64,000 bases of DNA, taken from NCBI RefSeq assembly GCF_001724605.1, contig NZ_MEEX01000001.1, positions 132,295 to 196,294 of the forward strand. The letters are read 5' to 3'. How positions within the stretch are numbered: the first letter of the stretch is position 1; each line of letters opens with the position of its first letter. The stretch is from Phenylobacterium sp. SCN 70-31. Lineage in GTDB: Bacteria > Pseudomonadota > Alphaproteobacteria > Caulobacterales > Caulobacteraceae. The notes under the pieces are model-generated. The model was not told where the DNA came from, made no database searches, and worked only from the letters and a program-made list of their open reading frames with translations. Below are positions 1-64,000 of the stretch, piece after piece. A program made the translations under genes and the position numbers.

Positions 1-87
1 ACGGATCGACGACAGGAGGCCTACTGAGGCCTTCGGAACGCAGGTACACGGCACTCTCCCCGATCCGGCGGACCCAGTTCGGACAAG

Positions 88-121
88 CACGAGAGTTTCA
101 CATCCGAAGGCTGTAGAAAAG
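88..121 (+). repeat. Copy 1 of a conserved 34-bp box (CACGAGagTTTCACATCCgaaggcTGTAGAaAAG) upstream of the response-regulator gene
   Basis: Near-identical to 1773..1806 (CACGAGcaTTTCACATCCtgcaggTGTAGAgAAG), in the same orientation. It is quasi-dyad (ACATCC..GGnTGT) and lies in non-coding DNA. Confidence 0.6.
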
Positions 122-266
122 CCCGCTACGCCCTCGAATTGACGACCCGCGACGGTTGGCGGAGGCCATACCGTATTCGTCCCAGGGTGAAGTCCAGCGG
201 GCTTCGCGGCAGGTTCCCACGCCCTTGCCTCGGCCACCCGAAGGCCCCGGACACGCCGCATACGAC

Positions 267-638
267 ATGACTTCCGCCGATCAAGAACTGGTCCATATCG
301 TCGACGACGACGAGGCTGTGCGGGATTCGCTGGCCATCCTGCTGCGCACGCACGGCTATCGCGTGGTCACGCACGCCTCGTCCCGCCTGTTCGCACAGAC
401 TGCGGCCGATCTCGAACTCGGCTGCATCGTGACCGATGTCCAGATGCCCGACATGGACGGCCTGGAGATGCTTCAGGCCCTGCTCGACGCCGGCGTGACC
501 TGGCCCGCCGTGGTCATCACCGGCCGTGGGACGCCCCATATCGCGGACGCCGCCGCACGCCTGGGCGCGATTTTCGTCGAGAAGCCGTTCAGCCTGGACC
601 AGATCGTGGCGGCCCTCTCCCGCGCTCGGTGCGGCTAG
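267..638 (+). CDS. Single-domain response regulator (receiver only, FixJ/CheY-like, no output domain)
   Basis: Receiver signatures are present: acidic pocket IVDDDE, phospho-acceptor region IVTDVQMPDMDG, VVITG, and EKPF. There is no HTH. ATG 267 sits just before the DDD pocket. The ORF-track TTG at 156 is an alternative start. Confidence 0.85.
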   Translation: MTSADQELVHIVDDDEAVRDSLAILLRTHGYRVVTHASSRLFAQTAADLELGCIVTDVQMPDMDGLEMLQALLDAGVTWPAVVITGRGTPHIADAAARLGAIFVEKPFSLDQIVAALSRARCG

Positions 639-643
639 GACCC

Positions 644-1729
644 TCAGGAGCCACCGGCCGACGCCTGCGCGGGCTGGAGGAAGAAGCGGAAGATCGCCCC
701 GCCGACCGGGTTGGGATCGGCCGAGATGCGGCCGCCGTGCGCCTCGACGATGGTGCGCGACATCGCCAGGCCGACACCCATCCCCTCGGCCTTGTCGGTG
801 GCGAAGGGCTGGAACAGCTTCTCGCGCATGGTGGACGAGACGCCGGGTCCGCGATCGGCCACGTAGCATTCGACCAGGCCCTCCGCCGTCAGCGCGCTGC
901 CGATGCGCAGCTCGCGCTGGGGCGAGCCGGCCATCGCCTCGGCGGCGTTGCGGACGAGATTGACCATCACCTGCTGGATCTGGATGCGATCGACCATCAC
1001 CCGGTCGGCGTCGCGGTCGAAGGCGTAGCGCACGGAGACGGGCTCGCGCGCCGAGGGGGACAAGGCGATCTCGGCGGCCTCCTCGAACATGGCGCTCAGG
1101 GATTCCGGCGCCAGTTGCAGGTCATCCCCCGCGAGGCGGCGCCGGACGCCGCCGATGATGCCGCGCGACCGATCGATCTGGCCCACGATCTTGTCGAGCA
1201 GGCCGGCGACATCCTCGGCCGCCGCGGGATTGTTCCGGACCAGGTACTGGGCGGCCCCGGCGTAGTTCGCGATCGCGGTGAGAGGCTGGTTGAGTTCGTG
1301 CGCCAGCGCACCGGCCAGTTCGCCCATGGCGTTCAGCCGTCCCGTACGGTTGAGACGCTCGGTCATGTCGGCGAGCAGCCGCTGATCCGCCTGCCGTCGG
1401 CGTTTCATGCGGTGATAGATCTCAGCCGGGACGATCAGGATCAGCGAGAAGAGCGCATAGAAAGCCAGGCCGGTGAAGCCGATGCCGGACTTGCCGCCCG
1501 ACACCAGAATGTACTGCCCGATGGCGAGGCCGACGGCGCTGGCGACCGTCGCCGGCCCGAAGCCGCCGACCCAGGCCGCGACGAGCACGCCCAGCCACAC
1601 GAGCGCGAACGGCATCTCGCCGTCCGGCACGCCCGTGAACGCCAGACGGAGCGAGATGATGAAGACACCCAGGACGGTCGCGACGACCTCCCGGGGAAGC
1701 CAGCGGAACACGCGCATGACCGAGGTCAC
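644..1729 (-). CDS. Membrane sensor histidine kinase (HisKA + HATPase_c)
   Basis: Hydrophobic multi-TM N-terminus. H-box LAHELNQPLTAI, N-box NLVRNAAEAM, G-boxes DRGPGV and GMGVGLAMS. Convergent with the receiver gene, 5 nt apart. Confidence 0.9.
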   Translation of the reverse strand: MTSVMRVFRWLPREVVATVLGVFIISLRLAFTGVPDGEMPFALVWLGVLVAAWVGGFGPATVASAVGLAIGQYILVSGGKSGIGFTGLAFYALFSLILIVPAEIYHRMKRRRQADQRLLADMTERLNRTGRLNAMGELAGALAHELNQPLTAIANYAGAAQYLVRNNPAAAEDVAGLLDKIVGQIDRSRGIIGGVRRRLAGDDLQLAPESLSAMFEEAAEIALSPSAREPVSVRYAFDRDADRVMVDRIQIQQVMVNLVRNAAEAMAGSPQRELRIGSALTAEGLVECYVADRGPGVSSTMREKLFQPFATDKAEGMGVGLAMSRTIVEAHGGRISADPNPVGGAIFRFFLQPAQASAGGS

Positions 1730-1772
1730 TTCGACCAGCCTTCCCTACCCCAGCGCGAAACACCCGCGGGAT

Positions 1773-1806
1773 CACGAGCATTTCACATCCTGCAGGTGTA
1801 GAGAAG
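1773..1806 (+). repeat. Copy 2 of the conserved 34-bp box, between the kinase start and the ackA stop
   Basis: See 88..121. The core is TTTCACATCC-N6-TGTAGA-N-AAG and contains the perfect palindrome CCTGCAGG. Confidence 0.6.
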
Positions 1807-1819
1807 GGGCCGAACTAGA

Positions 1820-3013
1820 TCACTGGTTGCACCTCTCGCCCGAACGACTCTCAAGCACCCGCAACGCCGCCTGGGCCACCGCCCGTTCCTCATCCGTGGG
1901 GACGACCAGGACCTCGACCTTGGATGTCGCCGCGGCGATCGTCCCGGCGCCTTCGGCGTTGCGCGCGGGGTCTACGGCCACTCCGAGCCAGCCGGCCGAC
2001 GCGCAGATCCGGGCCCGGATGTCGGGTGCGTTCTCGCCGATGCCGGCGGTGAACACGAGCATGTCGAGGCCGCCCAGCGCCGCGACCAGCGAGCCGATCT
2101 GCCGCGACACCCGGTAGACGAAGAGGTCGATCGCCTCGGCCGCCTCGGGGGCCGGCGAGGCCGAGAGCGTCAGCATGTCGCCCGACAGGCCCGAGACGCC
2201 CAGGAGCCCGGACTCCTGGTAGAGCATGGTGGTCACCTGGTCCGCCGACATCCCGCGATCCTGAATCAGATGGAGGATCACGCCGGGGTCCAGCGAACCG
2301 CTGCGGGTGCTCATCACCAGACCCTCCAGGGCCGAGAAGCCCATGGTTGTGGCGACGCTGCGGCCGTCCCGCATGGCGCAGAGGCTGGCCCCGCTGCCCA
2401 GATGGGCGACGATCGCCCGGCCGCCGCCCGTCGCCGGATCGCGTTGGCGCAGCACCCCGGCGACGTACTCGTAGGACAGCCCGTGGAAGCCGTAGGCCAG
2501 GACGCCGTCGTCCGCCAGGGCGCGCGGCAGGCCATAGAGGCGCTCCAGCCGCGGACGGTCGGCGTGGAAGGCGGTGTCGAAACAGCCCACCTGGGGCACG
2601 TCGGGAAACCGCAGCGCCGCGGCCTCGACGATGTCGAGGTTGTAGGGCTGGTGCAGCGGGGCCAGCGGCGTCAGGCGACGGAGGTCGGCCAGCACCGCGC
2701 CGTCCAGCCGACAGGGGCGGGTGTAGGTCCGCCCCCCGTGGACGATCCGGTGGCCGATGGCGTCCAGGCCGGCCAGATGGCCTCTTTCCGCCAGGGCGTC
2801 GAACACGATCTCGGCGGCGGCGGTCGCGGGCATGGGCCCGGGCAGCGCGCGGTCGAGCTCGACCGCCTCCCCGACCCGGATGCGAAGCCGCGCCTCGGAG
2901 CCGCCCAGGCGGGTGGCCGCGCCCTTGAGACGGAGCAAGGTCTCGGGCCCAGCCTCGTACAGCGCGAACTTGAGGCTGGACGAGCCCGCATTCAGAACCA
3001 GGACGCCGCTCAC
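1820..3013 (-). CDS. ackA: Acetate (propionate) kinase
   Basis: VLVLNAGSSSLKF N-terminal signature, HLGSGASLCA, FTAGIGEN. I prefer the GTG at 3013 because it overlaps the pta stop as GTGA. The track start at 3064 adds a Gly/Ala-rich extension. Confidence 0.9.
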   Translation of the reverse strand: MSGVLVLNAGSSSLKFALYEAGPETLLRLKGAATRLGGSEARLRIRVGEAVELDRALPGPMPATAAAEIVFDALAERGHLAGLDAIGHRIVHGGRTYTRPCRLDGAVLADLRRLTPLAPLHQPYNLDIVEAAALRFPDVPQVGCFDTAFHADRPRLERLYGLPRALADDGVLAYGFHGLSYEYVAGVLRQRDPATGGGRAIVAHLGSGASLCAMRDGRSVATTMGFSALEGLVMSTRSGSLDPGVILHLIQDRGMSADQVTTMLYQESGLLGVSGLSGDMLTLSASPAPEAAEAIDLFVYRVSRQIGSLVAALGGLDMLVFTAGIGENAPDIRARICASAGWLGVAVDPARNAEGAGTIAAATSKVEVLVVPTDEERAVAQAALRVLESRSGERCNQ

Positions 3014-3993
3014 CGCGCCGGCTTCGACCGCTGATGCTGCGCCACCAGCATGGCCGCCGCGCACGACGCCAGACGCGATAGGCGGCCGTCGGCGCGGCTG
3101 GTCAGGATGATCGGCACGCGCGCGCCCATCACCAGGCCGGCCGACTGGGCGTTGCCGAGGTAGGCAAGTTGCTTGGCCATCATGTTGCCGGCCTCCAGGT
3201 CGGGGGCGATGAGGATGTCGGCCCGGCCGGCGACCTCCGAGGCGATGCCCTTGGTCCGCGCCGCCTCTTCCGAGATGGCGTTGTCGAAGGCCAGCGGACC
3301 GTCCACGAGGCCGCCGACGATCTGCCCCCGGTCGGCCATCTTGGCGAGGGCCGCAGCGTCGAGGGTCGCGGGCATGCTGGGATGCACCGTCTCGACCGCG
3401 GCCAGCACCGCCACGCGCGGCCGCTCGACGCCCAGGGCCAGCGCGCAGTCGATGGCGTTCTGGACGATGTCCTTCTTGATGGCGAGGTCGGGCGCGATGT
3501 TGATGGCCGCGTCGCTCACGAACAGCGGGCGCGGATAGGTCGGCACGTCCAGGATGAAGACGTGGCTCATCCGGCGGTCGGTCCTGAGGCCGGTCTGGGG
3601 GTGGACCGTGGCCTCGAGCAGTTCGTCGGTGTGGAGGCTGCCCTTCATCAGGGCCGCCACCTCGCCCACGCGGGCCAGGCGGCAGGCCTCCGCAGCGGCG
3701 GCGTGGCTGTGCTCCACGTCCACGATCCGGGTGTCGCCCAGGTCCTCTCCGGCTTCGCCGGCCGCGGCCAGGATCCGCGCCTTCGGACCCACGAGGACCG
3801 GCGAGATCAGTCCCAGCCGCGCCGCCTCCAACGCGCCGGACAGCGAGACGGGGTCACAGGGGTGCACCACGGCGGTGGGCGCAGCCGTTCGGGCGCGACC
3901 CAGCGCCAGCAGCCGCTCGAGCTGGGAGTCGGGGTCGCTGGCCCCCGTACCGACCCCAGCGGCGGAAGCCTCGGCCACGGACGCGCCGCTCAC
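3010..3993 (-). CDS. pta: Phosphate acetyl/butyryl-transferase
   Basis: VVHPCDPVSL, MKGSLHTDELL, ILIAPDLEAGNMMAK. The start was trimmed to the GTG at 3993, which overlaps the ATPase stop (GTGA). The upstream part of track ORF 3010..4395 is Arg/Gly/Pro shadow sequence. Confidence 0.85.
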   Translation of the reverse strand: MSGASVAEASAAGVGTGASDPDSQLERLLALGRARTAAPTAVVHPCDPVSLSGALEAARLGLISPVLVGPKARILAAAGEAGEDLGDTRIVDVEHSHAAAAEACRLARVGEVAALMKGSLHTDELLEATVHPQTGLRTDRRMSHVFILDVPTYPRPLFVSDAAINIAPDLAIKKDIVQNAIDCALALGVERPRVAVLAAVETVHPSMPATLDAAALAKMADRGQIVGGLVDGPLAFDNAISEEAARTKGIASEVAGRADILIAPDLEAGNMMAKQLAYLGNAQSAGLVMGARVPIILTSRADGRLSRLASCAAAMLVAQHQRSKPAR

Positions 3994-6698
3994 GCGAGGT
4001 CCTCGAACCACCGGAGACGCCGCATCACCGCCTTCTCCACCTCCAGCAGGAGCATGAGCCCTACGCCCACGGCGACGATCAGGGCCCCGTCGGCGAGGCT
4101 CAGGGGGCGGGTGTCGAATATGGCCTGCATGAAGGGAGCATAGGTGAAGAGGAGCTGCGCCGCGACCAGGACGACGATGGCGAGGTTGACTGCCGGGGTC
4201 CCGAGCGCGCCCCGCCAGCTCAGCGAGCCGGATCGGAGATAGCGTACGTTGAAGAGATAGAAGATCTCGCCGACGACGAACATGTTCACCACCATCGTCC
4301 GGGCGGTCTCCACGCTGTCGCCCCGACCCAGCGCGTGGAAGAAGATTCCCAGGGCCGCGCCGGCCAGCAGCGCCGACACCAGGACCACCCGCCACAGCAG
4401 GAACGGCGACAACAGGGGGGCGTCGGGCGCGCGGGGCGGGCGCTGCATGACCCCGGGCTCCGGCGGCTCGAAGGCCAACACCAGCCCCAGGGTCGCCCCG
4501 AGGACGAGATTCACCCAGAGGATCTGGGTGGCCGACATCGGCAGGGCGAAGCCCGCCAGGATCGCCAGGACTACCGCGACCGTCTCGCCGCCGTTGGTGG
4601 GGATGGTCCAGGAGATCACCTTGCGGATGTTGTCGTGGACGGTGCGCCCCTCGCGCACGGCCGCGACGATCGAGGCGAAGTTGTCGTCGAGCAGGACCAT
4701 CTCGGCCGCCTGCTTCGAGGTCTCGGCGCCCTTGATCCCCATGGCGGCGCCCACGTCGGCCTGCTTGAGGGACGGCGCATCGTTCACCCCGTCGCCGGTC
4801 ATGGCCACGATGCGGCCGTTGGCCTGGAGCGCACGCACGATCCTGAGCTTGTTCTCGGGGCTGGCGCGGGCGAACACCGACACGCCCTCGACCGTCGCGC
4901 GCAGTTCGTCATCGGTCAGCGCGTCGACCTGGACGCCGGTCGCCACCTTCGGATCGTCGGCGATGTCGAGCTGGCGGGCGATGGCCGCCGCCGTACCGGC
5001 GTGGTCGCCGGTGATCATCTTCACGGCCACGCGGGCGGCCCGGCATTCGGCGATGGCGGCCTTGGCCTCGGCCCGCGGCGGATCGATGAAGCCGACCAGG
5101 CCCAGCAGCTCCACGCCGTCTTCCAGGTCGGCGAAGTCCAGGCTCGCGGTCCCGGGCGCAAGGATCTTCACGCCGAAGGCCAGCACGCGCTCGCCTTCGG
5201 CCGCGGCTTCGTCGATGCGGGCGTTCCAGTCGGGGGCGGCGGCCGACGGCCGGGCGCGCGCAAGCAGCGCCTCGGCGGCGCCCTTCACGAACACCACCGA
5301 CTCGCCGTCGGGGCTGCGGTGCAGGGTGGCCATGAACCGGTAGGCCGCATCGAAAGGGATGGCGTCGAGACGCGGCCATTCCGAACGCACGTGGCCCGGG
5401 TCCAGCCCGGCCTTGAGCGCGAGCGCGACCAGCGCGCCCTCCATCGGATCGCCCATCACCTGCCACCCCGCCTCGGCCTGGAGCAGGTCGGCGTCGTTGC
5501 AGAGGAGGCCGCAGCGGAAGACCCCGGCGCAGGCCGCCACCGCGGCGACATCGTCGGCCGAGTCGGACCGCAGGGCGCCCTGCGGCGCATAGCCCGCCCC
5601 CTCGGCCAGCACCCGATGCGACGGTGTCATGATCCGGCGGGCGGTCATCTCGTTGCGGGTGAGCGTTCCGGTCTTGTCTGTGCAGATGACCGAGGTGGCG
5701 CCCAGGGTCTCCACCGCCGGCAGCTTGCGGATGACCGCGTTGCGCGCCGCCATCCGCCGCACCCCGATCGCCAGGGTGATGGTGATGACGGCGGGCAGGC
5801 CCTCCGGCACGACGCCCACCGCCAGCGCGACTACGGCGATGAGCGCCTCGACCCAGTCGTAGCCGCGCGCCAGGACGGCGAAGGCGAACAGCGCCGCGCC
5901 CCCCAGCAGGACGAAGCCGGTGAAGCGCCGGGCGAAAGCGTCGATCTGGCGCAGCAACGGCGTACTGAGCGCGGTCACCGACTGGAGCATCGAGCTGATG
6001 CGGCCGATCTGGGTGGCCACCCCGGTCTCGACCACCACGCCCGCGCCCTGACCGGCCGCCACGAGGCAGCCCGAGTAGGCCATGCTGCTCCGCTCGGCGA
6101 GAGGAGCGGCCGCCGCAACCGGCGCGTCGTGCTTCTCGGCTGCAAGGGATTCGCCCGTCAGCAGGGCCTCGTCGATCAGCAGGCGGCGGGCGCGGATCAG
6201 TCGCAGGTCGGCGGGGACGCGGTCGCCCGCCTCCAGCAGCACGATGTCGCCGCGCACGAGTTCGCGGACGGGCAATTGCAGGCGTCGCCCGTCCCGCACG
6301 ACGGCGGCGACGGGCGCGATCAGATCGCCGATGGCGTCCAGGGCCCGCTCGGCCCGCCCCTCTTGGATAAACCCGACGATGGCGTTGACGATCACCACCG
6401 CCACGATCACCGCCGCATCCACGGCATGGCCCAGAACCGCCGCCGCCAGCGCCGCCGTCAGCAGGAAGTAGATCAGGACGTTGTTGAACTGGGCCAGGAA
6501 GCGCCGCAGCGCCGAACGGCCCCGGGCCTTCGGGAGTTCGTTGGGCCCCTGCGCGTCGAGGCGCCGCGCCGCTTCCGAGCCGTCCAGGCCGTCGGGATGT
6601 CCGCCCAGCGCCGCGAGGACGTCCTCCACGGGAAGCTGGTGCCACGGCGCAGGCTCGACGCGCGTCGTCTGGGGGGACGCAGTCTCAGGGGCGGCCAT
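3990..6698 (-). CDS. Cation-transporting P-type ATPase (P2-like)
   Basis: TGES (LTGESLAAEK), phosphorylation motif ICTDKTGTLT, hinge MTGDGVNDAPSLKQADVG, and multiple TM helices. 902 aa. Confidence 0.93.
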   Translation of the reverse strand: MAAPETASPQTTRVEPAPWHQLPVEDVLAALGGHPDGLDGSEAARRLDAQGPNELPKARGRSALRRFLAQFNNVLIYFLLTAALAAAVLGHAVDAAVIVAVVIVNAIVGFIQEGRAERALDAIGDLIAPVAAVVRDGRRLQLPVRELVRGDIVLLEAGDRVPADLRLIRARRLLIDEALLTGESLAAEKHDAPVAAAAPLAERSSMAYSGCLVAAGQGAGVVVETGVATQIGRISSMLQSVTALSTPLLRQIDAFARRFTGFVLLGGAALFAFAVLARGYDWVEALIAVVALAVGVVPEGLPAVITITLAIGVRRMAARNAVIRKLPAVETLGATSVICTDKTGTLTRNEMTARRIMTPSHRVLAEGAGYAPQGALRSDSADDVAAVAACAGVFRCGLLCNDADLLQAEAGWQVMGDPMEGALVALALKAGLDPGHVRSEWPRLDAIPFDAAYRFMATLHRSPDGESVVFVKGAAEALLARARPSAAAPDWNARIDEAAAEGERVLAFGVKILAPGTASLDFADLEDGVELLGLVGFIDPPRAEAKAAIAECRAARVAVKMITGDHAGTAAAIARQLDIADDPKVATGVQVDALTDDELRATVEGVSVFARASPENKLRIVRALQANGRIVAMTGDGVNDAPSLKQADVGAAMGIKGAETSKQAAEMVLLDDNFASIVAAVREGRTVHDNIRKVISWTIPTNGGETVAVVLAILAGFALPMSATQILWVNLVLGATLGLVLAFEPPEPGVMQRPPRAPDAPLLSPFLLWRVVLVSALLAGAALGIFFHALGRGDSVETARTMVVNMFVVGEIFYLFNVRYLRSGSLSWRGALGTPAVNLAIVVLVAAQLLFTYAPFMQAIFDTRPLSLADGALIVAVGVGLMLLLEVEKAVMRRLRWFEDLA

Positions 6699-6743
6699 CG
6701 ACAGGCGTCCTCCAGAGTCGACGGGGAAAAGGGATTGTGATCT

Positions 6744-7640
6744 TCACCGCACCGAGCGGGGATCGCGGACCAGCAGGACGTCACCGGGCGCCGCCTCGAG
6801 GATGCGCTTCGCCGTACTGCCGATCAGCGCCTCGAACACGGCGCCGCGACCATGACTGCCCAGAACCACCAGATCGGCTGGACGGTCGCGCATGTAGGCC
6901 CCGATCAGGGCCTCGGGGCGTCCGTGCTCCACCAGGACCCGAAGGCGCCGCCGCTGTTCCGGAGAAAGGGGAGAAGCGGCGACGAACTCGTCGCTGGCCT
7001 TCTGCTCCATGCTGCGGATCTGCTTGCCGAAATCGTCGCTGTCGAGATGGAGGGCGAAGGGTGTCTCATAGGCGTGGAGAAGCGTCAGGGGCGAATCCGG
7101 GAAGAACGCCGCCGCCGCGTCCAGCGCATGCCGCGAGGAGTCCGAAAAGTCGGTGGCCACCAGGATCTCGCCATAGGGCCGCACCCGGTTCTGGACCACC
7201 AGCACGGGGACCCGCGTCCGGCGGAGCAGCCGCTCCACCGTGGCACCCAGGAAGAAGCGGCCGAACGTCTCGTTTCGCGCCACGCCGGTGACGATCAGGT
7301 CCGCGCCGGTCTCGGACGCCACGGCGTCGATGGTCTCGGCGGTCGGCCCCTCCTCCACGCGCACCTCGAGGCCCGGCAGATCGGCGGCCAGATCGCGGCG
7401 GAGCTGGGCCGCGATCGCCGGCGCCCGGTCCGGCGGACGGCGCCAGGACGGGAGGTCCTCGAGGCGACGTTGAGTCAGGGCGTCCGGCGCGGCGTCGAGG
7501 ACATGGAGCGCCACCACGGGGCATCCCCACATTCCGGCCAACTGGGCGGCGCGATCCAGGGCCCGATCGCATCGGCTGCTCAGGTCCGTGGCGAGGAGGA
7601 TCTTTCGCGGAGGCCCCTGTCTCCAAGTCGGCTCGGACAT
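6744..7640 (-). CDS. Universal stress protein with tandem UspA domains
   Basis: Two Usp repeats: ILLATDLSS...LIVTG and ILVATDFSD...VVLGSHGRGA...GSTA. ATG 7640 is preferred. The GTG at 7652 is an alternative start. Confidence 0.88.
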   Translation of the reverse strand: MSEPTWRQGPPRKILLATDLSSRCDRALDRAAQLAGMWGCPVVALHVLDAAPDALTQRRLEDLPSWRRPPDRAPAIAAQLRRDLAADLPGLEVRVEEGPTAETIDAVASETGADLIVTGVARNETFGRFFLGATVERLLRRTRVPVLVVQNRVRPYGEILVATDFSDSSRHALDAAAAFFPDSPLTLLHAYETPFALHLDSDDFGKQIRSMEQKASDEFVAASPLSPEQRRRLRVLVEHGRPEALIGAYMRDRPADLVVLGSHGRGAVFEALIGSTAKRILEAAPGDVLLVRDPRSVR

Positions 7641-7728
7641 GTTCTCACCCACGCTTCACTCCATTAGACGATGTCCCTGCCGCCAGATGCGGACGGCGGA
7701 AAGGTAACGCGCGAACGGCGGCGGCGGC

Positions 7729-7742
7729 TTGACCTCGCTCAA
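7729..7742. promoter_or_regulatory. CRP/FNR-FixK-type box TTGACCTCGCTCAA (TTGA-N6-TCAA)
   Basis: The two TTGA/TCAA half-sites match exactly. The box lies in the divergent region between usp (minus) and the small ORF at 7796 (plus). Its centre is about 60 bp from ATG 7796 and about 95 bp from ATG 7640. Confidence 0.55.
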
Positions 7743-7795
7743 GTCGCCGGGTGGACGGCGGCGGCACAATGAAGGTCCGGAGCCAGGAGACCGCT

Positions 7796-8104
7796 ATGAT
7801 CGACGCCCCCTCGCCTTCAACGCCTTCGCCTTCCCCGCCTTCGCCTTCCACGGCCACCGCCTCGCCGATGCCGTGGCCGTTCGCGGCCGTCTGGCTGGGA
7901 GACCACCTGATGCGGGACTACGCGCGGTTCTGGGGCCGCATGGCGACGGCAGGCGACCCCGTCGAGGCGGCGCAGGCCGAGGCCACGCTGGGCGCCGACA
8001 TCGTCCGAGACTGGGCGGCCGTCGTGAGCCAGATGTGGCTGCTGCCGATGAGGATCTGGGCGACCTCAGGCCGTGCGGGCGCACCCGGGACACCCGAGGG
8101 CTGA
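7796..8104 (+). CDS. Small hypothetical protein (102 aa) with a Pro/Ser-repeat N-terminus and a Trp-rich C-terminus
   Basis: AGGAGA Shine-Dalgarno 5 nt upstream of ATG 7796. High GC3. I recognise no family. Confidence 0.45.
   Translation: MIDAPSPSTPSPSPPSPSTATASPMPWPFAAVWLGDHLMRDYARFWGRMATAGDPVEAAQAEATLGADIVRDWAAVVSQMWLLPMRIWATSGRAGAPGTPEG
7811..7850 (+). repeat. In-frame short tandem repeat (CGCCTTCGCCTTCC-type units) encoding PSPS(T/P) repeats
   Basis: tcgccttcaa cgccttcgccttccc cgccttcgccttcca, i.e. two 15-bp units plus a partial unit. Confidence 0.6.
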
Positions 8105-8314
8105 TCCCACCGCCGGCCCGGCCCACGCACGTTGAACGCGGGTCCACGACATCGCCCGCGCCACCTCACGTTTCTTTTATTGTGCGAACCCGCCGGTTCG
8201 CCCGACAGGTCCTTGAGAAGGGGCCTTCCGAAAACACCTGCCGAATTCTGGACAGGACGACCCGGACTATGACACGTCCCATCAGGGTTTCACCGCGAGG
8301 GGTCGTTCCGTACC

Positions 8315-11236
8315 TTGATGTCCGTCGGCATGCTCCTGATCGTCGTTCTGACGTTGCCGTTCATCGGCAGCGTGATCGCCGCCGGCCTGCCCCGTAACGC
8401 CCGGACAACCGCGGCCATCCTTTCCTGGGGCGTCGCCCTGGCGAACGTCATCTGTCTGGCGGCGCTCTGGCCGGCGTTCCAGGACGGCGAGGTCATCCGG
8501 CAGGAGATCGACTGGCTGCCCGCGCTGGGCGTGTCGCTGGTGCTTCGCCTGGATGGGCTGTCGTGGCTGTTCAGCGCCCTGATCCTGGGGATCGGCGCGC
8601 TCGTCGTGCTCTATGCGCGCTACTACATGTCGCCCAAGGACCCCGTGCCGCGGTTCTTCTCGTTCCTGCTGGCCTTCATGGGCGCGATGCAAGGCCTGGT
8701 CCTGTCGGGCAACCTGATCCAACTCGTGGTCTTCTGGGAGCTGACCAGCCTCTTCTCGTTCCTGCTGATCGGCTACTGGCACCAGAACGCCTCGGCGCGC
8801 GAGGGCGCGCGAATGGCGCTCACCGTCACGGCCACCGGCGGGCTGGCCATGCTGGTCGGGGCGGTTCTGCTGGGCCGCATGGCGGGAAGCTACGACCTGG
8901 ACGTGGTGCTGGCGGCCCGCGACACGATCCTGGCGGACCCGCTGCACCCGCTGGCGTTGGGCCTGCTGCTTCTGGGGGCGCTGACCAAGAGCGCCCAGTT
9001 CCCGTTCCACTTCTGGCTGCCGCGCGCCATGGCCGCGCCCACGCCGGTCAGCGCCTATCTGCACTCGGCGACGATGGTGAAGGCGGGCGTCTTCCTGCTG
9101 ATGCGCATCTGGCCGATCTTCGCCGACACCCAGATGTGGGAGATCGTGGTGGGCGGAGCGGGTCTGCTCACCCTGCTCTTCGGCGCCTGGTGCGCGATCT
9201 ACCAGCACGACCTGAAGGGCCTTCTGGCCTATTCCACCATAAGCCACCTGGGCCTGATCGTCCTGCTGCTGGGCCTGGGCAGCGAGCTGGGCGCCGTCGC
9301 AGCCATCTTCCACACGGTCAACCACGCCACCTTCAAGGCCTCGCTGTTCATGGCGGCGGGGATCATCGACCACGAGACCGGCACGCGCGACATGCGCAAG
9401 CTGAGCGGCTTGCTGCGCTACATGCCCTTCACCGGCGCGCTGGCGATCATCGCGGCGGCGGCGATGGCGGGCGTTCCCCTGCTGAACGGCTTCCTCTCGA
9501 AGGAGATGTTCCTGGCCGAGGCCCTCGCGGGCGCCGAGCGGCACGCTCTGTTCGCCGTCCTGCCGGTCCTGGCCACCGTGGCCAGCGCCTTCAGCGTGCT
9601 CTACTCGTTGAGGTTCATCCACCAGACCTTCTTCGGGCCACCGCCGACCGAGCTGGAGAAGACCCCACACGAGCCGCCCACCTGGATGCGCCGGCCGGTC
9701 GAGGTGCTGGTCGCGCTCTGCCTCCTGGTGGGCGTGCTGCCGGCCATAACCGTCGGCCCGTTCCTGCGCAGCGCGGTCGTCTCGGTGGTCGGCCTCGACC
9801 CGCCCTACTACAGCCTGGCGATCTGGCACGGCTTCAACCTGCCGCTGCTGCTCAGCGTGACCGCGCTCGCCACAGGCGTCGGCCTCTATCTGGCGTTCGG
9901 CAAGACGATCAACGCCAACCCCGGCGGCGCCCTGGGGCTGCGCCGCTTCAACGGCGGCTACCTGTTCGAGCGCGCCATGACCCAGCTCAATGCGGGCGCG
10001 ATGGTGGTCGAGAAGGTGGCGGGCACCCGGCGGCTGCAACCCCAGATCCGCGTGATCGTGCTCACGGCCCTGGGATCCGCCTTCGTGGCCGTCGTCGGCG
10101 CCGGTCTGGCCGTGAATCCCCCGCCGCTGGCGCCGCGCATCGGGGACTTCGCCTTCGCCGGCCTGTGGATCATCGGCGGGGTCTGCGCCTTCGCCGCGGC
10201 CTGGCAGGCCAAGTATCACCGGCTGGCCGCGGTGGTGCTGATGGGCGGCGCGGGGCTGGCCAGCTGCATCTCCTTCATCTGGCTTTCGGCGCCCGACCTG
10301 GCGACCACGCAGCTCGTGGTCGAGGTGGTGACCACGGTCCTGCTCCTGCTCGGCCTGCGCTGGCTGCCCAAGCGGAACGAGGCCATCCGCGCCGCGCCGA
10401 ACGAGGAGCGCCGCTCGAAGCGACGCCGGCGCATCGACCTGGTGATCGCCGCCGCCGTCGGGGCGGGGCTGGCGGCCATATCCTACGCGGTGATGACCCG
10501 CCCCCCGGTCGAAGGCCTGTCGCGCTACTTCGTCGAGCACGCCTACAAGGACGCCGGCGGCCGCAACGTCGTGAACGTGATCCTGGTGGACTTCCGGGCG
10601 TTCGACACCTTCGGCGAGATCACGGTCCTGGGCGTGGTCGGCCTGACGGTGTTCGCCGTGCTGCGCCGGTTCCGACCCGCGAGCGACAGCCTGCCACGGC
10701 CGCCGCAGATGCGCCTGCAGGACGCGTCCGACAATCGGCGCGAGGGCCGCAACGCGGGTGACACCCTGAAGGAGACCATGCTGATCCCGCAGGTGGTGAT
10801 GCGCTGGATGTTCCCGTTCGTCATCCTGCTGGCGGCCCACCTGTTCCTGCGCGGACACGACCTGCCGGGCGGCGGCTTCGCGGCCGGTGTCGTGGTGGCG
10901 ATCGCCTTCGTGCTCCAGTACATGGCGTCGGGCGCCCAGTGGGTTGAAGACCGGCTCACGATCCGGCCCATCGCCTGGATCGGAATCGGCCTGCTGATCG
11001 CCGCGGCGAGCGGCGCCGGGGCCTGGCTCTTCGGCGCGCCCTTCCTGACCTCGGCCTTCCAGTACGCCGATCTGCCGCTCCTGGGGCGCGTGCCGCTGGC
11101 CAGCGCGGTGATCTTCGACCTGGGCGTGGTGGTCCTGGTCGTCGGCGCGACGGTCCTAGTCCTGGTGGCGCTCGCCCACCAGTCGCTCCGCAAGGCCCAC
11201 AAGGCCGACGAAACGGGACCGGAGGGCGCGGCGTGA
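8315..11236 (+). CDS. mrpA: Na+(K+)/H+ antiporter subunit A, MrpA-MrpB fusion (PhaA-like)
   Basis: 973-aa polytopic NuoL/ND5-like protein with a C-terminal MrpB-like extension. It is the first gene of an A-C-D-E-F-G operon. Confidence 0.9.
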   Translation: MMSVGMLLIVVLTLPFIGSVIAAGLPRNARTTAAILSWGVALANVICLAALWPAFQDGEVIRQEIDWLPALGVSLVLRLDGLSWLFSALILGIGALVVLYARYYMSPKDPVPRFFSFLLAFMGAMQGLVLSGNLIQLVVFWELTSLFSFLLIGYWHQNASAREGARMALTVTATGGLAMLVGAVLLGRMAGSYDLDVVLAARDTILADPLHPLALGLLLLGALTKSAQFPFHFWLPRAMAAPTPVSAYLHSATMVKAGVFLLMRIWPIFADTQMWEIVVGGAGLLTLLFGAWCAIYQHDLKGLLAYSTISHLGLIVLLLGLGSELGAVAAIFHTVNHATFKASLFMAAGIIDHETGTRDMRKLSGLLRYMPFTGALAIIAAAAMAGVPLLNGFLSKEMFLAEALAGAERHALFAVLPVLATVASAFSVLYSLRFIHQTFFGPPPTELEKTPHEPPTWMRRPVEVLVALCLLVGVLPAITVGPFLRSAVVSVVGLDPPYYSLAIWHGFNLPLLLSVTALATGVGLYLAFGKTINANPGGALGLRRFNGGYLFERAMTQLNAGAMVVEKVAGTRRLQPQIRVIVLTALGSAFVAVVGAGLAVNPPPLAPRIGDFAFAGLWIIGGVCAFAAAWQAKYHRLAAVVLMGGAGLASCISFIWLSAPDLATTQLVVEVVTTVLLLLGLRWLPKRNEAIRAAPNEERRSKRRRRIDLVIAAAVGAGLAAISYAVMTRPPVEGLSRYFVEHAYKDAGGRNVVNVILVDFRAFDTFGEITVLGVVGLTVFAVLRRFRPASDSLPRPPQMRLQDASDNRREGRNAGDTLKETMLIPQVVMRWMFPFVILLAAHLFLRGHDLPGGGFAAGVVVAIAFVLQYMASGAQWVEDRLTIRPIAWIGIGLLIAAASGAGAWLFGAPFLTSAFQYADLPLLGRVPLASAVIFDLGVVVLVVGATVLVLVALAHQSLRKAHKADETGPEGAA

Positions 11237-11577
11237 AGGAGATCGTGCTGGCCCTGGCGATCGGCGTTCTGTCGGCCTCGGGAACCTGGCTGCTGCTGCG
11301 GCCCCGCACCTTCCAGGTGATCATGGGGCTGTCGCTGCTGTCCTATGCGGTGAACATCTTCATCTTCTCGATGGGCCGGCTGAAGACCGCAGCGCCCCCG
11401 GTCACAGGAACCGGCGCCGAAGACGTCGCCGCCTATGCGGACCCGACTCCGCAGGCCCTGGTGCTGACCGCCATCGTCATCAGCTTCGCGCTGACCGCCC
11501 TGTTCCTGGTGGTCCTGCTGGCGTCCCGCGGCGTGACCGGAAGCGACCATGTGGACGGTCGGGAGCCGCAGGAATGA
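11233..11577 (+). CDS. mrpC: Antiporter subunit C (NuoK-like)
   Basis: 114 aa with three TM helices. ATGA/GTGA overlaps with both neighbours. Its position matches Mrp operon order. Confidence 0.85.
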   Translation: MKEIVLALAIGVLSASGTWLLLRPRTFQVIMGLSLLSYAVNIFIFSMGRLKTAAPPVTGTGAEDVAAYADPTPQALVLTAIVISFALTALFLVVLLASRGVTGSDHVDGREPQE

Positions 11578-13154
11578 CGGACTGGCACGACCACATCGTC
11601 ATCGGCCCCATCGTCCTGCCCATGGCGATGGCCGCGGCGATGCTGCTGTTCGACGAGCGCCGGCGCGTCCTCAAGGGCGTGATGAGCCTGGTGGCGATGA
11701 CCGCCATCCTGGCGATGGCGCTGATCCTGCTGGACGAGAGCGCCAGCGGCGAGACCGCCCGGGTCTACCGCCTGGGCGACTGGGCCGCGCCCTACGGCAT
11801 CGTGCTGGTGGCCGACCGGCTCTCGACCCTGATGGTGGCGCTGACCAGCGTGCTGGGCGGCTGCGCCCTGGTGTTCGCCCTCGCGCGCTGGGATCGGGCG
11901 GGGCCGCGTTTCCACGCCATCTTCCTCCTGCTGGTGATGGGGGTGAACGGCGCGTTTCTCACCGGCGACCTGTTCAACCTGTTCGTCTTCTTCGAGATCA
12001 TGCTGGCGGCCTCTTACGGCCTGGTGCTGCACGGGTCGGGCGAGGCGCGCATCAAGGCGGGCCTGGGCTACATCGCCGTGAACCTCACGGCCTCGCTGCT
12101 GTTCCTGATCGGCGTCGCCCTGATCTACGGCGTAACCGGCACGCTCAACATGGCCGACCTCGTCGCCCGTATCCCGGCGATCCCCGACGCCGACCGCGGC
12201 CTCTTCCACGCCGGCGCGGCCATCCTGGGCGTGGCGTTCCTGGTGAAGTGCGCCATGTGGCCGCTCGGCCTCTGGCTGCCGCCCACCTACGCGGCCGCCA
12301 GCGCGCCCGCCGCGGCGGTCTTCGCGATTCTGTCGAAGGTGGGGGTCTATGTGGTCATGCGGCTGGGCCTGCTGCTGTTCGGCGCGGGCGCAGGGGCTTC
12401 GGCAGGGTTCGGCGGGGCGTGGCTGCTGGTCGGCGGTCTGGCCACCATCGCGTTCGGCACGGCCGGCCTGCTGGCTGCGCGCGACCTCTCCCGCGCCGCA
12501 GCCTACGCCGTCATGGTGTCGTCGGGCACGGTTCTGGCGATCCTGGGATCGGGCCATCCCGACGCCCTGGCCGGCGCCATCTTCTACATGGTCGGGTCGA
12601 CCCTGGCCTGCGGGGCGTTGTTCCTCGTGGGCGAGATCCTCCAGCGCAGCCAGGAGGCCGACGCCGACACGGGCCGCGCGGTCTTCGACGACGAGTACCA
12701 CGACCCGTTCGACGACGAGGAACGCAACGAACCCGGCCTGGTCATTCCCGCCGCCGTGGCCGCCGTGGCCGGCGCCTTCCTGGTCTGCACGCTGATGGTG
12801 GCCGGCCTGCCGCCGCTCGCGGGCTTCGTCGGCAAGCTGGCCATGATGGACGCGCTCATGCAGGTGGGCGACACCGCCGCCTGGTGGATCATCGCCCTAC
12901 TCTCCCTCTCCAGCCTGGGCGCGCTGATCGGACTGGTCCGGCTGGGCATCCGCGCCATCTGGGCCACCGAGGGCGACCGGCCGCCCTTCGTCGTCGGCGC
13001 CGCGGAATTCGCCGGCCTCGGCGTCCTGCTCGCGGCGTGCGTCCTCCTCGCGATCTTCGGCAACGCCGGGGTGCTGTACGCCCAGCACACGGCCGAGTGG
13101 CTGGCGCGGCCCGAGGCGTACGCGAACGCCGTGCTGGCCGGGGACGGCCGATGA
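11574..13154 (+). CDS. mrpD: Antiporter subunit D (NuoM/N-like)
   Basis: 526-aa polytopic ND2/ND4-like protein. Confidence 0.88.
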   Translation: MTDWHDHIVIGPIVLPMAMAAAMLLFDERRRVLKGVMSLVAMTAILAMALILLDESASGETARVYRLGDWAAPYGIVLVADRLSTLMVALTSVLGGCALVFALARWDRAGPRFHAIFLLLVMGVNGAFLTGDLFNLFVFFEIMLAASYGLVLHGSGEARIKAGLGYIAVNLTASLLFLIGVALIYGVTGTLNMADLVARIPAIPDADRGLFHAGAAILGVAFLVKCAMWPLGLWLPPTYAAASAPAAAVFAILSKVGVYVVMRLGLLLFGAGAGASAGFGGAWLLVGGLATIAFGTAGLLAARDLSRAAAYAVMVSSGTVLAILGSGHPDALAGAIFYMVGSTLACGALFLVGEILQRSQEADADTGRAVFDDEYHDPFDDEERNEPGLVIPAAVAAVAGAFLVCTLMVAGLPPLAGFVGKLAMMDALMQVGDTAAWWIIALLSLSSLGALIGLVRLGIRAIWATEGDRPPFVVGAAEFAGLGVLLAACVLLAIFGNAGVLYAQHTAEWLARPEAYANAVLAGDGR

Positions 13155-13639
13155 GACGCCTGCTACCCCATCCCCTGCTGTCGCTCGGCGTCTTCGTCGC
13201 CTCGATCCTGATGAGCGCCTCGACCGGCCCGCCCGCCCTGGCGCTGGCCGCCCTCGCCGCCGTCGTGGCGCCCCAGCTGATGCGGCCCTTCCGGATCGAC
13301 CCGGTCCGGATCCGGTCGCCCCGCGCGCTCGTCCAGCTCACGGTCATCGTCCTGACCGACATCCTCCGCTCCAACTGGGCGGTCGGGCAGATCCTCCTGT
13401 CCGGCCGGCGACGGGAGCGCGTCTCGGGCTTCATCCACGTCCCGCTGGACCTCAAGGACCGTCACGCCCTGGCCGTGCTGGCCATCATCGTCACCAGCAC
13501 GCCCGGGACACTGTGGGTGGAGTACGAGCGGGCCAACGGCCGCCTGCTTCTCCATGTGCTCGACCTCGTGGACGAGGAGACCTGGATCCGGCTCATCAAG
13601 GACCGGTACGAGCGGCTGCTGAAGGAGATCTTCGAATGA
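13151..13639 (+). CDS. mrpE: Antiporter subunit E
   Basis: ATG 13151 overlaps the mrpD stop (ATGA). MrpE-like C-terminus (STPGTLWVE...LLLHVLD). It is embedded in the longer track ORF 11549..13639. Confidence 0.8.
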   Translation: MRRLLPHPLLSLGVFVASILMSASTGPPALALAALAAVVAPQLMRPFRIDPVRIRSPRALVQLTVIVLTDILRSNWAVGQILLSGRRRERVSGFIHVPLDLKDRHALAVLAIIVTSTPGTLWVEYERANGRLLLHVLDLVDEETWIRLIKDRYERLLKEIFE

Positions 13640-13914
13640 CGATGCTCTTCGTCTGGGGGCTCGCCCTGGCGCAACTGATGCTCGTGGCGGCCATGGGCGT
13701 CGCGGTGTGGCGGATCGTCGTCGGCCCGCGGGCGCAGGACCGCATCCTCGGAATGGATACGCTCTACCTGAACGGCATGCTGCTGATCGTGGTCTTCGGC
13801 GTCCGCACCGGCAGCCCGCTCTATTTCGAGGCGGCGCTGATCATCGGCATGCTGGGCTTCGCCGCCACGGTGGCCCTGGCCAAGTTCCTCATGCGCGGCG
13901 AGGTGATCGAATGA
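13636..13914 (+). CDS. mrpF: Antiporter subunit F
   Basis: 92 aa with three TM helices. ATG 13636 overlaps the mrpE stop. Confidence 0.8.
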   Translation: MTMLFVWGLALAQLMLVAAMGVAVWRIVVGPRAQDRILGMDTLYLNGMLLIVVFGVRTGSPLYFEAALIIGMLGFAATVALAKFLMRGEVIE

Positions 13915-14249
13915 TCCCCGCCGATCTTCCCGCCTGGGCCGTGGTGACGGTCGTCGTCCTGGCGGTCGCCGGCTCGGCGATCTCCCTCCTCGGAGCGACG
14001 GGCCTGGTGCGGTTGACGTCGTTCTACGAGCGGGTGCACGCCCCCACCCTGGGCGCCACGCTGGGCACAGTGCTGGTCCTTTCGGCCTCGGCGCTGTTCT
14101 TCGGACTGGTCGAACAGCGCTTCCTGCCGCGCGAGCTGCTGATCGGCGCCTTCCTGACCGTCACCACGCCCGTCACCCTGATCCTGCTGGCCCGCGCGGC
14201 CCTGTTCCGCGACCGGGCCGAGGATGAGCGCAAGAACCCCGAGCCCTGA
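13911..14249 (+). CDS. mrpG: Antiporter subunit G
   Basis: 112 aa with three TM helices. ATG 13911 overlaps the mrpF stop. Last gene of the operon. Confidence 0.8.
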   Translation: MIPADLPAWAVVTVVVLAVAGSAISLLGATGLVRLTSFYERVHAPTLGATLGTVLVLSASALFFGLVEQRFLPRELLIGAFLTVTTPVTLILLARAALFRDRAEDERKNPEP

Positions 14250-14272
14250 CCCCGGCGCCTGACCGACCGCCT

Positions 14273-16687
14273 TCAGCGACGGGCCGGCAGGGCGTACGCG
14301 ATGACCTGATCGCCCACCGGCGTCTCCATGAAGTGGTGACCCCCGGTCATGATCACCACGTACTGGCGGCCGCCCCACTCGTAGGTCATGGGCGTGGCCT
14401 GGCCCCCGGCCGGCAGGACATCGCGCCACAGGGTGCGCCCCGTCCGCAGGTCGATCGCCCGGATCAGATTGTCGGTGGCGGCTGCGACGAACACCACGCC
14501 TCCGGCGGTCACCACCGCCCCGCCGTTGTTGGGGGTCCCGATCTCGACGGACAGCATCGAGGGAATGCCGAACGGGCCGTTGCGACGCGCCTCGCCCAGC
14601 GGCCGGTCCCAGAGCGTACGACCGGTCCTCAGGTCGATGGCGCGAACGCCGCCATACGGCGGGCGCTTGCAGAGAAGGCCGGTGACCGGCAAGCGCCATC
14701 CGGCGTTCACGTCCACGCCGTAGGGCGTTCCCACCTGCGGGTCGCCCGCGCCCTCGGCGCCGCCCAGGTCCCCGCCACGGGCCTGGCTGCGCGGGGTCCA
14801 GCCCTTCCGGTCGACCGTCGCGCGGGGAACCAGACGGTTGTAGTTGGGCATGTCGTTGTAGTTGGCGACGATCACGCCGCGCCGGGGATCGACGGCCACG
14901 CCGCCCCAGTCCGAGCCGCCGTTGTAGCCGGGATACTGAATCCACCGGCGGTCCGCGGTGGGCGGCGTGTACATGCCCTCGTACGCCGCCCGGCGGAACT
15001 GGATGCGGCAGATCATCTGGTCGATCGGCGACATGCCCCACATGTCGCGTTCGCTCAGCCGGGGCCGGGCCAGGGTATGGTAGGCCGAGAACGGCTGGGT
15101 GGCCGCCCGCTGCGCCGGCTCGACGCCGCCCTGAGGGACCCTCCGCTCGTCCACCCGGGTCAGGGGGCGGCCGGTGCGCCGATCCAGGACATAGAGGTCG
15201 CCCTGCTTGCTGGGAAGGATCAGGGCGGGGATCGCGCCGGCGGCGGTCGGGAAGTCCACCAGGGTGGCCTGGCTGCCGAGGTCGTAGTCCCAGACGTCCT
15301 TGCGGACGGTCTGGAAGCGCCACGCCGGGTTCCCCGTCTCCACATCCAGCGCCACCAGCGACGTCGAGAAGGCGTTCTCCTGAGGCGAGCGGTCGCTGCT
15401 CCAGTAATCGACCGCCGAGTTGCCCATCGGCAGATAGACCAGGCCCAGGGTCTCGTCCCCGGTCGCGGTGGTCCAGCTGTTGGGCGTGCCACGGGTGTAG
15501 GTGACGTCCGGCGCCGCCGGCGCCGTCTGGCCCGGCCGGCCGAGATCCCATGCCCATCGCTGAGCGCCGGTGATGGCGTCGAAGCCCTGGATGACCCCGG
15601 ACGGGGCGTCGTTCTGCTGGCCGTCCAGCACCTGATGGCCGGTGACGATCACGCCGCGGACGATCACGGGCGGCGAGGTGATCGAGACCATGCCCGGTTC
15701 GACGTCGCCCATCCCCTGCTTGATGTCGACCTGGCCTTCGCGCCCGAAGTCGGCGCAGGGCGCACCCGTCCGAGCGTCCACGGCGATCAACCGGCCGTCC
15801 AGCGTGCCCTCGACGACCCGCGCTGCACAAGCTTGGGTCGGGTCGGCGGCGGGGACTCGGAAATAGGTCACCCCGCGACAGGCGGCGGTGTAGGGAATCC
15901 AGTCGTCGGAGACCTTGGGATCGTAGCGCCAGCGCTCGGCGCCGGTCGCCGGGTCGAGCGCGATCAGGATGTTCTTGGCCGAGCAGAGGTAGAGGGTGTC
16001 GCCCACCTTCAGCGGCGTGGTCTCGGCGCCGTAGTTGTTCCGCGCGCGCTCACTGGGCAGGTCGCGGGTATGCGCCAGCCACACCCGCTCCAGTTGGCGC
16101 ACATTCTGTGGCATGATCTGCGCGAGGGGCGAGTAGCGCCGGGCGGCGTACGAGCCCCCGTAGGCCGGCCAGTCCCGGCCCGCCGGCGCCGGCGACGGGT
16201 CCCCCATGACGAGCTGGGCGGCAGGCAGCGCACCGGGCGCCGCCCGCCCCGAGATCCATATCCCGACGCCGCCGATGACGACGGCCACGGCCAGGGCCGC
16301 GACCCCGCCCAGCGCGGCGCCGCGCGCGAGCCGAGAGCGGGAGAGCGCCGGGACCAGCGCCATGGCGATCAGGAACAGGACCGCGGGCCCGACCACGCGC
16401 GGGACCAGGGCCCAGCCGTCGAACCCCACCTCCCAGACCGCCCAGGCCAGAGTGGCGGCGAATACGGCGGCATAGACCCAGGCGCCCAGCACGCGCCCGA
16501 ACCCGAAGAACACCGCCGCCACGATCAGGCCCGTTCCGGCGATCAGATAGTAGGGCGATCCGCCGATCACGGTGAGCCAGGCGCCCCCCGACAGGAGCAC
16601 AAGGCCGATCAAGGCCAACAGCGCGGCGAACGCAGCCGCCAGCCATTGGCCGAACGTGCGCGGGCCCCACCCGTGAAGGGGATTCAT
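14273..16687 (-). CDS. gcd: Membrane-bound PQQ-dependent glucose/quinate-family dehydrogenase
   Basis: About 150 aa of N-terminal TM helices followed by a quinoprotein beta-propeller with repeated W-motif blades. The 804-aa size matches Gcd. Confidence 0.85.
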   Translation of the reverse strand: MNPLHGWGPRTFGQWLAAAFAALLALIGLVLLSGGAWLTVIGGSPYYLIAGTGLIVAAVFFGFGRVLGAWVYAAVFAATLAWAVWEVGFDGWALVPRVVGPAVLFLIAMALVPALSRSRLARGAALGGVAALAVAVVIGGVGIWISGRAAPGALPAAQLVMGDPSPAPAGRDWPAYGGSYAARRYSPLAQIMPQNVRQLERVWLAHTRDLPSERARNNYGAETTPLKVGDTLYLCSAKNILIALDPATGAERWRYDPKVSDDWIPYTAACRGVTYFRVPAADPTQACAARVVEGTLDGRLIAVDARTGAPCADFGREGQVDIKQGMGDVEPGMVSITSPPVIVRGVIVTGHQVLDGQQNDAPSGVIQGFDAITGAQRWAWDLGRPGQTAPAAPDVTYTRGTPNSWTTATGDETLGLVYLPMGNSAVDYWSSDRSPQENAFSTSLVALDVETGNPAWRFQTVRKDVWDYDLGSQATLVDFPTAAGAIPALILPSKQGDLYVLDRRTGRPLTRVDERRVPQGGVEPAQRAATQPFSAYHTLARPRLSERDMWGMSPIDQMICRIQFRRAAYEGMYTPPTADRRWIQYPGYNGGSDWGGVAVDPRRGVIVANYNDMPNYNRLVPRATVDRKGWTPRSQARGGDLGGAEGAGDPQVGTPYGVDVNAGWRLPVTGLLCKRPPYGGVRAIDLRTGRTLWDRPLGEARRNGPFGIPSMLSVEIGTPNNGGAVVTAGGVVFVAAATDNLIRAIDLRTGRTLWRDVLPAGGQATPMTYEWGGRQYVVIMTGGHHFMETPVGDQVIAYALPARR

Positions 16688-16792
16688 CGCACGCCTCCCT
16701 CGATGCCCTCGGCTGCAACTTAGAACAGGCCTGGGGCGCTCGGGTTCCAGACCCTGTCACAGTCGAGTTCGTGCACTGAAGACCGCGGACGG

Positions 16793-16831
16793 GGGCGTCA
16801 GTCCTTGAGGGCGCGGGCGTCAGTCCTTGAG
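16793..16831. repeat. 17-bp direct duplication GGGCGTCAGTCCTTGAG (x2, 5-bp spacer) spanning the hemerythrin stop codon
   Basis: Copies at 16793..16809 and 16815..16831. The second copy contains the last codons and the TGA of the gene. Confidence 0.8.
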
Positions 16832-17461
16832 CCTGATCTTCTTCTCGATCGTGACGTCGGCCTTCTCGGCCTTCTTCCGCTGTTCGAAGACCCGGCGCAT
16901 GTGGCGGAGGTCGGCGTCGCCCAGGCGCTTCTCGGCCGCGACGAACTGTTCCTGCTCCTCCTCGCCGATGTGGTGCAGATATTCCGCCTTCAGCCCGGCG
17001 AAGCGCCGCAGCCACCCCGGCGAGCCCATGTCGCGGGCGGCGAGGTCCGCCAGCATGTCGTCGATCTCCTTGTGCTCGGCCACCGCGTGGCGCGCGAAGT
17101 CGGTCGTCGCGGGATCGCGCAGCACCGTCGACCACAGCGCCTGCTCCTCGGCGGCGGCGTGGGCCTTGAGTTCGCGGACCAGCTCGCGAAACAGTCTCTG
17201 CCGCGTATCCGAGTTTCCGTGGGTCTCCTCGATCATGGCCAGCAGCGCGCGGTGCCGGTCGTGATCCTCGACCAGGCGCCCGAAGACGTCGGGGTCGCCC
17301 CGGAACTTCGTCTTCGGCGTGCTGCCGAGGCGTACGGGCAGTTCAGGCGCCATGGCCTTGGCCTTCTCGACCGCGGCGCTCTTGGCCCGTTGCGCCCGGC
17401 CCGGCGCCCCCGAGGGCATGGCGGAGGGCTTTCGGGTGCGGGTCATCGTCTGGGCAGTCAT
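16820..17461 (-). CDS. Hemerythrin-domain protein
   Basis: His/Glu-rich four-helix pattern (HDRHRALL, HAAAEE, AVAEHKEID, LHHIGEEE). The start was trimmed to ATG 17461. The upstream part of track ORF 16820..18025 is shadow sequence. Confidence 0.75.
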   Translation of the reverse strand: MTAQTMTRTRKPSAMPSGAPGRAQRAKSAAVEKAKAMAPELPVRLGSTPKTKFRGDPDVFGRLVEDHDRHRALLAMIEETHGNSDTRQRLFRELVRELKAHAAAEEQALWSTVLRDPATTDFARHAVAEHKEIDDMLADLAARDMGSPGWLRRFAGLKAEYLHHIGEEEQEQFVAAEKRLGDADLRHMRRVFEQRKKAEKADVTIEKKIRLKD

Positions 17462-17637
17462 TGGCGTCCTCGCTTCCAGGCCAGATCGGGTCCGGGCGTT
17501 CGGCGGCGCCGGCCCGGCCGGGAAAGCTACGCAGCCGGCCGCGGAAGGTTCCCGGCGAAGTGACCGGAACGCCGGCGACAGGGCTTCGACACCGGACGCG
17601 GGCCGGAAGATCGGCGACGAGCCGGCCTGCGGACGGG

Positions 17638-18891
17638 TCAGGCGTTGAGGTGGGCCGCGATCGCCTCGTAGGCCGGCAGGGACACCCGATCGAGTGGCCC
17701 GTTCCCGTTGGCGGCGGTCGGGTGGGAGGCGAAGCGGGCGATCACCATCTCGGCGCCCGGCGCCACGTAGCAGACCTGACCGTGGATCCCCCGCGCGGAA
17801 TAGGCCCCGAACCGGTTGTGGCTCACCCACCATTGGTTCCGGTAGCTCCAGCCCGGCAGGGTGACATAGCCAGCCTTGGCGAAGTCCTCCTTGCGGGCGC
17901 CGCCGGCGATGTCGTCGACGACCGCGCGCGGGACCACCTGCCGCCCGGCCACGGCGCCGCCCAGCCGCATCATCTCGCCGAAGCGCGCGAGATCGCGCGT
18001 GGTGACGTTCAGGCCGGCACCGCACAGCGCGAAGCCCGTGGAATCGACCATGACGTAGCCGTCTTCCTCCGCCCCCAGATTCCGCCAGATGCGCTCCGAC
18101 ACCAGTTCCGCGAACGGCTTGTCCGCCGCGCGCTGGACGATCCAGCCCAGCACCTCGGTGTTGCAGGTCTTGTAGGCGAAGGCCTCGCCATGCTCGCCCT
18201 GCTTCTGCAGCGTTCTCAGGAAATCGAAGATGGTCGTCGGTCCCGCATAGCCCTTGGGCGGCGGCGACCAGCCGGCGGCGACGCCGTAGAAGCGCACCTC
18301 GGCGTCTGGATCGACGTAGTCCTCCCGGTAGCGGACGCCCGTGGTCATATCCATGACGTGGCGCACGGTCGCGTCGCCGAACGCGCTTCCGGCGAGCTCG
18401 GGGACATATTCGGTCACCGGCGCGCCGGGGTCGATCGCCCCCTCATGCGCGAGGACAGCGGCGAGCAGGCCGGCGAACGACTTGGTCACCGACATGGCCA
18501 GGTGCGGGATGTGCGGCTGGAGCGCGCCGCGGTAGGTCTCGTAGACCACCGCCCCGCGGTGCAGGACCACGAGTCCGTCGGTGAACATCTCCTCGACGCT
18601 CTCGCCCCAGGTCGTCGGACGACCGTCCAGGGTGACGAACGGCACGGCGTCCAGATCGTCGCGCAGGCTGAGCGGCAGAACCGTGGCGGACGCCGGCCCG
18701 CGCCGGATGGCGGCGGATGGTCCCAGTTCGCGCTGGTGACTGAAGCTCCAGCGCGTGTTGGGGAAGCGCCAGCTCGTTGTGTCGACGGCCCGCACGGTCT
18801 TCTCGGGCGGCGGCGGGAAGCCCCGCATCACGGCGAGCGCGGCGGGATCGGTCGAGGCCGCGGTCGGGGCGGGTTGGACGGAGTCGGGCAT
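17638..18891 (-). CDS. Beta-lactamase-fold serine hydrolase (esterase / 6-aminohexanoate-dimer-hydrolase-like)
   Basis: SxxK nucleophile motif (MSVTKSF). A clear paralogue of 57211..58371, sharing VTEYVPE..GS....TVR....MT.GVR..EDY.DP.A.V. Confidence 0.8.
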   Translation of the reverse strand: MPDSVQPAPTAASTDPAALAVMRGFPPPPEKTVRAVDTTSWRFPNTRWSFSHQRELGPSAAIRRGPASATVLPLSLRDDLDAVPFVTLDGRPTTWGESVEEMFTDGLVVLHRGAVVYETYRGALQPHIPHLAMSVTKSFAGLLAAVLAHEGAIDPGAPVTEYVPELAGSAFGDATVRHVMDMTTGVRYREDYVDPDAEVRFYGVAAGWSPPPKGYAGPTTIFDFLRTLQKQGEHGEAFAYKTCNTEVLGWIVQRAADKPFAELVSERIWRNLGAEEDGYVMVDSTGFALCGAGLNVTTRDLARFGEMMRLGGAVAGRQVVPRAVVDDIAGGARKEDFAKAGYVTLPGWSYRNQWWVSHNRFGAYSARGIHGQVCYVAPGAEMVIARFASHPTAANGNGPLDRVSLPAYEAIAAHLNA

Positions 18892-19073
18892 GGCGGACGC
18901 CTCTGAGGACGGGAAGCCCCCATCCCATCCCCTTCCCGCCGGAACCGCAAGGCGGTCGCCACGTCAGGACGCGCCGAAGCCGTGGAGGGGGCCGTGGGGA
19001 GCGACGTAATGACGGCCCTGCTGCTCGCCGCAACCCGTATCCATCGACCTCGTCGCCGCGGCCTCTGCGCGGC

Positions 19074-21269
19074 TCATGCGCGGGTTCGGCCGGCGGACAG
19101 AAGCTCGTCCAGGACCTCCTCCGTATGCTCGCCGAGGATGGGCGCGGGCCTGAGCAGCGCCGGGCGGACACCGTCGTAGGCGAAGGGCGCCGCCGGGATG
19201 ACATGGCGGCCGACGTAGCGCCGCTCCATCTCGGGCCAGAAGCCGGCCTCGGCGAGTTGCGGCAGATAGGCCAGAACATCGCCTCGAAGCACGGGCGCGG
19301 CGGGGACGCCGGCCGACTGAAGCCGCCCGGCGGCGAACTCGGCGTCCTGCGGCGCGGCCCAGGACGCCAGCGCGGCCTCGATCGCATCGGCCCGCGCCGC
19401 CCGTCCCTCGACCCGCGACAACGTCGGATCGTCCGCCCAGTCGTCCCGGCCGAGGACGCCGCAGAGGGCGCGCCAGGCCCGGGGTCCGTCCACCGCCACG
19501 GCCAGCCAGCAATCCTCCCCGCCTGCGGCGACCACCGCTGTCGGCGCCGCTCGCGGCCGGCGGCTGCCGGTCCGGGGTAACGGCCCCTCGGTGAACTGCT
19601 GGGCGACGACGGCGTCCGCCGCGAACTGAAACAGGCAGGCGACCTGCGCGAGATCGATCTCTGCGCCGCCCGCACGCTCTCGGGCGTAGAGGGCCGAAAG
19701 TACGGCCGCCGCGGCGAAGAGTCCCGCGATCGGGTCGCCGAACGCCACATGCTGCAGGCAGGGCGCCCAGCCGTCGCAGCCGTTGACGAACGGCAGGCCC
19801 GACGCCTGCTCCACCGTCGAACCATAGGCGCGGATGCCCGACAGCGGCCCGCCGGCGCCGAAGGCGGGCATGGAGACCGCCACCAGTCCGGGGTTCAGCT
19901 CGCGCCGGACGGCGCTGCCCAGCCCGAGCTTGTCCATGACGCCGGCCGCGAAATTCTCGACCACGACATCGGCGCCCGCCACCAGTTCCCTGGCCTTCGA
20001 GACTCCGTCGGGGGTCAGCAGATCGAGAACCACGCCCCGCTTGTTGCGGTTCATCGAGATGAAGCTGAATTTCGTCTCGCGCGGGGGCGGATCGCCCGCC
20101 TCGTCCGCCTCCCATCCGCGCCACCAGTCCGGATGGCTCTCGGATTCGATCTTCACCACGTCGGCTCCCAGATCGCCGAGGGTGCGCGCGCAGAGGGGGC
20201 CGGCCCAGCCCATGGAGAAGTCGACCACGCGCACCCCGCGCAGAGGCGCCTGCGGCGGGCCGGATTCCAACGCCGGAGCCGCCCCCCCGAACATCATCCG
20301 CCAGGGAAGATTGGGCGCGGTGATCTCGCCTTCGCCGAAGGGACCGAAGGCGCCGCGCTCGGCCCAGTGGTCCACCTTCGGCAGTTCGGCGAGATCGGGC
20401 ATGGGCGTCGCCGGAATCCGCGCCGCATCCGACAGCGCGACCCACTCGGCGGTGGAGCGGGCGAGGAACAGCGGGGCGAGCAAGGCGTCGATCTCGTCGG
20501 CGGCCAGCAGGCGCTCGACCGTGGTTGCGAAGCGCGGCGCCTCGGCCAGCTCCGGGCGGCCCAATATGCCGCACAGGCCCTTCCATTGGGCGGGCGTCAG
20601 CGTCGAGACCCCAAGCCAGCCGTCGGCGGTGCGGTAGCTGGTGCAGGGATAGGTGGGGACGAAACGGTTCACCCCGAGGCGCACCGAACCGCCGCCTTCC
20701 ATCAACGCCGAGACGGCCCCCGTCTCGGTCAGGCACATGAAGGCCTCGAAGACATTCACGGACACACGACCGGGTCGAGGGTGGGCGAGGAGCGCGCCCA
20801 GCGCCGCGTTGAAGGCGGTGACGCCGGCCGTGATCTGCGGGCCATGTCCCTGCGACAGGATCGGCGGTCCGTCCTTCGGGCCGAACGGATAGGTGACGCC
20901 GGTCAGCGCCTGGATCAGTTCGTCGGTTCCCCGCCACTGCGTCCACGGACCTTCGGCATGGAACCAGGTCAGTTCGAGCAGGACGGCGTCCAGCCTGCCG
21001 GCCAGGGCGGCGGCCTCGACGAGGTCGGCCGGGTCCTGACCTCCGATGACGAGGTCGGCCGACGCGGGCGCGCCCGCGACCTTTCCCTGATCGAGCCAGC
21101 GGCCATAGGCGCGCCCGGCCTCACCCGCGTAGCCGATGGCGGCGTCGTCGCCGCCCGCTGCCCGCGTCACGGTGGCCCCGAGCCGGGCGAACAGCCGGCC
21201 GCAGTAGCGCACGGCCACACCGCGTGACGCTTCGACCACGACGAGCCCCTCGAGCAGTCGATGCATCAC
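19074..21269 (-). CDS. Tandem-domain family III (CaiB/BaiF/AMACR-type) CoA-transferase-like protein, 731 aa
   Basis: Two full family-III units are present. The second starts with the canonical LRGVRVVDFSMGWAGPLCARTLGDLGADVVKIE and ends with ILGEHTEEVL. The first starts with a degenerate LEGLVVVEASRGVAVRYCGRLFARLGATV. Confidence 0.85.
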   Translation of the reverse strand: MMHRLLEGLVVVEASRGVAVRYCGRLFARLGATVTRAAGGDDAAIGYAGEAGRAYGRWLDQGKVAGAPASADLVIGGQDPADLVEAAALAGRLDAVLLELTWFHAEGPWTQWRGTDELIQALTGVTYPFGPKDGPPILSQGHGPQITAGVTAFNAALGALLAHPRPGRVSVNVFEAFMCLTETGAVSALMEGGGSVRLGVNRFVPTYPCTSYRTADGWLGVSTLTPAQWKGLCGILGRPELAEAPRFATTVERLLAADEIDALLAPLFLARSTAEWVALSDAARIPATPMPDLAELPKVDHWAERGAFGPFGEGEITAPNLPWRMMFGGAAPALESGPPQAPLRGVRVVDFSMGWAGPLCARTLGDLGADVVKIESESHPDWWRGWEADEAGDPPPRETKFSFISMNRNKRGVVLDLLTPDGVSKARELVAGADVVVENFAAGVMDKLGLGSAVRRELNPGLVAVSMPAFGAGGPLSGIRAYGSTVEQASGLPFVNGCDGWAPCLQHVAFGDPIAGLFAAAAVLSALYARERAGGAEIDLAQVACLFQFAADAVVAQQFTEGPLPRTGSRRPRAAPTAVVAAGGEDCWLAVAVDGPRAWRALCGVLGRDDWADDPTLSRVEGRAARADAIEAALASWAAPQDAEFAAGRLQSAGVPAAPVLRGDVLAYLPQLAEAGFWPEMERRYVGRHVIPAAPFAYDGVRPALLRPAPILGEHTEEVLDELLSAGRTRA

Positions 21270-21312
21270 GGCCCTCCCAGAACGGTTGCGCGCTTTACAC
21301 CCTCCTGCTTAC

Positions 21313-21328
21313 TGGTAATGTGTTACCA
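21313..21328. promoter_or_regulatory. Island operator copy 1: TGGTAATGTGTTACCA
   Basis: Perfect 6+6 inverted repeat in the 83-bp divergent region between the CoA-transferase (start 21269) and PhyH-1 (start 21353). Confidence 0.7.
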
Positions 21329-21352
21329 ATACAATCGTGGAGGAACAGGCCC

Positions 21353-22195
21353 ATGTCGCTGGATGTCGATCGAGACCCCTATGCCGTTCCTGACGACCTC
21401 GCGGCCCGCATCGACGCGCTGGACCTGCGCCAGAACATCGTGGACCTGGTGGACCAGGGTTACACGGTCATCCGGGACCCAAAGGCCATCGCCCTTGCCG
21501 ACGAGGTGCGGGAGGCGATCATCCGCTGCGTGCCCGCCGCCCCCGAGGCGAAGGCGCCGACCCGCTTCACCCTGCTCGATCAGGACCCGGTGTTCGCCGA
21601 GGCGATCACCACCCCGAAACTGCTGGCGCTGGTGGAATACCTGCTGGGTCGCGGGGCGCTGTTCTCGCAGCTTTCGGGTTCACGCCGCCGGCCGGGGCCT
21701 CAGTCCCTGGGACTGCACGCGGACAACAGCTGGTTCCCCGCCCCCTTTCCCGACTGGGAGATCATGGCGACCGGCTGCTTCGTCACCGACGAATTCACCG
21801 AGGAATCCGGCGCCACCCTGGTGATCCCGGGCACCCACAAGCTGAAGGACCATCCGCCGAAGGAACGGCGGGAAAGTCTGGAGGGCGCGGTTCCCATCGT
21901 GGCGCCCAAGGGCTCCATCTGCCTGTGGAACGGTTCGGTCTGGCACGGCAACTATCCCCGGCGGCTTCCCGGCGAGCGCGTCGTCCTCCACATGACCTAC
22001 ACCCGCGTCGGAATGCAGCCGATCGAGACCTACGATCACCTGGACGAGACATGGTTCGCCGACAAGGACCCGGCGCTCCCCACCCTGCTCGGCCGCCACA
22101 ACTTCCTCGGCCGCCGTCACGGCTGGAAGCAGAACGATCGCGAGCTTCTGAAGGAGACCTACCAGCAGGTGCACGGCCCGGGGTTCCGGGCCTGA
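21353..22195 (+). CDS. PhyH-family (phytanoyl-CoA dioxygenase-like) Fe(II)/2-oxoglutarate dioxygenase 1
   Basis: HxD...H facial triad context (LGLHADNSWFP, GSVWHGNYPR). GGAGGA RBS before ATG 21353. About 60 % identical by eye to 23543..24382. Confidence 0.8.
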   Translation: MSLDVDRDPYAVPDDLAARIDALDLRQNIVDLVDQGYTVIRDPKAIALADEVREAIIRCVPAAPEAKAPTRFTLLDQDPVFAEAITTPKLLALVEYLLGRGALFSQLSGSRRRPGPQSLGLHADNSWFPAPFPDWEIMATGCFVTDEFTEESGATLVIPGTHKLKDHPPKERRESLEGAVPIVAPKGSICLWNGSVWHGNYPRRLPGERVVLHMTYTRVGMQPIETYDHLDETWFADKDPALPTLLGRHNFLGRRHGWKQNDRELLKETYQQVHGPGFRA

Positions 22196-22199
22196 GCCG

Positions 22200-22883
22200 T
22201 CAGGCGTCACCGCCGCCGAGAACCTCGCGCGTCGGCGCCTGGAAATCCAGAAGCTGGTCCTGATAGCGCTTTGCACGGTCGCGCAGACGCGCGGCGTGAG
22301 GCTCGGTCGCGACGCCGGCCAGGATGACCGCCCACCCGAAGCCGATGCGTGGCTCGACGTAGCTGATGTCGTAGGTGCTGCTGGCCCAGGTGCGGACATT
22401 GGCCGCAAAGATGTCCATCAGCGTCTCGGAAAGCACCCGGGTGTCGATGTCGTCGTCCAGCATCCCCGCCCGGTACGCCCGACGCATGGCGGCCTCGAAT
22501 CGCTCGGGATTCTCGCGACCGGGCTCGGTCTCGGAGCCACCGGAATAGGCGTGGGTCGCGCGGAACAGCGCCCGGTAGAAAGGCTGGTTCTCGGCGTAGA
22601 ATGCGACGCCGACGGTCAGCGTCGCGAAGAAGAAGTCGAACACGTCGGTGTCGCCGATCGGCCAGAGGCGCGTCTGGAAGATCGCCTGCTCTTCCTTGAG
22701 CAGCGCCCGGATGATGCCGACCTTCGAACCGAACAGCTCATAGGGGGTGCGCAGGCTCACCTGTCCCCGCGCCGCCAGCTCGCGCATGGACAGCTCGAAG
22801 CCACCACTTTCCCGGATGATCTCGCGCGCCACCCTGAGGATGCGCGTCGACCGATCCTCGGTCGATTTCCTTGATGCTTCCAT
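22200..22883 (-). CDS. TetR/AcrR-family transcriptional regulator
   Basis: N-terminal HTH (ILRVAREIIRESGGFELSMRELAARGQVSLRTPYELFGSK). 227 aa. Confidence 0.9.
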   Translation of the reverse strand: MEASRKSTEDRSTRILRVAREIIRESGGFELSMRELAARGQVSLRTPYELFGSKVGIIRALLKEEQAIFQTRLWPIGDTDVFDFFFATLTVGVAFYAENQPFYRALFRATHAYSGGSETEPGRENPERFEAAMRRAYRAGMLDDDIDTRVLSETLMDIFAANVRTWASSTYDISYVEPRIGFGWAVILAGVATEPHAARLRDRAKRYQDQLLDFQAPTREVLGGGDA

Positions 22884-22997
22884 GAAGCCTTTTACTTCTC
22901 ACCCTACAGTCGGCCGCGGAAAACCCGCCGCCGCCATCATTCCCTGCGCGACGCAACCATGACCTGCAAAGGATCGGCAAGCTACGTTGACCGAGAT

Positions 22998-23013
22998 TGG
23001 TAACGAGTTATCA
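22998..23013. promoter_or_regulatory. Island operator copy 2: TGGTAACGAGTTATCA
   Basis: Lies in the divergent tetR / SCP2-like intergenic region, 4 bp upstream of ATG 23017. Confidence 0.65.
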
Positions 23014-23016
23014 TTC

Positions 23017-23484
23017 ATGCGTACAGAGGCTCGAAGGTTCCGCGCGGCGGAAGGAAACGCATTGACCGACATCACGGACACGAAACTCGCCTTCGCCGGA
23101 CCGGAATGGATCGCCGCAGCCGAAGCCATCCTTGAGGACCTCGCGGCGACACATGGCGAAGCGGGCCAGCGCTTCAGCCTGTGCGAGCGATTCACGGACG
23201 CCCCGGTCGAAATCTCGCCCTCCGGCCTCGCCGCGTGGTGGTTCCGGCTGGACGGCCAGACGGTCGAGGTGGGCGCCGGCGAGATCGGCGACGCCGATGC
23301 GACCGTGACAGCCGACTACGTCGCCACCCTGCCCGTCGCGCGACTGGTCTACACGCCCGAGGTCATCGCCGAGCGCCGGGCCAAGCGCGAGCGAGGCGAA
23401 CTTCCCAGCCAGCAAGGCGACTGGTCGCGCGCCCCGCGGTGGCTGACCGAACTCCACAACCGGCTGGCGGTCATCACCGCCTGA
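23017..23484 (+). CDS. SCP2 (sterol-carrier-protein-2)-like lipid/acyl-CoA binding domain protein
   Basis: 155 aa. The pattern PEWIAAAEAIL...FRLDG..VEVG.GE...ADATVTADY...ARLVY resembles SCP2-fold proteins. Paralogue of 58463..58897. Confidence 0.55.
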   Translation: MRTEARRFRAAEGNALTDITDTKLAFAGPEWIAAAEAILEDLAATHGEAGQRFSLCERFTDAPVEISPSGLAAWWFRLDGQTVEVGAGEIGDADATVTADYVATLPVARLVYTPEVIAERRAKRERGELPSQQGDWSRAPRWLTELHNRLAVITA

Positions 23485-23542
23485 TCTGGCCCCCGTCCGG
23501 GCGCGCGCACCGCCGCCCGGACGCAAGTTCCGGCTCGCCGGC

Positions 23543-24382
23543 CTACGGCTTGCCGCTGCGGGCGATGCGCTGGGTGTAGCGCAGCTTCACCGGATCGGCG
23601 CCCCCGCTCTCCACGGTCGTCGCGCCGAGGAACAGCTTGCGGCCCAGGAGGTCGGCGATCCCTTCGGGCTGGCTGGCGACCCAGGCGTCGTCCAGATGGC
23701 TGTAATCCTCGACCGGCGCGAACCCGACGCGGGTGTAGGTCATGTGCATCACCACGCGGTCGCCGGGAATCTCGCGCGGGTAGTTGCCGTGCCACACCGA
23801 GCCGTCCCAGAGGCAGAGCGATCCTTTGGGCGCCACGATCGGCACCATCCCTTCCTGGATGCGGCACTCCTCCTCGCTGGGATGGCGCTTGAGGACGTGG
23901 GTTCCCGGGATGATGGAGGTGCAGCCTCCTTCCTTGGTGAACTCGTCCGTCACCCAGCATGCCGTCGCCATGATCTCCCAGTTCGGGAACGGCGCGGGGA
24001 ACCAGCTGTTGTCGGCATGCAGCACCAACGGCGCCGCGCCTTCGCCGCGGATCGAACTGGTGAGCTGGCTGAGGATCGCGCCGCGTCCCACCAGGAACTC
24101 CACCAAGGCCAGAAGCCGGGGCACCAGGACCGCTTCCGAAAACACCGGGTCCCGCCCCAGCAGAAGGGCGGCGCTCTGGCCGGTGCGCGGCGGTCCCGTC
24201 TCCTCGGCCAGGCGCACGATCGCTTCGCGCACCCGATCGGTCAGGGCGTGCGCCACCGGATCCTGGATGATCGTGTAGCCCTGATCGACCAGTTCGCGGA
24301 CGTTTTCCCGGAGGCCCAGCGCGTCGATCTTCGGCGCCAGGAACTCGGGAACTTCATAGGGGTCGGCAGTGTCGAGCGGCAT
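23543..24382 (-). CDS. PhyH-family Fe(II)/2-oxoglutarate dioxygenase 2
   Basis: LVLHADNSWFPAPFPNWEIMAT, GSVWHGNYPR. Start trimmed to ATG 24382. The track ORF extends to 24895 as shadow sequence. Confidence 0.8.
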   Translation of the reverse strand: MPLDTADPYEVPEFLAPKIDALGLRENVRELVDQGYTIIQDPVAHALTDRVREAIVRLAEETGPPRTGQSAALLLGRDPVFSEAVLVPRLLALVEFLVGRGAILSQLTSSIRGEGAAPLVLHADNSWFPAPFPNWEIMATACWVTDEFTKEGGCTSIIPGTHVLKRHPSEEECRIQEGMVPIVAPKGSLCLWDGSVWHGNYPREIPGDRVVMHMTYTRVGFAPVEDYSHLDDAWVASQPEGIADLLGRKLFLGATTVESGGADPVKLRYTQRIARSGKP

Positions 24383-24418
24383 TTGAGGGTTCCCCGGAAT
24401 CCGTTCGTTGCATTGGGT

Positions 24419-24434
24419 TGGTAACGCGTTATCA
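24419..24434. promoter_or_regulatory. Island operator copy 3: TGGTAACGCGTTATCA
   Basis: Lies in the divergent region between PhyH-2 (start 24382) and CoA-transferase-2 (start 24488). Confidence 0.65.
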
Positions 24435-24487
24435 TCCTGCGCAACGGCGGCGTCAAGCAACGGCTGCCGACACACCGGGAGGTTGCT

Positions 24488-26731
24488 GTGACGACGACAG
24501 GCGGGCGTCCCCTTGCGGGCATCGGTGTTGTGGAGTTCGGCGTGGACGCCGGAGTCCGCTACTGCGGCCGGCTCTTTTCGGTCCTCGGCGCCACCGTGGT
24601 GCGGGTGAGTGCGGGCGGCGGCCGGCCCTCCGCCTTCGACCTCTGGCTGGACGAGGGCAAGACCTTCGCGGAAACGACCGGCGAAGCGCTCGCCGCCCTG
24701 ACGACCCGCGGCGCGCGCATCGAGGTGGCGATCGCGGGGCAGGATCACACCTGGGTCGCCAGGGCCGACGCCGACCTGCGGGCGCTCAAGGCCGAGGTTC
24801 TCCGCCTCAACCTCACCTGGTTCGGCCGCAACGGGCCGTATGCCGACTGGCAGGGAGACGACGCCCTGATCCTGGCGCTGACGGGGACCGCTCACGGCTT
24901 CGGCCCCGTGGAGGGGCCTCCGCTGCTGGCCCAGGGACGCGCGCCCCAGATGCTGGGCGGCGCCACGCTGTTCCTCTCGGGACTCGCGGCGCTATGGGGT
25001 CGTCGCACGGGCCGGACGCACGGCCGCGTGGACGTGGACGTTCTCGAAGCCTGCCTCTGCTTCACGGAACATGGGCCGCCGGCCATCGCCGTCTCCGGCG
25101 AGCCTTCCACCCGAAAGGGACTCAACCGGTACGGCGCCGGCTATCCCACCGTGGCCTATCCGTCTTCGGACGGCTGGATCGGCGTCACGGCGCACACGCC
25201 CGCCCAATGGCGGTCGCTCTGCCAACTCGTCGGCCGCCCCGACCTGCCCGACGACCCGCGCTTCGCCACCGGACCCGACCGCGTCGCGAACGCGGCCGCC
25301 CTCGATCAGGAGTTGCGCCCGATCTTCGCGACCGGCGCCACCGGCCAATGGCTCGAAGCCGGGCAGCGTCTCCGCGTTCCGCTGGCGCCCGTGCCGGATC
25401 CCGACGCCCTCATCGCCACCGACCACTGGCGCGAGCGGGGCAGCTTCGGTCCGCTCCCGGGAGCCGCGGGCGTCCAGGCGCCGGGCCTCCCCATGCGCGT
25501 CGCGTTCGACGGCCAAACCGAGGCCCCCCGACCCGGACACGGACCGGGGCCGCTGTCCGGCCTGCGCGTGATCGACTTCTCGATGGGCTGGGCCGGCCCC
25601 CTCGCCACCCGCCATCTGGCCGACCTGGGAGTCGACGTCATCAAGATCGAGACCGAGGACCATTTCGACTGGGCGCGGGGCTGGGCGCCCGTGCCGGGAT
25701 CCGATCCGCCGGCCCACGAGATCGCCTCGGCCTTCAACCTGATGAACCGCAATAAGCGCGGCGTCGCCCTCGATCTCTCGACTCCTGCAGGTCGTACGCG
25801 GGCCAAGGCGCTGGTGGCCGGCGCCGACATGGTGATCGAAAACTTCGGCCCCGGCGTGATGGACAAGCTGGGACTTTCAAAGGAGGTTCTCCGGGCCGCC
25901 CGGCCAGGCTTGGTGTTCATCTCGATGGCCGCGTTCGGGGCGACCGGCCCCTGGCGTTCGTTCCGGGCCTACGGCTCGACGGTCGAGCACGCCAGCGGCT
26001 TGCCCTTCTTCAACGGCGAAGAGGACTGGCCCCCCAGCCTCCAGCACCTGGCCTATGGCGACCCCATCGCGGGCATCTATGCCGCGGCGATGACCCTTGC
26101 GGCGCTGTTCGGGCGCGAGACCCTGGGCGGGGCCGACATCGACCTGTCGCAGGTGGAGTGCCTGTTCCAGCTGGGCGCGGAATCCCTCATCCGCATGCAG
26201 GTCGAAGGGCCGAGAGTTCGCATGGGCAGCCGCAATCCCGACATGGCGCCACGCTGCGTGGCGCCGGCGGCAGGCGACGACGCCTGGGTCGCCATCGCCT
26301 GCCCTGACGAGGCGTCATGGCGCGCGCTCGCCCACGCCATCGGCCGCGTGGACTGGCTGTCCGACCCAGACCTGGCCACGCCCCAGGGACGCAACGCCCG
26401 CGCCGCGGAGATCGAGGCCGTCGTCGCGGCCTGGACGACCGGCCGCGACGCTCGGACGGCCGCGACGGTTCTGCAGGCGGCGGGCGCCTGCGCCGCCCCG
26501 GTGCTCGCACCGCACGATCTCGCCCACGACCCGCATGCGAGAGCGAACGCCACCTGGGGCTGGATGACCCGAACCCACGTCGGATCCCATATGATGCTGG
26601 CGCCGCCCTATCGCATCGACGGCGTGCGACCCGCGCTACGGTCGCCCGCGCCCCTTCTGGGGGAACATACGAACCGGGTCCTGAGTGCTCTCGACATCGC
26701 CGAAAGGCCTCGCGAAGCGCTGGAGGCTTAG
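24488..26731 (+). CDS. Tandem-domain family III CoA-transferase-like protein 2, 747 aa
   Basis: Same two-unit architecture as 19074..21269. The C-unit begins LSGLRVIDFSMGWAGPLATRHLADLGVDVIKIE. GGGAGG RBS before GTG 24488. Confidence 0.85.
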   Translation: MTTTGGRPLAGIGVVEFGVDAGVRYCGRLFSVLGATVVRVSAGGGRPSAFDLWLDEGKTFAETTGEALAALTTRGARIEVAIAGQDHTWVARADADLRALKAEVLRLNLTWFGRNGPYADWQGDDALILALTGTAHGFGPVEGPPLLAQGRAPQMLGGATLFLSGLAALWGRRTGRTHGRVDVDVLEACLCFTEHGPPAIAVSGEPSTRKGLNRYGAGYPTVAYPSSDGWIGVTAHTPAQWRSLCQLVGRPDLPDDPRFATGPDRVANAAALDQELRPIFATGATGQWLEAGQRLRVPLAPVPDPDALIATDHWRERGSFGPLPGAAGVQAPGLPMRVAFDGQTEAPRPGHGPGPLSGLRVIDFSMGWAGPLATRHLADLGVDVIKIETEDHFDWARGWAPVPGSDPPAHEIASAFNLMNRNKRGVALDLSTPAGRTRAKALVAGADMVIENFGPGVMDKLGLSKEVLRAARPGLVFISMAAFGATGPWRSFRAYGSTVEHASGLPFFNGEEDWPPSLQHLAYGDPIAGIYAAAMTLAALFGRETLGGADIDLSQVECLFQLGAESLIRMQVEGPRVRMGSRNPDMAPRCVAPAAGDDAWVAIACPDEASWRALAHAIGRVDWLSDPDLATPQGRNARAAEIEAVVAAWTTGRDARTAATVLQAAGACAAPVLAPHDLAHDPHARANATWGWMTRTHVGSHMMLAPPYRIDGVRPALRSPAPLLGEHTNRVLSALDIAERPREALEA

Positions 26732-26810
26732 CCACGTCTCTAGCGCGAAGGCCCCCCGAAGACTGGCGGAAATGTGGGAAGAGTTCGGCGAAGGATTTGG
26801 CGAAGGATTC

Positions 26811-26832
26811 TGGGCGACCCCGAGGTCGCCCA
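26811..26832. terminator. GC-rich hairpin (TGGGCGACC-ccga-GGTCGCCCA) between convergent genes
   Basis: 9-bp stem with a 4-nt loop, preceded by the 12-bp tandem ggcgaaggattt/ggcgaaggattc. No clear U-tract on either strand. Confidence 0.4.
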
Positions 26833-26847
26833 GGCGCGCCGCGCATG

Positions 26848-27738
26848 TCAGGCGTAGGGGTCGGTGCCCGTATGGATGAAGGGCGCCACGCGCTCACCGT
26901 CCACGTTCTGCGGATCGACGTAGGGATAGAGGGGCCGGCCCACCAGCCGGTCCAGTTCCGGATACTTCTGCCGGAGTTGGGCCGAGACCGTACGGTCGTA
27001 CAGCGCCTGAGGACGCATGTAGGTGCGCATGTAGTTCTGGACCAGGGTGATCCTCAGGCCGTCTTTGTTGCGCGGCAGCGAGCCATGCCACGTGGCGCCG
27101 TTCCAGATGGCCAGCGAACCGGCCCTGGCGATCAGCGGAACGGTGCGGATCGGAGAGGTCTCCATGTCGGCCTCGTACGGCAGGGTGGCCCGGCCGTACT
27201 TGTGGCTGCCCGGCGCGAAGATGGTGGGACCATCCTCTTCGCCCGCATAGTCGGTGCAAAGCCAGGAGGCGTTGCACATGTGGGCGATGCTGCCGCCGCC
27301 CGGCGGAATGCCGTGGGAATCGCTGTGCAGCGCGTGAGTGCGACCTTCGCGGCCCTTGATGATCCAGGTCTGCCCCGAAAGGATCGCGCTTTCGCCCAAC
27401 AGCCAGCGAACGAGGGCCAGCATCACCGGGTTGGTCGCAGCCTCGACGAAGACCTCGTCCTCCTCCAGCACGTCCCACTTGTTGGGATCGATCGCCGCCT
27501 TCGACGGCGAAGCCGTCAGCGGATCTCCGATCGGGATGCCGTTCCGCTTCTCGCAGGTGCGCAGCATGGCGTCGCGCAACCGCTCGGCGAAGCCGTCCGC
27601 CGACCGGATCTTCTCGGGCGGCACGACGGTGAAGCCATACGCTTCGAGTTCCACGACATGCTCGAACAGGTCGTATCGGGCGATCTCACGCATGATGGCG
27701 TCGGCGTGGGGCGACGCCCCGCAGTCCGAGATTCTCAT
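26848..27738 (-). CDS. PhyH-family Fe(II)/2-oxoglutarate dioxygenase 3 (divergent paralogue)
   Basis: THALHSDSHG (HxD) and GATWHGSLPR. 26 nt downstream of the TonB receptor on the same strand. Confidence 0.7.
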   Translation of the reverse strand: MRISDCGASPHADAIMREIARYDLFEHVVELEAYGFTVVPPEKIRSADGFAERLRDAMLRTCEKRNGIPIGDPLTASPSKAAIDPNKWDVLEEDEVFVEAATNPVMLALVRWLLGESAILSGQTWIIKGREGRTHALHSDSHGIPPGGGSIAHMCNASWLCTDYAGEEDGPTIFAPGSHKYGRATLPYEADMETSPIRTVPLIARAGSLAIWNGATWHGSLPRNKDGLRITLVQNYMRTYMRPQALYDRTVSAQLRQKYPELDRLVGRPLYPYVDPQNVDGERVAPFIHTGTDPYA

Positions 27739-27764
27739 GGTCTGGTCTCCTTCCTCTCGGGCGG

Positions 27765-30317
27765 CTAGCGGGCGCCGAAGCGGTAGGTGAGCTCCACCCC
27801 GAACGTGCGGGGCTCGGCGTACAGCTTCTGGGCGACCCCGAGGCTCTGGAGCGCGAGCGCGCCGGCAAAGGCGTAGGTCTTGTCCGTGAGGTTCTTGACG
27901 AACAGTCCGGCGTCCACGTTCTCGCGCCCGAACACCCCGGTCCAGTCAAGCCGAGCGCTCATGACGAGGAAGCCCGGTTCCGACACCGTGTCCTTCATCG
28001 AGCCTTCGGCCAGAATGACGGTCGGATTGTTGGAGTAGACCTCGATGTAGCGCTGGGCCTGGTCGCTCAGCCACGACCGCGACTGCCATGAAGCCGTCAC
28101 CGAGCCCTTCAGCGCCCCATACTCCTCCTGCATCGGCACGTCGTACTGCGCGGTGACGCTGAGCTTGTGCTTCGGCGTGTTGGCGAAGGGGTTGTTGGAC
28201 AGGTCGATGTTGGTCCCGGCAGGCGCAGCGCCGAGCGGATCCGAACCGGTCCACTTCGTATATTCGGCGTCGGTGTAGCTGTAGGTGCCGATCAGACTCA
28301 CCCGGTCGAACATCAGGAAGCCTTCGGCCTCGAAGCCCTTGATCGTCGCCGCGGCCACGTTGGCGGTGAAGGCGATGTTCTGGCCGGCCGGGGTGATCGC
28401 GTTCACGCCCCGCTGGATGTTCGAATAGTCGTCCTTGTATGCGGCGACGTTCAGGCGGCCGCGGGCTGCGCCCAGGAAGAAGTCCAGCTTCGCCCCGATC
28501 TCGGTGTCGATCACCGATTCCGATTCATACTGCGGCACGAAGCCCGGAACCGCCGCAGCGCCCTGGATCGTATTGAGACCGCCCGGCTTGTAGCCACGAC
28601 GGCGCGTGGCATAGACGAGCAGGTCGTCGTTGACCTTCCAGTCCAGAGCGAAGGTATAGCCGGGGCCACTGCCCTTGGTGATCGAGCGGCTCACGGCGCC
28701 CGGCGTGACCAGCCCAGAGGGATAGGACACCACCGCCGCCGCGCTGACGTTCGTCACCTCGGTGTGGGTCTTGCGATAGCCCGCCGTGAACTTCAGCCCT
28801 TCCAGGCCCACCCGTCCCAGGTCGGCGGTGAACTGTCCGAAGTAGGCGGTCTCGCGATTGTGGCCGGCCAGCGCCATGGGCGTCGCCGAAATGGGCCCCA
28901 GGTTCGGCGTGCCGACGCCGCCGAAGGTGCGGTTGAGGTTGGTGCTGCCGCGCAGGCCCTCGGAGACGGGCTGGTTCTGATAGTAGTAGCCCGCGATCCA
29001 GATCAGGGCGTTGTCGTAGACCGAGCCGTTGATCTGGAATTCGTTGGTGAACGTCTTGTTGAACTTGCCGGTGTCGCCGACCAGTTGGCCGTTGATCCAC
29101 TGCGACTGGCTGGAGGTGCCGAACGCCGAGGCGTTGAGGTCGAACGGGGTCGCCGAGTAGTTGCCGGCCACCAGGTTGCGGGCCTGCTGGAAGCTGAAGA
29201 TGTTCTTCACGCCGAACTCGAAGGCTCCCACCGACGGCAGGGTGATCTCGGTCGTGTTCACGAGGTCGTGGCGGTTGATGTATTCGCGGTTCGGATAGGC
29301 CGTGCCCGTGGTCATCCGGCGCAGGTTGTCCCCACCCCGGCGGCTGTTCTCCACCTCGGTCACCAGGGCCGCGCGGATGTCGGCGAGGATCTGCACCCGC
29401 TGCGCCTGGCAGGTCGCCACATCGGCCGAGAAGCCGAACTGCACGGCTTGGCCGCAGACAGCGGTGAAGGCGGCGGCGTTTCGATTCAGGTTCGCAAGAC
29501 CCAGGTTGGCGCCGATCGTGACCCGGGCGGCCGTGGTCGAGTCGAAGTCGTAGTAGTTGTAGAAGAGCGTGTTCTTGAACCAGTCGGCCGGCTTGAACAG
29601 CAGACTGGCGCGCAGCGAGCGGCTGTCGTCGCCGTCCATGTGCTGGCCGGTGATGGTGTTCTCGACATAGCCCTTGCGATGGGTCCGGTTCAGCGCCAGG
29701 CGGAACGCCAGGGCGTCCTCGATGATCGGCACGTTCAGCACCAGATTCAGGTCGCTGCGGTCGAGATTGCCGAACTTGCCGTTGACCGACCCGTAGAAGT
29801 CGTCGGCGGTCGGCGCATTGGGCCCGATGAGCACGGCGCCGCCGGCCGTCGCCCGGCCGAACAGGGTGCCCTGCGGCCCCTTCAGAACCTGCACCGAACC
29901 GATGTCGAAGAACGGCATCGAAGGGCCGGTCGGGCCGAACGGCGCCTCGGCGAAATAGGAAGTGACCGAACCGCCGCCGAACAGGCCCTGGCCGATCCCG
30001 CGGATCGAGTAGTTGGCCGAGTTGCGACTGAACACCGAGTTTGCGCCACCGACCGACAAGGACGGAATCACAACCTGAAGGTCGCTGGCGTTGTAGATCT
30101 GGCGGTCCTGAAGTCCCTGCCCGCTGACCGCGGTGACGGCCGCGGGCACGTCCTGAAGATTCTCTTCGCGCCGGCGGGCGGTGACGATGACCTCGTCGAG
30201 CGACGTCGCCGACGGCGTGTCAGCCACGACCTCGGCGAGTGCGGGCGGTGCCGCCAGGCTGACGACGAGGACGCCGATGGCCGAGCCGTATTGGAGCGCG
30301 AGCTTTCTGGTGAACAT
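27765..30317 (-). CDS. TonB-dependent outer-membrane receptor 1 (850 aa)
   Basis: Signal peptide, plug with TonB-box-like DEVIVTARRREENLQDVPAAVT, and a beta-barrel ending in the C-terminal ELTYRFGAR region. Start set at ATG 30317 inside the chimeric track ORF 27765..32141. Confidence 0.9.
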   Translation of the reverse strand: MFTRKLALQYGSAIGVLVVSLAAPPALAEVVADTPSATSLDEVIVTARRREENLQDVPAAVTAVSGQGLQDRQIYNASDLQVVIPSLSVGGANSVFSRNSANYSIRGIGQGLFGGGSVTSYFAEAPFGPTGPSMPFFDIGSVQVLKGPQGTLFGRATAGGAVLIGPNAPTADDFYGSVNGKFGNLDRSDLNLVLNVPIIEDALAFRLALNRTHRKGYVENTITGQHMDGDDSRSLRASLLFKPADWFKNTLFYNYYDFDSTTAARVTIGANLGLANLNRNAAAFTAVCGQAVQFGFSADVATCQAQRVQILADIRAALVTEVENSRRGGDNLRRMTTGTAYPNREYINRHDLVNTTEITLPSVGAFEFGVKNIFSFQQARNLVAGNYSATPFDLNASAFGTSSQSQWINGQLVGDTGKFNKTFTNEFQINGSVYDNALIWIAGYYYQNQPVSEGLRGSTNLNRTFGGVGTPNLGPISATPMALAGHNRETAYFGQFTADLGRVGLEGLKFTAGYRKTHTEVTNVSAAAVVSYPSGLVTPGAVSRSITKGSGPGYTFALDWKVNDDLLVYATRRRGYKPGGLNTIQGAAAVPGFVPQYESESVIDTEIGAKLDFFLGAARGRLNVAAYKDDYSNIQRGVNAITPAGQNIAFTANVAAATIKGFEAEGFLMFDRVSLIGTYSYTDAEYTKWTGSDPLGAAPAGTNIDLSNNPFANTPKHKLSVTAQYDVPMQEEYGALKGSVTASWQSRSWLSDQAQRYIEVYSNNPTVILAEGSMKDTVSEPGFLVMSARLDWTGVFGRENVDAGLFVKNLTDKTYAFAGALALQSLGVAQKLYAEPRTFGVELTYRFGAR

Positions 30318-30384
30318 GAATTCCCCCTCTGGTTGTCGCCACCCCAGCCTTCTGGACGCCTGTCTGAAGTCCTGGCTCGCTGAG

Positions 30385-30423
30385 TGGTAACGTGTTTTAT
30401 TGCCCGAAGGTAACGCGTTATTC
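30385..30423. promoter_or_regulatory. Island operator copies 4a (TGGTAACGTGTTTTAT) and 4b (AGGTAACGCGTTATTC)
   Basis: Two adjacent sites, 30385..30400 and 30408..30423, with centres 23 bp apart. They lie in the divergent TonB-receptor / acyl-CoA-synthetase region. The right half-sites are degenerate. Confidence 0.55.
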
Positions 30424-30479
30424 CCGGGTAGGCAAGGCGTTGAAAAGCCGTCTGCCCCGACGCCCCTTGAGGAGGAAGC

Positions 30480-32102
30480 ATGCTCTCGGACAGAAAGATG
30501 GAGATGGCGAGGACGCCCGATGTGAGCCTCATCCGCACCCTCACGGAGAGGGCCGACTCCACCCCGGACAAGGCCTATGTCGTCGACATCGAAGGACGCA
30601 CGCTCACCTATGCCGAGACCGTGTCGGCGGCGCAGCGATGGGCCGGCGCCTGGCGGCGCGCGGGCGTGTCGGCGGGCGACCACGTGGTCACCATGCAGTA
30701 CAACACCATCGAGTCCCTTCTGGGCTGGTTGGGACTGGCCTGGCTCGGGGCCGTCGAGGCGCCGGTCAACACCGACTACCGCAGCGACCTTCTGGCCCAC
30801 GCCCTCAACCTGACCCGGGCCCGGGTGGTGCTCGTCCTGGACCGGTTCCTCGATCGGATCGCCGAGGTGGCCGACCGGCTGGAGCATCTTCGCGCCATCG
30901 TGGTGATCGACGGTCCGGCCCGACCCTGCGCGGACTTCGAGGTCACGGCCGGCGAGGCCTTCCTCGCCGGAGCCGAAGCGCCAACAGACCTGGAGATCCC
31001 AGCGCCTTGGGACATCATGAACGTGCTCTTCACCTCGGGCACCACGGGGCCGTCCAAGGCCGTCCGCCTGCCCTGGGCCCAGATGCACGCGATGGTGACG
31101 GGATCGTTCCGGATCGAGGACTTCGGGCCCGACGAGGTCGTCTACAACGCCGGCCCGACCTACCATGTCGGCGCCAAGGTGTTCCCTTACCTGGCGGCGC
31201 TCTGCGGCGGCCGACACCTGATGCGTCCCTTCATCAGCCGCAGCGCCGTGGCCTCGGAATATCTGCAGTTCGGCGTCACCGTCGGCGGCGTGGTCCATGA
31301 CTGGCTGGCCGAGCCCGAGCAGCCCGACGATGCGCAAAGGCCGCTGAAATTCCTGCTCACCCCCTACCGCGACCCCGCGGCCGAGCCGTTCGCGCGCCGG
31401 TTCGGCTGCCGGCGCTTTGGCGTGTTCAACATGACCGAGGTCAGTTCGCCCATCCAGTTCCGGGACTGGGACGCCGCCGTCCACGACGAGGCGGGTCGGA
31501 TGAGCTGCGGCGTTCTTCGGGAGGGTTATGACGCGCGCATCGTCGATGCGCACGACCAGCCCGTACCGGACGGCCAGCCCGGCGAGCTGATCGTCCGCGC
31601 CGACCGTCCCTGGGTGATGAACGCGGGCTACCTCAACAATCCCGAGGCCACCGCGGAAGCCTGGCGCAACGGCTGGTTCCACACGGGCGACGCCATGTAC
31701 CGCGACGCCGACGGCAACTTCTTCTTCCTCGACCGGATCAAGGACGCCATCCGCCGGCGTGGCGAGAACATCTCCAGCTTCGAGGTCGAGGCCTACGTCA
31801 ACGCGCATCCCGCGGTGGCGCTCTCGGCCGCGGTCGCGGTGAAGAAGAACGAGCACGCCGGCGCCGACGAGGAGATCAAGATCGTGGTCCAGCGCGTCGC
31901 CGGACAATCGCTCTCGGCCGAGGACCTGATCCGCTGGCTCATTCCGCGGATGCCGCGCTTCATGACGCCGCGCTATGTGGCGTTCATGGACGCCCTGCCC
32001 CTCACGCCCACCCAGAAGGTGCGCAAGAAGGTGCTGCGGGAGGCGGGCCTCGGCCCCGATGTCTGGGACCGCGAGGCCGCCGGGATCGAAATCCCCCGCT
32101 GA
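30480..32102 (+). CDS. AMP-dependent acyl-CoA synthetase/ligase
   Basis: AMP-binding motif LFTSGTTGPSKAV. Also WFHTGD and the RIKDAIRRRGENIS C-terminal domain. GAGGAGGA RBS. Confidence 0.9.
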   Translation: MLSDRKMEMARTPDVSLIRTLTERADSTPDKAYVVDIEGRTLTYAETVSAAQRWAGAWRRAGVSAGDHVVTMQYNTIESLLGWLGLAWLGAVEAPVNTDYRSDLLAHALNLTRARVVLVLDRFLDRIAEVADRLEHLRAIVVIDGPARPCADFEVTAGEAFLAGAEAPTDLEIPAPWDIMNVLFTSGTTGPSKAVRLPWAQMHAMVTGSFRIEDFGPDEVVYNAGPTYHVGAKVFPYLAALCGGRHLMRPFISRSAVASEYLQFGVTVGGVVHDWLAEPEQPDDAQRPLKFLLTPYRDPAAEPFARRFGCRRFGVFNMTEVSSPIQFRDWDAAVHDEAGRMSCGVLREGYDARIVDAHDQPVPDGQPGELIVRADRPWVMNAGYLNNPEATAEAWRNGWFHTGDAMYRDADGNFFFLDRIKDAIRRRGENISSFEVEAYVNAHPAVALSAAVAVKKNEHAGADEEIKIVVQRVAGQSLSAEDLIRWLIPRMPRFMTPRYVAFMDALPLTPTQKVRKKVLREAGLGPDVWDREAAGIEIPR

Positions 32103-32150
32103 GACCGACCGGGCGCGAGGCGGGGGCGCCCGCCTCGGCATGCCGACTCT

Positions 32151-35100
32151 TCACCAGGTGTCGATGAACGGCCGCTTCTTGCCCTCGCGTCGGGGGATCG
32201 GCGTGCTTTCGAGACCGGCGACGATCCATGTCCGCGTCTCGGCCGGGTCGATCACGTCGTCGAAGTCGAAGCCCATGGCCACGTTCAGGGCCTTGCCCTG
32301 CTCGTAGGCGTTGGTCACCATCTTCTGGAAGGCGGCCTCGCGTTCCTCCGGGTCGGCGATGGCTTCCAGTTCCTTGCGGTAGCCCAGCTTCACGGAACCC
32401 TCCAGGTTCATGCCGCCGAACTCGCCGCTCGGCCAGGCGATCGTGAAGAACGAAGCGTGCGAGCACCCGCCGGCCATGGCGAGGATGCCCAGGCCGTACC
32501 CCTTGCGCAGCACGATGGTGAACACAGGCACCGTCAGGTTGGGGCCCGTCACGAACATCCGGCAGCAGTGGCGGATCAGCCCGGTCTTCTCGGCCTCGGG
32601 TCCCACCATGTTGCCGGGCGTATCGGCCAGCACCACCAGGGGAATATCGAAGGCGTCGCAGAGCTGCATGAAGCGGGCGGCCTTGTCGGCGGCCTCCGAG
32701 TCCACGGCGCCGCCCAGGTGCGCCGGATTGTTCGCGATGATCCCGACCGGCCGGCCTTCGATCCGCGCAAGGGCGGTGACCATGCCCAGTCCGAACCCCT
32801 TGCGCAGTTCCAGCACCGTTCCTTCGTCGGCCAGCGTCTCGATCACCTCGCGGATGTCGTAGACGCGCACCCGGTTCTCAGGGATGAGGTGGCGCAGTCG
32901 CCGCTGGTCGGCGCACGACCACGTCGGCAGCCGTCCCTGGAAGTACGACAGATAGCGCTTGGCCGCCTCGACCGCCTCGGCCTCGTCGCGGACCACGATA
33001 TCGACGACCCCGCCCGGAACCTGCACCGAGAGCGGCCCCACCTCGTCCGGGGTATAGACACCCAGCCCGCCGCCCTCGATCACGGCCGGCCCACCGACCC
33101 CGATGGTGGAACCTTCGGTGGCGATGATGACGTCGCAACAGCCCAGCAGCACCGCCGCGCCGGCGAAACAGCGGCCGTTGGTGATCCCGATCTGGGGAAC
33201 CAGGGCGCTGAGGCGGCCTTGCAGCATGAACGCCTTCACGTTGAAGATGCCGCCGCCCGAGACGCGGTCGGTATCGCCGGGCCGCCCGCCGCCGCTCTCC
33301 GAGAAGTAGATGACCGGCAGCCGCCACTTTTCGGCCAGTTCGAACAGGCGGTCGGTCTTCTCGTGGTTCTTCATGCCCTGGGTGCCGGCCAGCACCATGT
33401 AGTCGTACGACATCACCACACAGCGGGACGCCTCAGGGCCGAAGATGTCGCCATTCACCCGGCCGACGCCGGTGACCATGCCGTCCGCCGGCGTCGTGCG
33501 GATGAGTTCCTCGACCGGATTGCGCAGCCGGCGCCCGGCGATCACCAGCCCCCCGTACTCCACGAACGAACCTGGGTCGCACAGGTCGTCCACATTCTCG
33601 CGCGCTGTGCGGAAGCCCAGCTTGCGCCGCTTGGCCACCGCCTCGGGTCGGGCGACGTCGAGCAGAAGGTCGTGCCGGTCGAGGACCTCGCGCAGGTCGG
33701 GGCGGACATGGTCGAGGTCGATGGCGTCGCCATCGTCGGCCGCCGTCTCGCCGAGGTCGGCCGGCTCCACGAACACCAGGCTCTGGCCTTCCGACACGGT
33801 GTCGCCCACCGCCACCGCATGGAGACGCACGACGCCATCGACGCCGGCGGCGACGAGGTGCTCCATCTTCATGGCCTCCAGCACCGCGACGGGCTCGTTC
33901 GCCCGGACCTCCGCGCCCACCGCGACGGCGAGGCTGACCACCGTTCCCTGAAGAGGCGCCTCGACCGCCTGGGTTCCGGGCGGCCCCGTCACGTCGGCCG
34001 CGCGAGTGTCGGCGGCGCCCGAGGCGTCCAGCTCGAAGTTCACCGAAGGCGCCGAAAGCTCCGCGGCGGCGGCCAGCTGGCCGGCCCGCGTCTCCATGAG
34101 CGCCGTGGTCCAATCCCCCGCCACGAAGACCGGATCGCGCAGGATGGCGCGCAGGAACGGGATGTTGGTCGGCGCGCCTTCGATCCGGAACTCGGCCAGC
34201 GCCCGGTCGGCGGCGCGATAGAGCGCGGCCTGGTCGCCTGCCGCATCGTGGACGATCACCTTGGCCAGCAGGGAATCGAACCGGACGCTGGTCGCGTATC
34301 CGGTGTAGCCGAAGCCATCCACGCGGACGCCGGCGCCCGACGGCGGCTCGTAGGCGGCCAGGACGCCGGCGGCCGGACGCGCCGTCCCGTCGTCGGCCAT
34401 CCGCTCCAGGTTCACCCGGGCCTGGACCGCGACGCCGCGCACAGGCGGCGGGCCATCGGCGAGACCCAGGTCGGCCAGGCTGCGCCCGCTGGCCACCGCG
34501 AGCTGGAGGTCTACGAGATCCAGGCCCGTCACCGCTTCGGTGACGGTATGCTCCACCTGGAGCCGGGCGTTGGCTTCGATGAAGGCGTGTCCGCCGCCCG
34601 GCTCCACCAGGAACTCGATCGTGCCGACCCCACGATAGCGCACCGCCCGACCCAGCTCGACCGCCGCCTCCAACAGCCGCAGCCGCACCGCCGGGTCCAG
34701 TCCTCGGGCGGGCGCCAGTTCGACGATCTTCTGGCGCTGGCGCTGGACGCTGCAGTCGCGATCCCACAGGTGGATGACCCGTCCCGAGCCATCGCCCAGA
34801 ATCTGCACCTCGATATGACGCGCGCGGGGCATCAGCCGTTCGACATAGAGGTCGCCGACACCGAAGGCCGACAGCGCTTCGGAGGCGCAGCGTTCATAGG
34901 CCGCCGCCAGGTCCTCGGGCCGCTCGACGGGCCGCATGCCTCGCCCGCCGCCGCCGGCCACAGCCTTGACCATCACGGCGCCGCCAGGTCCCAGGTCGCG
35001 CAGGAACGCAGCGGCCTCGGCAAGGCTCGTCGGCCCTTGTGTGCCGTCCAGGGTGGCGACGCCGCAATGGCGGGCGATCTGACGCGCCGCGGCCTTGTCG

Positions 35101-35435
35101 CCGAACGCGTCGAGGGTCTCGGGTTCCGGCCCCACGAAGGTGAGGCCGGCGTCTCGGCAGGCCCGCGCGAACGCCGCCGACTCGCTGAGGAAGCCGTAGC
35201 CGGGGTGGACGGCGTCGGCGCCGGCGGCCGCGGCCGCCGCAAGAACGCCCGCCGCATCCAGATATGCGGCCGGTCCGACGCCGCTGAGCGCCACGGCCTC
35301 GTCCGCCCGGCGCACATGCAGGGCGCGGGCGTCGTCCTCCGAGTGCACGGCGACGGTCGGGAGCCCCAGCCGCGCGGCCGTACGCGCGATGCGGATGGCG
35401 ATTTCGCCGCGATTGGCGATCAGAAGCTTTTCCAC
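32151..35435 (-). CDS. Single-chain acyl-CoA carboxylase (biotin carboxylase + BCCP + carboxyltransferase fused, LCC-like)
   Basis: N-terminal KLLIANRGEIAIRIART ATP-grasp biotin carboxylase, biotinylation motif EAMKMEH, and a C-terminal AccD/PccB-like carboxyltransferase (MVLAGTQGMKNHEK, SESGGGRP). GTG 35435 lies 7 nt after the MFS stop. The track start at 35501 is an alternative. Confidence 0.85.
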   Translation of the reverse strand: MEKLLIANRGEIAIRIARTAARLGLPTVAVHSEDDARALHVRRADEAVALSGVGPAAYLDAAGVLAAAAAAGADAVHPGYGFLSESAAFARACRDAGLTFVGPEPETLDAFGDKAAARQIARHCGVATLDGTQGPTSLAEAAAFLRDLGPGGAVMVKAVAGGGGRGMRPVERPEDLAAAYERCASEALSAFGVGDLYVERLMPRARHIEVQILGDGSGRVIHLWDRDCSVQRQRQKIVELAPARGLDPAVRLRLLEAAVELGRAVRYRGVGTIEFLVEPGGGHAFIEANARLQVEHTVTEAVTGLDLVDLQLAVASGRSLADLGLADGPPPVRGVAVQARVNLERMADDGTARPAAGVLAAYEPPSGAGVRVDGFGYTGYATSVRFDSLLAKVIVHDAAGDQAALYRAADRALAEFRIEGAPTNIPFLRAILRDPVFVAGDWTTALMETRAGQLAAAAELSAPSVNFELDASGAADTRAADVTGPPGTQAVEAPLQGTVVSLAVAVGAEVRANEPVAVLEAMKMEHLVAAGVDGVVRLHAVAVGDTVSEGQSLVFVEPADLGETAADDGDAIDLDHVRPDLREVLDRHDLLLDVARPEAVAKRRKLGFRTARENVDDLCDPGSFVEYGGLVIAGRRLRNPVEELIRTTPADGMVTGVGRVNGDIFGPEASRCVVMSYDYMVLAGTQGMKNHEKTDRLFELAEKWRLPVIYFSESGGGRPGDTDRVSGGGIFNVKAFMLQGRLSALVPQIGITNGRCFAGAAVLLGCCDVIIATEGSTIGVGGPAVIEGGGLGVYTPDEVGPLSVQVPGGVVDIVVRDEAEAVEAAKRYLSYFQGRLPTWSCADQRRLRHLIPENRVRVYDIREVIETLADEGTVLELRKGFGLGMVTALARIEGRPVGIIANNPAHLGGAVDSEAADKAARFMQLCDAFDIPLVVLADTPGNMVGPEAEKTGLIRHCCRMFVTGPNLTVPVFTIVLRKGYGLGILAMAGGCSHASFFTIAWPSGEFGGMNLEGSVKLGYRKELEAIADPEEREAAFQKMVTNAYEQGKALNVAMGFDFDDVIDPAETRTWIVAGLESTPIPRREGKKRPFIDTW

Positions 35436-35442
35436 GGAACCC

Positions 35443-36942
35443 CTACTGCCTTTGCATCGCCGCGCGTTCCTCGCGCTCCAGGTCGGCCAGGATTTCGGCA
35501 TGCCGCTGCCGGCTGAGCGGGTAGGCCCACATGATGCTCATCGAGATGCAGGTGAAGATCAGCATGGCCGGGCCGTAGAGAACGGCCAGTTGCACCGTGG
35601 CTTCGTGCGGCACGGCGTCGACCGGAACGCCCCGCGGAAACCGGATGACATCCAGCGCCACCCCCGCGATCGCGCCGCCGACGCCTAGCGAAGCCTTGCG
35701 CGTGAACGCGCTGGCGCCAAACAGGAAGCCCTCGGATCGCCCGCGGAACCGGTGATGATAGGCGTCGGCCACATCCGCCAGCATGGCGCCCGCCACCACG
35801 ACGGCCGGACCGCCGATGAAGCCCGATACGAAGGTGCTGGTCGCCAGGATGACGGTCAGCAGCCCCTTGTCCTCCAGCGGTATGACCCCCGCCAGCCCGA
35901 GGCCGATCGTTGCCGCCGGGACGATGACCGAAAAGACCACGCACGCCACATAGACCGGCTTCTTGTCGAACCGGTGCGCCAGCGCGCGGGCGATGAAGGC
36001 GCCGGCCATGAAACCGAAGACATTGGCCACCAGCACCATCTGGACGCCCGTCGGCGGCAGCCTCCAGAAGTAGGTGTTCAAGTGGATGTTCAGCGCCGCC
36101 TGCACGCCCCCCAGCACGTACGAGATCAGGATCGCGACGAAATAGATCGTGAACGCCTTCAGTCGGAACGCCGTGAGCAGGTTCCGGATCAGGCCCCCAC
36201 TGCCCATCGCCAGGCTGCCGTTCGCGGCGCCGCGCGCATATCCTTCCTGGGCGCGGCGCTGGGTGCCCAGAGCCGAGACGAAGATCACCACGATCACGAT
36301 GGCGCCGCAGAACAGCGCCAGGGGCTGGTAGGCCTCGGGATTGAGCTGGCCGTTCGGAAACGCTTCGGTGGGGCGGAAGAACAGGCTGAACGCAAGGCCC
36401 AGCACCGCCAGCCGCCCGATATAGGCGAACATCGCCCGATAGCCGCTGACCGACACCCGCTCCTTGAAGTCGCTGCTCAGTTCGGCGCCCAGAGCCATGT
36501 GGGGCACGAAGTAGAACGACTGCATCAACCGGCCCACCGCGGTGAATCCCAGCAGCCAGGCGAACAGGCCCCACTGGCCCAGCGTGTCCGGGGGGCTGAA
36601 GAGCAGGAACAGGCAGATCGCCAGCGGAACCGGCGCCAGGTAGAGGAACGGATGTCGCCGGCCCAGGCGGGATCGGAAGTTGTCCGAGATGTTGCCGATG
36701 ATCGGATCGGTGATCCCGTCAAACACCAGGGCGATCAGCAGGGCCAGCCCCGTGAGCGAGCCCGACAGGCCCACGACCTGGACATAGAAGAAGAACAGGA
36801 ACGTCTCGAGGGCGGCGGTCTTCACGCCCTCCGCCGCCTCGCCCAGGCCGTAGCTCAGCTTTGTGGCCAGGGGCAGGCGTCCTTCTCTCTCCGAAAGGTT
36901 CGCCGGCTTCGGGTCGCTCGCCGCCTCCACCACGCTCGCCAT
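35443..36942 (-). CDS. MFS/GPH-family permease
   Basis: 499 aa with about 12 TM helices. The N-terminal KLSYGLGEAAEG pattern is paralogous to 44480..45919. Start trimmed to ATG 36942. Confidence 0.8.
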   Translation of the reverse strand: MASVVEAASDPKPANLSEREGRLPLATKLSYGLGEAAEGVKTAALETFLFFFYVQVVGLSGSLTGLALLIALVFDGITDPIIGNISDNFRSRLGRRHPFLYLAPVPLAICLFLLFSPPDTLGQWGLFAWLLGFTAVGRLMQSFYFVPHMALGAELSSDFKERVSVSGYRAMFAYIGRLAVLGLAFSLFFRPTEAFPNGQLNPEAYQPLALFCGAIVIVVIFVSALGTQRRAQEGYARGAANGSLAMGSGGLIRNLLTAFRLKAFTIYFVAILISYVLGGVQAALNIHLNTYFWRLPPTGVQMVLVANVFGFMAGAFIARALAHRFDKKPVYVACVVFSVIVPAATIGLGLAGVIPLEDKGLLTVILATSTFVSGFIGGPAVVVAGAMLADVADAYHHRFRGRSEGFLFGASAFTRKASLGVGGAIAGVALDVIRFPRGVPVDAVPHEATVQLAVLYGPAMLIFTCISMSIMWAYPLSRQRHAEILADLEREERAAMQRQ

Positions 36943-36966
36943 GAAGATCCCCGCCCCATCTGTTGT

Positions 36967-36982
36967 TGGTAATTTGTTACCA
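36967..36982. promoter_or_regulatory. Island operator copy 5: TGGTAATTTGTTACCA
   Basis: Perfect 6+6 inverted repeat 25 bp upstream of the MFS start codon. Confidence 0.7.
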
Positions 36983-37146
36983 GTAACGCCGACCCCGAGG
37001 CGTCGGGTCAAGTGGAACCTGTCGGAGAACCGTCCCGCTCGGGCGCCGAAATGGGGCGGCTCCCTGGGGAAGAGCCGCCCGAAAGACGGAGACCATCGCC
37101 TCGCGTCCCTTGAGTTTCGCAACGGGGAGGAACGCCGCGCCCAGCT

Positions 37147-37162
37147 TGGTAACGAGTTATCT
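37147..37162. promoter_or_regulatory. Island operator copy 6: TGGTAACGAGTTATCT
   Basis: The first 15 of 16 positions are identical to copy 2. It lies 180 bp upstream of copy 5 and about 170 bp upstream of purC. Confidence 0.55.
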
Positions 37163-37296
37163 TGATGGCCGCAAGCGTTGCGCGACGCCCCCACGCCTGC
37201 GGGATTCTCGCCACGAAACCCACACGGCCGGCACGATCGCGCAGAGCGACGCCAGTCCTCGGGAATCCACGCACCGTGAAGCATGGCGGCGGCGCC

Positions 37297-37324
37297 TTGA
37301 CGCGCAAGACCTCACTGCAATACC
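37297..37324 (+). promoter_or_regulatory. Caulobacter-type housekeeping promoter TTGACGC-N13-GCAATACC ending 6 nt before the purC ATG
   Basis: It matches the TTGACGS / GCTANAWC architecture with a 13-bp spacer. There is no Shine-Dalgarno between it and ATG 37331. Confidence 0.45.
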
Positions 37325-37330
37325 GGGCCT

Positions 37331-38290
37331 ATGCTCCCGGCCACATCATCCGCCCTGTCCGACGCCCATCTTCCCGAGTTCCCGAACCACTATCGGGGCA
37401 AGGTGAGAGACACCTACGACCTCGCCGACGGGCGGCTCATCATCATCGCGTCGGATCGGCTGAGCGCCTTCGACCGGATCCTGGCGGCCATTCCCCACAA
37501 GGGTCAGGTGCTGACACAGACGGCCCGATACTGGTTCGAGAAGACGGCGGACATCTGCCCGAACCACATCCTGGACTATCCCGACCCCAATGTGGTCGTG
37601 GGACGGCGGCTGAGCATCCTTCCGGTCGAGATCGTGGTGCGCGACTATCTCGCCGGAACGACGGGCACCTCGATCCTCAGCCTCTACAAGCAGGGTCGGC
37701 GCAGCCTGTACGGCCACACCTTTCCGGACGGCCTGCGCGACAATGCGCGCCTGCCTCAACCGATCATCACGCCCACCAGCAAGGCGTTCGACGGGGGCCA
37801 CGACGAGCCGCTGACAGCGGACGAAATCCTGGCCCGCGGGCTGCTGACGGCGACGCAGTGGGAGACCGTCTCGGCCTACGCCCTGGCGCTGTTCGATCGC
37901 GGCCGGCGGCTCGCCGAGGACCGGGGACTGATCCTGGTCGACACGAAGTACGAGTTCGGGCTCGACACGGAAGGCCGGATCGTCCTGGCCGACGAAATCC
38001 ACACCCCGGACTCCAGCCGCTATTGGATCGGCGAAACCTATCCCGAGCGGTTCGCCGCGGGAGAGCGCCCGGACTCGTTCGACAAGGACTACGTGCGCAG
38101 TTGGGTCGCGGCCCGCTGCGATCCCTATGTCGATCCCATTCCCGAGATCCCGGACGAACTGGTCGCCGGCGCCTCGAAAGTCTACGTTGACGCCTTCGAG
38201 ACGATCACGGGCCAGACGTTTCAGCCACCGGCGGCGGGCGAACCGGTGCTCGATCGCATCCGCCGCAACCTGGCGCCCTACCGCCCCTGA
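37331..38290 (+). CDS. purC: Phosphoribosylaminoimidazole-succinocarboxamide (SAICAR) synthase, long form
   Basis: [31 protein letters not shown]. 319 aa. Confidence 0.9.
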
Positions 38291-38299
38291 CCGCGCCGC

Positions 38300-39562
38300 T
38301 CAGGGCGTCGGGCTGGCCCCGAGCGCCTCGAAGACGCCGCTGTAGCCGGCGCTGGACCCTGTTCCGACCTGCGCCCGCACGTACTTCAGGATCCGCTCTC
38401 GGACCTCGGCGGCCTCTGGAAACTCACGGTCCGTCCAGAAGCGGCGCGCGGGATCGAAGTAGCCGATCCGGGCCAGGAACGACGCCCCGTAGTATTGGCT
38501 ATCCTGCGACGAGCCGTCGGCCAGGCTCGGTTCGAAGGAGCCGTCCGCCTGCAGGGATTCGGTGAGGCACCACGCGAGCATCGCTTCGATCTCGGTCGTC
38601 ATCCGCGCCCGCTGGTCGGCGGTGGCGTGCGGCCACGCGTACTGAAAGATCGTGACCACATCCATGCTCATGTGGTTCCAGTAGCGTCCGCGCCACCGCC
38701 AGCCCTGCGGATAGTCGTAGTCCCGAACCGCCAGGGTCGTCTCGATGATCCGGGGCCAGTTCGGCACCTCGCCCCGAAGGTACGAAATCACATGGAAGGT
38801 GGTGCTGAGGTCTCCGCCGAAGCGGAAGCCGTCCTCCTGCCGATATTGCTGCCCCCAGAACCCGGTCGCAGGATCCTGTTGCTGCGCCACGATATCGAGC
38901 AGCGCCTGTCGCAGGGCCGGATCGGGGCTGTAGTTCTGGGGCCGGCCATGGACCAGCATCCGGATCAGGACGGACAGAGTCTCGTTGTACTCCCGGCCGT
39001 GATCGAGCCCGGTGGTCCGCACATCCGAAACGGCGAGCGCCTCGAGGCGACGGCGGAGCTTTTCGGGCGTCGCGACCGGTTCGAGGAAGGCGGGCAGCGG
39101 CTGTGGCTCGGTGGGCGGCGCGCCCTGCGTGGAGAGACGATCGTAGGTCGCGTAGAGCTTGAGATACCACTGGTTGAAGCAGCTTCCCCACAGGCCGTCG
39201 GCGTCCGGCCGATCGTCCTGCGGAGCGGTCATGGCCGCCTGAAGCGCCGCGATGCGCTCGTCGATGCGTTCGAAATCCGCGGAGGTGGGTATCAGCGAGA
39301 TGACCTCGAACAGGATCTGATGGGCGCAGGTGTTCACCCGCCCCTTTCGCTCCCCCCGGATCAGCGTCGCCGCCAGGGTGCGCGTGGCGTCGGTCCGCTT
39401 GCGACGCGCCTCCACATATCCGGGATCGAAGGCCAGGAAGTCGGCTTCCAGGCGCGCGGCGTCAGGTCCCGGTCCGGGGACAGAGCCAGGCCCGGGCGTC
39501 GTCGCATAGCCCGATGGCGCGGCCACGAGCATGGCCGCCAGGGAAAGAAGCACCAGCCTCAT
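38300..39562 (-). CDS. Secreted hypothetical protein, possible alpha/alpha-toroid (QW-repeat-like)
   Basis: Signal peptide MRLVLLSLAAMLVAAPSGYA. QQDPATGFWG fits Q-x4-G-x-W, and SLQADGSF is also present. Start trimmed to ATG 39562. The family call is weak. Confidence 0.4.
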   Translation of the reverse strand: MRLVLLSLAAMLVAAPSGYATTPGPGSVPGPGPDAARLEADFLAFDPGYVEARRKRTDATRTLAATLIRGERKGRVNTCAHQILFEVISLIPTSADFERIDERIAALQAAMTAPQDDRPDADGLWGSCFNQWYLKLYATYDRLSTQGAPPTEPQPLPAFLEPVATPEKLRRRLEALAVSDVRTTGLDHGREYNETLSVLIRMLVHGRPQNYSPDPALRQALLDIVAQQQDPATGFWGQQYRQEDGFRFGGDLSTTFHVISYLRGEVPNWPRIIETTLAVRDYDYPQGWRWRGRYWNHMSMDVVTIFQYAWPHATADQRARMTTEIEAMLAWCLTESLQADGSFEPSLADGSSQDSQYYGASFLARIGYFDPARRFWTDREFPEAAEVRERILKYVRAQVGTGSSAGYSGVFEALGASPTP

Positions 39563-39620
39563 CGAAGCCTCCGCGAAGTCAGCCGGACGCGACGCGCATT
39601 GCGGCGTCGCCCGGACTGTG

Positions 39621-39650
39621 GAAGATGGATACATCTTCTAAGATGCATAT
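39621..39650. promoter_or_regulatory. Inverted repeat GAAGATG-gata-CATCTTC followed by TAAGATGCATAT at the marR start
   Basis: Three AAGATG/CATCTT half-sites in an AT-rich patch. They overlap the possible marR ATG at 39643. Confidence 0.5.
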
Positions 39651-39663
39651 AGAGAGAACGGAA

Positions 39664-40116
39664 ATGGATTCTGCGGCGGTCTACTTCGTGGCCCGGCATC
39701 TCCTGGCGGCGGCCCGCCATGCGATAGATCCGCAGGAGCAACTCGCCGAACTGCCGGCCACGGAGCGGATCATCCTGCAGGATCTGGTCGAGTCCGCCCC
39801 GACCTCGATTCAGGACATCGCCCGGCGCACGCAGATCGCCCAGAGCCGGGTTTCGGCCGCGGTCCAGAAATGGCGCGAGCGCGGGCGGATCGACGCGCGG
39901 CCGGACCCGACGGACCGCCGCCGATCGATCCTGACGTCCAGCGCCACCCTCGACGCCGAGGTCCTGGCGGGAATGGGCGCTTCGGCCGACACCGTATTGC
40001 AGGCCCTCGGCGTGAACCTGAGCGCCCGGGAACGGCGATCCGTCCTCCAGGCGCTCGAGCTTCTCCATGAGAGGCTGAAACAGGCCGCACGCGCCCGAGA
40101 GTCAGAACCGCTGTGA
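39664..40116 (+). CDS. MarR-family transcriptional regulator
   Basis: Winged-helix region LPATERIILQDLVESAPTSIQDIARRTQIAQSRVSAAV...DPTDRRRSIL. ATG 39643 is an alternative start. The 3' end overlaps the convergent TonB receptor by 15 nt. Confidence 0.85.
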   Translation: MDSAAVYFVARHLLAAARHAIDPQEQLAELPATERIILQDLVESAPTSIQDIARRTQIAQSRVSAAVQKWRERGRIDARPDPTDRRRSILTSSATLDAEVLAGMGASADTVLQALGVNLSARERRSVLQALELLHERLKQAARARESEPL

Positions 40117-43100
40117 GACGTTGAGGTAGAACCGCCGTCCGCGCGGGTCGTACACCGTGGGATCGTAACGCTGGTCGTTCTCCACGAAGTACGGCGGCTT
40201 GTTCTGGAAGAGGTTGAGAACCCCGACCGTGAGCCGCGGGCCCTCGACGCCCCCACGCCATTCGGCGAAGTCGTAGGCGAACTGAACGTCGAAGGTGACG
40301 TAGGAGTCGAACCGCCGCGTGGCCAGGGCAAGGATGCCGGGCTGGGCGTCGTCGATCGTCGCCTCATAGGCCAGATTGTCGTAGCCCGAGACATAGCGGA
40401 CCGTGCCGTTCGCCGCCGCGGGACCCCGGCTCCATGTGGCGGACACATGGCCCTTCTTGTCCGGCAGCGAACGCGCGATCTTGCCGTCGCCGGTGGTGCC
40501 GGCGGCGTCCGTCACGCCCGTGCCCAGGAAGCCGTCCTCGAAGCCCGGAAGCCCGCGGATCTTGTACTGGTTCACATAGGTGAACCCACCCTCCAGCAGG
40601 ATGTCGCCCCAGTCCGTTCCGAAGCGGTAGCGCGCCGCCACGTCCACACCATCGGTGAGGACACGCCCGGCGTTGACCGAGACGATGTCGACGGTCTGGA
40701 GCGTCGCGGCCTGCGTCAGCGCCCGCGACACGCCGTCCGTGGCGTAGAGGCGGGGGTCCACGATGCAATCGCGCCGGACCAGGCCCGCCCGCAACGCGTT
40801 GGGATTGCAAGCGACGTAGGGGTTCGCCACGCCGAGCGCGGTCGACGCGGCCTCGACGTAGTTGGCGGGATTTCCGACCGCGGCGTTGAACCGGGCCACC
40901 TCGGCGTCGAGCGCCTGGACGATCGGCTGCGGCACGACCCGATCGCTGAAGTCGAACCTCCAGTAGTCGACGGACACGTACAGGCCGTCCAGCGCCCCGC
41001 CCCGCGGTTGGAAGATCAGGCCGACGTTGTAGGTGTCGGCGGTTTCAGACTTGACGTTCGGCGACGCCAGGGAACGGAAGAAAATGCTGGTGTTCTGGCC
41101 GTTCTGCACGGTCGCCGGCCTCAGTCCGGCCCGTACGTCCTGGCTCGACAGCCGGTCGATCACCATCGCGCTGTCCGCGCCGTTGCCGTTGAACACGATG
41201 CCCGTGTTGGGGGCGCGGAAGGACTTCGAATAGGAGGCGCGGAACGCCAGGGCTTCCAGCGCCTGCCAGCGAACGGCGACCTTGGGCGTCGTCTCGGCGC
41301 CGATGCCGCCGCCGTAGTCCTCGTACCGGATCGCCCACTGCGTCTGGATCGACTCCAGGAACGGCAGCTGGAGTTCGGCGAAGGCGGCGTCGACCGTACG
41401 GCGGTCCCGGAACGACCGTGTGAAGTAGCCGCCGAAGAACGCGTCGTTGGCGGCATACCGGAAGGTGGCCGGCCGCGAAGACGATGCGTAGGTCACCAGC
41501 GTCTGGAGACCTGGCTCCACCAGGTCGTAGGACAGCGCCCGCTTGTCCTCCTCGCGGCGTTGCAGGCCGACGGCGAAGGCCGCCTGGCCGCCGGGAAGAT
41601 CGAACAGATCGCCGCTCACGACCAGATCGAACGACTGCAACTCGTTGCGCCGGTCGGAAGCCGGGACCAGCGGACTGATCCAGTCCAGCATCTCGCGATC
41701 GTTCGCGAGCGCCGGGTTGCTCAAGGCGGTCAGATAGGGATTGAGGAAGTGGCAGTCGCCCTGCCCCTGATTGGTGCTGGTGACGGCGAGGGAGACGGTC
41801 TCCCGCAGGCTTTGCGGGAAGCCGGGCTGGTACTCGCGGAACAGAATGTTGTTGAGCGTCGCGTTGCCGAAGAACGGGTCCGAGTTGAGGTTGTAGGTCG
41901 TGACCCCGTTGGGAACGCACCGGGGACCGCCCAGGCCGTTGATCGCCAGTTCGGCGTTGTATCGGTTGATGGTGCGCTCGACCCGCTTCAGCCGGGTGTC
42001 GCTGTAGCTGTAGGAAAAGTCGTAGCGGAAGGACCGCCCGAAGGCGGGGAAATCGCCCTTCAGCCCGAACTGCAGGCCGCGCGTGGTCGACGTGTTCCGC
42101 GAGTCGTCGCCCCCCGAAAACGGGAAATCGGTGTTGAAGTAGACGAGGGCCGGAACGCCCAGACCGCCGTTCGCGCGATCGTTGGGGACGTTGCCGATGA
42201 CCGGCGGCGCCAGAGACGGATTCAACGCCCCCGTACTCCTCGATCCGAGACCGAAGATCGGACTGCCGGTGGGAAGGATCAGCGCCGGTCCCTGCGAGCG
42301 CATGCCGCCCGTATCCGCCCGGCGGACCGAGTTGTGGGCGTATTGCGCAAACCCGTAGAGCTTCAAGGAATCGCTTACCTCGTGAGCGAACGACACGGCG
42401 CCGCTGAATCGCTTCTGCGCGGGGTTCACGAAGCGCAGATGGGTGATGTCCTGCCCGCAGTCGGACCCGGGGGTCGAGGCCTTCTGGCTCGGGTCGAAGG
42501 CCCGGTCGGCGGTGAAGCCGAGCTGGCTGCACAGGGGGTCGGTGTAGAGCACGCTGGTGGCGCCGAAGGAGGGATCCAGCGACCGGCGCAGCGTCGTGAG
42601 GGGCTGGTTGATCCAGATCGGGTTGGGCGTGCCGCTGAGGATGCCGGCGACCTTCGAGACGCTGTTGAAGACCTGGGTGCTCGAAGGGTCGAAGCCGGGC
42701 GTGTCGCGGAGCCGGACGGCGTCGCGCTCGAAATACTCACCCCCGACCACGATGCGCGTCCGACCGGCGTTCAGGCTCCGGCCCGCAACGGCCGAGAACG
42801 TGGTGTCCGCAGGGTTCGAACCGCTGCTCATCACGTGTCGCCCGACGCTCAGTTCAAGCCCGTCGAAGCGATCCCTCATGATCAGGTTGACCACACCGGC
42901 CACCGCATCGGAGCCGTAGATGGCCGAACCGCCGTCGGTGAGCACCTCGATCCGCTCGATCATCACGGCCGGCAGGGCGTTGATGTCCACGAACTCGCTG
43001 CCGTCCTGGGTCAGGGCCGCGGCCACGACCTGGCGCTTGCCGTTGACGAGGGTCAGGGTCGAGTTCTGGCCGAGATTCCTCAGGTTGATGTTGGCCGTGC

Positions 43101-43380
43101 CCTCGATCGTCCCGTTCTCGTCGGGATTGGAATTGGTGGTGGAGCCCTGGTTGCTCTCCAGGTTCTTGACCACGTCCCAGATGGTCGCCGCGCCCTGCGC
43201 CTGGATCTGCTCCCGACCGATGACGGTCACGGGCGATGGCGCATCCGCCGGCGTGCCGGCGATCAGCGAGCCCGTCACGACGAGCTCCTCGACCTCGGAC
43301 GGCGCCGCCTGGGCCCAGGCGGCCGTCGGCAGGGCCGCACCCAGCAGCAGAATCGACCGGAGCCGTTGCAACTTCTTCAT
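40102..43380 (-). CDS. TonB-dependent outer-membrane receptor 2 (1092 aa)
   Basis: Signal peptide, TonB-box/plug (EELVVTGSLIAGTP...VTVIGREQI), a long barrel, and C-terminal YLNVSQRF. Confidence 0.9.
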   Translation of the reverse strand: MKKLQRLRSILLLGAALPTAAWAQAAPSEVEELVVTGSLIAGTPADAPSPVTVIGREQIQAQGAATIWDVVKNLESNQGSTTNSNPDENGTIEGTANINLRNLGQNSTLTLVNGKRQVVAAALTQDGSEFVDINALPAVMIERIEVLTDGGSAIYGSDAVAGVVNLIMRDRFDGLELSVGRHVMSSGSNPADTTFSAVAGRSLNAGRTRIVVGGEYFERDAVRLRDTPGFDPSSTQVFNSVSKVAGILSGTPNPIWINQPLTTLRRSLDPSFGATSVLYTDPLCSQLGFTADRAFDPSQKASTPGSDCGQDITHLRFVNPAQKRFSGAVSFAHEVSDSLKLYGFAQYAHNSVRRADTGGMRSQGPALILPTGSPIFGLGSRSTGALNPSLAPPVIGNVPNDRANGGLGVPALVYFNTDFPFSGGDDSRNTSTTRGLQFGLKGDFPAFGRSFRYDFSYSYSDTRLKRVERTINRYNAELAINGLGGPRCVPNGVTTYNLNSDPFFGNATLNNILFREYQPGFPQSLRETVSLAVTSTNQGQGDCHFLNPYLTALSNPALANDREMLDWISPLVPASDRRNELQSFDLVVSGDLFDLPGGQAAFAVGLQRREEDKRALSYDLVEPGLQTLVTYASSSRPATFRYAANDAFFGGYFTRSFRDRRTVDAAFAELQLPFLESIQTQWAIRYEDYGGGIGAETTPKVAVRWQALEALAFRASYSKSFRAPNTGIVFNGNGADSAMVIDRLSSQDVRAGLRPATVQNGQNTSIFFRSLASPNVKSETADTYNVGLIFQPRGGALDGLYVSVDYWRFDFSDRVVPQPIVQALDAEVARFNAAVGNPANYVEAASTALGVANPYVACNPNALRAGLVRRDCIVDPRLYATDGVSRALTQAATLQTVDIVSVNAGRVLTDGVDVAARYRFGTDWGDILLEGGFTYVNQYKIRGLPGFEDGFLGTGVTDAAGTTGDGKIARSLPDKKGHVSATWSRGPAAANGTVRYVSGYDNLAYEATIDDAQPGILALATRRFDSYVTFDVQFAYDFAEWRGGVEGPRLTVGVLNLFQNKPPYFVENDQRYDPTVYDPRGRRFYLNVSQRF

Positions 43381-43567
43381 CTCGTCCCCTCCATGTTCCG
43401 CCTCCGGCTCAGGGGCCGGGCTGGCGCGCTCCGTTCGTGGCGTTCGCCTTCTCGGTGGCGCTTCGCCGCGATGGCTAGGGCGTGGCGCCGATACGCGGCA
43501 ACGGTCGCCCCCAAACTTTTCCGGATGGCGGGACGGCCGCTCGCGACCCCCTCAATCCGCATCCGAG

Positions 43568-43583
43568 AAGATGCATCTTGACA
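43568..43583. promoter_or_regulatory. Perfect 12-bp palindrome AAGATGCATCTT overlapping a TTGACA hexamer
   Basis: Palindrome at 43568..43579 and TTGACA at 43578..43583, followed by an AT-rich ATATATATT stretch. Located in the divergent TonB-receptor-2 / iclR region. Confidence 0.55.
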
Positions 43584-43645
43584 GATATATATTAGCAGCG
43601 CACCTCCTTTCGCGAGAGAGGACGACCGCTTTGGTGAGGCCGGAT

Positions 43646-44449
43646 ATGAGTTCAACCGACGCGCCGCGCGCGCGCGGCGAGGACGGCGCCGAGCTTGTCC
43701 AGTCGCTGGTCCGAGCGTTCGCGATGCTGGACCAGCTCGCGGCGCACGACGAAGGCCTGAAGCTCACCCAACTCGCGCGGCTGGTGGATCTGCCGCGCTC
43801 CACGGCCCATCGCCTGCTCACGACCATGAGCACTCTCAGGTACATCGAGTTCGATCCGGCCACGCATCGATGGCTCGTCGGCGTCAGGGCGTTTTCCCTG
43901 GGCAACGCCTACGGCCGCCTTCGCGGCCTGCCGCGACTGGCGCGGCCCCTGCTCCGGGCGTTGCAGTTCAAGGTGCGCGATACGGTGAGCCTCGCCGTCC
44001 CCGTGGGCGGCGCGCTGTACTACGCCGCCCAGCTCGAGGGCGCGACCGGCCGCGGTCCGCTGCGGCCTGGCCAGTCGCTGCCGTTCCACGCGACGGCCGT
44101 GGGCAAGGCCTTCCTGGCCCATCTCAGCGAGACCGAGATCGAGGCGCTCCTCGGCGACGTCGGGCTGACGGGCCTGACGCCGGCCAGCCGCACGACCCGG
44201 GCCGGTCTGGCGGATGAGCTCCGTCGGGTTCGCGACGATGGAGTCGCGTTCGACAAGGAGGAGTGCGTGACGGGACTCCGGTGCGTGGCCGTCCCCGTGT
44301 TCAACGCCCGGGGACAGGTCTGCGGCGCGCTGTCGGTCAGCGGTCGCTCCGACCGCATGCCCGAGATGCGGATGCAGGCGCTCGCCCCGACCCTCGACGA
44401 GGCCGCCCGCGGCCTCGCGGCCCACACGGCGGGTTGGGCGCTCGAATAG
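43646..44449 (+). CDS. IclR-family transcriptional regulator
   Basis: N-terminal HTH (VQSLVRAFAMLDQLA...LKLTQLARLVDLPRSTAHRLLTTM) and a C-terminal effector domain. The start lies inside the longer track ORF 42920..44449. Confidence 0.88.
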   Translation: MSSTDAPRARGEDGAELVQSLVRAFAMLDQLAAHDEGLKLTQLARLVDLPRSTAHRLLTTMSTLRYIEFDPATHRWLVGVRAFSLGNAYGRLRGLPRLARPLLRALQFKVRDTVSLAVPVGGALYYAAQLEGATGRGPLRPGQSLPFHATAVGKAFLAHLSETEIEALLGDVGLTGLTPASRTTRAGLADELRRVRDDGVAFDKEECVTGLRCVAVPVFNARGQVCGALSVSGRSDRMPEMRMQALAPTLDEAARGLAAHTAGWALE

Positions 44450-44479
44450 CCTTGCGGGCCCTCGACGGCTCGGCGCACC

Positions 44480-45919
44480 TCATTCTCCCTTCTCCTCGCG
44501 CAGCTCCGCCAGTCGGCGAAGCGTCTGCTCATGCATCCGCCGGGTGATGCCATAGCCGCGCAACGCATAGGCGGCGGCGGCGTAGAGAAGGAAGATCGCC
44601 GGCGCATAGGTCATGCCCAACCTCAGGAGCGCGTCGGCCGGCACCTCGCCCGGACGGGCCTGCTGCGGGAACTGCGCGAGCGCGAGAAGAAGCGCGGCCG
44701 CCGAGATTCCGATGCCTGAGACCGCCTTGTTCACAAAGGCCACGGCGGCGAAGAACAGACCTTCCGATCGCCGGCCGGTCTTCAACTCCCAGTCCTCGAC
44801 GACATCAGCCACCATGGACGAGCACAGGATCGTCGCCGTGATCGTGCAAGCGCCGGCGACGACGTCCTGGGTCAGCACCAGGGGAAACAACCAGGGACTG
44901 CCGTTGTCCGGCAGGACTCCGAGCAGGCGCAGCACGACGGCGCCGCTCGCCACCGCAGCGCCGACGACGAGAAGCGCGCGGGCCGCGACCGGCTTTTCGA
45001 CCCGCCGGGCCACCACCTGCGCCAGGGCGACCGCGATGAACGCCGATCCCACGCCCGCCACCGCGAAGAGCGCGATCTGGTCTGCGGTGAACTCCCAGAA
45101 GTAGAGGCTGAAATAGAGCGACGCTGCGCGGGACAGGCCGGCGGCGGCGGCGCAGAACAGGGTCGCGGCGAGCACCGAGGCGAACGTACGGTGCCGAAGC
45201 ACGGCGAGGATCTCGGGCCCGAGCCGCAACTGGGGCCCGGTCGCCGGAGGCGCCCGCGAGATCAGGACCCGGCGCTGCGTGCCGATCGCCGACGCCAGCA
45301 TCGTCGCCAGCATCACCAGGGCCGCGGCCACCCCATAGTCCGCATAGCCCGCTGGATTGAGCTGGCCCACGGGATGGCCGGCGTCGGGCCGGAGGAACAC
45401 CTTCATCGCCGCGATGTAGAGGGCCAGGCCGCCCAGCCAGCCCATGAGGTAGCGATAGGACAGAAGCCGAGTGCGGGCGTCGTAGCCGCTCACCAGTTCC
45501 GGGGCGAGCGCCGCCGAGGGAATCTCGTAGCCGGTGATGAACGTGCGCACCAGGAGCGCCATCAGCCCGAGATAGGCGACCAGCCCAACCTCGCCCAGGT
45601 GCTCGGGAGGACGCCAGAGGAGGCAGAACGTCACCGCGGCCGGGATCGCCGAGAGATACATGAACGGGTGGCGCCGGCCCCAGCGGGACCGAAGGTTGTC
45701 GGACAGGCGGCCGACCAGCGGGTCCAGACAGGCCTCGAAGATGAGCACGGCCATGATCACCAGCCCCACGGCCTGGGTCGGCGCGCCCATCACCTGCGCA
45801 TAGAAGATCAGGAGGAAGGCCGAGAACCCGCCGTCCTTGATGCCGAACGGAACCGCGCCCAGCGCGTAGGAAAAGAGCGTCGCCCGTGACGGAGAAGCGG
45901 GTTGCTGCGCGGTCTTCAC
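44480..45919 (-). CDS. MFS/GPH-family permease 2
   Basis: 479 aa, polytopic. Paralogue of 35443..36942. Confidence 0.8.
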   Translation of the reverse strand: MKTAQQPASPSRATLFSYALGAVPFGIKDGGFSAFLLIFYAQVMGAPTQAVGLVIMAVLIFEACLDPLVGRLSDNLRSRWGRRHPFMYLSAIPAAVTFCLLWRPPEHLGEVGLVAYLGLMALLVRTFITGYEIPSAALAPELVSGYDARTRLLSYRYLMGWLGGLALYIAAMKVFLRPDAGHPVGQLNPAGYADYGVAAALVMLATMLASAIGTQRRVLISRAPPATGPQLRLGPEILAVLRHRTFASVLAATLFCAAAAGLSRAASLYFSLYFWEFTADQIALFAVAGVGSAFIAVALAQVVARRVEKPVAARALLVVGAAVASGAVVLRLLGVLPDNGSPWLFPLVLTQDVVAGACTITATILCSSMVADVVEDWELKTGRRSEGLFFAAVAFVNKAVSGIGISAAALLLALAQFPQQARPGEVPADALLRLGMTYAPAIFLLYAAAAYALRGYGITRRMHEQTLRRLAELREEKGE

Positions 45920-45994
45920 GTGTCGGCTCCGTCGGATGATGCGCCGGTCCTAGCCGACGCGACCGCCGCCTCCCCGGGCCCGCGGACGGCTTTC

Positions 45995-46024
45995 CCGCGA
46001 TGCGGAACGCCTCGGACATCGCGG
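45995..46024. promoter_or_regulatory. Inverted repeat CCGCGATG-N14-CATCGCGG in the divergent MFS-2 / dehydratase promoter region
   Basis: 8-bp arms. Candidate operator, for example for the IclR protein. It was found by position only. Confidence 0.3.
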
Positions 46025-46100
46025 TGATCGTCCTGCCCGACGGTCCGGCGCTATGCAGTCGAGGGGCGCGGGTCCCAGAGGCAGCTTACAGGAGTCCGGA

Positions 46101-47921
46101 GTGCGGAAGGTGGTTTCAGGCAGGGCCTGGCGCTTCGGGGACAATATCGACACCGATCAGCTGGCGCCGCTGCGGACGTTCTCGGCCGACTGGGAAACGA
46201 CCCGCGCCGCGATGCTGCCTGCCCGGCCGGACTTCGCGCGCGAAGCGGCGGTTGGCGACATGGTGGTGGCCGGACGGAACTGGGGCTGTGGCTCCAGCCG
46301 CGAGCAGGCGCCGCTCAACCTGAAACGGCTCGGACTGTCCGCGGTCGTGGCGGAGTCGTTCGGGCGCATCTTCTACCGGAACGCCATCGCGGTCGCATTG
46401 CCTTGCGTCATCTGTCCGGGCGTGGCGGACGCGGTCGAGGACGGCGACGAGGTGGAGATCGACCTGGCCGCCGGCGTGGTGCGGAACCTGACGCGAGGTT
46501 CGACCCTCCACACCGCTCCGCCGACCCCGGAGGTGCTGCGGATCCTCGAAGCCGGCGGCATTCTCAACACCCTGGGCGATCCGCCTCCCCGGCGTCCCGC
46601 ACAGGCGGCTTCCGCGGCCCCGACCCGCGCACGCACGATGGCCGAGAAGGTGCTGCAACGCACGTCCGGCGGCGCGGACGCCAGACCGGGCGACTTCGTC
46701 ATGGCGCGCGCCGATCGCGTCGTGCTCGGAGAGTACTTCTACTACTGCGCCCAGCAACTGAAGCGGGCGGGCATTACGAAGCTTCCCGATCCCGACCGGG
46801 TCAGTGCGACCCTGACCGGCGCCTTCCCCGCGCCGAACGCCGAAACGGCCACCCTCCATGTCCGCATTCGCGAGATCGCGGCCGAACTCGGTGTCGATCG
46901 CTTCTATCCGCACGACGGCATCATCAACCAGGTGATCGTCGAGAAGGGCGACGCCCTGCCCGGGAGCCTGATGTTCGGCAGCGACTCGCACAGCACCACG
47001 TACGGCGCCGTCGGGGCGGCCGGTTCCGGTCTCGGGATGTCGGACCTCACCTACCTCCTGGCCCGGGGGGAAACCTGGCTTCAGGTTCCGGAAAGCGTCC
47101 GCTTCGAGCTGGGCGGCCGGCCGGGAGCCAGCGTCATGGCCAAGGATATCATCCTCCACCTCCTGCATAGGTTCGGCAGCGATCACGCCCAGTACCGGTC
47201 GGTCGAATTCGGCGGGGCCTGGGCCGACCAGATGACGGTTTCGAGCCGCATGACCCTCTGCAACATGGGGGTGGAGATGGGCGCGAAGTTCGCCATGTTC
47301 GCCGCCGACGCGCGCACGCTCGAGTATCTGCGCCCGCGGACGTCCGCCGACCTCGAGCTTTTCGGCCCCGACCCGGGCGCGACCTACGCGGCGCGGCACG
47401 AAATCGACGTCTCGGCGATCCCGCCGTACGTGGCGCGGCCGCACGATCCGGCCAACAGCGGCCCGGTCGGAGAGTGTGCGGGCGTCGCCATCCAGCAAGC
47501 CTTTCTCGGCTCCTGCACCAACGCCCGCCTGGAGGATTTCGCGATCGCGGCGACGCTGCTCCGCGGCCGCCGTGTCTCATCGGGGACACGGCTGGTGGTC
47601 ACGCCGGCGTCGCAGACGGTGATGCTCGAGGCGCTTCGTCGCGGCTACATCGAGACGCTGATCGAGGCGGGCGCCCACATCACGCCGGCGGGATGCGGCG
47701 CCTGCGCGGGCAGCGTCGGGGGCGTGGTGGGGCCGGGTGAGGTCTGCCTGTCGACCACGAACCGGAACTTCCGCGGGCGGATGGGCAGCCCCGACGCCCA
47801 CATCTACCTCGCCTCGCCCGCCACCGTGGCGGCGTCGGCCGTCACGGGCAGGATCACCGATCCACGGGAACTCTGGCCATCCGGCGCCCCAGGCGTCTCC
47901 GAGCTGGAGGCGGCGAACTGA
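46101..47921 (+). CDS. Fused aconitase-family dehydratase: LeuD-like swivel domain (N-terminal) + LeuC/HacA-like large domain (C-terminal)
   Basis: N-terminal part has GDNIDTDQL and GRNWGCGSSREQAP. A Pro/Ala linker follows at about 46575..46637. The large part then has GSDSHSTTYGA, FLGSCTNARLEDF and TTNRNFRGRMG. It is a single uninterrupted ORF. AGGAG lies before GTG 46101. Confidence 0.8.
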   Translation: MRKVVSGRAWRFGDNIDTDQLAPLRTFSADWETTRAAMLPARPDFAREAAVGDMVVAGRNWGCGSSREQAPLNLKRLGLSAVVAESFGRIFYRNAIAVALPCVICPGVADAVEDGDEVEIDLAAGVVRNLTRGSTLHTAPPTPEVLRILEAGGILNTLGDPPPRRPAQAASAAPTRARTMAEKVLQRTSGGADARPGDFVMARADRVVLGEYFYYCAQQLKRAGITKLPDPDRVSATLTGAFPAPNAETATLHVRIREIAAELGVDRFYPHDGIINQVIVEKGDALPGSLMFGSDSHSTTYGAVGAAGSGLGMSDLTYLLARGETWLQVPESVRFELGGRPGASVMAKDIILHLLHRFGSDHAQYRSVEFGGAWADQMTVSSRMTLCNMGVEMGAKFAMFAADARTLEYLRPRTSADLELFGPDPGATYAARHEIDVSAIPPYVARPHDPANSGPVGECAGVAIQQAFLGSCTNARLEDFAIAATLLRGRRVSSGTRLVVTPASQTVMLEALRRGYIETLIEAGAHITPAGCGACAGSVGGVVGPGEVCLSTTNRNFRGRMGSPDAHIYLASPATVAASAVTGRITDPRELWPSGAPGVSELEAAN

Positions 47922-48985
47922 TGCGCAAACGCATAGCGGTCATTCCCGGAGAAGACGGGGGGCGCGAGGCCATGGAAGCGGCCCTGGGCGTCCTCGAACA
48001 GATGGCGCTCGCCGCCGACTTCAGCTTCCCGCTCGCCGCCGTCCCGGCAGGCGCCGACGGCCAGGCCGGCCTGTCGCCCGAGGCGCGCGCGGGCATCGAC
48101 GCGGCGGACGCCACTTTCTTCGGCGCGACCGACGGTGGATCGTTCGCGGCGCTCGCATACCTGCGCTGGGGCAAGGACGCCTATGCGAACGTCCGGCCCA
48201 CCCGCTGGTGGCCGGGATGCGCCAGCCCCCTGCGGGCGCCGGAGGACATCGACCTGGTGATCGTGCGGGAAAACCTGGAGGACGCCTATGTGCGCCTCGA
48301 GGGCGACCTGCGGGATCTCGAACCGCTCGATCTGGCGAGCCGCCCCCTGCGCCGCAAGGCGCACGAGCTGGGACCAGGCCGCTACGCCATCAAGGCGATC
48401 ACCGAGGCCGGCTCGCGGCGTATCGCCCGGTTCGCATTCGAGGTCGCCCGGCGGCGAAAGGCGGCCGGCGGGCCAGGCCGGGTCACGGCGGGGGCCAAGT
48501 GGAACATGCTGCCGCAGAGCGACGGCCTCTTCGTGGAGGTCGCCCGGGCCGTGGGGGCCGACTATCCCGACATCGCATTCGACACGCTGCTGGTGGACGA
48601 CCTCGCCCAGAAGCTCGTGATGGCGCCGGGCCGGTTCGACGTGATCCTGCTGCCCAACCTGTACGGCGACATCCTGTCGGACGCCGCCGCGGCGCTGACC
48701 GGCGGCCTGGGCGTGGCGCCGAGCGGCTGCTACGGGCCGGACTACGCCTACTTCGAACCGGTTCATGGAACCGCGCCCGACATCGCCGGGCGTGGTCGCG
48801 TCAACCCCACGGCGACGCTCCTGGCCGGCGCGATGATGCTGGAACACATCGGACTGGAGCCCGGCGCCCAGCGCCTGCGCGCAGCGCTCGGCCGCGTCTA
48901 TGCGGCGGGTCGCTGGCTGACGCCGGACCAGGGCGGCTCGGCGACGACCGGCGACTTCTGCCGCGCGCTCATCGGCGAACTGTGA
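47921..48985 (+). CDS. Isocitrate/isopropylmalate-dehydrogenase-family beta-decarboxylating dehydrogenase
   Basis: NLYGDILSDAAAALTGGLG signature. The N-terminal IAVIPGEDGGRE deviates from the LeuB GDGIGPE. The start overlaps the upstream stop (TGATG). Confidence 0.8.
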   Translation: MRKRIAVIPGEDGGREAMEAALGVLEQMALAADFSFPLAAVPAGADGQAGLSPEARAGIDAADATFFGATDGGSFAALAYLRWGKDAYANVRPTRWWPGCASPLRAPEDIDLVIVRENLEDAYVRLEGDLRDLEPLDLASRPLRRKAHELGPGRYAIKAITEAGSRRIARFAFEVARRRKAAGGPGRVTAGAKWNMLPQSDGLFVEVARAVGADYPDIAFDTLLVDDLAQKLVMAPGRFDVILLPNLYGDILSDAAAALTGGLGVAPSGCYGPDYAYFEPVHGTAPDIAGRGRVNPTATLLAGAMMLEHIGLEPGAQRLRAALGRVYAAGRWLTPDQGGSATTGDFCRALIGEL

Positions 48986-48992
48986 GGCCCGC

Positions 48993-50390
48993 ATGCGCCC
49001 AGCGACCCTCTTCGAGAAGCTCTGGAACGCCCATCGCATCGCCGACGTCGGCGACGGGGCCGACCTGATCCGCATCGACCGCCACTTCCTGCACGACCTC
49101 AGCGGCCCCCTGTCGCTGAAGATGCTTGGCGACCGAGGGCTGCGGGTGCGCGCCCCGCAACTGACCTTCGCGATGGCCGACCACGGAGTTCCCACGGCTC
49201 CGGGCGCATGGCTCGAAGGCAACGAGCGGGCGCTCCAGGCTCTGCGGGCCGCATGCGCCCGTCACGGCGTGCGCCTCTTCGACCTGGGGTCCGCAGAACA
49301 GGGCATCGTGCACGTCACAGGGCCGGAACTCGGCCTGACATTGCCGGGTCTCTCGATCGTCTGCGGCGACAGCCACACCTCCACCCACGGAGCCTTCGGC
49401 GCCCTGGCGTGGGGCGTCGGCAACACCGAAGTGCTGCACGTTCTGGCCACCCAGGCGCTGGTCGTGCCGCGGCCCGCGACCATGCGCATCCGTTGCGAGG
49501 GGCGGCTGGCGCCCGGCGTGGCCGCGAAGGACCTGATCCTCACGCTCATCGGCCGCCTCGGGACGGCCGGCGCGTCGGGCCACGCGGTCGAGTTCGCCGG
49601 GACCGCGATCGACGCCATGTCGATGGAGGACCGCATGTCGCTATGCAACCTCGCGACCGAGCTGGGCGCCACCTTCGCCCTGATCGCGCCGGACGCGGTG
49701 ACGGAGGCCTACGTGCGCGACCGCGCCTATGCGCCGCGGGGCGCGGAATGGACCGACGCGGTGGCGGCGTGGCGCCGGCTGCCGACCGACCCGGAAGCGA
49801 CGTTCGACAGCGAAGTGGTGGCCGACGCCGCCGCCGTCGCGCCGCAGGTGACCTGGGGCGTCACCCCACAGGACGTCGCTGGAATCGACGGACGAGTCCC
49901 CGATCCCGCCGCGGCGCCGGACCCGGCGACCCGACGGCGCTGGGAGGCGGCCCTCGACTACATGGGTCTTCAACCTGGGGCGCCGATCTCGGGTGTGGCC
50001 ATCCAGAACGTCTTCATCGGGTCCTGCGCAAACGGACGGCTCGGCGACCTCCAGGCCGCCGCCCATGTCGTGCGCGGCCGTCGCGTGCCGGCGCATGTGC
50101 GCGCCTGGATCGTCCCCGGGTCTCAGGCCGTGAGCCAGGCGGCCCGCGCCGAGGGCCTGGATCGCGTGTTCCTCGATGCCGGATTCGCCTGGCGGGAGCC
50201 CGGATGCTCGATGTGCCTGGGCATGAACGGCGACGTCGTCGCACCCGGCGAACGCTGCGTGTCCACTTCGAACCGAAACTTCGTCGGCCGCCAGGGCCCA
50301 GGGGCCAGGACGCATCTCGCCAGTCCGCAGATGGCCGCGGCCGCGGCGGTGGCGGGCGCCCTGGTCGACGTCAGGGAGATACTGCGATGA
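48993..50390 (+). CDS. Aconitase-family dehydratase large subunit (bacterial LeuC-type paralogue)
   Basis: TLFEKLWNAH, IDRHFLHDLSGP (LeuB-pathway LeuC has HEVTSP), CGDSHTSTHGAFGA, GSCANGR, and STSNRNFVGRQG. Confidence 0.8.
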   Translation: MRPATLFEKLWNAHRIADVGDGADLIRIDRHFLHDLSGPLSLKMLGDRGLRVRAPQLTFAMADHGVPTAPGAWLEGNERALQALRAACARHGVRLFDLGSAEQGIVHVTGPELGLTLPGLSIVCGDSHTSTHGAFGALAWGVGNTEVLHVLATQALVVPRPATMRIRCEGRLAPGVAAKDLILTLIGRLGTAGASGHAVEFAGTAIDAMSMEDRMSLCNLATELGATFALIAPDAVTEAYVRDRAYAPRGAEWTDAVAAWRRLPTDPEATFDSEVVADAAAVAPQVTWGVTPQDVAGIDGRVPDPAAAPDPATRRRWEAALDYMGLQPGAPISGVAIQNVFIGSCANGRLGDLQAAAHVVRGRRVPAHVRAWIVPGSQAVSQAARAEGLDRVFLDAGFAWREPGCSMCLGMNGDVVAPGERCVSTSNRNFVGRQGPGARTHLASPQMAAAAAVAGALVDVREILR

Positions 50391-51031
50391 CGGCGTTCAC
50401 ACGACTGACCTCCAAGGCCGTTCCGCTGCTGCTGGACGACGTGGACACCGACATCATCACGCCCATCGGACGCGTGCTGCAGGGACGCGAGGCGATGGTG
50501 AAGTACGCCTTCGAACCTCTCCGCTTCGACGAGACGGGCGCGCCGCGCGCCGACTGCCCGCTCAACGACCCTGTGTTCCAGGGGGCGGAGATCCTGCTGG
50601 CCGGCGCCAACTTCGGATGCGGGAGTTCCCGCGAGACGGCGGCGTGGGCGGTGAAGGCTCTCGGGTTCCGGGCCGTCGTCGCCACGGGCTTCGGCGCCAT
50701 CTTCGAGTCCAACTGTTTCCGGAACGGCATCCTGCCGGTCAGCCTTCCGTCCGACGCCGTTCGCGCCCTGGCCGAGACCGCGCGGGACGGCGGCGATCTG
50801 AGCCTGGATCTCGACGCCCGCAGCGTGGACGACGGCCGTACGCGCCTCACCTTTCCGATCTCCGATTTCCGGCGCGAAGGTCTCCTCAGGGGGGTGGACG
50901 AACTCGACCTGATCCTAGGCCGCCTGGGGGACATCGCCGCGTTCGAGGCCGCGGATCGCGCTCTCCGGCCCTGGGTGTCTCCCGTCCGCCCCTCGGCCGC
51001 CGTCGCGCCGAACCTCTCCGACGGGCGTTAA
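50387..51031 (+). CDS. Aconitase-family dehydratase small subunit (LeuD-type)
   Basis: DDVDTDIITP and GANFGCGSSRETA. ATG 50387 overlaps the upstream stop (ATGA). Confidence 0.8.
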   Translation: MTAFTRLTSKAVPLLLDDVDTDIITPIGRVLQGREAMVKYAFEPLRFDETGAPRADCPLNDPVFQGAEILLAGANFGCGSSRETAAWAVKALGFRAVVATGFGAIFESNCFRNGILPVSLPSDAVRALAETARDGGDLSLDLDARSVDDGRTRLTFPISDFRREGLLRGVDELDLILGRLGDIAAFEAADRALRPWVSPVRPSAAVAPNLSDGR

Positions 51032-52116
51032 GGGCGGAACGCCCCGGGTCCGAGATCGCCCGACACGCGCGCGTAGAACGGGTCGCCGGGCGCGATCGAT
51101 CCGCGCCGGACGACATTCCCCGTGGCCGCAGACTTGTACAGGCTCGAAACCAGATCGAGGACCGGCCGGACTTCGTCGAGAGAGACCTCGACGTCGCCTT
51201 CGCCAAGCGCCGCCGACGCGAACCGGCCGAACTGACGTGTCATGCGGCTGGGTCCGGCTCCGGCTTCCCGTTCCCATGCGCTCAGAAGGGGCTCGTACCC
51301 TGGCCTCGCCGTCAGCCGCCAATCGCCGGGGGCCTCGCTGTAGAGCGCGTTGAACTCGACGGTGGCGTACTGGAAATCGATACGGAGCCGCGACTCCTCC
51401 CGCGGGGAAAGTACGCTGTTGACCACTGTGGCCAAGGCGCCGCTCGCGAACCGCACGGCCGCCACCGACACGTCCTCCACGTCGATCTCGCGATCCAGGG
51501 TCGACGCCAGGGCGGCCACGTCGACCCAGTCCCCGAGCAGCCACAGCGCAAGATCCATGAGGTGGATGCCGACGCCCACCGTGGGACCGCCCAACTCGCT
51601 CTCCCAGCGCCCGCGCCAGGGTGCGGCGTAGTAGGCCTCGTCGCGGAACCAGGCGGTTTCGACGCTGACCGCCAAGGGTCGTCCGAACGCCTGGCGATCG
51701 ATCAGATCTCGAAGCCGTTGCGTCCGCGGGCTGAAACGCCATTGCGCGACCCCGGCGCATCGCGCGCCCGACCGGCGTTCGGCGGCCGCGATCCGGTCCA
51801 GTTCGGCCAGGCCGCCGCAGAGCGGCTTCTCGCACATGACCCAGGCTCCGGCGTCCAGGCAGGCTATGGCCTGATCGGCGTGAACCCCGGGCGGGGAGCA
51901 GATATGAGCCAGGTCCGGTCGCATGGCCGTCAACAACGTGTCGAGATCCGCATAGGCCGCCGGCGCCCCGTGGCGGCGGGCGAAGGCTTCCCGCGCCACC
52001 GGATCGGGCTCGACCACGGCGGCGAGCCGGACATGGGGCGAGGCCGCCAACGCCCGAGCATGCGCCTGAGCGACCTGGCCGGCGCCCACGATCACGGTGT
52101 CCAGCACCGCGGTCAC
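51028..52116 (-). CDS. Gfo/Idh/MocA-family NAD(P)-dependent oxidoreductase
   Basis: N-terminal Rossmann VIVGAGQVAQAHARAL and MCEKPL. Last gene of a five-gene coupled operon. Confidence 0.85.
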   Translation of the reverse strand: MTAVLDTVIVGAGQVAQAHARALAASPHVRLAAVVEPDPVAREAFARRHGAPAAYADLDTLLTAMRPDLAHICSPPGVHADQAIACLDAGAWVMCEKPLCGGLAELDRIAAAERRSGARCAGVAQWRFSPRTQRLRDLIDRQAFGRPLAVSVETAWFRDEAYYAAPWRGRWESELGGPTVGVGIHLMDLALWLLGDWVDVAALASTLDREIDVEDVSVAAVRFASGALATVVNSVLSPREESRLRIDFQYATVEFNALYSEAPGDWRLTARPGYEPLLSAWEREAGAGPSRMTRQFGRFASAALGEGDVEVSLDEVRPVLDLVSSLYKSAATGNVVRRGSIAPGDPFYARVSGDLGPGAFRP

Positions 52117-53045
52117 GCCCCCGTCCCCATTCCAACGCCGCCGCCGTCTGGCGCAGCGGCGGCCAGGAGCGACGCGATCGCAGGCGCGGTCAGCCGGCCG
52201 TCAGCGATGTGGACCTCGCACGTCAGGCGCAGGGTCTCTCCCGAGGCGAGCTGTTGCGGCGCCGCGTAGAACGGCGCGGGCCCCATGATCGCGTAGGGCT
52301 CGTTCCGGACGAACCAGGGCGGCGGCGGGGCGTCATCCGGAACGCGCATCACTAACGTGGTGGCGCGCCCGCTGCCGTCATGCCGACCGACAAAGGCCAG
52401 CCAGGGCAGCCGGGCGCCCATGGCGTCCGGCACGCGTTCCGGGGCGACGACCTGCCCGCCTGTGAAACTCCTGGGACCCCGCCAGACCCAGCCGCCATAC
52501 CCCGCGGCCGGGCGGCCTTCCACGGTAGGGCTCGAGAGACGCAGCGGCCCGGACGTGCGGTTGACGATGCGGCTGTCCAGCCCGAGCCGCCAGACGCCCT
52601 GCGCCGCCCCTGCGGCGTCGAACGTCAGGGTCCGGGCTTCCGCGGCGACCTCGGCTCCGGACGGCGCCAGCCAGGACAGGGTCTGCCCGAGGTCCAGTCG
52701 GGCGCCCTGCGCCACGATGTGGTCGAAGGCCTCATGGCGCATCCAGCCGTTGTTGCGACGATCGACGTAGCCTTCGCCGGCGACGTAGGTCGGCCCACCC
52801 CAGAAGTTCCAGTCGCCCACATAGGGCAAGGCGAGCTGGAAACCGTTGTGCCAGGGATGATCGTGGGGTCGCACCACCGTCACGTCCTCGCCGGTCAGGG
52901 ACCTGACGGGCGCGAGATAGGGCTTTGGCGCATACGCAGGGCGGGCGTCCGGCCGGAAGACGTAGCGGGCCAGGGTCAGACCGTCGCGCAGGATGTCGAC
53001 GCCCGCGTCGTCGAATCTCGGCGTCACGGGCGTGGCCTCCGTCAT
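52113..53045 (-). CDS. PmoA-family / DUF6807-like protein
   Basis: HDHPWHNGFQLALP...WNFWGG motif, and its context next to Gfo/Idh/MocA genes. The family was recognised from memory only. Confidence 0.5.
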   Translation of the reverse strand: MTEATPVTPRFDDAGVDILRDGLTLARYVFRPDARPAYAPKPYLAPVRSLTGEDVTVVRPHDHPWHNGFQLALPYVGDWNFWGGPTYVAGEGYVDRRNNGWMRHEAFDHIVAQGARLDLGQTLSWLAPSGAEVAAEARTLTFDAAGAAQGVWRLGLDSRIVNRTSGPLRLSSPTVEGRPAAGYGGWVWRGPRSFTGGQVVAPERVPDAMGARLPWLAFVGRHDGSGRATTLVMRVPDDAPPPPWFVRNEPYAIMGPAPFYAAPQQLASGETLRLTCEVHIADGRLTAPAIASLLAAAAPDGGGVGMGTGA

Positions 53046-54214
53046 GGCTGTGCGATTCCGGCCGTCTCCAGGAACGCCCTCAGGCGCCGCGCCGCCGGCT
53101 CGGGATCGGACAGCAGCCCGGCCGAATCGGCCAGGACGACCAGGCGGCACAGGTGAGGAATCGAACGCCGCGCCTCCAGCCCGTCGATCATGCGGAAGTG
53201 CGGCTGACGCCCCGCGAGAAAGGCGATGAAGGTCAGATCGGTCTTGTAGAAGTAGGTGGGCGCCGCGAAGGCGTGACGCGCGAAGGGGACACACGACTCC
53301 AGCCGCGCCCGGAAGCCATCAGGGTCACCCGCGTCCAGCCGGGCGAAGGCGTCCGCCGCCGCCGGGGCGATGGCGTCGAACACGCCCAGCAGCGCATCGC
53401 TGTGGCCTTCGGCGTCGCCCGCGATGAGTTCGGGGAAGTTGAAGTCGTCGCCGGTGAACATCCGCACCCCTTCGGGCAGACGGCGACGCATCCGGATCTC
53501 GCGGCCGGCGTCCAGAAGCGAGAGCTTGATGCCCGCCACCCGTCCGGCGTGAGCGCCCAATACGTCCAGGCAGGCCTCGGTGGCGCGATCGAGGTCCGCA
53601 TCCCCCCAGTAGCCGGCCAGGGCGGGATCGAATGCCGGGCCCAGCCAGTGCAGGATCACGCCGTCGTCCAGTTCGGCGAGAACCCGGCCGTAGACCGTGG
53701 CGTAGTCGTCGGGGCTCCGCGCCAGACGCGCAAGCTCCCGGCTGGCCATCAGCACGACCCCCGCGCCCGCGCTCTGGATGGCCCGCGCCTGGAGGAGATA
53801 GGCCGAGACCACCTCGTCCAGCGCGCCCAGGCTGCCGGGCGGGCAATGGTCGGTCTGCGCGCCCGCCACGATCCGTCCGCCGAGGGCGCGGGCATCACGG
53901 GCGCTGCGCTGGATCAGCTCCAGGGCCGTGGGCCAGTCGAGGCCGGAGCCCCGCTGGGCCGTGTCCATGGCTTCGGCCACGCCGAAGCCCAGGCCCCAGA
54001 GGTCGCGGCGGAGCGCGAGGGTGGCGTCCCAGTCGAGCCGCGCTCGCCCATCGCTCGACGGCGTGTCGAGCGGGTCGGCCACCACGTGGGCGGCGGCGAA
54101 CGCCTGACGGCTCGCCGGTGGCCTGGCCGTTCTCGGCGTCGACACCGGTTCGGAAAGCGTGAAGAGGGTGAGATCGCCGCTTTCGGATACGAGGCGGACG
54201 GTGCGGTTGTTCAT
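53042..54214 (-). CDS. DUF993-like (DapA-like TIM-barrel) protein
   Basis: 390 aa. Called on size, composition and its typical neighbourhood (xylose-isomerase-like TIM barrel plus Gfo/Idh/MocA). The family was recognised from memory only. Confidence 0.45.
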   Translation of the reverse strand: MNNRTVRLVSESGDLTLFTLSEPVSTPRTARPPASRQAFAAAHVVADPLDTPSSDGRARLDWDATLALRRDLWGLGFGVAEAMDTAQRGSGLDWPTALELIQRSARDARALGGRIVAGAQTDHCPPGSLGALDEVVSAYLLQARAIQSAGAGVVLMASRELARLARSPDDYATVYGRVLAELDDGVILHWLGPAFDPALAGYWGDADLDRATEACLDVLGAHAGRVAGIKLSLLDAGREIRMRRRLPEGVRMFTGDDFNFPELIAGDAEGHSDALLGVFDAIAPAAADAFARLDAGDPDGFRARLESCVPFARHAFAAPTYFYKTDLTFIAFLAGRQPHFRMIDGLEARRSIPHLCRLVVLADSAGLLSDPEPAARRLRAFLETAGIAQP

Positions 54215-55071
54215 GGGCGGCGAACCTCGCGGGACTCGAGCACGACGGCGACGTGACGCTGCAGACCGTCCAGGGCCTGATCCAGGACCTCCTGGGGATC
54301 CCGGGCCCATACGGTCGGATTGAAGACCTCCACCTCGATGGGGCCGCGATAGCCGGCCGCCTCCCCCAGTGCGACGAAGCCGGCGATATCTATGCACCCG
54401 TCCCCGGGCATGCCGCGCCCGTTGAGGTGATCCGGCGGCGGCGACAGCCAGTCGGCGAGCTGGAGGCCGTGGATGTGCTCTGCCGACGCTTCAACTCCGG
54501 CGGGCAACTCGGGGTCCCACCAGAGGTGATAGCTGTCGAGCATCACCCCGACGCCCTCGTTCGCCCGGGCCAGCGACAGGGCCTGGACGAGCGAGACGAT
54601 GACCGATCTGTCCGCGCAGTACGTGGGGTGCAGCGGCTCGATCGAGAGACGCACCCCCGCGGTCTTCGCATAGGCGGCGGTCTGGGCGACGGCGTCGGCG
54701 ACCCTGCGCCGCGCGTCCGAGAGCGACTCCCCCACCGGGGGCCCCACCACCAGCACCAGCGTCTCGGCGTCGAGCGCGGCCGCTTCGTCCACGGCGCGGA
54801 AGTTGTCCTCCAGCCGCCGCCGTCGCTCGGCGGGCGTCGAGGCTCCGAACCAGCCACCGCGACAGAGGGAGGACACCGCCAGGCCGGTGTGTTCCAGCGC
54901 CTTCCGCACGGCCGGCAGGCCGACTTCGGCCACGGGATCACGCCAGAGGCCGACCCAGCGGAGACCGGCCCTGGCGCTCGCCTCCACGACCTCCACGGCG
55001 TTCCACCGCGGAACCGTGGCCTGGTTGAGGCTGAACCGCTCCCGCCACGGCGTTGCGAGATCCCGCGTCAT
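54211..55071 (-). CDS. Sugar-phosphate isomerase/epimerase (xylose-isomerase-like TIM barrel)
   Basis: 286 aa. LSIEPLHP and DSYHLWWDP metal-site-like motifs. 4-nt overlaps on both sides. Confidence 0.75.
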   Translation of the reverse strand: MTRDLATPWRERFSLNQATVPRWNAVEVVEASARAGLRWVGLWRDPVAEVGLPAVRKALEHTGLAVSSLCRGGWFGASTPAERRRRLEDNFRAVDEAAALDAETLVLVVGPPVGESLSDARRRVADAVAQTAAYAKTAGVRLSIEPLHPTYCADRSVIVSLVQALSLARANEGVGVMLDSYHLWWDPELPAGVEASAEHIHGLQLADWLSPPPDHLNGRGMPGDGCIDIAGFVALGEAAGYRGPIEVEVFNPTVWARDPQEVLDQALDGLQRHVAVVLESREVRRP

Positions 55072-56213
55072 GCCACGAGGTCCGGTACGGCGACCCATCG
55101 GGCTTCGGCCGAGGAGACCTGGGCCAGCTCGGCGAGCTGGATGGCCCGGGCGCCGGCCGCCAGCGTCCAGGGATAGGGTTCGTCCAGCACGACGTGCCGG
55201 AGGAAGTGCTCCCATTGCACCCGGAAGGCGTTCATCGGCTCCTCGCGTTCCGGCGCCGCGATCCACCCCGCGCGGAGCTCCGGCGCGGGTCCCGTCGGAT
55301 TCCAGCGCGCCACCGGCGTCGCGGCGGCGGGCTGGATCTTGCAGTCGCGGAGCGTGGCCAGGGCGCTTCCGCGCTCGCCGTCCACCTGCATGACGAACAG
55401 GTCGTCCCGATAGGGCCGGACGCACCACGACGAGACGAAGTGCGCGATCGCGCCGTTTCCGAGTTCGAATATCGCGTAGGCCGCATCGTCGGCCGTCGCG
55501 TCGTAGCGCCGTCCGGTCTCGTCCGCCCGGATCGGGACATGGCGTTCCGACCGGTTGACCAGGGCCTTCACGCCGCCGAACAGCTCATCGAAGAGGTAGC
55601 GCCAGTGGGCGTACATATCGAGGACGATCCCGCCCCCGTCCTCGGCCCGATAGTTCCACGACGGCCTCTGCCGGCCGCCGACGATGTCGTCGAAGACCCA
55701 GTAGCCGAACTCGCCCCGGACCGAGAATATCCGGCCGAAGAAGCCTTCCTCGATGAGCCGGGAAAGTTGCAGGATCCCCGGGAGGAACAGCTTGTCCTGC
55801 ACCACGCCGTGGCGGACGCCCCGGGCGTCGGCCTCGGTGGCGAGGGCCAGCGCCGACGCGCTGGTCAGGGCCGCCGGCTTCTCCACATAGACATGCTTGC
55901 CCGCGGCGATCGCACGCCGGACCGCGGCTTCCCGTTGCACCGTGGCCTGGGCGTCGAAGTAGATTTCGTTGGCAGAGTCCGACAGCGCCGCGTCGAGATC
56001 CAGCCCCCAGCGATCGAGGCCGTGGCGGTCGGCCAGCGCCCGCAGGCGCGTGGGGTCGCGGCCGATCAGGACGGGTTCCGGCCAGAGTTCGGTGTCGCCG
56101 ACCCGGACGCCCCCGGCGGCGCGTATGGCCATGATGGAGCGTTCCAGGTGGTCCCTGCCGCCCATCCGGCCGGTCACACCGTTCATGATCACGCCGATGC
56201 TGCGCCGCTTCAT
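55068..56213 (-). CDS. Gfo/Idh/MocA-family oxidoreductase
   Basis: IGVIMNGVTGRMG Rossmann N-terminus and HVYVEKPAA. First gene of the operon. Confidence 0.85.
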   Translation of the reverse strand: MKRRSIGVIMNGVTGRMGGRDHLERSIMAIRAAGGVRVGDTELWPEPVLIGRDPTRLRALADRHGLDRWGLDLDAALSDSANEIYFDAQATVQREAAVRRAIAAGKHVYVEKPAALTSASALALATEADARGVRHGVVQDKLFLPGILQLSRLIEEGFFGRIFSVRGEFGYWVFDDIVGGRQRPSWNYRAEDGGGIVLDMYAHWRYLFDELFGGVKALVNRSERHVPIRADETGRRYDATADDAAYAIFELGNGAIAHFVSSWCVRPYRDDLFVMQVDGERGSALATLRDCKIQPAAATPVARWNPTGPAPELRAGWIAAPEREEPMNAFRVQWEHFLRHVVLDEPYPWTLAAGARAIQLAELAQVSSAEARWVAVPDLVA

Positions 56214-56274
56214 TCGCAAGTCCTCGCTGGGAGGGCCCGAGAGGGCCTGACGGGCGGCGCATCTATTTGCGAAC

Positions 56275-56319
56275 GGCGCGTCTTGACAGCGCCGAGGCCG
56301 AAGACGCGCCCCTTTTCCC
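56275..56319 (+). terminator. Orphan intrinsic terminator: GGCGCGTCTT-N16-AAGACGCGCC followed by CCTTTTCCC
   Basis: 10-bp perfect stem with a T-run on the plus strand only. It sits in a 316-bp intergenic region with no plus-strand gene upstream of it. Confidence 0.5.
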
Positions 56320-56529
56320 GCATGGCGGAAGCCGGGCTCCGCCGGCGCGCATGCACGTTCGGATTCAGCCCCGGCGGACGACGCCGACCGTCGCGTGCTC
56401 GCACTCCTCGGGAACCACCGCCCTGTCGCGAGCAACCGACATCGCGCCGTGAATCACGACGCCGCGCCGACCGCCTGCAACGGGGGCGGAGTGTGCGCGT
56501 TTGGACGACTTGCCCTGGAGGAGACCCCG

Positions 56530-57039
56530 ATGGCCAAGGAACGCCCCAACGACAATCCCAAATCCCCCGCCGAGGTGCAGGACCGGATCTGGGAACTCGC
56601 CGAGAAGATCGACATCTGCATGTTCACGACCTGGGACGGGGAACAGCAGCGCAGCCGGCCGCTCTCGGCGCGCGTCCGTCGCGACGAGCACGCCGTCCAT
56701 TTCCTGGTCGACGCCGACGGGGGAAAGAACGCAGAGATCGACCGCTTCCCGGCGGTGTCCTGCGTCTGGGCCGACAACCGGAACTACAAGTACGTCCTGA
56801 TCTCGGGCGAGGCGCGAGTGTCCAACGACCGCGAGAAGATCGCGGCGTTGTGGACGGACTTCGACAAGGCCTGGTGGGAGGACGCCACCGACCCGACCAT
56901 CCGGCTCCTGACCCTGACGCCGGACGCCGGCGAGCTGTGGGACAGCCCCGGCAAGGCCGTCGCCCTCGTCAAGATGGCCGTCGCGGCCGTGACGGGCCAA
57001 GCGCCGCACATGGGAGACAACGCGAAGACGCCGCTCTAG
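56530..57039 (+). CDS. Pyridoxamine-5'-phosphate-oxidase-fold general stress protein (GSP26-like)
   Basis: 169 aa. The pattern MFTTWDG...SRPLSA...FLVDADGGKN...ISGEARV...LW resembles COG3871 proteins. Confidence 0.7.
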   Translation: MAKERPNDNPKSPAEVQDRIWELAEKIDICMFTTWDGEQQRSRPLSARVRRDEHAVHFLVDADGGKNAEIDRFPAVSCVWADNRNYKYVLISGEARVSNDREKIAALWTDFDKAWWEDATDPTIRLLTLTPDAGELWDSPGKAVALVKMAVAAVTGQAPHMGDNAKTPL

Positions 57040-57160
57040 GTCGTCGATCGCGCGCCAACTCCTGGATGGTCACCGCCGCGGGGCGCGCAGCGAACCTGCA
57101 AGGTTCGGTGAGCGGGTGGTCGAGCCAATCTCGACGCAGAGACGGCGACCTGAGAGCCCT

Positions 57161-57200
57161 GACGGGACGAGAATACTCTCGCCCGTCTGGCCATATATGG
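57161..57200. terminator. Hairpin (GACGGGaCGAG-aatact-CTCGCCCGTC) plus palindrome CCATATATGG between convergent genes
   Basis: About 10-bp stem with one bulge. No strong U-tract. Confidence 0.35.
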
Positions 57201-57210
57201 ACGGCTGGGC

Positions 57211-58371
57211 CTACCGGAGCGCCGCCCGCACCGCCTGCACGAAGGCGTCGCGTTCGCGATAGCGGTCCTCGGACCGGGCGTCCTTCCAGGCCGCGTTCAT
57301 CGCGACCACCAGGCGCTCGGCGGGATAGACGATAATCGCCTGGCCGTGGATTCCTATGGCGGCGAACGAACCGTCGCCCTGGGCCCACCAGAAATAGCCG
57401 TAGGCCTCGCGCTCGGGCTGGTCGGTGCGCACAAGGGCGCCCGTCGCCTCGCCGATCCAGCCCGCGGGCAGCACCGCCTGTCCGCCCGCCACGCCGCCGT
57501 CCAGCATGAACTGCCCGATGCGGGCGTAGTCACGCAGGGTCATGCTCATGCAGCAGCCGCCCCGCTCGTGGCCGCCGGCGTCCAGCAGCCAGATCGCGTC
57601 CTGCTCCATGCCATACGGCGCCCAGATCTTCTCGGACAGGTACCGGGCCAGGGGCTTGCCCACGGCCCGCGAGACCACGACGCCGGCCAGGTCAGTCTCG
57701 CCGGTGTTGTAGGTGAACGCCTCGCCCAGCGTATGCGCCCGCGGAAGCTTGCGCATGTAGCTGACCACCGGATTGACCCCCGGTTCCGTCACGGCCGCGC
57801 CCACCCGCGCGACGTCGGCGTTCGGGTCGGTGTAGTCCTCGTTCCAGCGCACCCCCGAGGTCATGGTCAGGAGTTGGCGGACAGTGACGCCGTCGTAGCC
57901 GCTCCCCTTCATCTCGGGCACGTACTCGGTGACCTCGGCGTCCAGGCCGGCGACCCGGCCGTCAGCGATCGCGGCGCCCATGAGGATGGAGGTCACCGAC
58001 TTCGCCACCGAGAACGAGGTCCAGCGGTCGTCGGGGCCACGGCCCAGGCCATAGCGTTCGAGCACGATCCGGCCGTCCTGGAGCACCAGCAGGCCCGAGA
58101 CGTCCTGCGCAGCCATGAAGCTGGCCACGTCGTGGCTCTGGCCGCCATAGGTGAAGGTGGGCGCGATCTGACGATCCGCGACGGGCAGCGGCCGAACCCT
58201 CTCGCCGCGCTTCACGTCGGCGACGGGGAACATCTTCTCGACGCTGCGGAAGGCCAGGGCGCGCTGCTGCGGCGTCCAGCTACGCATATCGGACACCTCG
58301 GGCGCCGGCGCCGTCTCGACCCCTCCGGCCAGCACGGCCGCGCAGGCCAGTCCACAAAGCAGCGGCATCAC
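57211..58371 (-). CDS. Secreted beta-lactamase-fold serine hydrolase (paralogue of 17638..18891)
   Basis: Signal peptide MMPLLCGLACAAVLAGG. SxxK motif FSVAKSV. It shares the VTEYVPE...MTSGVRWNEDYTDPNADV block with the first hydrolase. Confidence 0.8.
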   Translation of the reverse strand: MMPLLCGLACAAVLAGGVETAPAPEVSDMRSWTPQQRALAFRSVEKMFPVADVKRGERVRPLPVADRQIAPTFTYGGQSHDVASFMAAQDVSGLLVLQDGRIVLERYGLGRGPDDRWTSFSVAKSVTSILMGAAIADGRVAGLDAEVTEYVPEMKGSGYDGVTVRQLLTMTSGVRWNEDYTDPNADVARVGAAVTEPGVNPVVSYMRKLPRAHTLGEAFTYNTGETDLAGVVVSRAVGKPLARYLSEKIWAPYGMEQDAIWLLDAGGHERGGCCMSMTLRDYARIGQFMLDGGVAGGQAVLPAGWIGEATGALVRTDQPEREAYGYFWWAQGDGSFAAIGIHGQAIIVYPAERLVVAMNAAWKDARSEDRYRERDAFVQAVRAALR

Positions 58372-58462
58372 GCCCTCCGATCCCTGTTCGATACATCCTT
58401 CGACCGGTCATGGCGGCTCTCCCCCGCGGACCGATGCAGGCCACCGGCTTCGGGCCCATCGT

Positions 58463-58897
58463 TCAGGCCGTCCGCTCGGCCATCCGGTCGTGCATCCGCG
58501 CCAGCACCCGCAACAGCGGCTTCGAGGCGCGGCTCATGTCGCCCGACGACGACAGGCGGCCGGCGGCGGCCATCTCCCGCCGACGCGCGGCCTGGGCCGC
58601 CATGTCGTCCGGGGTGGCGGTGCGATGGACCAGCCGGGCGCCAGGCAGCATGGCCTCGTAGTCGCCGCGCACCACATAGTCGGCCCCGGCCTCGGCGTCT
58701 TCGAAGAACGCCACGCCGCCGTCGCGGAACCGCGCGCCGAGGACGACGGCGCCATCGTCGGGCGGGACGCGGCTGATGATCTCGCACATGGAGAAGTCCA
58801 CGTCGCGCAGCGCATCCCGGTCGGCGGCCACCAGCTCCTCCAACGTCCCGTGCATCAGGGCCACCCAGGCGGGCGAGGCGAATGGCAGGCGGTCCAT
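58463..58897 (-). CDS. SCP2-like domain protein (paralogue of 23017..23484)
   Basis: 144 aa. Same pattern as its paralogue: PAWVALMHGTL...ARFRDGGVAFFEDAEAGADYVVRGDY...ARLVH...RMAERTA. Confidence 0.55.
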   Translation of the reverse strand: MDRLPFASPAWVALMHGTLEELVAADRDALRDVDFSMCEIISRVPPDDGAVVLGARFRDGGVAFFEDAEAGADYVVRGDYEAMLPGARLVHRTATPDDMAAQAARRREMAAAGRLSSSGDMSRASKPLLRVLARMHDRMAERTA

Positions 58898-58908
58898 CTG
58901 GGACTCCG

Positions 58909-59913
58909 TCAGGCAGGCGACGCGACGGGCGCGCCACGGGGATTCAGGCCGGCGGCCCGGTAGACGGCGTCGATCGCCGCCATGTTCGCCACGCCGTCCT
59001 CGCCCGGCGTGCGGATCGTCGCGCCGTCACGCACAACCTCGACCAGATGCCGCGCCTGGAAGACATAGGTGGAGGTGCGGTCCAGGCGATGGACCACGGG
59101 TTCGCCACCGGTCTCGATGGTCACGCTGTGTCCCCGCTGGGGAAGGAACGGGTTGACCGCATGGACGCGGCCTCGCTCGCCTTCCACCGTCAGGCCCGCC
59201 TCGAACTCGGACGCCGCCAGGGCGCAGTCAAGCTCGCCCGTCAGGCCACCGGGAAAGATCAGCCGCGCGTGCATCGCGGCGTCGACGTCCGGCGCCGCCA
59301 GCTCGGCCCGCGCCTCGGCCACCTGCGGCTCGGCGCCGGCCACCCAGCGCATCAGGTTCAGACCATAGGCCCCCAGGTCCATCGTCGCGCCACCAGCCAG
59401 GGCGAGCTGGAAGCGGATGTCGTCCGCGGCGAGCAGGCCGCCCGGCACCTTCATCGCCGCGCGCATGTGCGTCAGCCGGCCGAGAGCGCCCGACCGCACG
59501 GTCTCGAGGATGAGGGCGGCGACGGGATGGTGGCGATAGTGGAACGCCTCGATCAGCGGCCGGCCCGCGCGGCCCGCCGCCTCGACGATCCGCCCGGCCT
59601 CGTCCGCATTGGAGGCCAGGGGCTTCTCGCAGAGCACCGCCTTGCCCGCCTCCAGCGCCCGGATCGACCACTCGGCGTGCAGGCTGTTCGGTAGCGGATT
59701 GTAGACGACGTCGATGTCGGGATCGGCCAGCAGGGCCTCGTAGGCGCCGTAGCTGCGCGCCACGCCGTGACGGGCCGCGTAGTCGGCCGCGCGGGCGGCG
59801 TCGCGTGAGGCGACGGCCGCGACTTCCAAACCGGGAACCTCAACCGCGGCGTCGAGGACGGCGGCCTTGTTGATCCGCGCGCAGCCAAGGACGCCGATCC
59901 TGACCTTGTTCAT
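58909..59913 (-). CDS. Gfo/Idh/MocA-family oxidoreductase
   Basis: RIGVLGCARINKAAV Rossmann N-terminus, LCEKPLA, and NSLHAEW. Confidence 0.85.
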   Translation of the reverse strand: MNKVRIGVLGCARINKAAVLDAAVEVPGLEVAAVASRDAARAADYAARHGVARSYGAYEALLADPDIDVVYNPLPNSLHAEWSIRALEAGKAVLCEKPLASNADEAGRIVEAAGRAGRPLIEAFHYRHHPVAALILETVRSGALGRLTHMRAAMKVPGGLLAADDIRFQLALAGGATMDLGAYGLNLMRWVAGAEPQVAEARAELAAPDVDAAMHARLIFPGGLTGELDCALAASEFEAGLTVEGERGRVHAVNPFLPQRGHSVTIETGGEPVVHRLDRTSTYVFQARHLVEVVRDGATIRTPGEDGVANMAAIDAVYRAAGLNPRGAPVASPA

Positions 59914-59934
59914 CCTGCGCCTCCCGATCCGCGA

Positions 59935-61140
59935 TCAGGCCGGAACCGCGGGGCGGTCGGCGGCGGTCAGGGCTGCGACGATGTCGGCCGGGACGCCCAG
60001 TTCGGCGAGGACCGCCGCATTGTGCTCGCCCAGGGAGGCCACGCGCGCCCGATCGGCGGGCGCGCCGGGGAAGGTCACGGCCGGACCCGGCACCGGAGCC
60101 GGTGGGCCGCCACCCGCGAGATCCACGAACGACACCACCGCCGAGCCGGCGGCCACCTCCTCATCGTAGAGCTGGGCTACGCTGCGCACCGCGCCGCACG
60201 GAATGGCCGCCCGTTGCAGCGCGTCCAGCGCCTCGGCTGAGGTGCGGGCCGCGAACCAGGCGCCGGCCACGGCGTCGACCTCTGCCTTGAGGTCCGGGTT
60301 TTCCAGCAGGTTGGGGCGCTTCTTCGGATCGGGCGCCCACTCCGGACGCCCCATCAGCTGGCTGAAGGCGCGCCAGCTCGCGGGCGTCCCGGCGGCCAGG
60401 TACATCGGCGCGTCGCGGGTCGGGAAGAAGTCGAAGGCCTCCGGGGCGCGGGCGAAGCGCGTGGGCGACTTGCCGGCCGCACCGCGCGTGGGGATGTGAT
60501 AGCTGAGCTGCGAGGTCATGGCCTCCAGCATCGAGACAGGGACGAAGCGGCCCCGCCCCGTGGCGCGCGCCTCCCACAGGGCGCACATGGCCGCATAGGC
60601 GGCCACCATCCCGGCGGCGTGGTCGGCCACGAAGAACTGGCTGATGGTCGGCGGGCCCTCGGCGTCGCCGGTGAGGTCCGAGAACCCGCTCATCGCCTGG
60701 ATGGCGGGGTCGAACGCCAGGTAGTCGCGCCGGTCGTCCTCCTGGCCGAAGCCGGTGATGTGGATCATCGGGGCTCGCGGATTGACCTGGGACAGGCGGT
60801 CGAAGCCAAAGCCCAGCTTTTCGGGAATCCCGTAGGCGTAGTTCGTCACGACGATATCGGCCCAGCGCAGCAGCGCCTCCAGAGCCTCACCGCTCTCGGT
60901 CCGGCGCAGGTCCAGCGCGACGCTGCGCTTGCCGCGATTGTGGCAGGCGAAGGCCAGGCTCTCGCCGGCGGCGCTGTAGGGAGGCGCCTTGCGGCCAGGC
61001 TCGCCGCCCGCCGGCTCGACCTTGATCACGTCGGCGCCCTGGTCGGCGAGCATCATCGCGCAGTGCGGCGCGGCGATGTAGTGGCCGATCTCCAGGACCT
61101 TCACGCCGGCCAGCGGCGCACCTTGCAGCGACATCGTCAT
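59935..61140 (-). CDS. Family III CoA-transferase (single-domain, canonical)
   Basis: LAGVKVLEIGHYIAAPHCAMMLADQGADVIKVE, active-site block AFDPAIQAMSG, and C-terminal LGEHNAAVL. Confidence 0.88.
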   Translation of the reverse strand: MTMSLQGAPLAGVKVLEIGHYIAAPHCAMMLADQGADVIKVEPAGGEPGRKAPPYSAAGESLAFACHNRGKRSVALDLRRTESGEALEALLRWADIVVTNYAYGIPEKLGFGFDRLSQVNPRAPMIHITGFGQEDDRRDYLAFDPAIQAMSGFSDLTGDAEGPPTISQFFVADHAAGMVAAYAAMCALWEARATGRGRFVPVSMLEAMTSQLSYHIPTRGAAGKSPTRFARAPEAFDFFPTRDAPMYLAAGTPASWRAFSQLMGRPEWAPDPKKRPNLLENPDLKAEVDAVAGAWFAARTSAEALDALQRAAIPCGAVRSVAQLYDEEVAAGSAVVSFVDLAGGGPPAPVPGPAVTFPGAPADRARVASLGEHNAAVLAELGVPADIVAALTAADRPAVPA

Positions 61141-61171
61141 TCCCCCGAGGCCGTCGCGGCCTCCTGTTCCG

Positions 61172-61223
61172 TAAAAATGAGCGGCGCCCCGCCGCCGATG
61201 CTCGACCTTCGGGACGGGGCGCC
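61172..61223 (-). terminator. Candidate intrinsic terminator/attenuator after the amidohydrolase gene
   Basis: On the minus strand, GGCGCCCCG-N23-CGGGGCGCC is followed by GCTCATTTTTAC. It lies inside an apparent operon, so it may only attenuate. Confidence 0.4.
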
Positions 61224-61237
61224 AGTTCCGGGGAGGA

Positions 61238-62446
61238 TCAGGCCGCGACGAGGTGCTTGGGATACCGGAGGTCCTCCGGCAGCGCCTTGCCCATCATGTC
61301 GATGTAGTTGTCGCGGAAGAAACCGTCGATCGCCCGCTGGGACAGCGACGAGCCCACGAGATTCTCGCGGAAGCGCTTCAGCGGATTGCGGCCGCCTTCG
61401 ACGTGCGGGTAGTCGGACGAGAACATGCAGATCTCCTCGGCCGAGTTCTGGATGATCCACGACACGTCGTCGGTGGGGAACGGCGTCACCCGCACCTGGC
61501 GGCGCGCGATCTCGCTGGGCCGGGCGCTGAGGTTGCGCAGCCGCTCCTCGTGGCGGGCGAAGGCTTCGAACGAGTTGTCCATCAGCCGCAGCCAGCTCGG
61601 CACCCACGAAGCGCCCAGTTCGATGGCCCCGAACTTGAGGTTCTCGAAGCGATCCATGACGCCGTCGAAGATCAGGGCCGCCAGGGTGGTCTGCACCGGC
61701 TGCGGGATCGACATGTAGCCCAGCGAGTTCGAGTCGCCGTCGCCGCTGACGATGACCACGTTGGGCTTGCCGTTCTCGCGGTAGGACGGGTTCAGGTCGG
61801 TGCCGTTGATGTGGAACAGGATCGGCACGCCGGCCTCCTGGGCGATGGCCCAGAGCGGGTCCAGGCCCGTATGGCTCGGGGAATGCGTCTTGGGCGGCTG
61901 CTGCGGGATCATGAATCCCTTGGCGCCCAGTTCAAGCGCGAAGCGGGCTTCCTCGGGCGCACGCTCCATGTCGGCGATCGGAATGTAAGCCACCGGAAGC
62001 ATTCGCCGGTCGACCGAACAGAAGTCGGTGATCATCCGGTTGTGGGCCCGCGCCGCGCCGTAGCACAAGTCCATGTCGTCGCCGGTGTCGAGGTTGAAGT
62101 TGCGCAGCGCGATCGACGTAAACATCAGCTGGGTGGCGAACCCCAGCAGGTCCAGGGCCTGGGGCCGGTCCTCGGCCAGGAAGCCGCCCAGGGACTCGTG
62201 GCCCTTCCGCGACATCAGGTTCTCAGCAGCGCCGGCCCGGAACTCGGGATCGGCATGCTTCGCGCTCAATTTCTCCCTGATCAGCGCCTCCCGGCCAAGC
62301 ATTCGGGCCGCATACTCGGGCTCGGCGTTGCGGGCGGCGTGATAGGCGTCCTTCAGACGGGGTTCGATGTAGTCGTCCAGGCAGTCGGGCAGTTCCACGA
62401 TATGCGCATCGGCGTCGTGGATGATCTCGTTCTCGACGTAGGGCAT
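61238..62446 (-). CDS. Amidohydrolase-2 (ACMSD/LigJ-type metal-dependent hydrolase/decarboxylase/hydratase) family protein
   Basis: N-terminal IHDADAHI metal motif. TIM-barrel-like pattern with ILFHING and SSDYPHVEG. GGAGGAAG RBS. Confidence 0.7.
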   Translation of the reverse strand: MPYVENEIIHDADAHIVELPDCLDDYIEPRLKDAYHAARNAEPEYAARMLGREALIREKLSAKHADPEFRAGAAENLMSRKGHESLGGFLAEDRPQALDLLGFATQLMFTSIALRNFNLDTGDDMDLCYGAARAHNRMITDFCSVDRRMLPVAYIPIADMERAPEEARFALELGAKGFMIPQQPPKTHSPSHTGLDPLWAIAQEAGVPILFHINGTDLNPSYRENGKPNVVIVSGDGDSNSLGYMSIPQPVQTTLAALIFDGVMDRFENLKFGAIELGASWVPSWLRLMDNSFEAFARHEERLRNLSARPSEIARRQVRVTPFPTDDVSWIIQNSAEEICMFSSDYPHVEGGRNPLKRFRENLVGSSLSQRAIDGFFRDNYIDMMGKALPEDLRYPKHLVAA

Positions 62447-62482
62447 GGCTTCCTCCGAACGCAGATAGCTTAAAGTAGAGCA

Positions 62483-62508
62483 ATTATAGCACTATTTATT
62501 CGGATCAA
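62483..62508 (-). promoter_or_regulatory. Sigma70-consensus-like promoter (TTGATC-N14-TATAAT) in an AT-rich island
   Basis: Minus-strand TATAAT at 62488..62483 and TTGATC at 62508..62503, about 40 nt upstream of ATG 62446. The spacer is short: 14 bp, or 15-16 bp if the -35 is shifted. Confidence 0.5.
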
Positions 62509-62547
62509 GTGAAAGGCTCGTGATCCGGACGTTGGCCGCAGCCGGCC

Positions 62548-64000
62548 CTAGAACCTCTTGGACATCCGCATCCCGTAGACCCTCGGCGCGCCGACGTAGC
62601 CGACGTAGGTGGCCTGCGAGAGCGGGGCGAGGAACATGAAGTTCACGTAGTCCCGGTTCAGCAGATTGTTGGCGAACGCCTCGATCGACAGGCCGTCGTT
62701 GTCCCGCACGCCGATCCGGCCGTTGAAGACCCCGTAGCCGCCGCGGCGCGTGTTGGGATCGAGGTTCTGGCCGATGTAGACGCTGCTCTTGTAGTGGTAG
62801 TCGACCAGGGTATAGGCGGACCAGGTGTCGGTCACCGGGCGCTCGTAGCGGACCGCGCCGTTGAAGTTGAATCTGGCCGAACCGTTCAGCCGCTTGCCCG
62901 ACAGATCGCAGACCCCCGCCACGCCGGGCGGGCAGGCGCCGTTCTTGAAGTCGGTGTACTTGGCGTCGACGAAGCTGGTGGCCATCGTCACCCAGAGCCC
63001 GTCCATCGGACGCGCTTCGGCCTCCACCTCGATGCCCTGGGTCTTGAACTCCTCGGCGTTGGCGGTGGTGTACGAGGTGCCGTTGAAGGCGAGCGTCTGG
63101 AAGTCGCGGTACAGGGTGTAGAAGGCGGCCACATTGAGCGACAGCCGACGGTCCAGGAAGGCGCCCTTCAGTCCCAGCTCATAGTTGATGTTGGTCTCGG
63201 GATCGAACTGGAAACCCCGCATGTTCGAGCGACGCGTGATCTCGAAGCCGCCGGGCTTGAAGCCGCGCGCGACGGACGCATAGCTCGTTAGATCCGGAGT
63301 CCAGCGATAGCTGGCGTCGACCTTCCAGGTCACCGCGTCGTCGCTGCGCTTGTCGACCGTGGCTCCCAGATTCGCGAACACCCGGTTGTTCGACGTCTGG
63401 TTGAAGACCACCGACTGCGGCTCGTGGGTGTAGCGAAGGCCGATCGAGGTCGTGAACTTGTCGGTCCAGTGATAGCTGGCGTGGCCGAAGATCGAATAGG
63501 TCCGGTCCTTCACCCGCGCATCGGTGATCGTCGCGGCGTTGGTGCCGGGAATCTTGAGCGCCGCCGGCGCGTCCGGCCCGAGCCGGATGTCTTCGTAATC
63601 CGTGGATCGGCGGTCGAAATAGAAGAGGCCGACGATGTAGTTGAGGCGACCGTCCGACGGCGACGTCAGCCGGAATTCCTGACTGAACTGATGGTGGCCC
63701 TGGTCGATCAGGAAGTTGTCGATGAAGCGCTGGGGAAGCGCGTCGGGGTCGTTCAGGGGCTGAAGCGTCCAGAAGCGCTTCGCGGTGAGCGAGGTGAAGG
63801 TGTGATCGCCGACGGTCCAGTTCATCTCCAGCGAAATCCCGTCGCCGCGCACCGGGTTCGTGTTGATCCCGCTCTGGAGCGTCACGCGATCGTAGGCCAG
63901 GCCCGGAGGCGCGATCGGCGCCGTGGGAACGCCGTTCAGGCTGGCTCCGGGCAGCAGCTTGTAGACGACCGCCGCGCAGCACTCCGTGTCTTCCTTGGCG
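62548..64000 (-). CDS. TonB-dependent outer-membrane receptor 3 (C-terminal part, runs off the window)
   Basis: Barrel strands end in the C-terminal YGMRMSKRF. The frame stays open from 63885 to the window end by my manual translation. Confidence 0.85.
   Translation of the reverse strand, partial: AKEDTECCAAVVYKLLPGASLNGVPTAPIAPPGLAYDRVTLQSGINTNPVRGDGISLEMNWTVGDHTFTSLTAKRFWTLQPLNDPDALPQRFIDNFLIDQGHHQFSQEFRLTSPSDGRLNYIVGLFYFDRRSTDYEDIRLGPDAPAALKIPGTNAATITDARVKDRTYSIFGHASYHWTDKFTTSIGLRYTHEPQSVVFNQTSNNRVFANLGATVDKRSDDAVTWKVDASYRWTPDLTSYASVARGFKPGGFEITRRSNMRGFQFDPETNINYELGLKGAFLDRRLSLNVAAFYTLYRDFQTLAFNGTSYTTANAEEFKTQGIEVEAEARPMDGLWVTMATSFVDAKYTDFKNGACPPGVAGVCDLSGKRLNGSARFNFNGAVRYERPVTDTWSAYTLVDYHYKSSVYIGQNLDPNTRRGGYGVFNGRIGVRDNDGLSIEAFANNLLNRDYVNFMFLAPLSQATYVGYVGAPRVYGMRMSKRF

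Follow-up and report, generated by a model that had tools for sequence, protein, structure and literature searches.

Gene content and extent of the island

The window, a 64 kb stretch of DNA from Phenylobacterium sp. SCN 70-31, holds the genes and regulatory sites listed below. Every gene named in the initial annotation was recovered by GC3 frame analysis together with Pfam searches. Several island genes begin elsewhere than at the start of the longest open reading frame.

17638-18891, minus strand: beta-lactamase-fold serine hydrolase, NylB-like (PF00144, 124 bits)
19074-21269, minus strand: CoAT1, fused double family-III CoA-transferase, 731 aa (PF02515, 449 bits, in two stretches)
21314-21327: operator O1 (GGTAATGTGTTACC), CoAT1/PhyH1 divergent promoter
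21353-22195, plus strand: PhyH1, Fe(II)/2-oxoglutarate dioxygenase, 280 aa (PF05721, 56.7 bits)
22200-22883, minus strand: putative TetR-family repressor, 227 aa (TetR_N, E 2e-4)
22987-23014, plus strand: sigma-70-like promoter of U140, TTGACC-16-TATCAT, with operator O2 (22999-23012) in its spacer and -10 element
23062-23484, plus strand: U140, predicted SCP2-fold protein, 140 aa (AlphaFold2 model, pLDDT 92.7)
23543-24382, minus strand: PhyH2, PhyH-family dioxygenase, 279 aa (Pfam, 48.2 bits)
24420-24433: operator O3 (GGTAACGCGTTATC), PhyH2/CoAT2 divergent promoter
24488-26731, plus strand: CoAT2, fused double family-III CoA-transferase, 747 aa (CoA_transf_3, 455 bits)
26848-27738, minus strand: PhyH3, PhyH-family dioxygenase, 296 aa, downstream of the TonB receptor gene (Pfam, 59.1 bits)
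27765-30317, minus strand: TonB-dependent outer-membrane receptor (TBDR), 850 aa (plug and barrel domains)
30385-30422: operators O4a (weak, 30385-30399) and O4b (30409-30422), TBDR/ligase divergent promoter
30480-32102, plus strand: AMP-forming acyl-CoA ligase, 540 aa (AMP-binding, AMP-binding_C)
32151-35435, minus strand: single-chain LCC-type carboxylase (BC-BCCP-CT), 1094 aa (six Pfam domains in order)
35443-36942, minus strand: MFS_2/GPH-family inner-membrane permease, 499 aa (MFS_2, 235 bits)
36968-36981: operator O5 (GGTAATTTGTTACC), 26 nt before the start of the MFS gene
37148-37161: operator O6 (GGTAACGAGTTATC), distal copy between the MFS gene and purC

The island had been placed at 17638-37162, which is too wide. 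Synteny with the nearest relatives ends exactly at the CoAT1 stop codon, and no operator was found in the 182-nt gap between CoAT1 and the beta-lactamase-fold gene, so the conserved island spans approximately 19074-37161. The latter gene (246 bits to 6-aminohexanoate-dimer hydrolase) is also missing from the syntenic relatives L004, L005, and L019. The gene and fold described as an esterase-like member are present, but the gene adjoins the island and probably lies outside the conserved system.

A shared operator and a TetR-family regulator

In the 64 kb, a search for GRTAACNNGTTAYC that tolerated a single mismatch gave six sites, where 0.02 would be expected. All six strong sites (O1 to O3, O4b, O5, and O6), which share the palindrome GGTAAC-NN-GTTACC, fall in the five promoter regions of the island and nowhere else in the window; O4a is a seventh, weaker site. 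The operator is also evident in related loci, with O1 and O4b both retained in L004, L005, and L019, and a copy kept 5' of the CoAT gene in L001, L002, L004-L008, and L019.

The TetR_N match of the regulator scores 21.5 bits, slightly below the Pfam gathering score of 24, and its PDB matches are exclusively TetR regulators. The palindrome lies at intergenic positions in L001, L004-L009, L086, L088-L090, and L105, and TetR orthologues (42-96% identity) are found in every operator-carrying locus except L001. Conversely, the palindrome is absent from CoAT-LCC loci that lack this TetR (L010, L018, L023, L027, L042, and L050). The common operator proposed by the initial annotation is therefore borne out: the same palindrome stands in all five promoter regions, overlaps a -10 element in the U140 promoter, and recurs in TetR-carrying relatives, which supports the view that the island genes form one regulon.

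We infer both repression by the TetR protein and the nature of its inducer. Without inducer, a TetR dimer would sit on the palindrome and cover the -10 element of each promoter, an overlap that is seen for the U140 promoter. It would thereby block CoAT1, PhyH1, U140, the divergent pair PhyH2 and CoAT2, TBDR-PhyH3 together with the oppositely transcribed ligase gene, and MFS-LCC.

Conservation of the gene set

The island is real and has been co-inherited over evolution. At least 13 loci in genomes and metagenomes, from Caulobacterales to Sphingopyxis, carry one set of genes, with its order kept or rearranged: those for the TonB receptor, the MFS permease, the SCP2-fold protein, the acyl-CoA ligase, PhyH proteins of two types, the CoA-transferase, the LCC-type carboxylase, and the TetR regulator. 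The set travels jointly in L001, L004-L009, L019, L088-L090, and L105 (the SCP2-fold gene is missing only from L009) and is partial in L086 and L091. L004, L005, and L019 keep the gene order unchanged; the set is complete but rearranged in L006-L009, in Sphingopyxis sp. DBS4 (L001), and in the metagenome contigs L088-L090 and L105.

The evolutionary core of this set is the CoA-transferase together with the LCC-type carboxylase. With orthologues of LCC taken as proteins of at least 45% identity, 43 of 78 CoAT loci have one within 10 kb of the CoAT gene, and in 30 it is the next gene downstream in the same orientation, at a distance of -60 to +144 nt. The taxa concerned belong to several phyla and include Bradyrhizobium, Vineibacter, Acetobacteraceae, Xanthobacteraceae, Rubrivivax, Streptosporangiaceae, and Acidimicrobiales.

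The gene combination is undescribed, as had been proposed, no account of it having been found in the searchable literature; its component families are all known. None of the island enzymes reaches an NCBIfam equivalog cut-off.

CoA-transferases and carboxylase

CoAT1 and CoAT2 are paralogues (48% identity by self-BLAST), and CoAT2 is 100% identical to the NCBI entry 'CoA transferase [Phenylobacterium sp. SCN 70-31]'. The CoAT1 gene is found in L004 and L005 and missing from L019. Judged from sequence, each is a tandem fusion of approximately 740 aa with a single predicted catalytic Asp. The CoAT1 N-terminal half by itself scores 145 bits to PF02515, and the CoAT2 halves align with each other at 99.7% probability (hhalign). 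In CoAT2, Asp525 of the C-terminal half aligns with the catalytic Asp169 of Frc, and an invariant Gln154 replaces the catalytic Asp in the N-terminal half. The initial annotation was thus right about the family III fold, to which the fusion must be added, but the proteins are not like the alpha-methylacyl-CoA racemase that it named from this superfamily: Frc, YfdE, BbsF, and SUGCT score 140-155 bits, whereas the racemase scores 66 bits. Racemase-like CoATs were rejected because the Frc/YfdE-like scores are far higher and the transferase catalytic Asp is kept.

The carboxylase matches LCC (4RCN) over its full length with 1080 bits, in agreement with its earlier description as a single-chain LCC-type enzyme, and carries the biotinylation motif EAMKME. 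LCC is an acyl-CoA carboxylase, and carboxyltransferases of the LCC, 12S, and PCC type act on the alpha carbon. The CT domain is closest to this type, with the GCC and MCC beta subunits its most distant matches; the argument from geranyl-CoA carboxylase is therefore inapplicable.

Uptake and activation

The TonB receptor, MFS permease, and AMP-forming ligase claimed earlier all show the expected Pfam domains. Orthologues or paralogues of the receptor occur in all core loci, and ligase orthologues there share 41-92% identity; the best NCBIfam match of the ligase, PRK06155 (432 bits), is under its cut-off. The permease (orthologues at 58-97% identity) is the first gene of the MFS-LCC operon, with the carboxylase GVT start 8 nt past its stop codon. 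In L007-L009 an MFS_1 transporter substitutes for it, as would be expected if its role is simply import.

PhyH-family dioxygenases and U140

All three PhyH proteins exceed the Pfam gathering cut-off of 22 bits and have an invariant HxD...H triad and Arg (H122-x-D124, H198, and R209 in PhyH1), the iron triad being kept in PhyH2. PhyH1, whose start is preceded by a GGAGGA ribosome-binding site, is 60% identical to PhyH2, and PhyH3 is more distant (approximately 32% identity to both). Orthologues of PhyH1 (72-88% identity) occur in L006-L009 and L019, and those of PhyH2 (61-69%) are found in the L001 cluster and, next to the CoAT gene, in L006-L008 and L019. PhyH3 is kept in L004, L005, and L019, and its relatives (34-35% identity) adjoin MFS/LCC genes in L010, L027, and L042.

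Membership of the PhyH family thus stands, but a likeness to phytanoyl-CoA hydroxylase does not. For PhyH1 the bit scores are 39 with KanJ and 38 with SptF, but only 18 with human PHYH (2A1X). The 50 best Foldseek matches of its AlphaFold2 model (pLDDT 92.0) are natural-product dioxygenases acting on free, non-CoA substrates; PHYH is not among them. The best PDB matches of PhyH3 are DhiD and PrhA.

U140, with a TTG start preceded by a GGAAGGA ribosome-binding site, reaches no Pfam family at gathering score, and its sequence match to SCP2 is marginal (14.6 bits, E 0.044). The model is clear in predicting an SCP2 fold, as had been claimed: its 13 best Foldseek PDB matches are all SCP2 proteins, including UbiJ-SCP2 and human and rabbit SCP2, at modest similarity (E 7e-5 to 8e-3, TM 0.42-0.56). 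Homologues occur in L001, L004-L008, L010, L016, L019, L088-L091, and L105.

A proposed route for a hydrophobic carboxylate

The initial annotation had seen in these genes an import and degradation route for phytanate-like compounds, a bacterial analogue of eukaryotic alpha-oxidation. The specifics of this analogy are not supported. Neither a ThDP 2-hydroxyacyl-CoA lyase nor an aldehyde dehydrogenase was found among the island genes, the scanned window genes, or Sphingopyxis L001, and the PhyH1, CoAT, and CT-domain comparisons above all argue against it. Import followed by a CoA-dependent route for a hydrophobic carboxylate is nevertheless a reasonable reading, given the SCP2 fold and the LCC type of the carboxylase. 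According to Tran et al. (2015), as quoted in PMC6491548, the Km of LCC is 350-fold lower for palmitoyl-CoA than for acetyl-CoA. A hydrophobic substrate is also suggested by other Caulobacteraceae, in which the CoAT-LCC pair stands beside ACAD pairs and genes for thiolase-like TLP1, enoyl-CoA hydratase, and thiolase. On balance, then, we lean towards reading the island as a regulon, repressed by TetR, for taking up and breaking down a carboxylic acid that is scarce and probably hydrophobic, with a widespread pair of fused CoAT and LCC-type carboxylase at its centre.

The compound would pass the outer membrane by the receptor and the inner membrane by the permease, and the SCP2-fold protein would hold it soluble or hand it to the enzymes. 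The steps that follow are given in an order that, like the substrate and the position of hydroxylation, we infer. The ligase would form a first CoA thioester, priming the pool, and the LCC-type enzyme would use ATP and bicarbonate to add a carboxyl to the alpha carbon, giving a substituted malonyl-CoA. A CoAT, with one Asp site per chain, could then move CoA from product to the next acid, or between two carboxyls, thereby saving ATP. Two to three PhyH dioxygenases may hydroxylate an unactivated C-H of the substrate or its CoA ester. With no dehydrogenase, hydratase, thiolase, or lyase among its genes, the island cannot alone be a complete pathway; perhaps the remaining steps fall to housekeeping enzymes, of beta-oxidation or of the lyase type, whose genes lie elsewhere.

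Alternatively, the CoAT-LCC pair may handle a short product and not the imported molecule. In many taxa the pair has as its only partners a GntR regulator and an ABC importer of the Dpp/Opp type, and in this context a small polar acid is a likelier substrate than a lipid. GPH-type MFS_2 permeases, moreover, carry mostly glycosides, which counts against our reading of the island as a route for a hydrophobic acid.

Two further observations that count against it concern single members of the set. PhyH2-type genes (64-66% identity) occur without the rest of it in L095, L098, L100, and L102. The U140 family, with 558 representatives among 1.84 billion proteins, is also found in a marine gammaproteobacterium, in an unrelated gene context.

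Gene content and left boundary of the island

The TetR-linked gene island of Phenylobacterium sp. SCN 70-31 is most likely a TetR-repressed regulon for the import and catabolism of a scarce, probably hydrophobic carboxylate. At a G+C content of ~70% in the window, raw lists of open reading frames were rich in spurious frames; genes were chosen by third-position G+C and frame plots, and start codons were set from reading of the intergenic DNA. Pfam recovered all the genes listed in the initial annotation, and a scan of NCBIfam found that none of the island proteins reaches an equivalog cut-off.

Genes of the island and the gene to its left (coordinates, strand, assignment and its source)
17638-18891, minus, beta-lactamase-fold protein (Pfam)
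19074-21269, minus, CoAT1, fused family-III CoA-transferase, CoA_transf_3 (Pfam)
21353-22195, plus, PhyH1, PhyH-family dioxygenase (Pfam PF05721)
22200-22883, minus, TetR regulator (TetR_N)
23062-23484, plus, U140, 140-aa protein (SCP2 fold in its model)
23543-24382, minus, PhyH2, PhyH-family dioxygenase (Pfam PF05721)
24488-26731, plus, CoAT2, fused family-III CoA-transferase, CoA_transf_3 (Pfam)
26848-27738, minus, PhyH3, PhyH-family dioxygenase (Pfam PF05721)
27765-30317, minus, TonB-dependent receptor, plug and barrel (Pfam)
30480-32102, plus, AMP-forming ligase (Pfam)
32151-35435, minus, BC-BCCP-CT carboxylase (Pfam)
35443-36942, minus, MFS_2/GPH permease (Pfam)

The initial observation was confirmed as a whole, with corrections to its left boundary and to the protein architectures. 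It had counted the beta-lactamase-fold hydrolase, a near relative of the 6-aminohexanoate-dimer hydrolase NylB (246 bits), as an island member. The 182-nt gap between CoAT1 and this gene carries no operator, synteny with the nearest relatives (loci L004 and L005 from Phenylobacterium MAGs, 82-89% nucleotide identity) ends exactly at the CoAT1 stop codon, and tblastn found no NylB-like homologue in these two loci or in that of a third Phenylobacterium MAG (L019). On these three grounds we treat the NylB-like gene as probably a neighbour and not a member. As it is neither conserved nor operator-linked, an esterase-like opening step of the pathway by this protein is ruled out. A hemerythrin-domain ORF (PF01814, 59 bits; 16820-17300, minus strand) sits in the ~950-nt stretch between a PQQ dehydrogenase gene (14273-16687) and the NylB-like gene.

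Within the island, CoAT1-PhyH1 and PhyH2-CoAT2 form an inverted paralogous duplication centred on TetR and U140. The TonB-dependent receptor (TBDR) matches the plug domain at 45.5 bits and the barrel at 93.4 bits, and its N-terminus reads as a signal peptide. The ligase is matched about equally by FadD5, feruloyl-CoA, 4-coumarate and long-chain ligases, which do not discriminate its substrate.

A common operator at the island promoters

Six matches to the operator GRTAACNNGTTAYC, with at most one mismatch, occur in the 64 kb (0.02 expected by chance), and all six lie in island promoter regions. The operator common to the island promoters that had been described initially is thus borne out, as the palindrome is found between TetR and U140 and in four further promoter regions.

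Operator positions
21314, between CoAT1 and PhyH1
22999, between TetR and U140
24420, between PhyH2 and CoAT2
30409, with a weaker partner at 30385, between TBDR and ligase
36968 and 37148, upstream of the operon of MFS permease and carboxylase

A predicted sigma-70-like promoter, TTGACC-16-TATCAT, encloses the operator at 22999, and the operator covers its -10 element, which is the classical geometry of repression by occlusion. The near-perfect palindrome GGTAAC-NN-GTTACC is intergenic in every related locus with a TetR orthologue, and also in Sphingopyxis, and is found in none of the loci that pair a fused CoAT with a carboxylase of this type but have no such TetR. Its presence in the island promoters, recurrence with the TetR orthologue and absence from loci without this TetR make co-regulation of the island genes well supported at the sequence level, with the TetR protein as the presumed ligand of the operator. 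The regulator itself matches TetR_N with an E value of 2e-4, slightly under the gathering score, and all its PDB matches are TetR regulators; only remote ones, UidR and KstR at 21-28 bits, were matched, and these discriminate no substrate.

From the sixth operator copy (37148-37161) it is 206 nt to the start of the MFS gene and 170 nt to purC, with the copy upstream of both; compared with the TetR/U140 site, its identity is 91% over a 22-nt stretch that takes in the flanks. Between this copy and the operator next to the MFS gene are two GC-rich hairpins (36986-37080). The DNA around the copy and the hairpins upstream of purC holds neither an ORF nor an Rfam family, and the whole window has no Rfam match at the gathering threshold. 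Perhaps this copy is a distal looping site, or it could mark the promoter of an unannotated transcript.

Conservation of the gene set

A scan of 185,579 species genomes anchored on the fused CoAT gave 78 loci, against which all island proteins were compared by tblastn. The complete island recurs in the same order in the three Phenylobacterium MAGs (L004, L005 and L019), and complete or near-complete but rearranged sets are present in four other Caulobacterales or Alphaproteobacteria MAGs (L006-L009). In L007-L009 an MFS_1 transporter takes the place of MFS_2, beside the TBDR or between CoAT and the carboxylase. The complete genome of Sphingopyxis sp. DBS4 (L001) has the arrangement MFS - SCP2-fold - LCC / ligase - PhyH - TBDR / CoAT (LCC being the long-chain acyl-CoA carboxylase type), with identities to the island proteins of 58% (MFS), 30% (SCP2-fold), 64% (LCC), 41% (ligase), 61% (PhyH), 34% (TBDR) and 51% (CoAT). 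Cultured carriers of cluster versions are this strain and S. granuli NBRC 100800.

An independent scan of JGI metagenomes, anchored on PhyH1/PhyH2, recovered the set again in L088, L089, L090 and L105 and part of it in L086 and L091, together with a PhyH2-type gene without the rest of the set in L095, L098, L100 and L102. A profile of the SCP2-fold family found copies in L001, L004-L008, L010, L016, L019, L088-L091 and L105. The gene set thus co-occurs across genomes, in the original order in Phenylobacterium, rearranged in L006-L009 and also in Sphingopyxis and four metagenome loci, and linkage that persists through so much shuffling is good evidence, at the level of gene order, that the set has a common function.

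It might be argued that no single pathway exists here and that unrelated operons stand side by side under a global TetR-type regulator. Other TBDR-centred catabolic clusters are indeed dense in the window, and parts of the set do occur alone: a PhyH2-type gene with a TBDR in L098 and L100, and, in unrelated neighbourhoods, an SCP2-fold homologue in a marine gammaproteobacterium (L082) and a CoAT in Zavarzinia (L003). We nevertheless consider this reading highly improbable, given that the operator is confined to the island within the 64 kb, that the same eight to nine families have remained neighbours across two orders despite several rearrangements, and that the 55% linkage of CoAT with LCC is far above chance for a rare gene pair.

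Two variants of the locus deserve mention in their own right. In L086 (12274-17551) the carboxylase is split into a BC-like piece (44% identity) and a CT-like one (31%), a more distant fused CoAT (38%) comes after them, and the TetR, MFS and PhyH genes and operator-like sites are kept. In Sphingopyxis, a gene for a TauE/SafE-family anion exporter lies directly after the fused CoAT on two independent contigs (L001, 12340-13101; L002, 2513-3274); it is not in the Phenylobacterium island.

The fused CoA-transferases

Each CoAT is ~740 aa long and consists of two family-III modules in tandem. The two proteins score 449 and 455 bits to PF02515, the N-terminal half alone reaches 146 bits, and the N and C halves align with each other at an hhalign probability of 99.7%. 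In the C-terminal half a Gly-Asp-Pro is invariant, and Asp525 aligns with the catalytic Asp169 of formyl-CoA transferase (Frc); in the N-terminal half an invariant Gln154 stands where the catalytic Asp would be. With Asp525 in one half and Gln154 in the other, a single active site is predicted per chain, so that each CoAT is, as read from its residues, a built-in pseudo-heterodimer.

The initial annotation had placed these proteins in the family-III fold, near alpha-methylacyl-CoA racemase. The fold holds, as does a Frc-type Asp, but the kinship to racemases does not: Frc, YfdW, YfdE, BbsF and SUGCT are matched at 140-155 bits and MCR/AMACR chains at 64-67. A reading of the CoATs as racemases is rejected, given the conserved catalytic Asp and scores that favour transferases. 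Compared with Frc/YfdW, YfdE, BbsEF and SUGCT, the island CoATs are alike in fold and in the Asp of the covalent intermediate, and differ in having two modules per chain and Gln in the N module; the pseudo-heterodimer recalls BbsEF and other members made of two subunits. The NCBI entry "CoA transferase [Phenylobacterium sp. SCN 70-31]" has the same sequence as CoAT2 (100% identity), and when a plasmid collection was searched with CoAT2, the only relatives to emerge had 30-39% identity and annotations that were uninformative.

The carboxylase and its pairing with CoAT

Single-chain LCC has reportedly been characterized by structure and in-vitro kinetics since 2015, and we know of no defined pathway for it. 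The island carboxylase matches the LCC structure 4RCN over its full length (1080 bits), with BC, BCCP and CT in one chain and the biotinylation motif present. Its CT domain scores 647 bits with LCC, 197-253 with 12S and PCC beta, 144 with GCC beta and, weakest, 119-143 with MCC beta, and by these scores is of the alpha-carboxylating PCC/12S/LCC lineage. The protein is hence not to be equated with geranyl-CoA carboxylase (GCC); the parallel drawn initially fails, as GCC and MCC beta are the most distant CT matches, and a GCC analogue is ruled out. The LCC described by Tran et al. (2015) has the same domain order, a ~1,100-aa single chain and the same CT lineage. Unlike it, the island carboxylase belongs to a TetR regulon that also includes transporters and dioxygenases, and is genetically coupled to a fused CoAT, a coupling for which we found no description in the literature. 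For proteobacterial single-chain LCC, the literature searched yielded no physiological role beyond "carbon and nitrogen metabolism".

This coupling extends well outside the island. An LCC orthologue (at least 45% identity) lies within 10 kb of CoAT in 43 of the 78 loci, and in 30 of the 78 it is the next gene after CoAT in the same orientation, at a spacing of -60 to +144 nt. Loci with the pair include Bradyrhizobium, Vineibacter, Acetobacteraceae, Xanthobacteraceae, Rhizobiaceae, Rubrivivax, Streptosporangiaceae and Acidimicrobiales. The companions vary by lineage: a GntR regulator and a Dpp/Opp-type ABC importer in some, elsewhere an acyl-CoA dehydrogenase gene pair with thiolase-like TLP1, or thiolase, enoyl-CoA hydratase or SDR genes, and in sphingomonads MFS_2 and PhyH genes. 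Since the pair stays while its companions change with lineage, the conserved functional unit, judged by gene neighbourhood, is CoAT with LCC, of which the Phenylobacterium island is an elaborated form. No paper describing the pairing was found in the literature.

In five loci (L018, L050, L044, L061 and L077, ~4000-15700 in each) from Bradyrhizobium, Vineibacter, Acetobacteraceae, Rhizobiaceae and Xanthobacteraceae, CoAT and LCC end a Dpp/Opp-type ABC importer operon, usually with a divergent GntR/FCD gene and no further enzyme. The Dpp-type binding protein of the Bradyrhizobium operon matched only generic peptide, opine and nickel binders, which likewise point to no particular substrate.

The dioxygenases and the SCP2-fold protein

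PhyH1, PhyH2 and PhyH3 score 56.7, 48.2 and 59.1 bits to PF05721 (cut-off 22), and the HxD...H iron triad and the 2OG-binding Arg (H122, D124, H198, R209) are invariant. Their description as PhyH-family Fe/2OG dioxygenases is sound, but it reaches no further than membership of the Pfam family. The nearest solved relatives of PhyH1 are KanJ (39 bits) and SptF (38), compared with 18 bits (E 0.014) for human PHYH (2A1X), and those of PhyH3 are DhiD and PrhA. The PhyH1 model (pLDDT 92.0) is a jelly-roll dioxygenase, whose best 50 structural neighbours in Foldseek include SptF, DhiD, FtmOx1, OkaE, TlxIJ, PrhA and AsqJ and do not include PHYH. By both measures, the narrower assignment to phytanoyl-CoA 2-hydroxylase proper (EC 1.14.11.18) is not upheld. 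KanJ, SptF, PrhA, FtmOx1 and DhiD, the closest sequence or structure neighbours of PhyH1 and PhyH3, have the iron triad in common with them at ~17-22% identity; they are biosynthetic, while the island PhyHs belong to an uptake and catabolic regulon.

U140 had been called SCP2-like, and the model argues for that fold, although the sequence match to PF02036 is marginal (14.6 bits, E 0.044) and under the gathering score of 21.3. Its AlphaFold2 model, built on a 37-sequence alignment, has a pLDDT of 92.7, and ranks 1-13 of the Foldseek search of the PDB are all SCP2 proteins (UbiJ-SCP2, human and rabbit SCP2, mosquito SCP2-like and AF1534), at probabilities of 0.99-1.0, E values of 7e-5 to 8e-3 and modest TM scores of 0.42-0.56. 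The family counts 558 representatives among 1.84 billion proteins, mostly stand-alone proteins of ~140 aa.

What the island may do

The island had been read as an analogue of alpha-oxidation for 3-methyl-branched (phytanate-like or isoprenoid) acids, in which the ligase makes the CoA ester, SCP2 presents it, PhyH hydroxylates C2, racemase-like family-III proteins set the 2-methyl stereochemistry and the carboxylase handles the beta-methyl group as GCC does. The island does combine, like the peroxisomal pathway (PHYH, SCP2, HACL1, AMACR), PhyH dioxygenases by Pfam membership, an SCP2 fold, a ligase and family-III proteins, co-regulated here with an acyl-CoA carboxylase; no assignment to a known non-CoA subfamily emerged, and the genes are both co-regulated and conserved together. 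What makes alpha-oxidation work, however, are the steps of a ThDP-dependent 2-hydroxyacyl-CoA lyase and an aldehyde dehydrogenase, and neither domain was found in the island, the scanned genes of the window or the Pfam-annotated Sphingopyxis locus. The PhyHs show no special kinship to PHYH, the family-III proteins resemble transferases, and the CT domain falls in the alpha-carboxylating lineage; the central ATP-dependent carboxylase has no counterpart in the peroxisomal pathway. We therefore regard the analogy as a likeness of family names and not of pathway logic, and the alpha-oxidation model as improbable.

AtuR is a TetR regulator, and the Atu/Liu systems resemble the island in placing a biotin carboxylase in CoA-dependent catabolism under a TetR-type repressor. 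In contrast to Atu/Liu, the CT domain of the island is of the alpha-carboxylating lineage, and of its PDB relatives GCC and MCC beta are the furthest from it; the island has neither a hydratase gene nor one of the HMG-CoA-lyase type, and it adds an SCP2-fold protein, a TBDR and 2OG dioxygenases, none of which Atu/Liu has. Literature searches on the gene combination, LCC physiology, PA1400 and fused family-III transferases beside carboxylases found no description of such a system. Of the initial interpretation, what stands is a catabolic system that is coherent, co-regulated and conserved, and apparently undescribed; the likeness to phytanoyl-CoA alpha-oxidation is not supported. The system appears to be a CoA-dependent catabolic cluster under a TetR repressor, built from known families.

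The main rival to a route for a lipid-like acid divides the work in two. TBDR, permease, SCP2-fold protein and PhyHs would act on a free complex molecule, and ligase, CoAT and LCC would assimilate a short acid released from it, which would receive CoA from succinyl-CoA or a similar donor and be carboxylated to a malonyl- or methylmalonyl-type intermediate on its way to central metabolism. The nearest relatives of the PhyHs do work on free terpenoid or alkaloid scaffolds, the C half of CoAT is most like enzymes of small (di)carboxylates (Frc, YfdE, SUGCT and succinate-glutarate CoA-transferase), the Bradyrhizobium, Vineibacter and Acetobacteraceae operons hold only GntR and a Dpp-type ABC importer besides CoAT and LCC, and LCC carboxylates C2-C4 acyl-CoAs as well, according to PMC6491548. 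We judge this division unlikely, if far from negligible: the island has no acid-releasing hydrolase or lyase (the NylB-like gene is not conserved), the conserved divergent PhyH2-CoAT pair suggests that both enzymes share one molecule, and the SCP2-fold protein and the long-chain preference of LCC point to a lipid-like CoA ester.

For the carboxylate regulon that we favour, the following order of events can be envisaged. The TBDR and the permease would bring the compound in, the SCP2-fold protein would chaperone it, and the ligase would prime the CoA pool. LCC would carboxylate the alpha carbon to give a substituted malonyl-CoA, and the single-site CoAT would recycle or reposition CoA. The dioxygenases would hydroxylate unactivated carbons, and enzymes encoded elsewhere would complete the breakdown.

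It is tempting to speculate further, with the doubt that so broad a proposition warrants, that CoAT and LCC are an unrecognised, widespread catabolic module of Alpha- and Betaproteobacteria and Actinobacteria for the ATP-driven alpha-carboxylation of an acid on a recycled CoA handle. The Phenylobacterium/Sphingopyxis version, with its 2OG dioxygenases and SCP2-fold carrier, would then break down a lipid-like acid beyond the reach of ordinary beta-oxidation. If so, the module would supply the long-missing physiological role of single-chain LCC, and carboxylation with hydroxylation would be an alternative to both alpha-oxidation and the Atu-type route.

The island is valuable above all as a genetic handle on what single-chain LCC does physiologically and on the fused pseudo-heterodimeric CoAT, and the tight link between the two offers concrete, testable partners and candidate inducers for LCC. 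The clean TetR regulon, with the pair, transporters, SCP2-fold protein and three dioxygenases, also holds in its repressor and operator a ready-made biosensor for the substrate, and the cultured Sphingopyxis carriers make genetics feasible. Should the substrate prove a recalcitrant branched or cyclic lipid, the regulon would be a new answer to a classic problem of lipid catabolism; otherwise, recurrent "hypothetical/CaiB/PhyH" genes of soil and freshwater Alphaproteobacteria would gain an annotation.

Other clusters in the window

To the right of the island, a 444-aa ORF (38300-39634, minus strand) has good coding statistics (GC3 0.84) and no Pfam or NCBIfam match. A third cluster on the minus strand (57211-63885) holds another beta-lactamase-fold protein, a GFO/IDH/MocA oxidoreductase, an Amidohydro_2 protein, a single-domain family-III CoA-transferase (59935-61140) and a TBDR running towards the window end; its promoters have no island operator. 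At 51028-56435 (minus strand) there is a run of GFO/IDH/MocA oxidoreductases with DUF6807 (52113-53294) and DUF993 (53042-54397) proteins. The second TBDR-centred cluster (39514-50390) encodes MarR and IclR regulators, a 1092-aa TBDR, a further MFS_2 permease, two aconitase-family proteins and an isopropylmalate/isocitrate-dehydrogenase-like protein, and may be a route for a branched tricarboxylate.

Follow-up and report, generated by a model that had tools for sequence, protein, structure and literature searches.

KstR (Rv3574) of Mycobacterium, a TetR-family protein that represses the cholesterol/lipid catabolic regulon, binds as a dimer to the operator TAGAAC-N2-GTTCTA, which overlaps the -10 element; many of its sites lie in divergent intergenic regions of this catabolic regulon, and the protein is autoregulated (PMC1995591). 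CoA thioesters of intermediates of the pathway release the repressor (PMC5389471). Other TetR-family repressors of CoA-dependent catabolic genes include PsrA of Pseudomonas and Vibrio, the FadR of Bacillus (YsiA) and the FadR of Thermus. Regulators of the PsrA/FadR type bind palindromic operators and are released by acyl-CoA. The TetR/tetO and QacR systems likewise consist of a dimeric helix-turn-helix (HTH) repressor, encoded divergently from its target and autoregulated, and a palindrome that overlaps the promoter. The catabolic island of Phenylobacterium sp. SCN 70-31 described here encodes a regulator of the same family, and its promoter regions carry a recurrent palindrome that is very probably the binding site of this TetR-type protein.

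A conserved palindrome at the promoters of the island

An earlier note had listed seven copies of a 16-bp palindrome in the 64-kb stretch of DNA that was analysed (the window), and all seven are present at exactly the positions and with the letters it gave (Table 1). The pattern TGGTAAYNNGTTAYCA has four exact matches, against 0.02 expected from shuffles, and TGGTAACGCGTTACCA, with up to 3 mismatches, has five against 0.06 expected. On a position-weight matrix (PWM) built from 32 sites of the window and related loci, five of the copies score 24.6-28.9 bits and the tandem copies O4a and O4b only 12.7-12.8 bits; the best remaining position in the 64 kb reaches 2.9 bits, and the scan of the whole window, coding and non-coding, revealed no sites beyond the seven. 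The resulting 16-bp consensus, TGGTAAY-NN-RTTACCA, carries high information at 14 positions covering both half-sites, with the two positions of the dyad centre (8-9) being nearly uninformative at 0.28 bits each.

Table 1. Operators, genes and other features of the island, in window coordinates.
Feature	Coordinates	Strand	Basis and remarks
Tandem-domain family III CoA-transferase 1	19074..21266	-	Pfam; predicted regulon member
O1, TGGTAATGTGTTACCA	21313..21328	.	86-bp divergent region, CoA-transferase 1 / PhyH1; 28.9 bits
PhyH-family Fe(II)/2-oxoglutarate dioxygenase 1 (PhyH1)	21353..22195	+	Pfam; predicted regulon member
TetR/AcrR-family regulator, 227 aa, proposed repressor	22200..22883	-	Pfam TetR_N; PDB profile matches
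Sigma-70-like promoter of small gene, TTGACC-N16-TATCAT	22987..23014	+	Consensus search
O2, TGGTAACGAGTTATCA	22998..23013	.	Between tetR and small SCP2-like gene; 28.6 bits
Small conserved protein, weakly SCP2-like	23062..23484	+	Predicted regulon member
PhyH-family dioxygenase 2 (PhyH2)	23543..24382	-	Pfam; predicted regulon member
O3, TGGTAACGCGTTATCA	24419..24434	.	Between PhyH2 and CoA-transferase 2; 28.9 bits
Tandem-domain family III CoA-transferase 2	24488..26731	+	Pfam; predicted regulon member
Operon: TonB-dependent receptor (27765-30317), PhyH-family dioxygenase 3 (26848-27738)	26848..30317	-	Pfam, frame plot
O4a (weak), TGGTAACGTGTTTTAT	30385..30400	.	TonB receptor / ligase interval; 12.7 bits
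O4b (weak), AGGTAACGCGTTATTC	30408..30423	.	Second of tandem pair; 12.8 bits
Acyl-CoA (AMP-forming) ligase	30480..32102	+	Pfam; predicted regulon member
Operon: MFS_2/GPH-type transporter (35443-36942), single-chain biotin acyl-CoA carboxylase (32151-35435)	32151..36942	-	Pfam
O5 (proximal), TGGTAATTTGTTACCA	36967..36982	.	25 nt upstream of MFS start codon; 28.6 bits
Conserved ~165-bp segment between O5 and O6	36983..37146	-	Comparison of related loci
O6 (distal), TGGTAACGAGTTATCT	37147..37162	.	180 bp from O5; 24.6 bits

Of the 19.2 kb from 19074 to 38290, a gene map derived from a frame plot and Pfam leaves about 1.2 kb (~6%) as non-coding DNA, and every one of the seven sites lies there. 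Each of the five divergent intergenic regions of the island contains at least one site, and none is found at its five convergent or intra-operon junctions. The 20-bp windows at the sites fall within the 96th-99.9th A+T percentile of the window. The description of the copies as intergenic, promoter-associated and AT-rich is borne out.

Footprinting extended to 600 kb in 54 sequences, comprising the window and ~540 kb of related loci, where 72 sites reach at least 16 bits and the scores form a bimodal distribution. In about 25 related loci, belonging to Phenylobacterium, Sphingomonas and other metagenome-assembled genomes, orthologous genes are preceded by the motif, which is kept even where the gene order of the cluster is scrambled; in the fetched loci with gene maps, every site lies between mapped cluster genes despite extensive rearrangement. 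At the level of individual operators, the O1 site is retained upstream of PhyH1 in L003-L011, L021-24 and L056-57, O2 in L003-L005, and O5 is identical in L052 and L053 as well as in L009 and L011. The weak sites O4a and O4b, a tandem pair 23 bp apart, are considered real because the block GAATAACGCGTTACCT-N7-ATAAAACACGTTACCA is unchanged in three relatives (L003-5) while the surrounding spacer has diverged. Besides the group of the window, a tandem spacing of 22-23 bp recurs in L007, L011 and L012 and once in L019; altogether, tandem pairs (22-23 bp, with one pair at 25 bp) are found in five lineages.

The TetR-family protein and its link to the palindrome

Pfam TetR_N matches residues 15-61 of the regulator (E=2e-4; 21.5 bits, just below the gathering score of 24 bits), and a profile of 23 orthologues matched 30 solved TetR-family structures in the PDB (best E=3e-11). 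The N-terminal region contains a TetR-type HTH alignable to that of KstR, and profile alignments to KstR and 2hyt extend into the C-terminal domain as far as residues 156-184; together with the length of 227 aa, this agrees with the all-helical ligand-binding/dimerisation domain and total size (~200-230 aa) of the family. The association of a short (16 bp) palindromic operator with adjacent divergent genes and with the region of tetR itself is also as seen in the family. Among characterised proteins that align over nearly the full length, KstR is the closest (E ~1e-7 with the PDB profile), and KstR and PsrA are the best NCBIfam matches. Against the KstR equivalog (NCBIfam NF033703), the protein scores 20.3 bits relative to a cut-off of 280 bits; judged from its sequence, it would work like KstR but is not a KstR orthologue.

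In loci fetched by homology to TetR (40-96% identity), the motif or its core is found in 13/13, with a site directly upstream of tetR in most; in L008 and L012, tetR sits after an operon whose promoter has a site. Three loci whose TetR is 50, 46 and 40% identical (L056, L057 and L058, respectively) all carry a site upstream of tetR, and L011 and L013 each contain one TetR copy without a site within 1 kb upstream. Among metagenome loci fetched independently of TetR, through PhyH1, sites are present in all 10 that encode a TetR orthologue and in none of the 8 of at least 5 kb that do not (Fisher p = 2e-5), a contrast that is not phylogenetically independent because the TetR-less, motif-less loci represent a different dioxygenase subgroup. 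These eight loci encode a dioxygenase 39-66% identical to PhyH2 (65-66% in five).

The co-occurrence of TetR and motif is not fully separable from that of motif and cluster.

The only TetR orthologue outside the cluster context, 40% identical, is found in a Steroidobacter locus (L015) amid unrelated genes, including PQQ dehydrogenases and a chalcone-isomerase-like protein; the divergent region of its gene harbours the palindrome AGTAACGCGTTACT, a diverged site of 7.4 bits on the PWM, and the locus contains no cluster enzymes. Both this recurrence and the tracking of TetR orthologues by a motif that is absent from TetR-less loci speak for the earlier proposal that the adjacent TetR is the cognate repressor. 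The recognition helix reads VSMTAPY in L015, compared to VSLRTPY, and the outer operator bases are GAG, compared to TGG. As a single informative case of operator/recognition-helix covariation, this is suggestive and is not counted as evidence.

The main alternative is that a regulator encoded elsewhere, of the LacI, GntR or IclR type, binds the palindrome and that the neighbouring TetR controls or recognises something else. Outer TGGT...ACCA sequences resemble GntR-type half-sites, other regulators are encoded nearby (MarR at 39514-40116 and IclR within 42920-44449 of the window, GntR in L056, IclR in L057), and the co-occurrence with TetR is confounded with that of the cluster. However, at 8 bp the gap separating TGGT from ACCA exceeds that of known GntR-type sites; none of the MarR, IclR and GntR proteins is conserved across loci, MarR having no match in L003-L051, whereas TetR is. 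Moreover, the core palindrome persists beside the TetR orthologue of L015 without the cluster enzymes, and its AAC-N2-GTT geometry matches that of KstR, itself a TetR protein. The LacI variant, which the earlier note had kept open on account of a central CG, is not supported: the dyad centre is nearly devoid of information, CG occupies it in 0/72 sites, and no LacI-family domain was detected among the 39 ORFs of the window (Pfam) or among the genes tabulated for the related loci. Binding by a regulator from elsewhere is therefore improbable, and from sequence comparison we consider it highly likely that the TetR-family repressor encoded in the island uses TGGTAAY-NN-RTTACCA as its operator and controls a single regulon there.

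Promoter overlap and predicted mode of action

Between 20.5 and 38.5 kb, the sole sigma-70-like match, to a consensus of the E. coli type whose validity in Caulobacterales is uncertain, is the promoter of the small gene, whose spacer and -10 are overlapped by O2. O3 is flanked by -35-like hexamers on both strands (TTGCAT, 24408-24413, plus strand; TTGCGC, 24439-24444, minus strand). Among 116 oriented sites, 28 have a TTG at offset -12/-11, compared to a background of ~2.5 per offset (p = 3e-12), and 88 have none there. The operators lie inside or just downstream of predicted core promoters, with several sites having a putative -35 (TTGnnn) 5-6 bp upstream and a right half-site, GTTATCAt, that would double as the -10; this arrangement suggests repression by promoter occlusion, whereby the bound repressor would exclude RNA polymerase. 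One TetR dimer is expected per site, and probably two cooperating dimers at the weak tandem pair, whose spacing of about 2 helical turns recalls the paired-dimer binding of QacR-type proteins. Where a divergent region is short, one operator would shut off both promoters.

By analogy with KstR and with TetR regulators of the FadR and PsrA types, induction of the island would follow when an intermediate of the pathway displaces the repressor; the inducer is probably a CoA thioester produced by the ligase or the transferases, or else the imported acid itself. For tetR, the one pointer to the autoregulation suggested in the earlier note is the location of O2, 115 bp upstream of the gene, and no recognisable tetR promoter overlapping this site was found in the window.

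The sequence comparisons show a motif that is genuine, specific, conserved, located at promoters and accompanied by the TetR gene; binding by this TetR, repression and the nature of the inducer we infer. An activating or dual role of a motif-bound TetR at some promoters appears very unlikely. A few TetR-family activators are known, such as FasR (cited in PMC5389471), and the distal O6 and the weak tandem sites lie further from start codons, but sites that overlap the spacer, -10 or start region occupy the typical position for repression, and KstR, whose sites share this geometry, acts as a repressor. Least likely of all is that the conserved sequence is part of the promoter itself (an unusual -35/-10 or alternative-sigma element), as hinted at by the -10-like TATCAT of the right half-site and the TTG at a fixed upstream distance in about a quarter of oriented sites, since the motif is a symmetric palindrome whose 14 high-information positions include a spacer portion that polymerase does not read, most oriented sites lack the TTG, some sites lie downstream of the likely -10 (for example O5, 25 nt from the start codon), and tandem copies 22-23 bp apart do not fit.

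At the transporter-carboxylase operon, the putative TetR operator is duplicated. On the minus strand, O6 is preceded by a -35-like TTGCGG (37169-37174), and the sequence evidence indicates that it serves the MFS operon, as a further operator upstream of O5, and not purC on its other side. An O6 counterpart is kept in L052 at a spacing of 179 bp, L054 has the same two-site layout as the window, and the O6-to-MFS segment is conserved, whereas the O6-to-purC segment is not. Membership of purC in the regulon is thus unlikely, considering the orientation of TTGCGG, the conservation on the MFS side and the retention of the two-site layout in a relative whose neighbour is not purC; because O6 is oriented towards the MFS operon, purC probably lies outside the regulon. 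The segment between the two operators contains a G+C hairpin (37053-37081) and may be a leader or attenuator; the fold of its 164 nt has z = -1.4, which is not significant alone. A search of the whole window against Rfam at gathering thresholds gave no match, so none of the conserved intergenic blocks corresponds to a known RNA element.

Regulon content and comparison with known systems

The predicted regulon consists of ten transcription units at five divergent regions, encoding two CoA-transferases, three PhyH-type dioxygenases, a TonB receptor, an acyl-CoA ligase, an MFS transporter with a long-chain-type acyl-CoA carboxylase, the small SCP2-like protein and TetR. The earlier grouping of the transferases, dioxygenases, receptor, ligase and MFS-carboxylase operon into one regulon finds support in comparative genomics. 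The carboxylase aligns end to end with 4RCN, a long-chain acyl-CoA carboxylase. The SCP2 match of the small protein (E=0.043) is below the Pfam cut-off; as conservation by tblastn starts near residue 14-22, and in view of the promoter at 22987-23014, the gene probably begins at TTG 23062 and not at ATG 23017. None of the island enzymes reaches an NCBIfam equivalog cut-off.

A peroxisome-like alpha-oxidation of phytanate was considered for the combination of PhyH, family III CoA-transferase (the family to which AMACR belongs), SCP2 and ligase, and is rated weak: among solved structures, PhyH1 is nearest to KanJ and SptF and not to PHYH, the transferases are closer to YfdE, formyl-CoA transferase and benzylsuccinate transferases than to racemases, and the SCP2 match is sub-threshold. 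The parts of a pathway, as proposed, would be the outer-membrane TonB receptor, the GPH-type MFS importer, the acyl-CoA ligase, three PhyH-type hydroxylases, two tandem CaiB-type CoA-transferases, the single-chain long-chain acyl-CoA carboxylase and the SCP2-like carrier. A literature search with the half-sites, TetR and operator returned only unrelated papers, and one on the enzyme combination yielded no description of the cluster, whose hosts are Phenylobacterium and Sphingomonas of soil and water. In a reading of low probability, the island would be a compact, horizontally shuffled regulon for an undescribed pathway, possibly a bacterial counterpart of branched-chain or isoprenoid acid degradation, in which a KstR-like TetR senses a CoA thioester and the transporter-carboxylase operon may come under a second regulatory layer, the hairpin leader bracketed by O5 and O6.

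Conceptually, little is gained, because a TetR repressor acting on a palindrome at divergent catabolic promoters is textbook regulation; the circuit is best described as real but ordinary, a previously undescribed case of the regulation of acid degradation in Phenylobacterium. The motif nonetheless cleanly defines a regulon that unites enzymes without an assigned pathway and points to a sensor protein, offering a route to the inducer and hence to the substrate, or to a biosensor. In practical terms, it should aid the annotation of Caulobacterales and Sphingomonadales genomes and open an uncharacterised pathway to experiment.

In comparison with described systems, the island operator shares with that of KstR the AAC-N2-GTT core geometry and differs from it in the outer bases: the outer T/A of the KstR core TnnAACnnGTTnnA is G/C in GGTAAC-NN-GTTACC, so that GGT/ACC plus a flanking T/A replaces TAG/CTA. 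Unlike KstR and its steroid genes, the island is found in an alphaproteobacterium and combines PhyH dioxygenases, CaiB-type transferases, a TonB receptor and a single-chain carboxylase, within a regulon that is small and local in the 64 kb scanned. Homology to PsrA (NCBIfam) and to the Bacillus FadR structures 3whb and 1vi0 is weak, being mostly limited to the HTH domain with scores far under the family cut-offs, and PsrA/FadR-type operators differ in sequence from the island motif. Finally, whereas TetR/tetO and QacR govern a single efflux gene in response to drugs, one type of operator spans five promoter regions in the island.

Predicted operator sites and promoter layout of the island

The acid-degradation island (about 19074-38290) carries seven copies of the palindrome TGGTAAY-NN-RTTACCA, at 21313, 22998, 24419, 30385, 30408, 36967 and 37147, each of which was found where the earlier note had read it. 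Its description of the copies as intergenic and mostly divergent holds as well: all seven lie in non-coding DNA, which amounts to ~1.2 kb of the island's 19.2 kb, and at least one occurs in every divergent intergenic region (5/5) and none at the convergent or intra-operon junctions (0/5). The sites are also among the AT-richest spots, their 20-mers ranking at the 96th-99.9th A+T percentile of a window with 69.7% G+C. The exact pattern TGGTAAYNNGTTAYCA has four matches in the window (0.02 expected), and the palindrome TGGTAACGCGTTACCA, allowing up to three mismatches, has five (0.06 expected). With a weight matrix derived from 32 sites, five of the window sites score 24.6-28.9 bits and those at 30385 and 30408 score 12.7-12.8 bits; nowhere else in the 64 kb does a position exceed 2.9 bits, so that neither coding DNA nor any promoter outside the island has a match of similar strength in the window.

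The window's proteins are identical to those of Phenylobacterium sp. SCN 70-31. Genes were called from the periodic G+C pattern, Pfam and gene calls on identical public contigs, because the raw list of open frames in high-G+C DNA is full of artefacts. One such artefact is a 1458-aa open frame (27765-32141, minus strand) that continues beyond the true TonB receptor (27765-30317), crosses the intergenic spacer and then runs antisense to the ligase gene.

Genes of the island and its purC neighbor
Feature	Position	Strand
Tandem family III CoA-transferase 1	19074-21266	-
PhyH dioxygenase 1	21353-22195	+
TetR	22200-22883	-
Small protein	about 23062-23484	+
PhyH dioxygenase 2	23543-24382	-
Tandem family III CoA-transferase 2	24488-26731	+
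PhyH dioxygenase 3	26848-27738	-
TonB-dependent receptor	27765-30317	-
Acyl-CoA ligase	30480-32102	+
Single-chain biotin carboxylase	32151-35435	-
MFS_2 transporter	35443-36942	-
purC	37331-38290	+

The positions of the sites, read against an E. coli-type promoter consensus, indicate repression by occlusion. The sole sigma-70-like match between 20.5 and 38.5 kb (TTGACC-N16-TATCAT, 22987-23014; E. coli-type consensus) has its spacer and -10 element covered by the 22998 site. Of the 116 oriented sites in all loci, 28 have a TTG 11-12 bp ahead of the site start, compared with ~2.5 per other offset (p = 3e-12); in many promoters, therefore, the operator appears to fill the spacer, its right half GTTATCAt constituting the -10. 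The 24419 operator is flanked on both sides by -35-like hexamers (TTGCAT and TTGCGC), so that a single dimer bound there would block both divergent promoters. Other sites are just downstream of the likely promoter, such as that at 36967, 25 nt from the MFS start codon. By analogy with the family, the inducer of the island would be an intermediate of the pathway, probably in the form of a CoA thioester; we hold these details of repression and inducer somewhat less firmly than the identity of the binding protein.

Conservation of the motif and its probable cognate regulator

A search of species-representative genomes by a TetR-orthologue profile yielded 13 loci, with TetR identities from 96% down to 40%, belonging to Phenylobacterium, Sphingomonas, one Caulobacteraceae bacterium and one Steroidobacter. 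All 13 species-representative genomes with this TetR subfamily are MAGs, and the search patterns used retrieved no cultured isolate among such genomes. Island proteins were placed on the loci by tblastn and the loci scanned for the motif: genes have been widely reshuffled in order and orientation, yet the palindrome lies upstream of orthologous PhyH, CoA-transferase, MFS, TonB-receptor and tetR genes. Sites of at least 16 bits number 72 over 600 kb in 54 sequences, with bimodal scores. The motif logo reads T-G-G/a-T-A-A-C/t-n-n-G/a-T-T-A-C/t-C-A, and each central position in it carries only 0.28 bits. The weak 30385/30408 pair is not due to chance, because its block GAATAACGCGTTACCT-N7-ATAAAACACGTTACCA is unchanged in three relatives despite divergence of the spacer around it; tandem pairs spaced by 22-23 bp (25 bp in one pair) occur in five lineages, in several cases upstream of a TonB receptor. 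Around TetR, the Phenylobacterium deserti MAG (L006) has at least eight PhyH-family paralogues, and a Sphingomonas MAG (L011) encodes two paralogous TetR copies (1125-1718 and 8657-9256).

The adjacent TetR, which the earlier note had proposed as cognate repressor, very probably binds the palindrome as its predicted operator, as supported by locus conservation, by loci retrieved independently of TetR, by the Steroidobacter locus and by a KstR-like geometry. It is the sole regulator conserved across the related loci; most of them have a site in the region immediately before tetR, and in the remainder (for example L008 and L012) tetR closes an operon that has a site in its promoter. From the position of the sites, tetR may be autoregulated. 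When metagenome contigs were instead retrieved with PhyH1 (dioxygenase 1) as bait, all ten loci with a TetR orthologue had sites, versus none of the eight that lacked it and were at least 5 kb long, counting intergenic sites (Fisher p = 2e-5). The dioxygenase encoded by these eight shares 39-66% identity with PhyH2 (65-66% in five). The contrast favors TetR as the binder and is supportive rather than conclusive, because the two groups are phylogenetically distinct.

In the Steroidobacter locus (L015), a 40%-identical TetR stands amid unrelated genes, such as those for PQQ dehydrogenases and a chalcone-isomerase-like protein, and a perfect palindrome, AGTAACGCGTTACT, lies in the divergent region adjoining tetR; judged from these sequences, the motif still accompanies TetR outside the cluster. 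The recognition helix of this TetR (9986-10654) reads VSMTAPY, versus VSLRTPY in most orthologues and MSLRAPY in another related locus (L058), and the outer bases of its operator (9883-9902) are GAG/CTT versus TGG/CCA; this single data point may reflect protein-DNA covariation. A LacI-type regulator, which the earlier note had kept as an alternative, fares poorly: the central CG that defines such sites is found at the dyad center of none of the 72 sites, and no LacI-family gene occurs among the scanned open frames of the window or the genes tabulated for the related loci.

The distal site upstream of the MFS-carboxylase operon

The 37147 site is kept in a 96% relative (L052) as a better match, TGATAACACGTTACCA, at the same distance of about 179-180 bp from the proximal site; the segment between the operators (36983-37146, ~165 bp) is almost invariant between the two, in contrast to the diverged stretch from the distal operator to purC. 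TTGCGG precedes the site on the minus strand at the standard offset, and in an 80% relative whose upstream neighbor is not purC the -35, distal operator, hairpin, CTTGACC and proximal operator are all kept; an 81% relative has the proximal site only. From the segment conservation, the minus-strand TTGCGG and the layout kept next to a gene other than purC, we conclude that the MFS-carboxylase operon probably has a second promoter or a leader farther upstream, to which this site belongs. The proposal of one regulon that includes this operon is supported, with 37147 assigned to the MFS side and purC probably lying outside. The inter-operator segment contains a G+C hairpin (37053-37081) followed by ATTTC on the minus strand, has no Rfam match and a fold z-score of only -1.4, and could be a leader, attenuator or small RNA.

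Enzymes of the predicted regulon and comparison with known TetR regulators

The carboxylase, a single-chain fusion of biotin carboxylase, BCCP and carboxyltransferase, aligns end to end with the long-chain acyl-CoA carboxylase 4RCN (1080 bits); its translational coupling to an MFS_2 (GPH-type) transporter is an unusual pairing. Both CoA-transferases (~730-750 aa) have two family III (CaiB/BaiF) domains and resemble YfdE, formyl-CoA transferase and benzylsuccinate CoA-transferases, matching known enzymes strongly in the C-terminal copy only and reaching no NCBIfam equivalog cut-off. Because the dioxygenases lie closest to KanJ and SptF, the transferases are YfdE-like and the SCP2 match of the small protein is sub-threshold only, an analogy with peroxisomal phytanate alpha-oxidation is weak; the pathway that the TetR operators would govern is itself uncharacterised.

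A second, separate catabolic cluster (40102-50390) comprises a TonB receptor, an IclR regulator, an MFS_2 transporter, aconitase-like large and small subunits and an isocitrate/isopropylmalate-type dehydrogenase, with a MarR gene at 39514-40116; it contains no TetR site. Beta-lactamase-family (serine hydrolase) genes (17638-18891 and 57211-58407, both on the minus strand) have no operator before them; genes of this family adjoin the island and the orthologous cluster in a related locus (L056).

Among characterised relatives, the best that aligns along nearly all of TetR is KstR, whose dimer-bound operator TAGAAC-N2-GTTCTA overlaps the -10; KstR controls a lipid-catabolic regulon through many divergent promoters and is autorepressed (PMC1995591), and CoA thioesters release it (PMC5389471). 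With KstR as a model, the geometry of the island sites appears to agree with the TetR family. The best NCBIfam matches of TetR, KstR and PsrA, are both far below cut-offs; the system would work like the KstR, FadR and PsrA-type regulons, with a regulator orthologous to none of the three. Neither the motif nor the cluster is described in the literature that was searched, and the TetR-operator system is a new example of a well-known regulatory type.

Follow-up and report, generated by a model that had tools for sequence, protein, structure and literature searches.

What pathway is served by a gene cluster in which two different aconitase-family isomerases surround a single dehydrogenase, and is that pathway leucine biosynthesis, to which all three enzyme families belong? 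The cluster lies within a 64,000-nucleotide stretch of DNA (herein referred to as the window), where four coupled genes occupy positions 46101–51031 of the plus strand and encode, in order, a fused Fe–S hydro-lyase (46101–47921, within an ORF open from 46053), an Iso_dh-family dehydrogenase (47921–48985; Iso_dh, E = 3e-73), a LeuC-like large subunit of 465 aa (LeuC2; 48993–50390, E = 4e-154) and a LeuD-like small subunit of 214 aa (LeuD2; 50387–51031). The fusion and dehydrogenase genes overlap by 1 nt (TGATG), the dehydrogenase and LeuC2 genes are separated by a 7-nt gap, LeuC2 and LeuD2 overlap by 4 nt (ATGA), and the stop codon of LeuD2 abuts that of a convergent Gfo/Idh/MocA gene. An earlier reading made from the sequence alone (the sequence-only reading) had named these four genes together with an IclR regulator, an MFS permease and a TonB receptor, all of which we found with very strong family matches; it had also remarked on the missing leuA, and indeed no leuA/HMGL-like synthase gene is present within the window.

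The genome's real leucine genes are located elsewhere: contig 4 carries canonical leuC (774 bits), leuD (240 bits) and leuB (418 bits), and contig 12 carries leuA. The operon is therefore an accessory module whose genes are paralogous to them rather than being the only leuB/C/D homologues that the organism has. Neither the fusion nor the dehydrogenase had a match in 100 sampled genomes of the same family, 6 of the same genus included, and the operon was probably acquired horizontally. Like LeuCD and LeuB, the operon comprises the same three enzyme families with their catalytic residues kept, implying [4Fe-4S] dehydration and rehydration followed by oxidative decarboxylation; unlike them, it is set among regulator and transporter genes, and its specificity motifs diverge. 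These features, with the absence of a synthase and of matches in the relatives searched, agree with the sequence-only reading that the locus does not serve leucine biosynthesis.

The most likely start codon of the fusion is GTG 46101, which is preceded by GGAG (46091–46094); this start yields 606 aa, in agreement with the earlier reading and the public record. Residues 23–173 match Aconitase_C/LEUD_arch (167.8 bits, cutoff 109) and the "LeuD/DmdB family" model, and residues 195–606 form a HacA/IPMI_arch-type large domain (477 bits, cutoff 385), such that a LeuD/DmdB-type swivel domain is followed by a linker of ~20 residues and the HacA/IPMI-type large domain. The fusion retains the three cluster cysteines along with the DSH motif. 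The closest solved relatives of the two domains are the archaeal-type isopropylmalate/citramalate isomerase and homoaconitase of M. jannaschii (MJ0499/MJ1277 and MJ1003/MJ1271; PDB 4KP1, 4KP2, 3VBA and 2PKP), with 40% and 46–48% identity. A Foldseek search with the AF2 model of the fusion (pLDDT 88.8, pTM 0.89) gave TM-scores by target of 0.93 (4KP1) and 0.90 against these structures. The fusion and the archaeal-type isomerases exceed the cutoffs of the same subfamily models, that of the homoaconitase family included, but the fusion falls under both equivalog cutoffs and is a single chain with the small domain first. Its specificity loop is two residues shorter than their YLVY/YLRT loop and contains hydrophobic or aromatic residues and no conserved basic residue.

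The likeness to the AcnB permutation that had been proposed from the sequence is borne out by this confident model, which aligns over the whole chain with E. coli AcnB (1L5J; TM-score 0.82 by query). In AcnB, too, swivel domain 4 precedes domains 1–3, an order that can be placed among the aconitase-family domain-order classes laid out previously (PMC8184944); however, the two proteins share only 20% identity, the fusion lacks the N-terminal HEAT-like domain of AcnB (606 versus 865 aa) and it scores 97 bits against an AcnB cutoff of 1287. In our tree, the fusion falls within a single rare clade uniting fused, permuted proteins, whose sister group consists of unfused HacA-type pairs from bacteria, arranged in large–small–Iso_dh trios; the permutation arose independently inside the IPMI/HACN branch. 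The assignment of the large domain to the HacA/IPMI_arch type stands, although the nearest relatives of the fusion are bacterial, not archaeal.

The second isomerase is of the bacterial LeuCD type. LeuC2 shares 53% identity with E. coli LeuC, conserves the cluster cysteines and exceeds the TIGR00170 cutoff (609 versus 560), as LeuD2 does that of TIGR00171 (139 versus 116); because both pass these NCBI LeuC and LeuD models, the pair may have true isopropylmalate isomerase activity. The deviant motifs noticed earlier are nonetheless real: the LeuC2 pocket motif is HDLSGP where E. coli LeuC and this genome's canonical LeuC have HEVTSP/HEVTTP, and among the best 80 GTDB LeuC matches the motif could be read in 66, 65 of which have HEVT[ST]P, one HEVSSP and none HDLSGP. 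The substrate loop of LeuD2 reads TPIGRVLQG instead of the canonical IPKQFLK. Two metagenomic relatives of the pair (L108 and L113, the latter from an acidobacterial genome) share this altered character, with the same LeuD loop in L108 and a similar one in L113, and their LeuC homologues join LeuC2 in one small clade (97% support) with altered pocket motifs.

The motif of the dehydrogenase is GEDGGRE rather than the GDGIGPE of LeuB, again as had been noted, and the enzyme lies under all NCBIfam equivalog cutoffs, including those of the LeuB model (162 versus 353) and the tartrate/D-malate dehydrogenase model (200 versus 470). It belongs to a large, unnamed Iso_dh clade apart from LeuB and DmlA (SH-aLRT support 100%), carries a clade-specific insert of 19 residues and retains the invariant catalytic Arg/Tyr/Lys/Asp set. 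Among solved structures it is closest to NAD-isocitrate and homoisocitrate dehydrogenases, and it is probably NAD-dependent. The positions of ICDH Ser113/Asn115 are Ala/Ala, and that of Thermus HICDH Arg85 is Ala here and Phe or Leu in relatives. Across LeuC2, LeuD2, the fusion and the dehydrogenase, the specificity elements differ clade-wide from those of the biosynthetic enzymes.

Members of the dehydrogenase clade in GTDB mostly lack an aconitase-family neighbor. Where relatives of the operon recur, they do so in modules without leucine genes (L108, L113, L107 and L272). A LeuCD-type pair adjoins the same dehydrogenase clade in three of three cases (the window, L108 and L113): in L108, a GntR regulator precedes Iso_dh–LeuC–LeuD with a TonB receptor nearby, and in L113, MFS, alpha/beta-hydrolase, LeuC, LeuD and Iso_dh genes lie together. 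HacA-type trios of large subunit, small subunit and Iso_dh occur in L107 and L272, the latter in a genome with higher-scoring Iso_dh and aconitase-family genes elsewhere. The closest relatives of the fusion itself (60–65% identity) belong to catabolic modules, where their neighbors are genes for ICL/PEP-mutase-type lyase, isochorismatase, alpha/beta-hydrolase and PrpF. The full four-gene arrangement was found only in this genome and in one contig 98–99% identical to it, and the pairing of the two isomerases is hence without an independent replicate.

We hypothesize, with somewhat better than even confidence, that this is a horizontally acquired accessory operon for catabolism or salvage, in which an imported 2-substituted malate or cis-alkylmaleate becomes a 3-substituted malate and finally a 2-oxo acid. 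Its gene content, operon structure, intact catalytic residues, paralogy to the real leu genes, clade membership and synteny are direct observations, whereas its flux direction, uptake, regulation and substrate class are what we infer. The organic acid would be a 2-substituted (R)-malate or else the cis-2-substituted maleate that corresponds to it, and the TonB receptor and MFS_2 permease may bring it into the cell. The two [4Fe-4S] hydro-lyases would dehydrate and rehydrate it to a 3-substituted malate, which the dehydrogenase would oxidize and decarboxylate with NAD+ to a 2-oxo acid destined for central or branched-chain metabolism. The substituent is most likely uncharged, though this suggestion is a weak one: L153, which belongs to the dehydrogenase clade but sits on a long branch, comes from a LysW-type lysine cluster, a setting in which homoisocitrate is expected, and its residue at the Arg85 position is Trp. 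The two hydro-lyases may serve two substrate ranges with one shared dehydrogenase, or they may divide the half-reactions, as in the 2-methylcitrate cycle, where one isomerization is divided between AcnD and AcnA/B (PMC8184944). That cycle shows that a catabolic isomerization can be split between two enzymes of the aconitase family, and the association of AcnD with PrpF and PrpB has a parallel in relatives of the fusion, which are linked to PrpF and an ICL-family lyase; however, the window lacks PrpF, lyase and methylcitrate synthase genes, the end step of the operon is a dehydrogenase rather than a lyase, and the fusion scores 83 bits against an AcnD cutoff of 1420. By family name, the "LeuD/DmdB family" match of its small domain recalls DmdAB. 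DmdAB, which acts with dimethylmalate lyase in the nicotinate fermentation of Eubacterium barkeri, and maleate hydratase are LeuCD-type hydratases that catabolize cis-alkylmaleates; the fused relatives share with the DmdAB pathway the link to a lyase and PrpF, whereas the window cluster has a dehydrogenase in place of the lyase.

Other readings share much of this evidence. The sequence-only reading had proposed that the acid is processed twice or via two stereochemistries. HacA-type and LeuCD-type isomerases each occur elsewhere singly with this dehydrogenase clade, and the isomerase pair may therefore have a different origin, in which two trios merged around one dehydrogenase. We regard as possible, if doubtful, the functional form of this idea, namely that the fusion and LeuCD each isomerize their own class of malate (short versus bulky substituents, for example) for a shared dehydrogenase, gaining a wider range and solving no stereochemical problem. 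The dehydrogenase gene lies between the fusion gene and the LeuC2/LeuD2 genes, as two fused trios would predict, and both kinds of trio exist; yet the nearest fused relatives pair with lyases, not with a dehydrogenase, and the fusion could equally be a hydratase upstream of LeuCD. That the substrate is instead a tricarboxylate, with an analogue of citrate or homocitrate (released, for instance, from a carboxylate siderophore that the TonB receptor imports) passing through an isocitrate or homoisocitrate analogue to decarboxylation, we think unlikely. The solved relatives of the dehydrogenase, the homoaconitase-family match of the fusion, the large receptor next door and the placement of L153 in an alpha-aminoadipate cluster, where homoisocitrate is expected, would all suit such a route, but the dehydrogenase lacks the residues by which the extra carboxylate is bound, the small-domain loop has no conserved basic residue, L153 sits on a long branch of uncertain placement and the receptor fails all siderophore-receptor models.

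There is a slim chance that the fusion is a maleate-type hydratase producing D-malate or D-citramalate, from which a D-malate-type dehydrogenase would form pyruvate or 2-oxobutyrate, with LeuCD acting on a methyl-branched intermediate. Beyond the DmdB-family match and the PrpF and ICL-type lyase genes, close fused relatives adjoin isochorismatase-family and alpha/beta-hydrolase genes, which are the families of the maleamate amidase NicF and the N-formylmaleamate deformylase NicD, respectively, and their gene set resembles the Mii–DmdAB–Dml steps of nicotinate fermentation. In the window cluster itself, however, genes for an amidase, a deformylase, a lyase and PrpF are all lacking, and the dehydrogenase misses the tartrate/D-malate cutoff and lies in a clade other than that of E. 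coli DmlA and its close homologue. Very improbable, in our view, are spare biosynthetic isozymes, that is, second isopropylmalate/citramalate isomerases with a dehydrogenase, serving the synthesis of leucine or of isoleucine by the pyruvate route: the equivalog-domain scores of LeuC2 and LeuD2, the identity of LeuC2 to its E. coli counterpart and the M. jannaschii isopropylmalate/citramalate isomerase as closest solved relative of the fusion speak for them, but the genome has all of canonical leuA/B/C/D at other loci, the dehydrogenase branches apart from LeuB far below its cutoff, and the altered pockets, missing synthase, genomic setting and lack of matches in the relatives searched all weigh against them.

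In the favored catabolic reading, the genes upstream of the operon would supply uptake and control. The TonB-dependent outer-membrane receptor (1092 aa; 40102–43380, minus strand; Plug and TonB_dep_Rec_b-barrel) is transcribed divergently from the IclR gene and may be an uptake component, its membership in the system being uncertain; it scores below all NCBIfam siderophore, B12 or haem receptor cutoffs, and a search of 40 same-genus genomes, with only 18 candidates scored in each, gave no match to it at E ≤ 1e-150. The MFS_2 (GPH-type) permease (44480–45919; MFS_2, E = 5e-89) does stand beside the operon, as had been described, but on the opposite strand, with 180 bp of intergenic DNA between it and the divergently transcribed fusion gene. 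It scores 155 bits against a GPH subfamily cutoff of 231 and belongs to a set of 7 paralogues that the genome encodes, and its top same-genus match is only 57% identical. No sigma-70-like site was found in the putative divergent promoter region as read from the sequence (45920–46100), nor was a shared operator or promoter detected that ties regulator, transporter and operon together. The operon is probably controlled by the IclR-family regulator (43568–44449, plus strand; HTH_IclR, 3e-17; IclR_C, 3e-35), whose top NCBIfam match is BhcR (203 bits, under the cutoff of 350). Because the HTH begins at residue 46 of the ORF opening at 43568, its true start may be GTG 43634 instead, and the palindrome AAGATGCATCTT overlaps the ATG at 43568.

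Because the region is ~70% G+C, many spurious ORFs are called in it, and the gene set was picked out from among these by family searches. These recovered a TonB-dependent receptor of 1092 aa (40102–43380, minus strand), an IclR-family regulator (43568–44449, plus strand), an MFS_2/GPH-type permease (44480–45919, minus strand) and four plus-strand enzyme genes encoding an aconitase-family fusion (46053/46101–47921), an Iso_dh-family dehydrogenase (47921–48985), a LeuC-like large subunit (hereafter LeuC2; 48993–50390) and a LeuD-like small subunit (LeuD2; 50387–51031). All of the genes that the sequence-only reading had placed in this cluster are present; corrections were needed only to the strand of the permease gene and to where two of the genes probably begin. 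The junctions of the four enzyme genes are tight (in order, TGATG, a 7-nt gap and ATGA), and these genes therefore constitute one operon, divergent from the permease gene. For the fusion, a GGAG lies six bases 5' of GTG 46101, which yields the 606-aa product of both the sequence-only reading and the public record. An unrelated-looking Gfo/Idh/MocA-DUF6807-DUF993-TIM-barrel operon lies 3' of the enzyme genes on the opposite strand. Since the helix-turn-helix of the regulator begins only at residue 46 of the ORF opening at 43568, the IclR gene may start at GTG 43634. A perfect palindrome, AAGATGCATCTT (43561–43586), overlaps ATG 43568 and a TTGACA hexamer, and with the later start it would be a candidate operator or promoter element. 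Searched for a promoter or for an IclR operator common to both, the two divergent intergenic regions yielded only unrelated GC-rich palindromes, and no sigma-70-like or terminator-like sites were found in them.

Automatic annotation labels all four proteins as leucine-biosynthesis or "isocitrate/isopropylmalate" enzymes. The remainder of the genome (99% complete) argues strongly against that assignment. A canonical set of leuC (LeuC-model score of 773.9 bits), leuD (240 bits) and leuB (418 bits) is found together on contig 4, the LeuA dimerisation domain is encoded on contig 12, and none of the five HMGL-like genes of the genome falls inside the window, in keeping with the earlier observation that leuA is missing here; the leu-like genes of the operon are hence extra copies. 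LeuC2/LeuD2 are neither the only LeuCD-type copies of the genome nor encoded with leuA or the canonical leuB, and we regard it as very probable that the operon lies outside the leucine pathway. Labels of the present kind would overstate pathway redundancy and mask catabolic capacity. A third LeuC/LeuD-like pair is encoded on contig 1 of this genome (G000, 84780–86761; 8781–10762 of locus L283), ~47 kb upstream of the window; its pocket motif is HERTGG and its LeuC score, 547, is under the cutoff. This pair shares an operon with a family-III CoA-transferase gene, opposite an HMG-CoA-lyase-like gene, and the genes have the look of a catabolic set of the citramalyl-CoA or itaconate type; LeuCD-type enzymes thus serve this genome in several nonleucine contexts.

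LeuC2 and LeuD2 pass the biosynthetic models by narrow margins (LeuC2 609.2 vs a cutoff of 560.25 for TIGR00170; LeuD2 138.9 vs 116.25 for TIGR00171), and the [4Fe-4S] ligands C345, C405 and C408 of LeuC2, together with D126-S127-H128, are invariant in the alignment of its homologues. The pocket-lining motif, in contrast, is HDLSGP in place of the canonical HEVT[ST]P, and TPIGRVL replaces the IPKQFL of canonical LeuD. The deviation that had been noted in the LeuC signature is not peculiar to this protein: in the phylogenetic tree, LeuC2 forms a clade (97% support) with two metagenomic/MAG homologues (L108, 62% identity; L113, 57%), all three of which carry HDLSGP, and the LeuD substrate loop is likewise altered in a clade-specific manner. 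No close relative of LeuC2 appeared among the best 80 matches in GTDB species genomes, all of which are canonical LeuC proteins at 49–56% identity, most of them adjoined by a canonical leuB; the motif could be read in 66 and was HEVT[ST]P in 65, HEVSSP in one and HDLSGP in none.

The fusion combines a small-subunit region (residues 23–173, matching a LeuD/DmdB small-subunit model) with a C-terminal region (residues 195–606) that matches HacA/IPMI-arch large-subunit models above subfamily and below every equivalog cutoff. It passes the archaeal-type IPMI/homoaconitase subfamily cutoffs for both parts (NF001614, 477 vs 385; TIGR01343, 450 vs 386; TIGR02086, 453 vs 410; TIGR02087, 168 vs 109) and misses the equivalog cutoffs for LEU2 (369 vs 611), HacA_Meth (350 vs 550) and HacB (150 vs 230); no NCBIfam model spans both parts. 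The one model match that points toward DmdAB or maleate hydratase is that of the small domain to the "LeuD/DmdB family" subfamily model. Both the DSH motif and all three cluster cysteines are present, and they are invariant across 22 fused homologues. Unlike archaeal-type IPMI/homoaconitase, which consists of two separate subunits with the large gene first, the fusion is a single chain with the small domain first. According to model coordinates, the fused members covered by existing models (fungal homoaconitase, TIGR00139; aconitate hydratase, PRK07229) have the large part first. Leu1 also has its large domain first. A published description of the domain-order classes of the aconitase superfamily lists fungal IPMI among proteins with an N-terminal domain 4 (PMC8184944), a placement that conflicts with the large-first order of Leu1.

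An AlphaFold2 model of the fusion, built on fused homologues, is confident (pLDDT 88.8, pTM 0.89) and weaker solely in a ~20-residue linker. Its large domain superposes on Methanocaldococcus jannaschii isopropylmalate isomerase (TM 0.93 by target), and the whole chain superposes on Escherichia coli aconitase B (1L5J; TM 0.82 by query over 703 alignment columns, at 20% identity), which bears out the AcnB-like permutation suggested from sequence and the domain order 4-1-2-3 that the two proteins share. The resemblance to aconitase B does not extend to sequence or to overall architecture: the fusion scores 97 bits vs a cutoff of 1287 for the aconitase B model TIGR00117, and aconitase B is an 865-aa protein with an N-terminal HEAT-like domain, whereas the 606-aa fusion has nothing before its swivel domain. 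When large domains are placed in a tree, the small-then-large fusions fall together in a single clade (98% SH-aLRT, 23 rows) whose sister group is made up of unfused bacterial HacA-type large subunits, a topology from which it follows that the permutation arose within this branch, independently of AcnB. This clade, rare at ~21 clusters (90% identity) among 5.8 billion proteins, hence represents a second origin of the AcnB-type permutation, within the isopropylmalate-isomerase/homoaconitase branch. Small-then-large fusions had also seemed common in Hadarchaeota and Thermoplasmata, and these were rejected when separate domain mapping assigned them to adjacent large-then-small genes. The specificity loop, YLVY in the M. 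jannaschii isopropylmalate isomerase and YLRT in the homoaconitase of that species, is two residues shorter across the whole fused clade and its unfused sister group, where it carries Leu, Phe, Tyr or Trp and lacks any conserved basic residue.

The dehydrogenase retains a complete catalytic set (R82, R92, R116, Y123, K193, D226, D250 and D254, invariant in the alignment of its homologues) and misses every NCBIfam equivalog cutoff. It scores 161.9 vs 353.2 for LeuB (TIGR00169), 200.2 vs 470.4 for the tartrate/D-malate dehydrogenases TtuC and DmlA (TIGR02089), and less than half of the cutoffs of the ICDH/HICDH models. Among solved structures it comes closest to NAD-isocitrate and Thermus homoisocitrate dehydrogenases, whose residues for binding the gamma-carboxylate it lacks: Ser113/Asn115 of ICDH are replaced by Ala/Ala, and the position of Arg85 in Thermus HICDH is Ala (Phe or Leu in relatives). 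The APDIAG motif is retained; NAD-dependent enzymes of this family carry Asp at that position. In all close homologues, as in the dehydrogenase itself, the catalytic Tyr is followed by a 19-residue insert and the loop that precedes the first Arg is shortened, and together with the dehydrogenase these proteins form a separate clade (100% SH-aLRT, stem 1.58), set apart from E. coli LeuB, the genome's own LeuB, archaeal LeuB-like genes and E. coli DmlA, the last of which groups in another clade with a Roseicella homologue. The unnamed clade occurs in soil and marine bacteria and is large, with thousands of matches (the best 120 at 56–68% identity, under generic names only), and an ESM Atlas look-up likewise returned only generic family names.

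The neighborhoods of these homologues associate the dehydrogenase clade with either isomerase type or with Fe/2-oxoglutarate dioxygenases. At L108, a GntR regulator gene is followed by a dehydrogenase-clade gene and LeuC2/LeuD2-type genes, with a 1130-aa TonB receptor encoded close by, and at L113, in an acidobacterial genome, genes for an MFS transporter and an alpha/beta-hydrolase precede LeuC2/LeuD2-type genes and then a dehydrogenase-clade gene. At two other loci (L107 and L272), the dehydrogenase-clade gene instead comes after a large and a small gene of the unfused HacA type, the sister group of the fusion; the L272 genome encodes higher-scoring Iso_dh and aconitase-family genes at other sites, so this trio of large-subunit, small-subunit and dehydrogenase genes is accessory too. 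Approximately 40 marine Pseudomonadales genomes encode the dehydrogenase clade with no aconitase-family gene within 10 kb. The one such locus for which neighbors were fully annotated (L120, 5526–15724, from a marine Azotimanducaceae MAG; dehydrogenase homologue at 55% identity) has two TauD-family dioxygenases, a PhyH-type dioxygenase, a P450 and a TonB receptor as neighbors, and the hydroxy acid may be made there through hydroxylation instead of isomerisation. The closest fused relatives of the fusion (60–65% identity) belong to a different conserved metagenomic module (L103, 10001–14038; L105, 8001–12301; L190, 7106–12406) that comprises an MmyB-like (MLTR_LBD) regulator, the small-then-large fusion, an ICL/PEP-mutase-type lyase, an isochorismatase, an alpha/beta-hydrolase and PrpF, and resembles the Mii-DmdAB-Dml steps by which nicotinate is fermented; more distant fused relatives adjoin an MttB-family methyltransferase and an aldehyde dehydrogenase. 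These contexts are all catabolic in appearance. The complete four-gene arrangement was observed only in the window and in one contig 98–99% identical to it.

We hypothesize, with a slight preference over other readings, that this well-defined and unusual operon is catabolic or serves in salvage and is not devoted to leucine synthesis. This reading follows from the leu paralogy, the lack of a synthase gene and the context of IclR regulator, permease and receptor, and further from the accessory distribution, the recurrence with transporters and hydrolases elsewhere and the clade-wide changes in specificity elements. The type of chemistry that the genes encode is itself clear: the two predicted [4Fe-4S] hydro-lyases would convert a substituted malate-type acid back and forth between its 2-hydroxy and 3-hydroxy (or unsaturated) forms, and the predicted dehydrogenase would convert a 3-substituted (2R)-malate to a 2-oxo acid by oxidative decarboxylation. 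Hydrophobic residues at the specificity positions hint that the substituent may be uncharged (H, alkyl or aryl). This hint is weakened by a Ktedonobacteraceae MAG (L153, 3911–11053) in which a dehydrogenase on a long branch within the same clade has Trp at the Arg85 position and is encoded in a LysW-type alpha-aminoadipate lysine cluster, alongside an amino-acid kinase, an aminotransferase-M20 fusion, homocitrate synthase and HacA-type large and small subunits; substrate charge read from the Arg85-equivalent residue is hence a weak hint at best.

The presence of two isomerases may be accounted for in two ways. The enzymes could split the two half-reactions between them, a possibility that has a precedent in the division of half-reactions between AcnD and AcnA/B (PMC8184944). 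At least as likely, the operon is a merger of two trios around one shared dehydrogenase, with two substrate ranges, as supported by the synteny data, in which the dehydrogenase clade accompanies each isomerase type separately. Only tentatively, as a proposal that is on balance improbable, can the catabolic reading be narrowed to an undescribed pathway for malates or maleates that bear an alkyl or aryl substituent (e.g., plant- or fungus-derived citramalate, 2-isopropylmalate and benzylmalate-type acids), in which the AcnB-like permuted IPMI-branch fusion would work in series with a specialised LeuCD, the two dividing the half-reactions as in AcnD/AcnB, and their product would pass to beta-decarboxylating dehydrogenases of a new and widespread clade. 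Neither a curated family nor a publication was found for the permuted fusion, the dehydrogenase clade or the HDLSGP LeuC subclade, and no description of this module was found in the literature on maleate/dimethylmaleate hydratase, catabolic isopropylmalate-isomerase paralogues and aconitase-superfamily phylogeny. The LeuCD subclade with its changed pocket motifs is a third directly testable entity beside the fusion clade and the dehydrogenase clade with its diagnostic insert; once a substrate is assigned, thousands of metagenomic genes could be annotated with it, and the assignment could show how bacteria consume branched hydroxy-dicarboxylic acids.

The fusion and dehydrogenase were found in none of 100 sampled genomes of the same family, six of them of the same genus. 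Among 40 same-genus genomes, no match was found to the adjacent TonB receptor or to the DUF993 gene from the neighboring Gfo/Idh/MocA operon, and the permease has only paralogues in the genus, at ≤57% identity; the operon is therefore part of a wider species-specific accessory region of several catabolic operons (40102–56213). Same-genus synteny defined no insertion boundaries, the whole neighborhood being accessory, and the G+C content of the operon is not distinct from its surroundings. MFS_2 permeases are strongly expanded in the genus: this genome encodes seven, and relatives carry them in tandem arrays of up to five (e.g., at 817–823 kb on contig 1 of G110, one such relative). A SAICAR-synthase-like gene (37331–38290, 319 aa) has its best matches (~73–75%) in Microvirga, Bosea and Rhizobiaceae and is 71% identical to a Phenylobacterium MAG homologue, a pattern that supports placement in Alphaproteobacteria and at no finer level; the gene may represent a second, accessory purC type and not the housekeeping copy.
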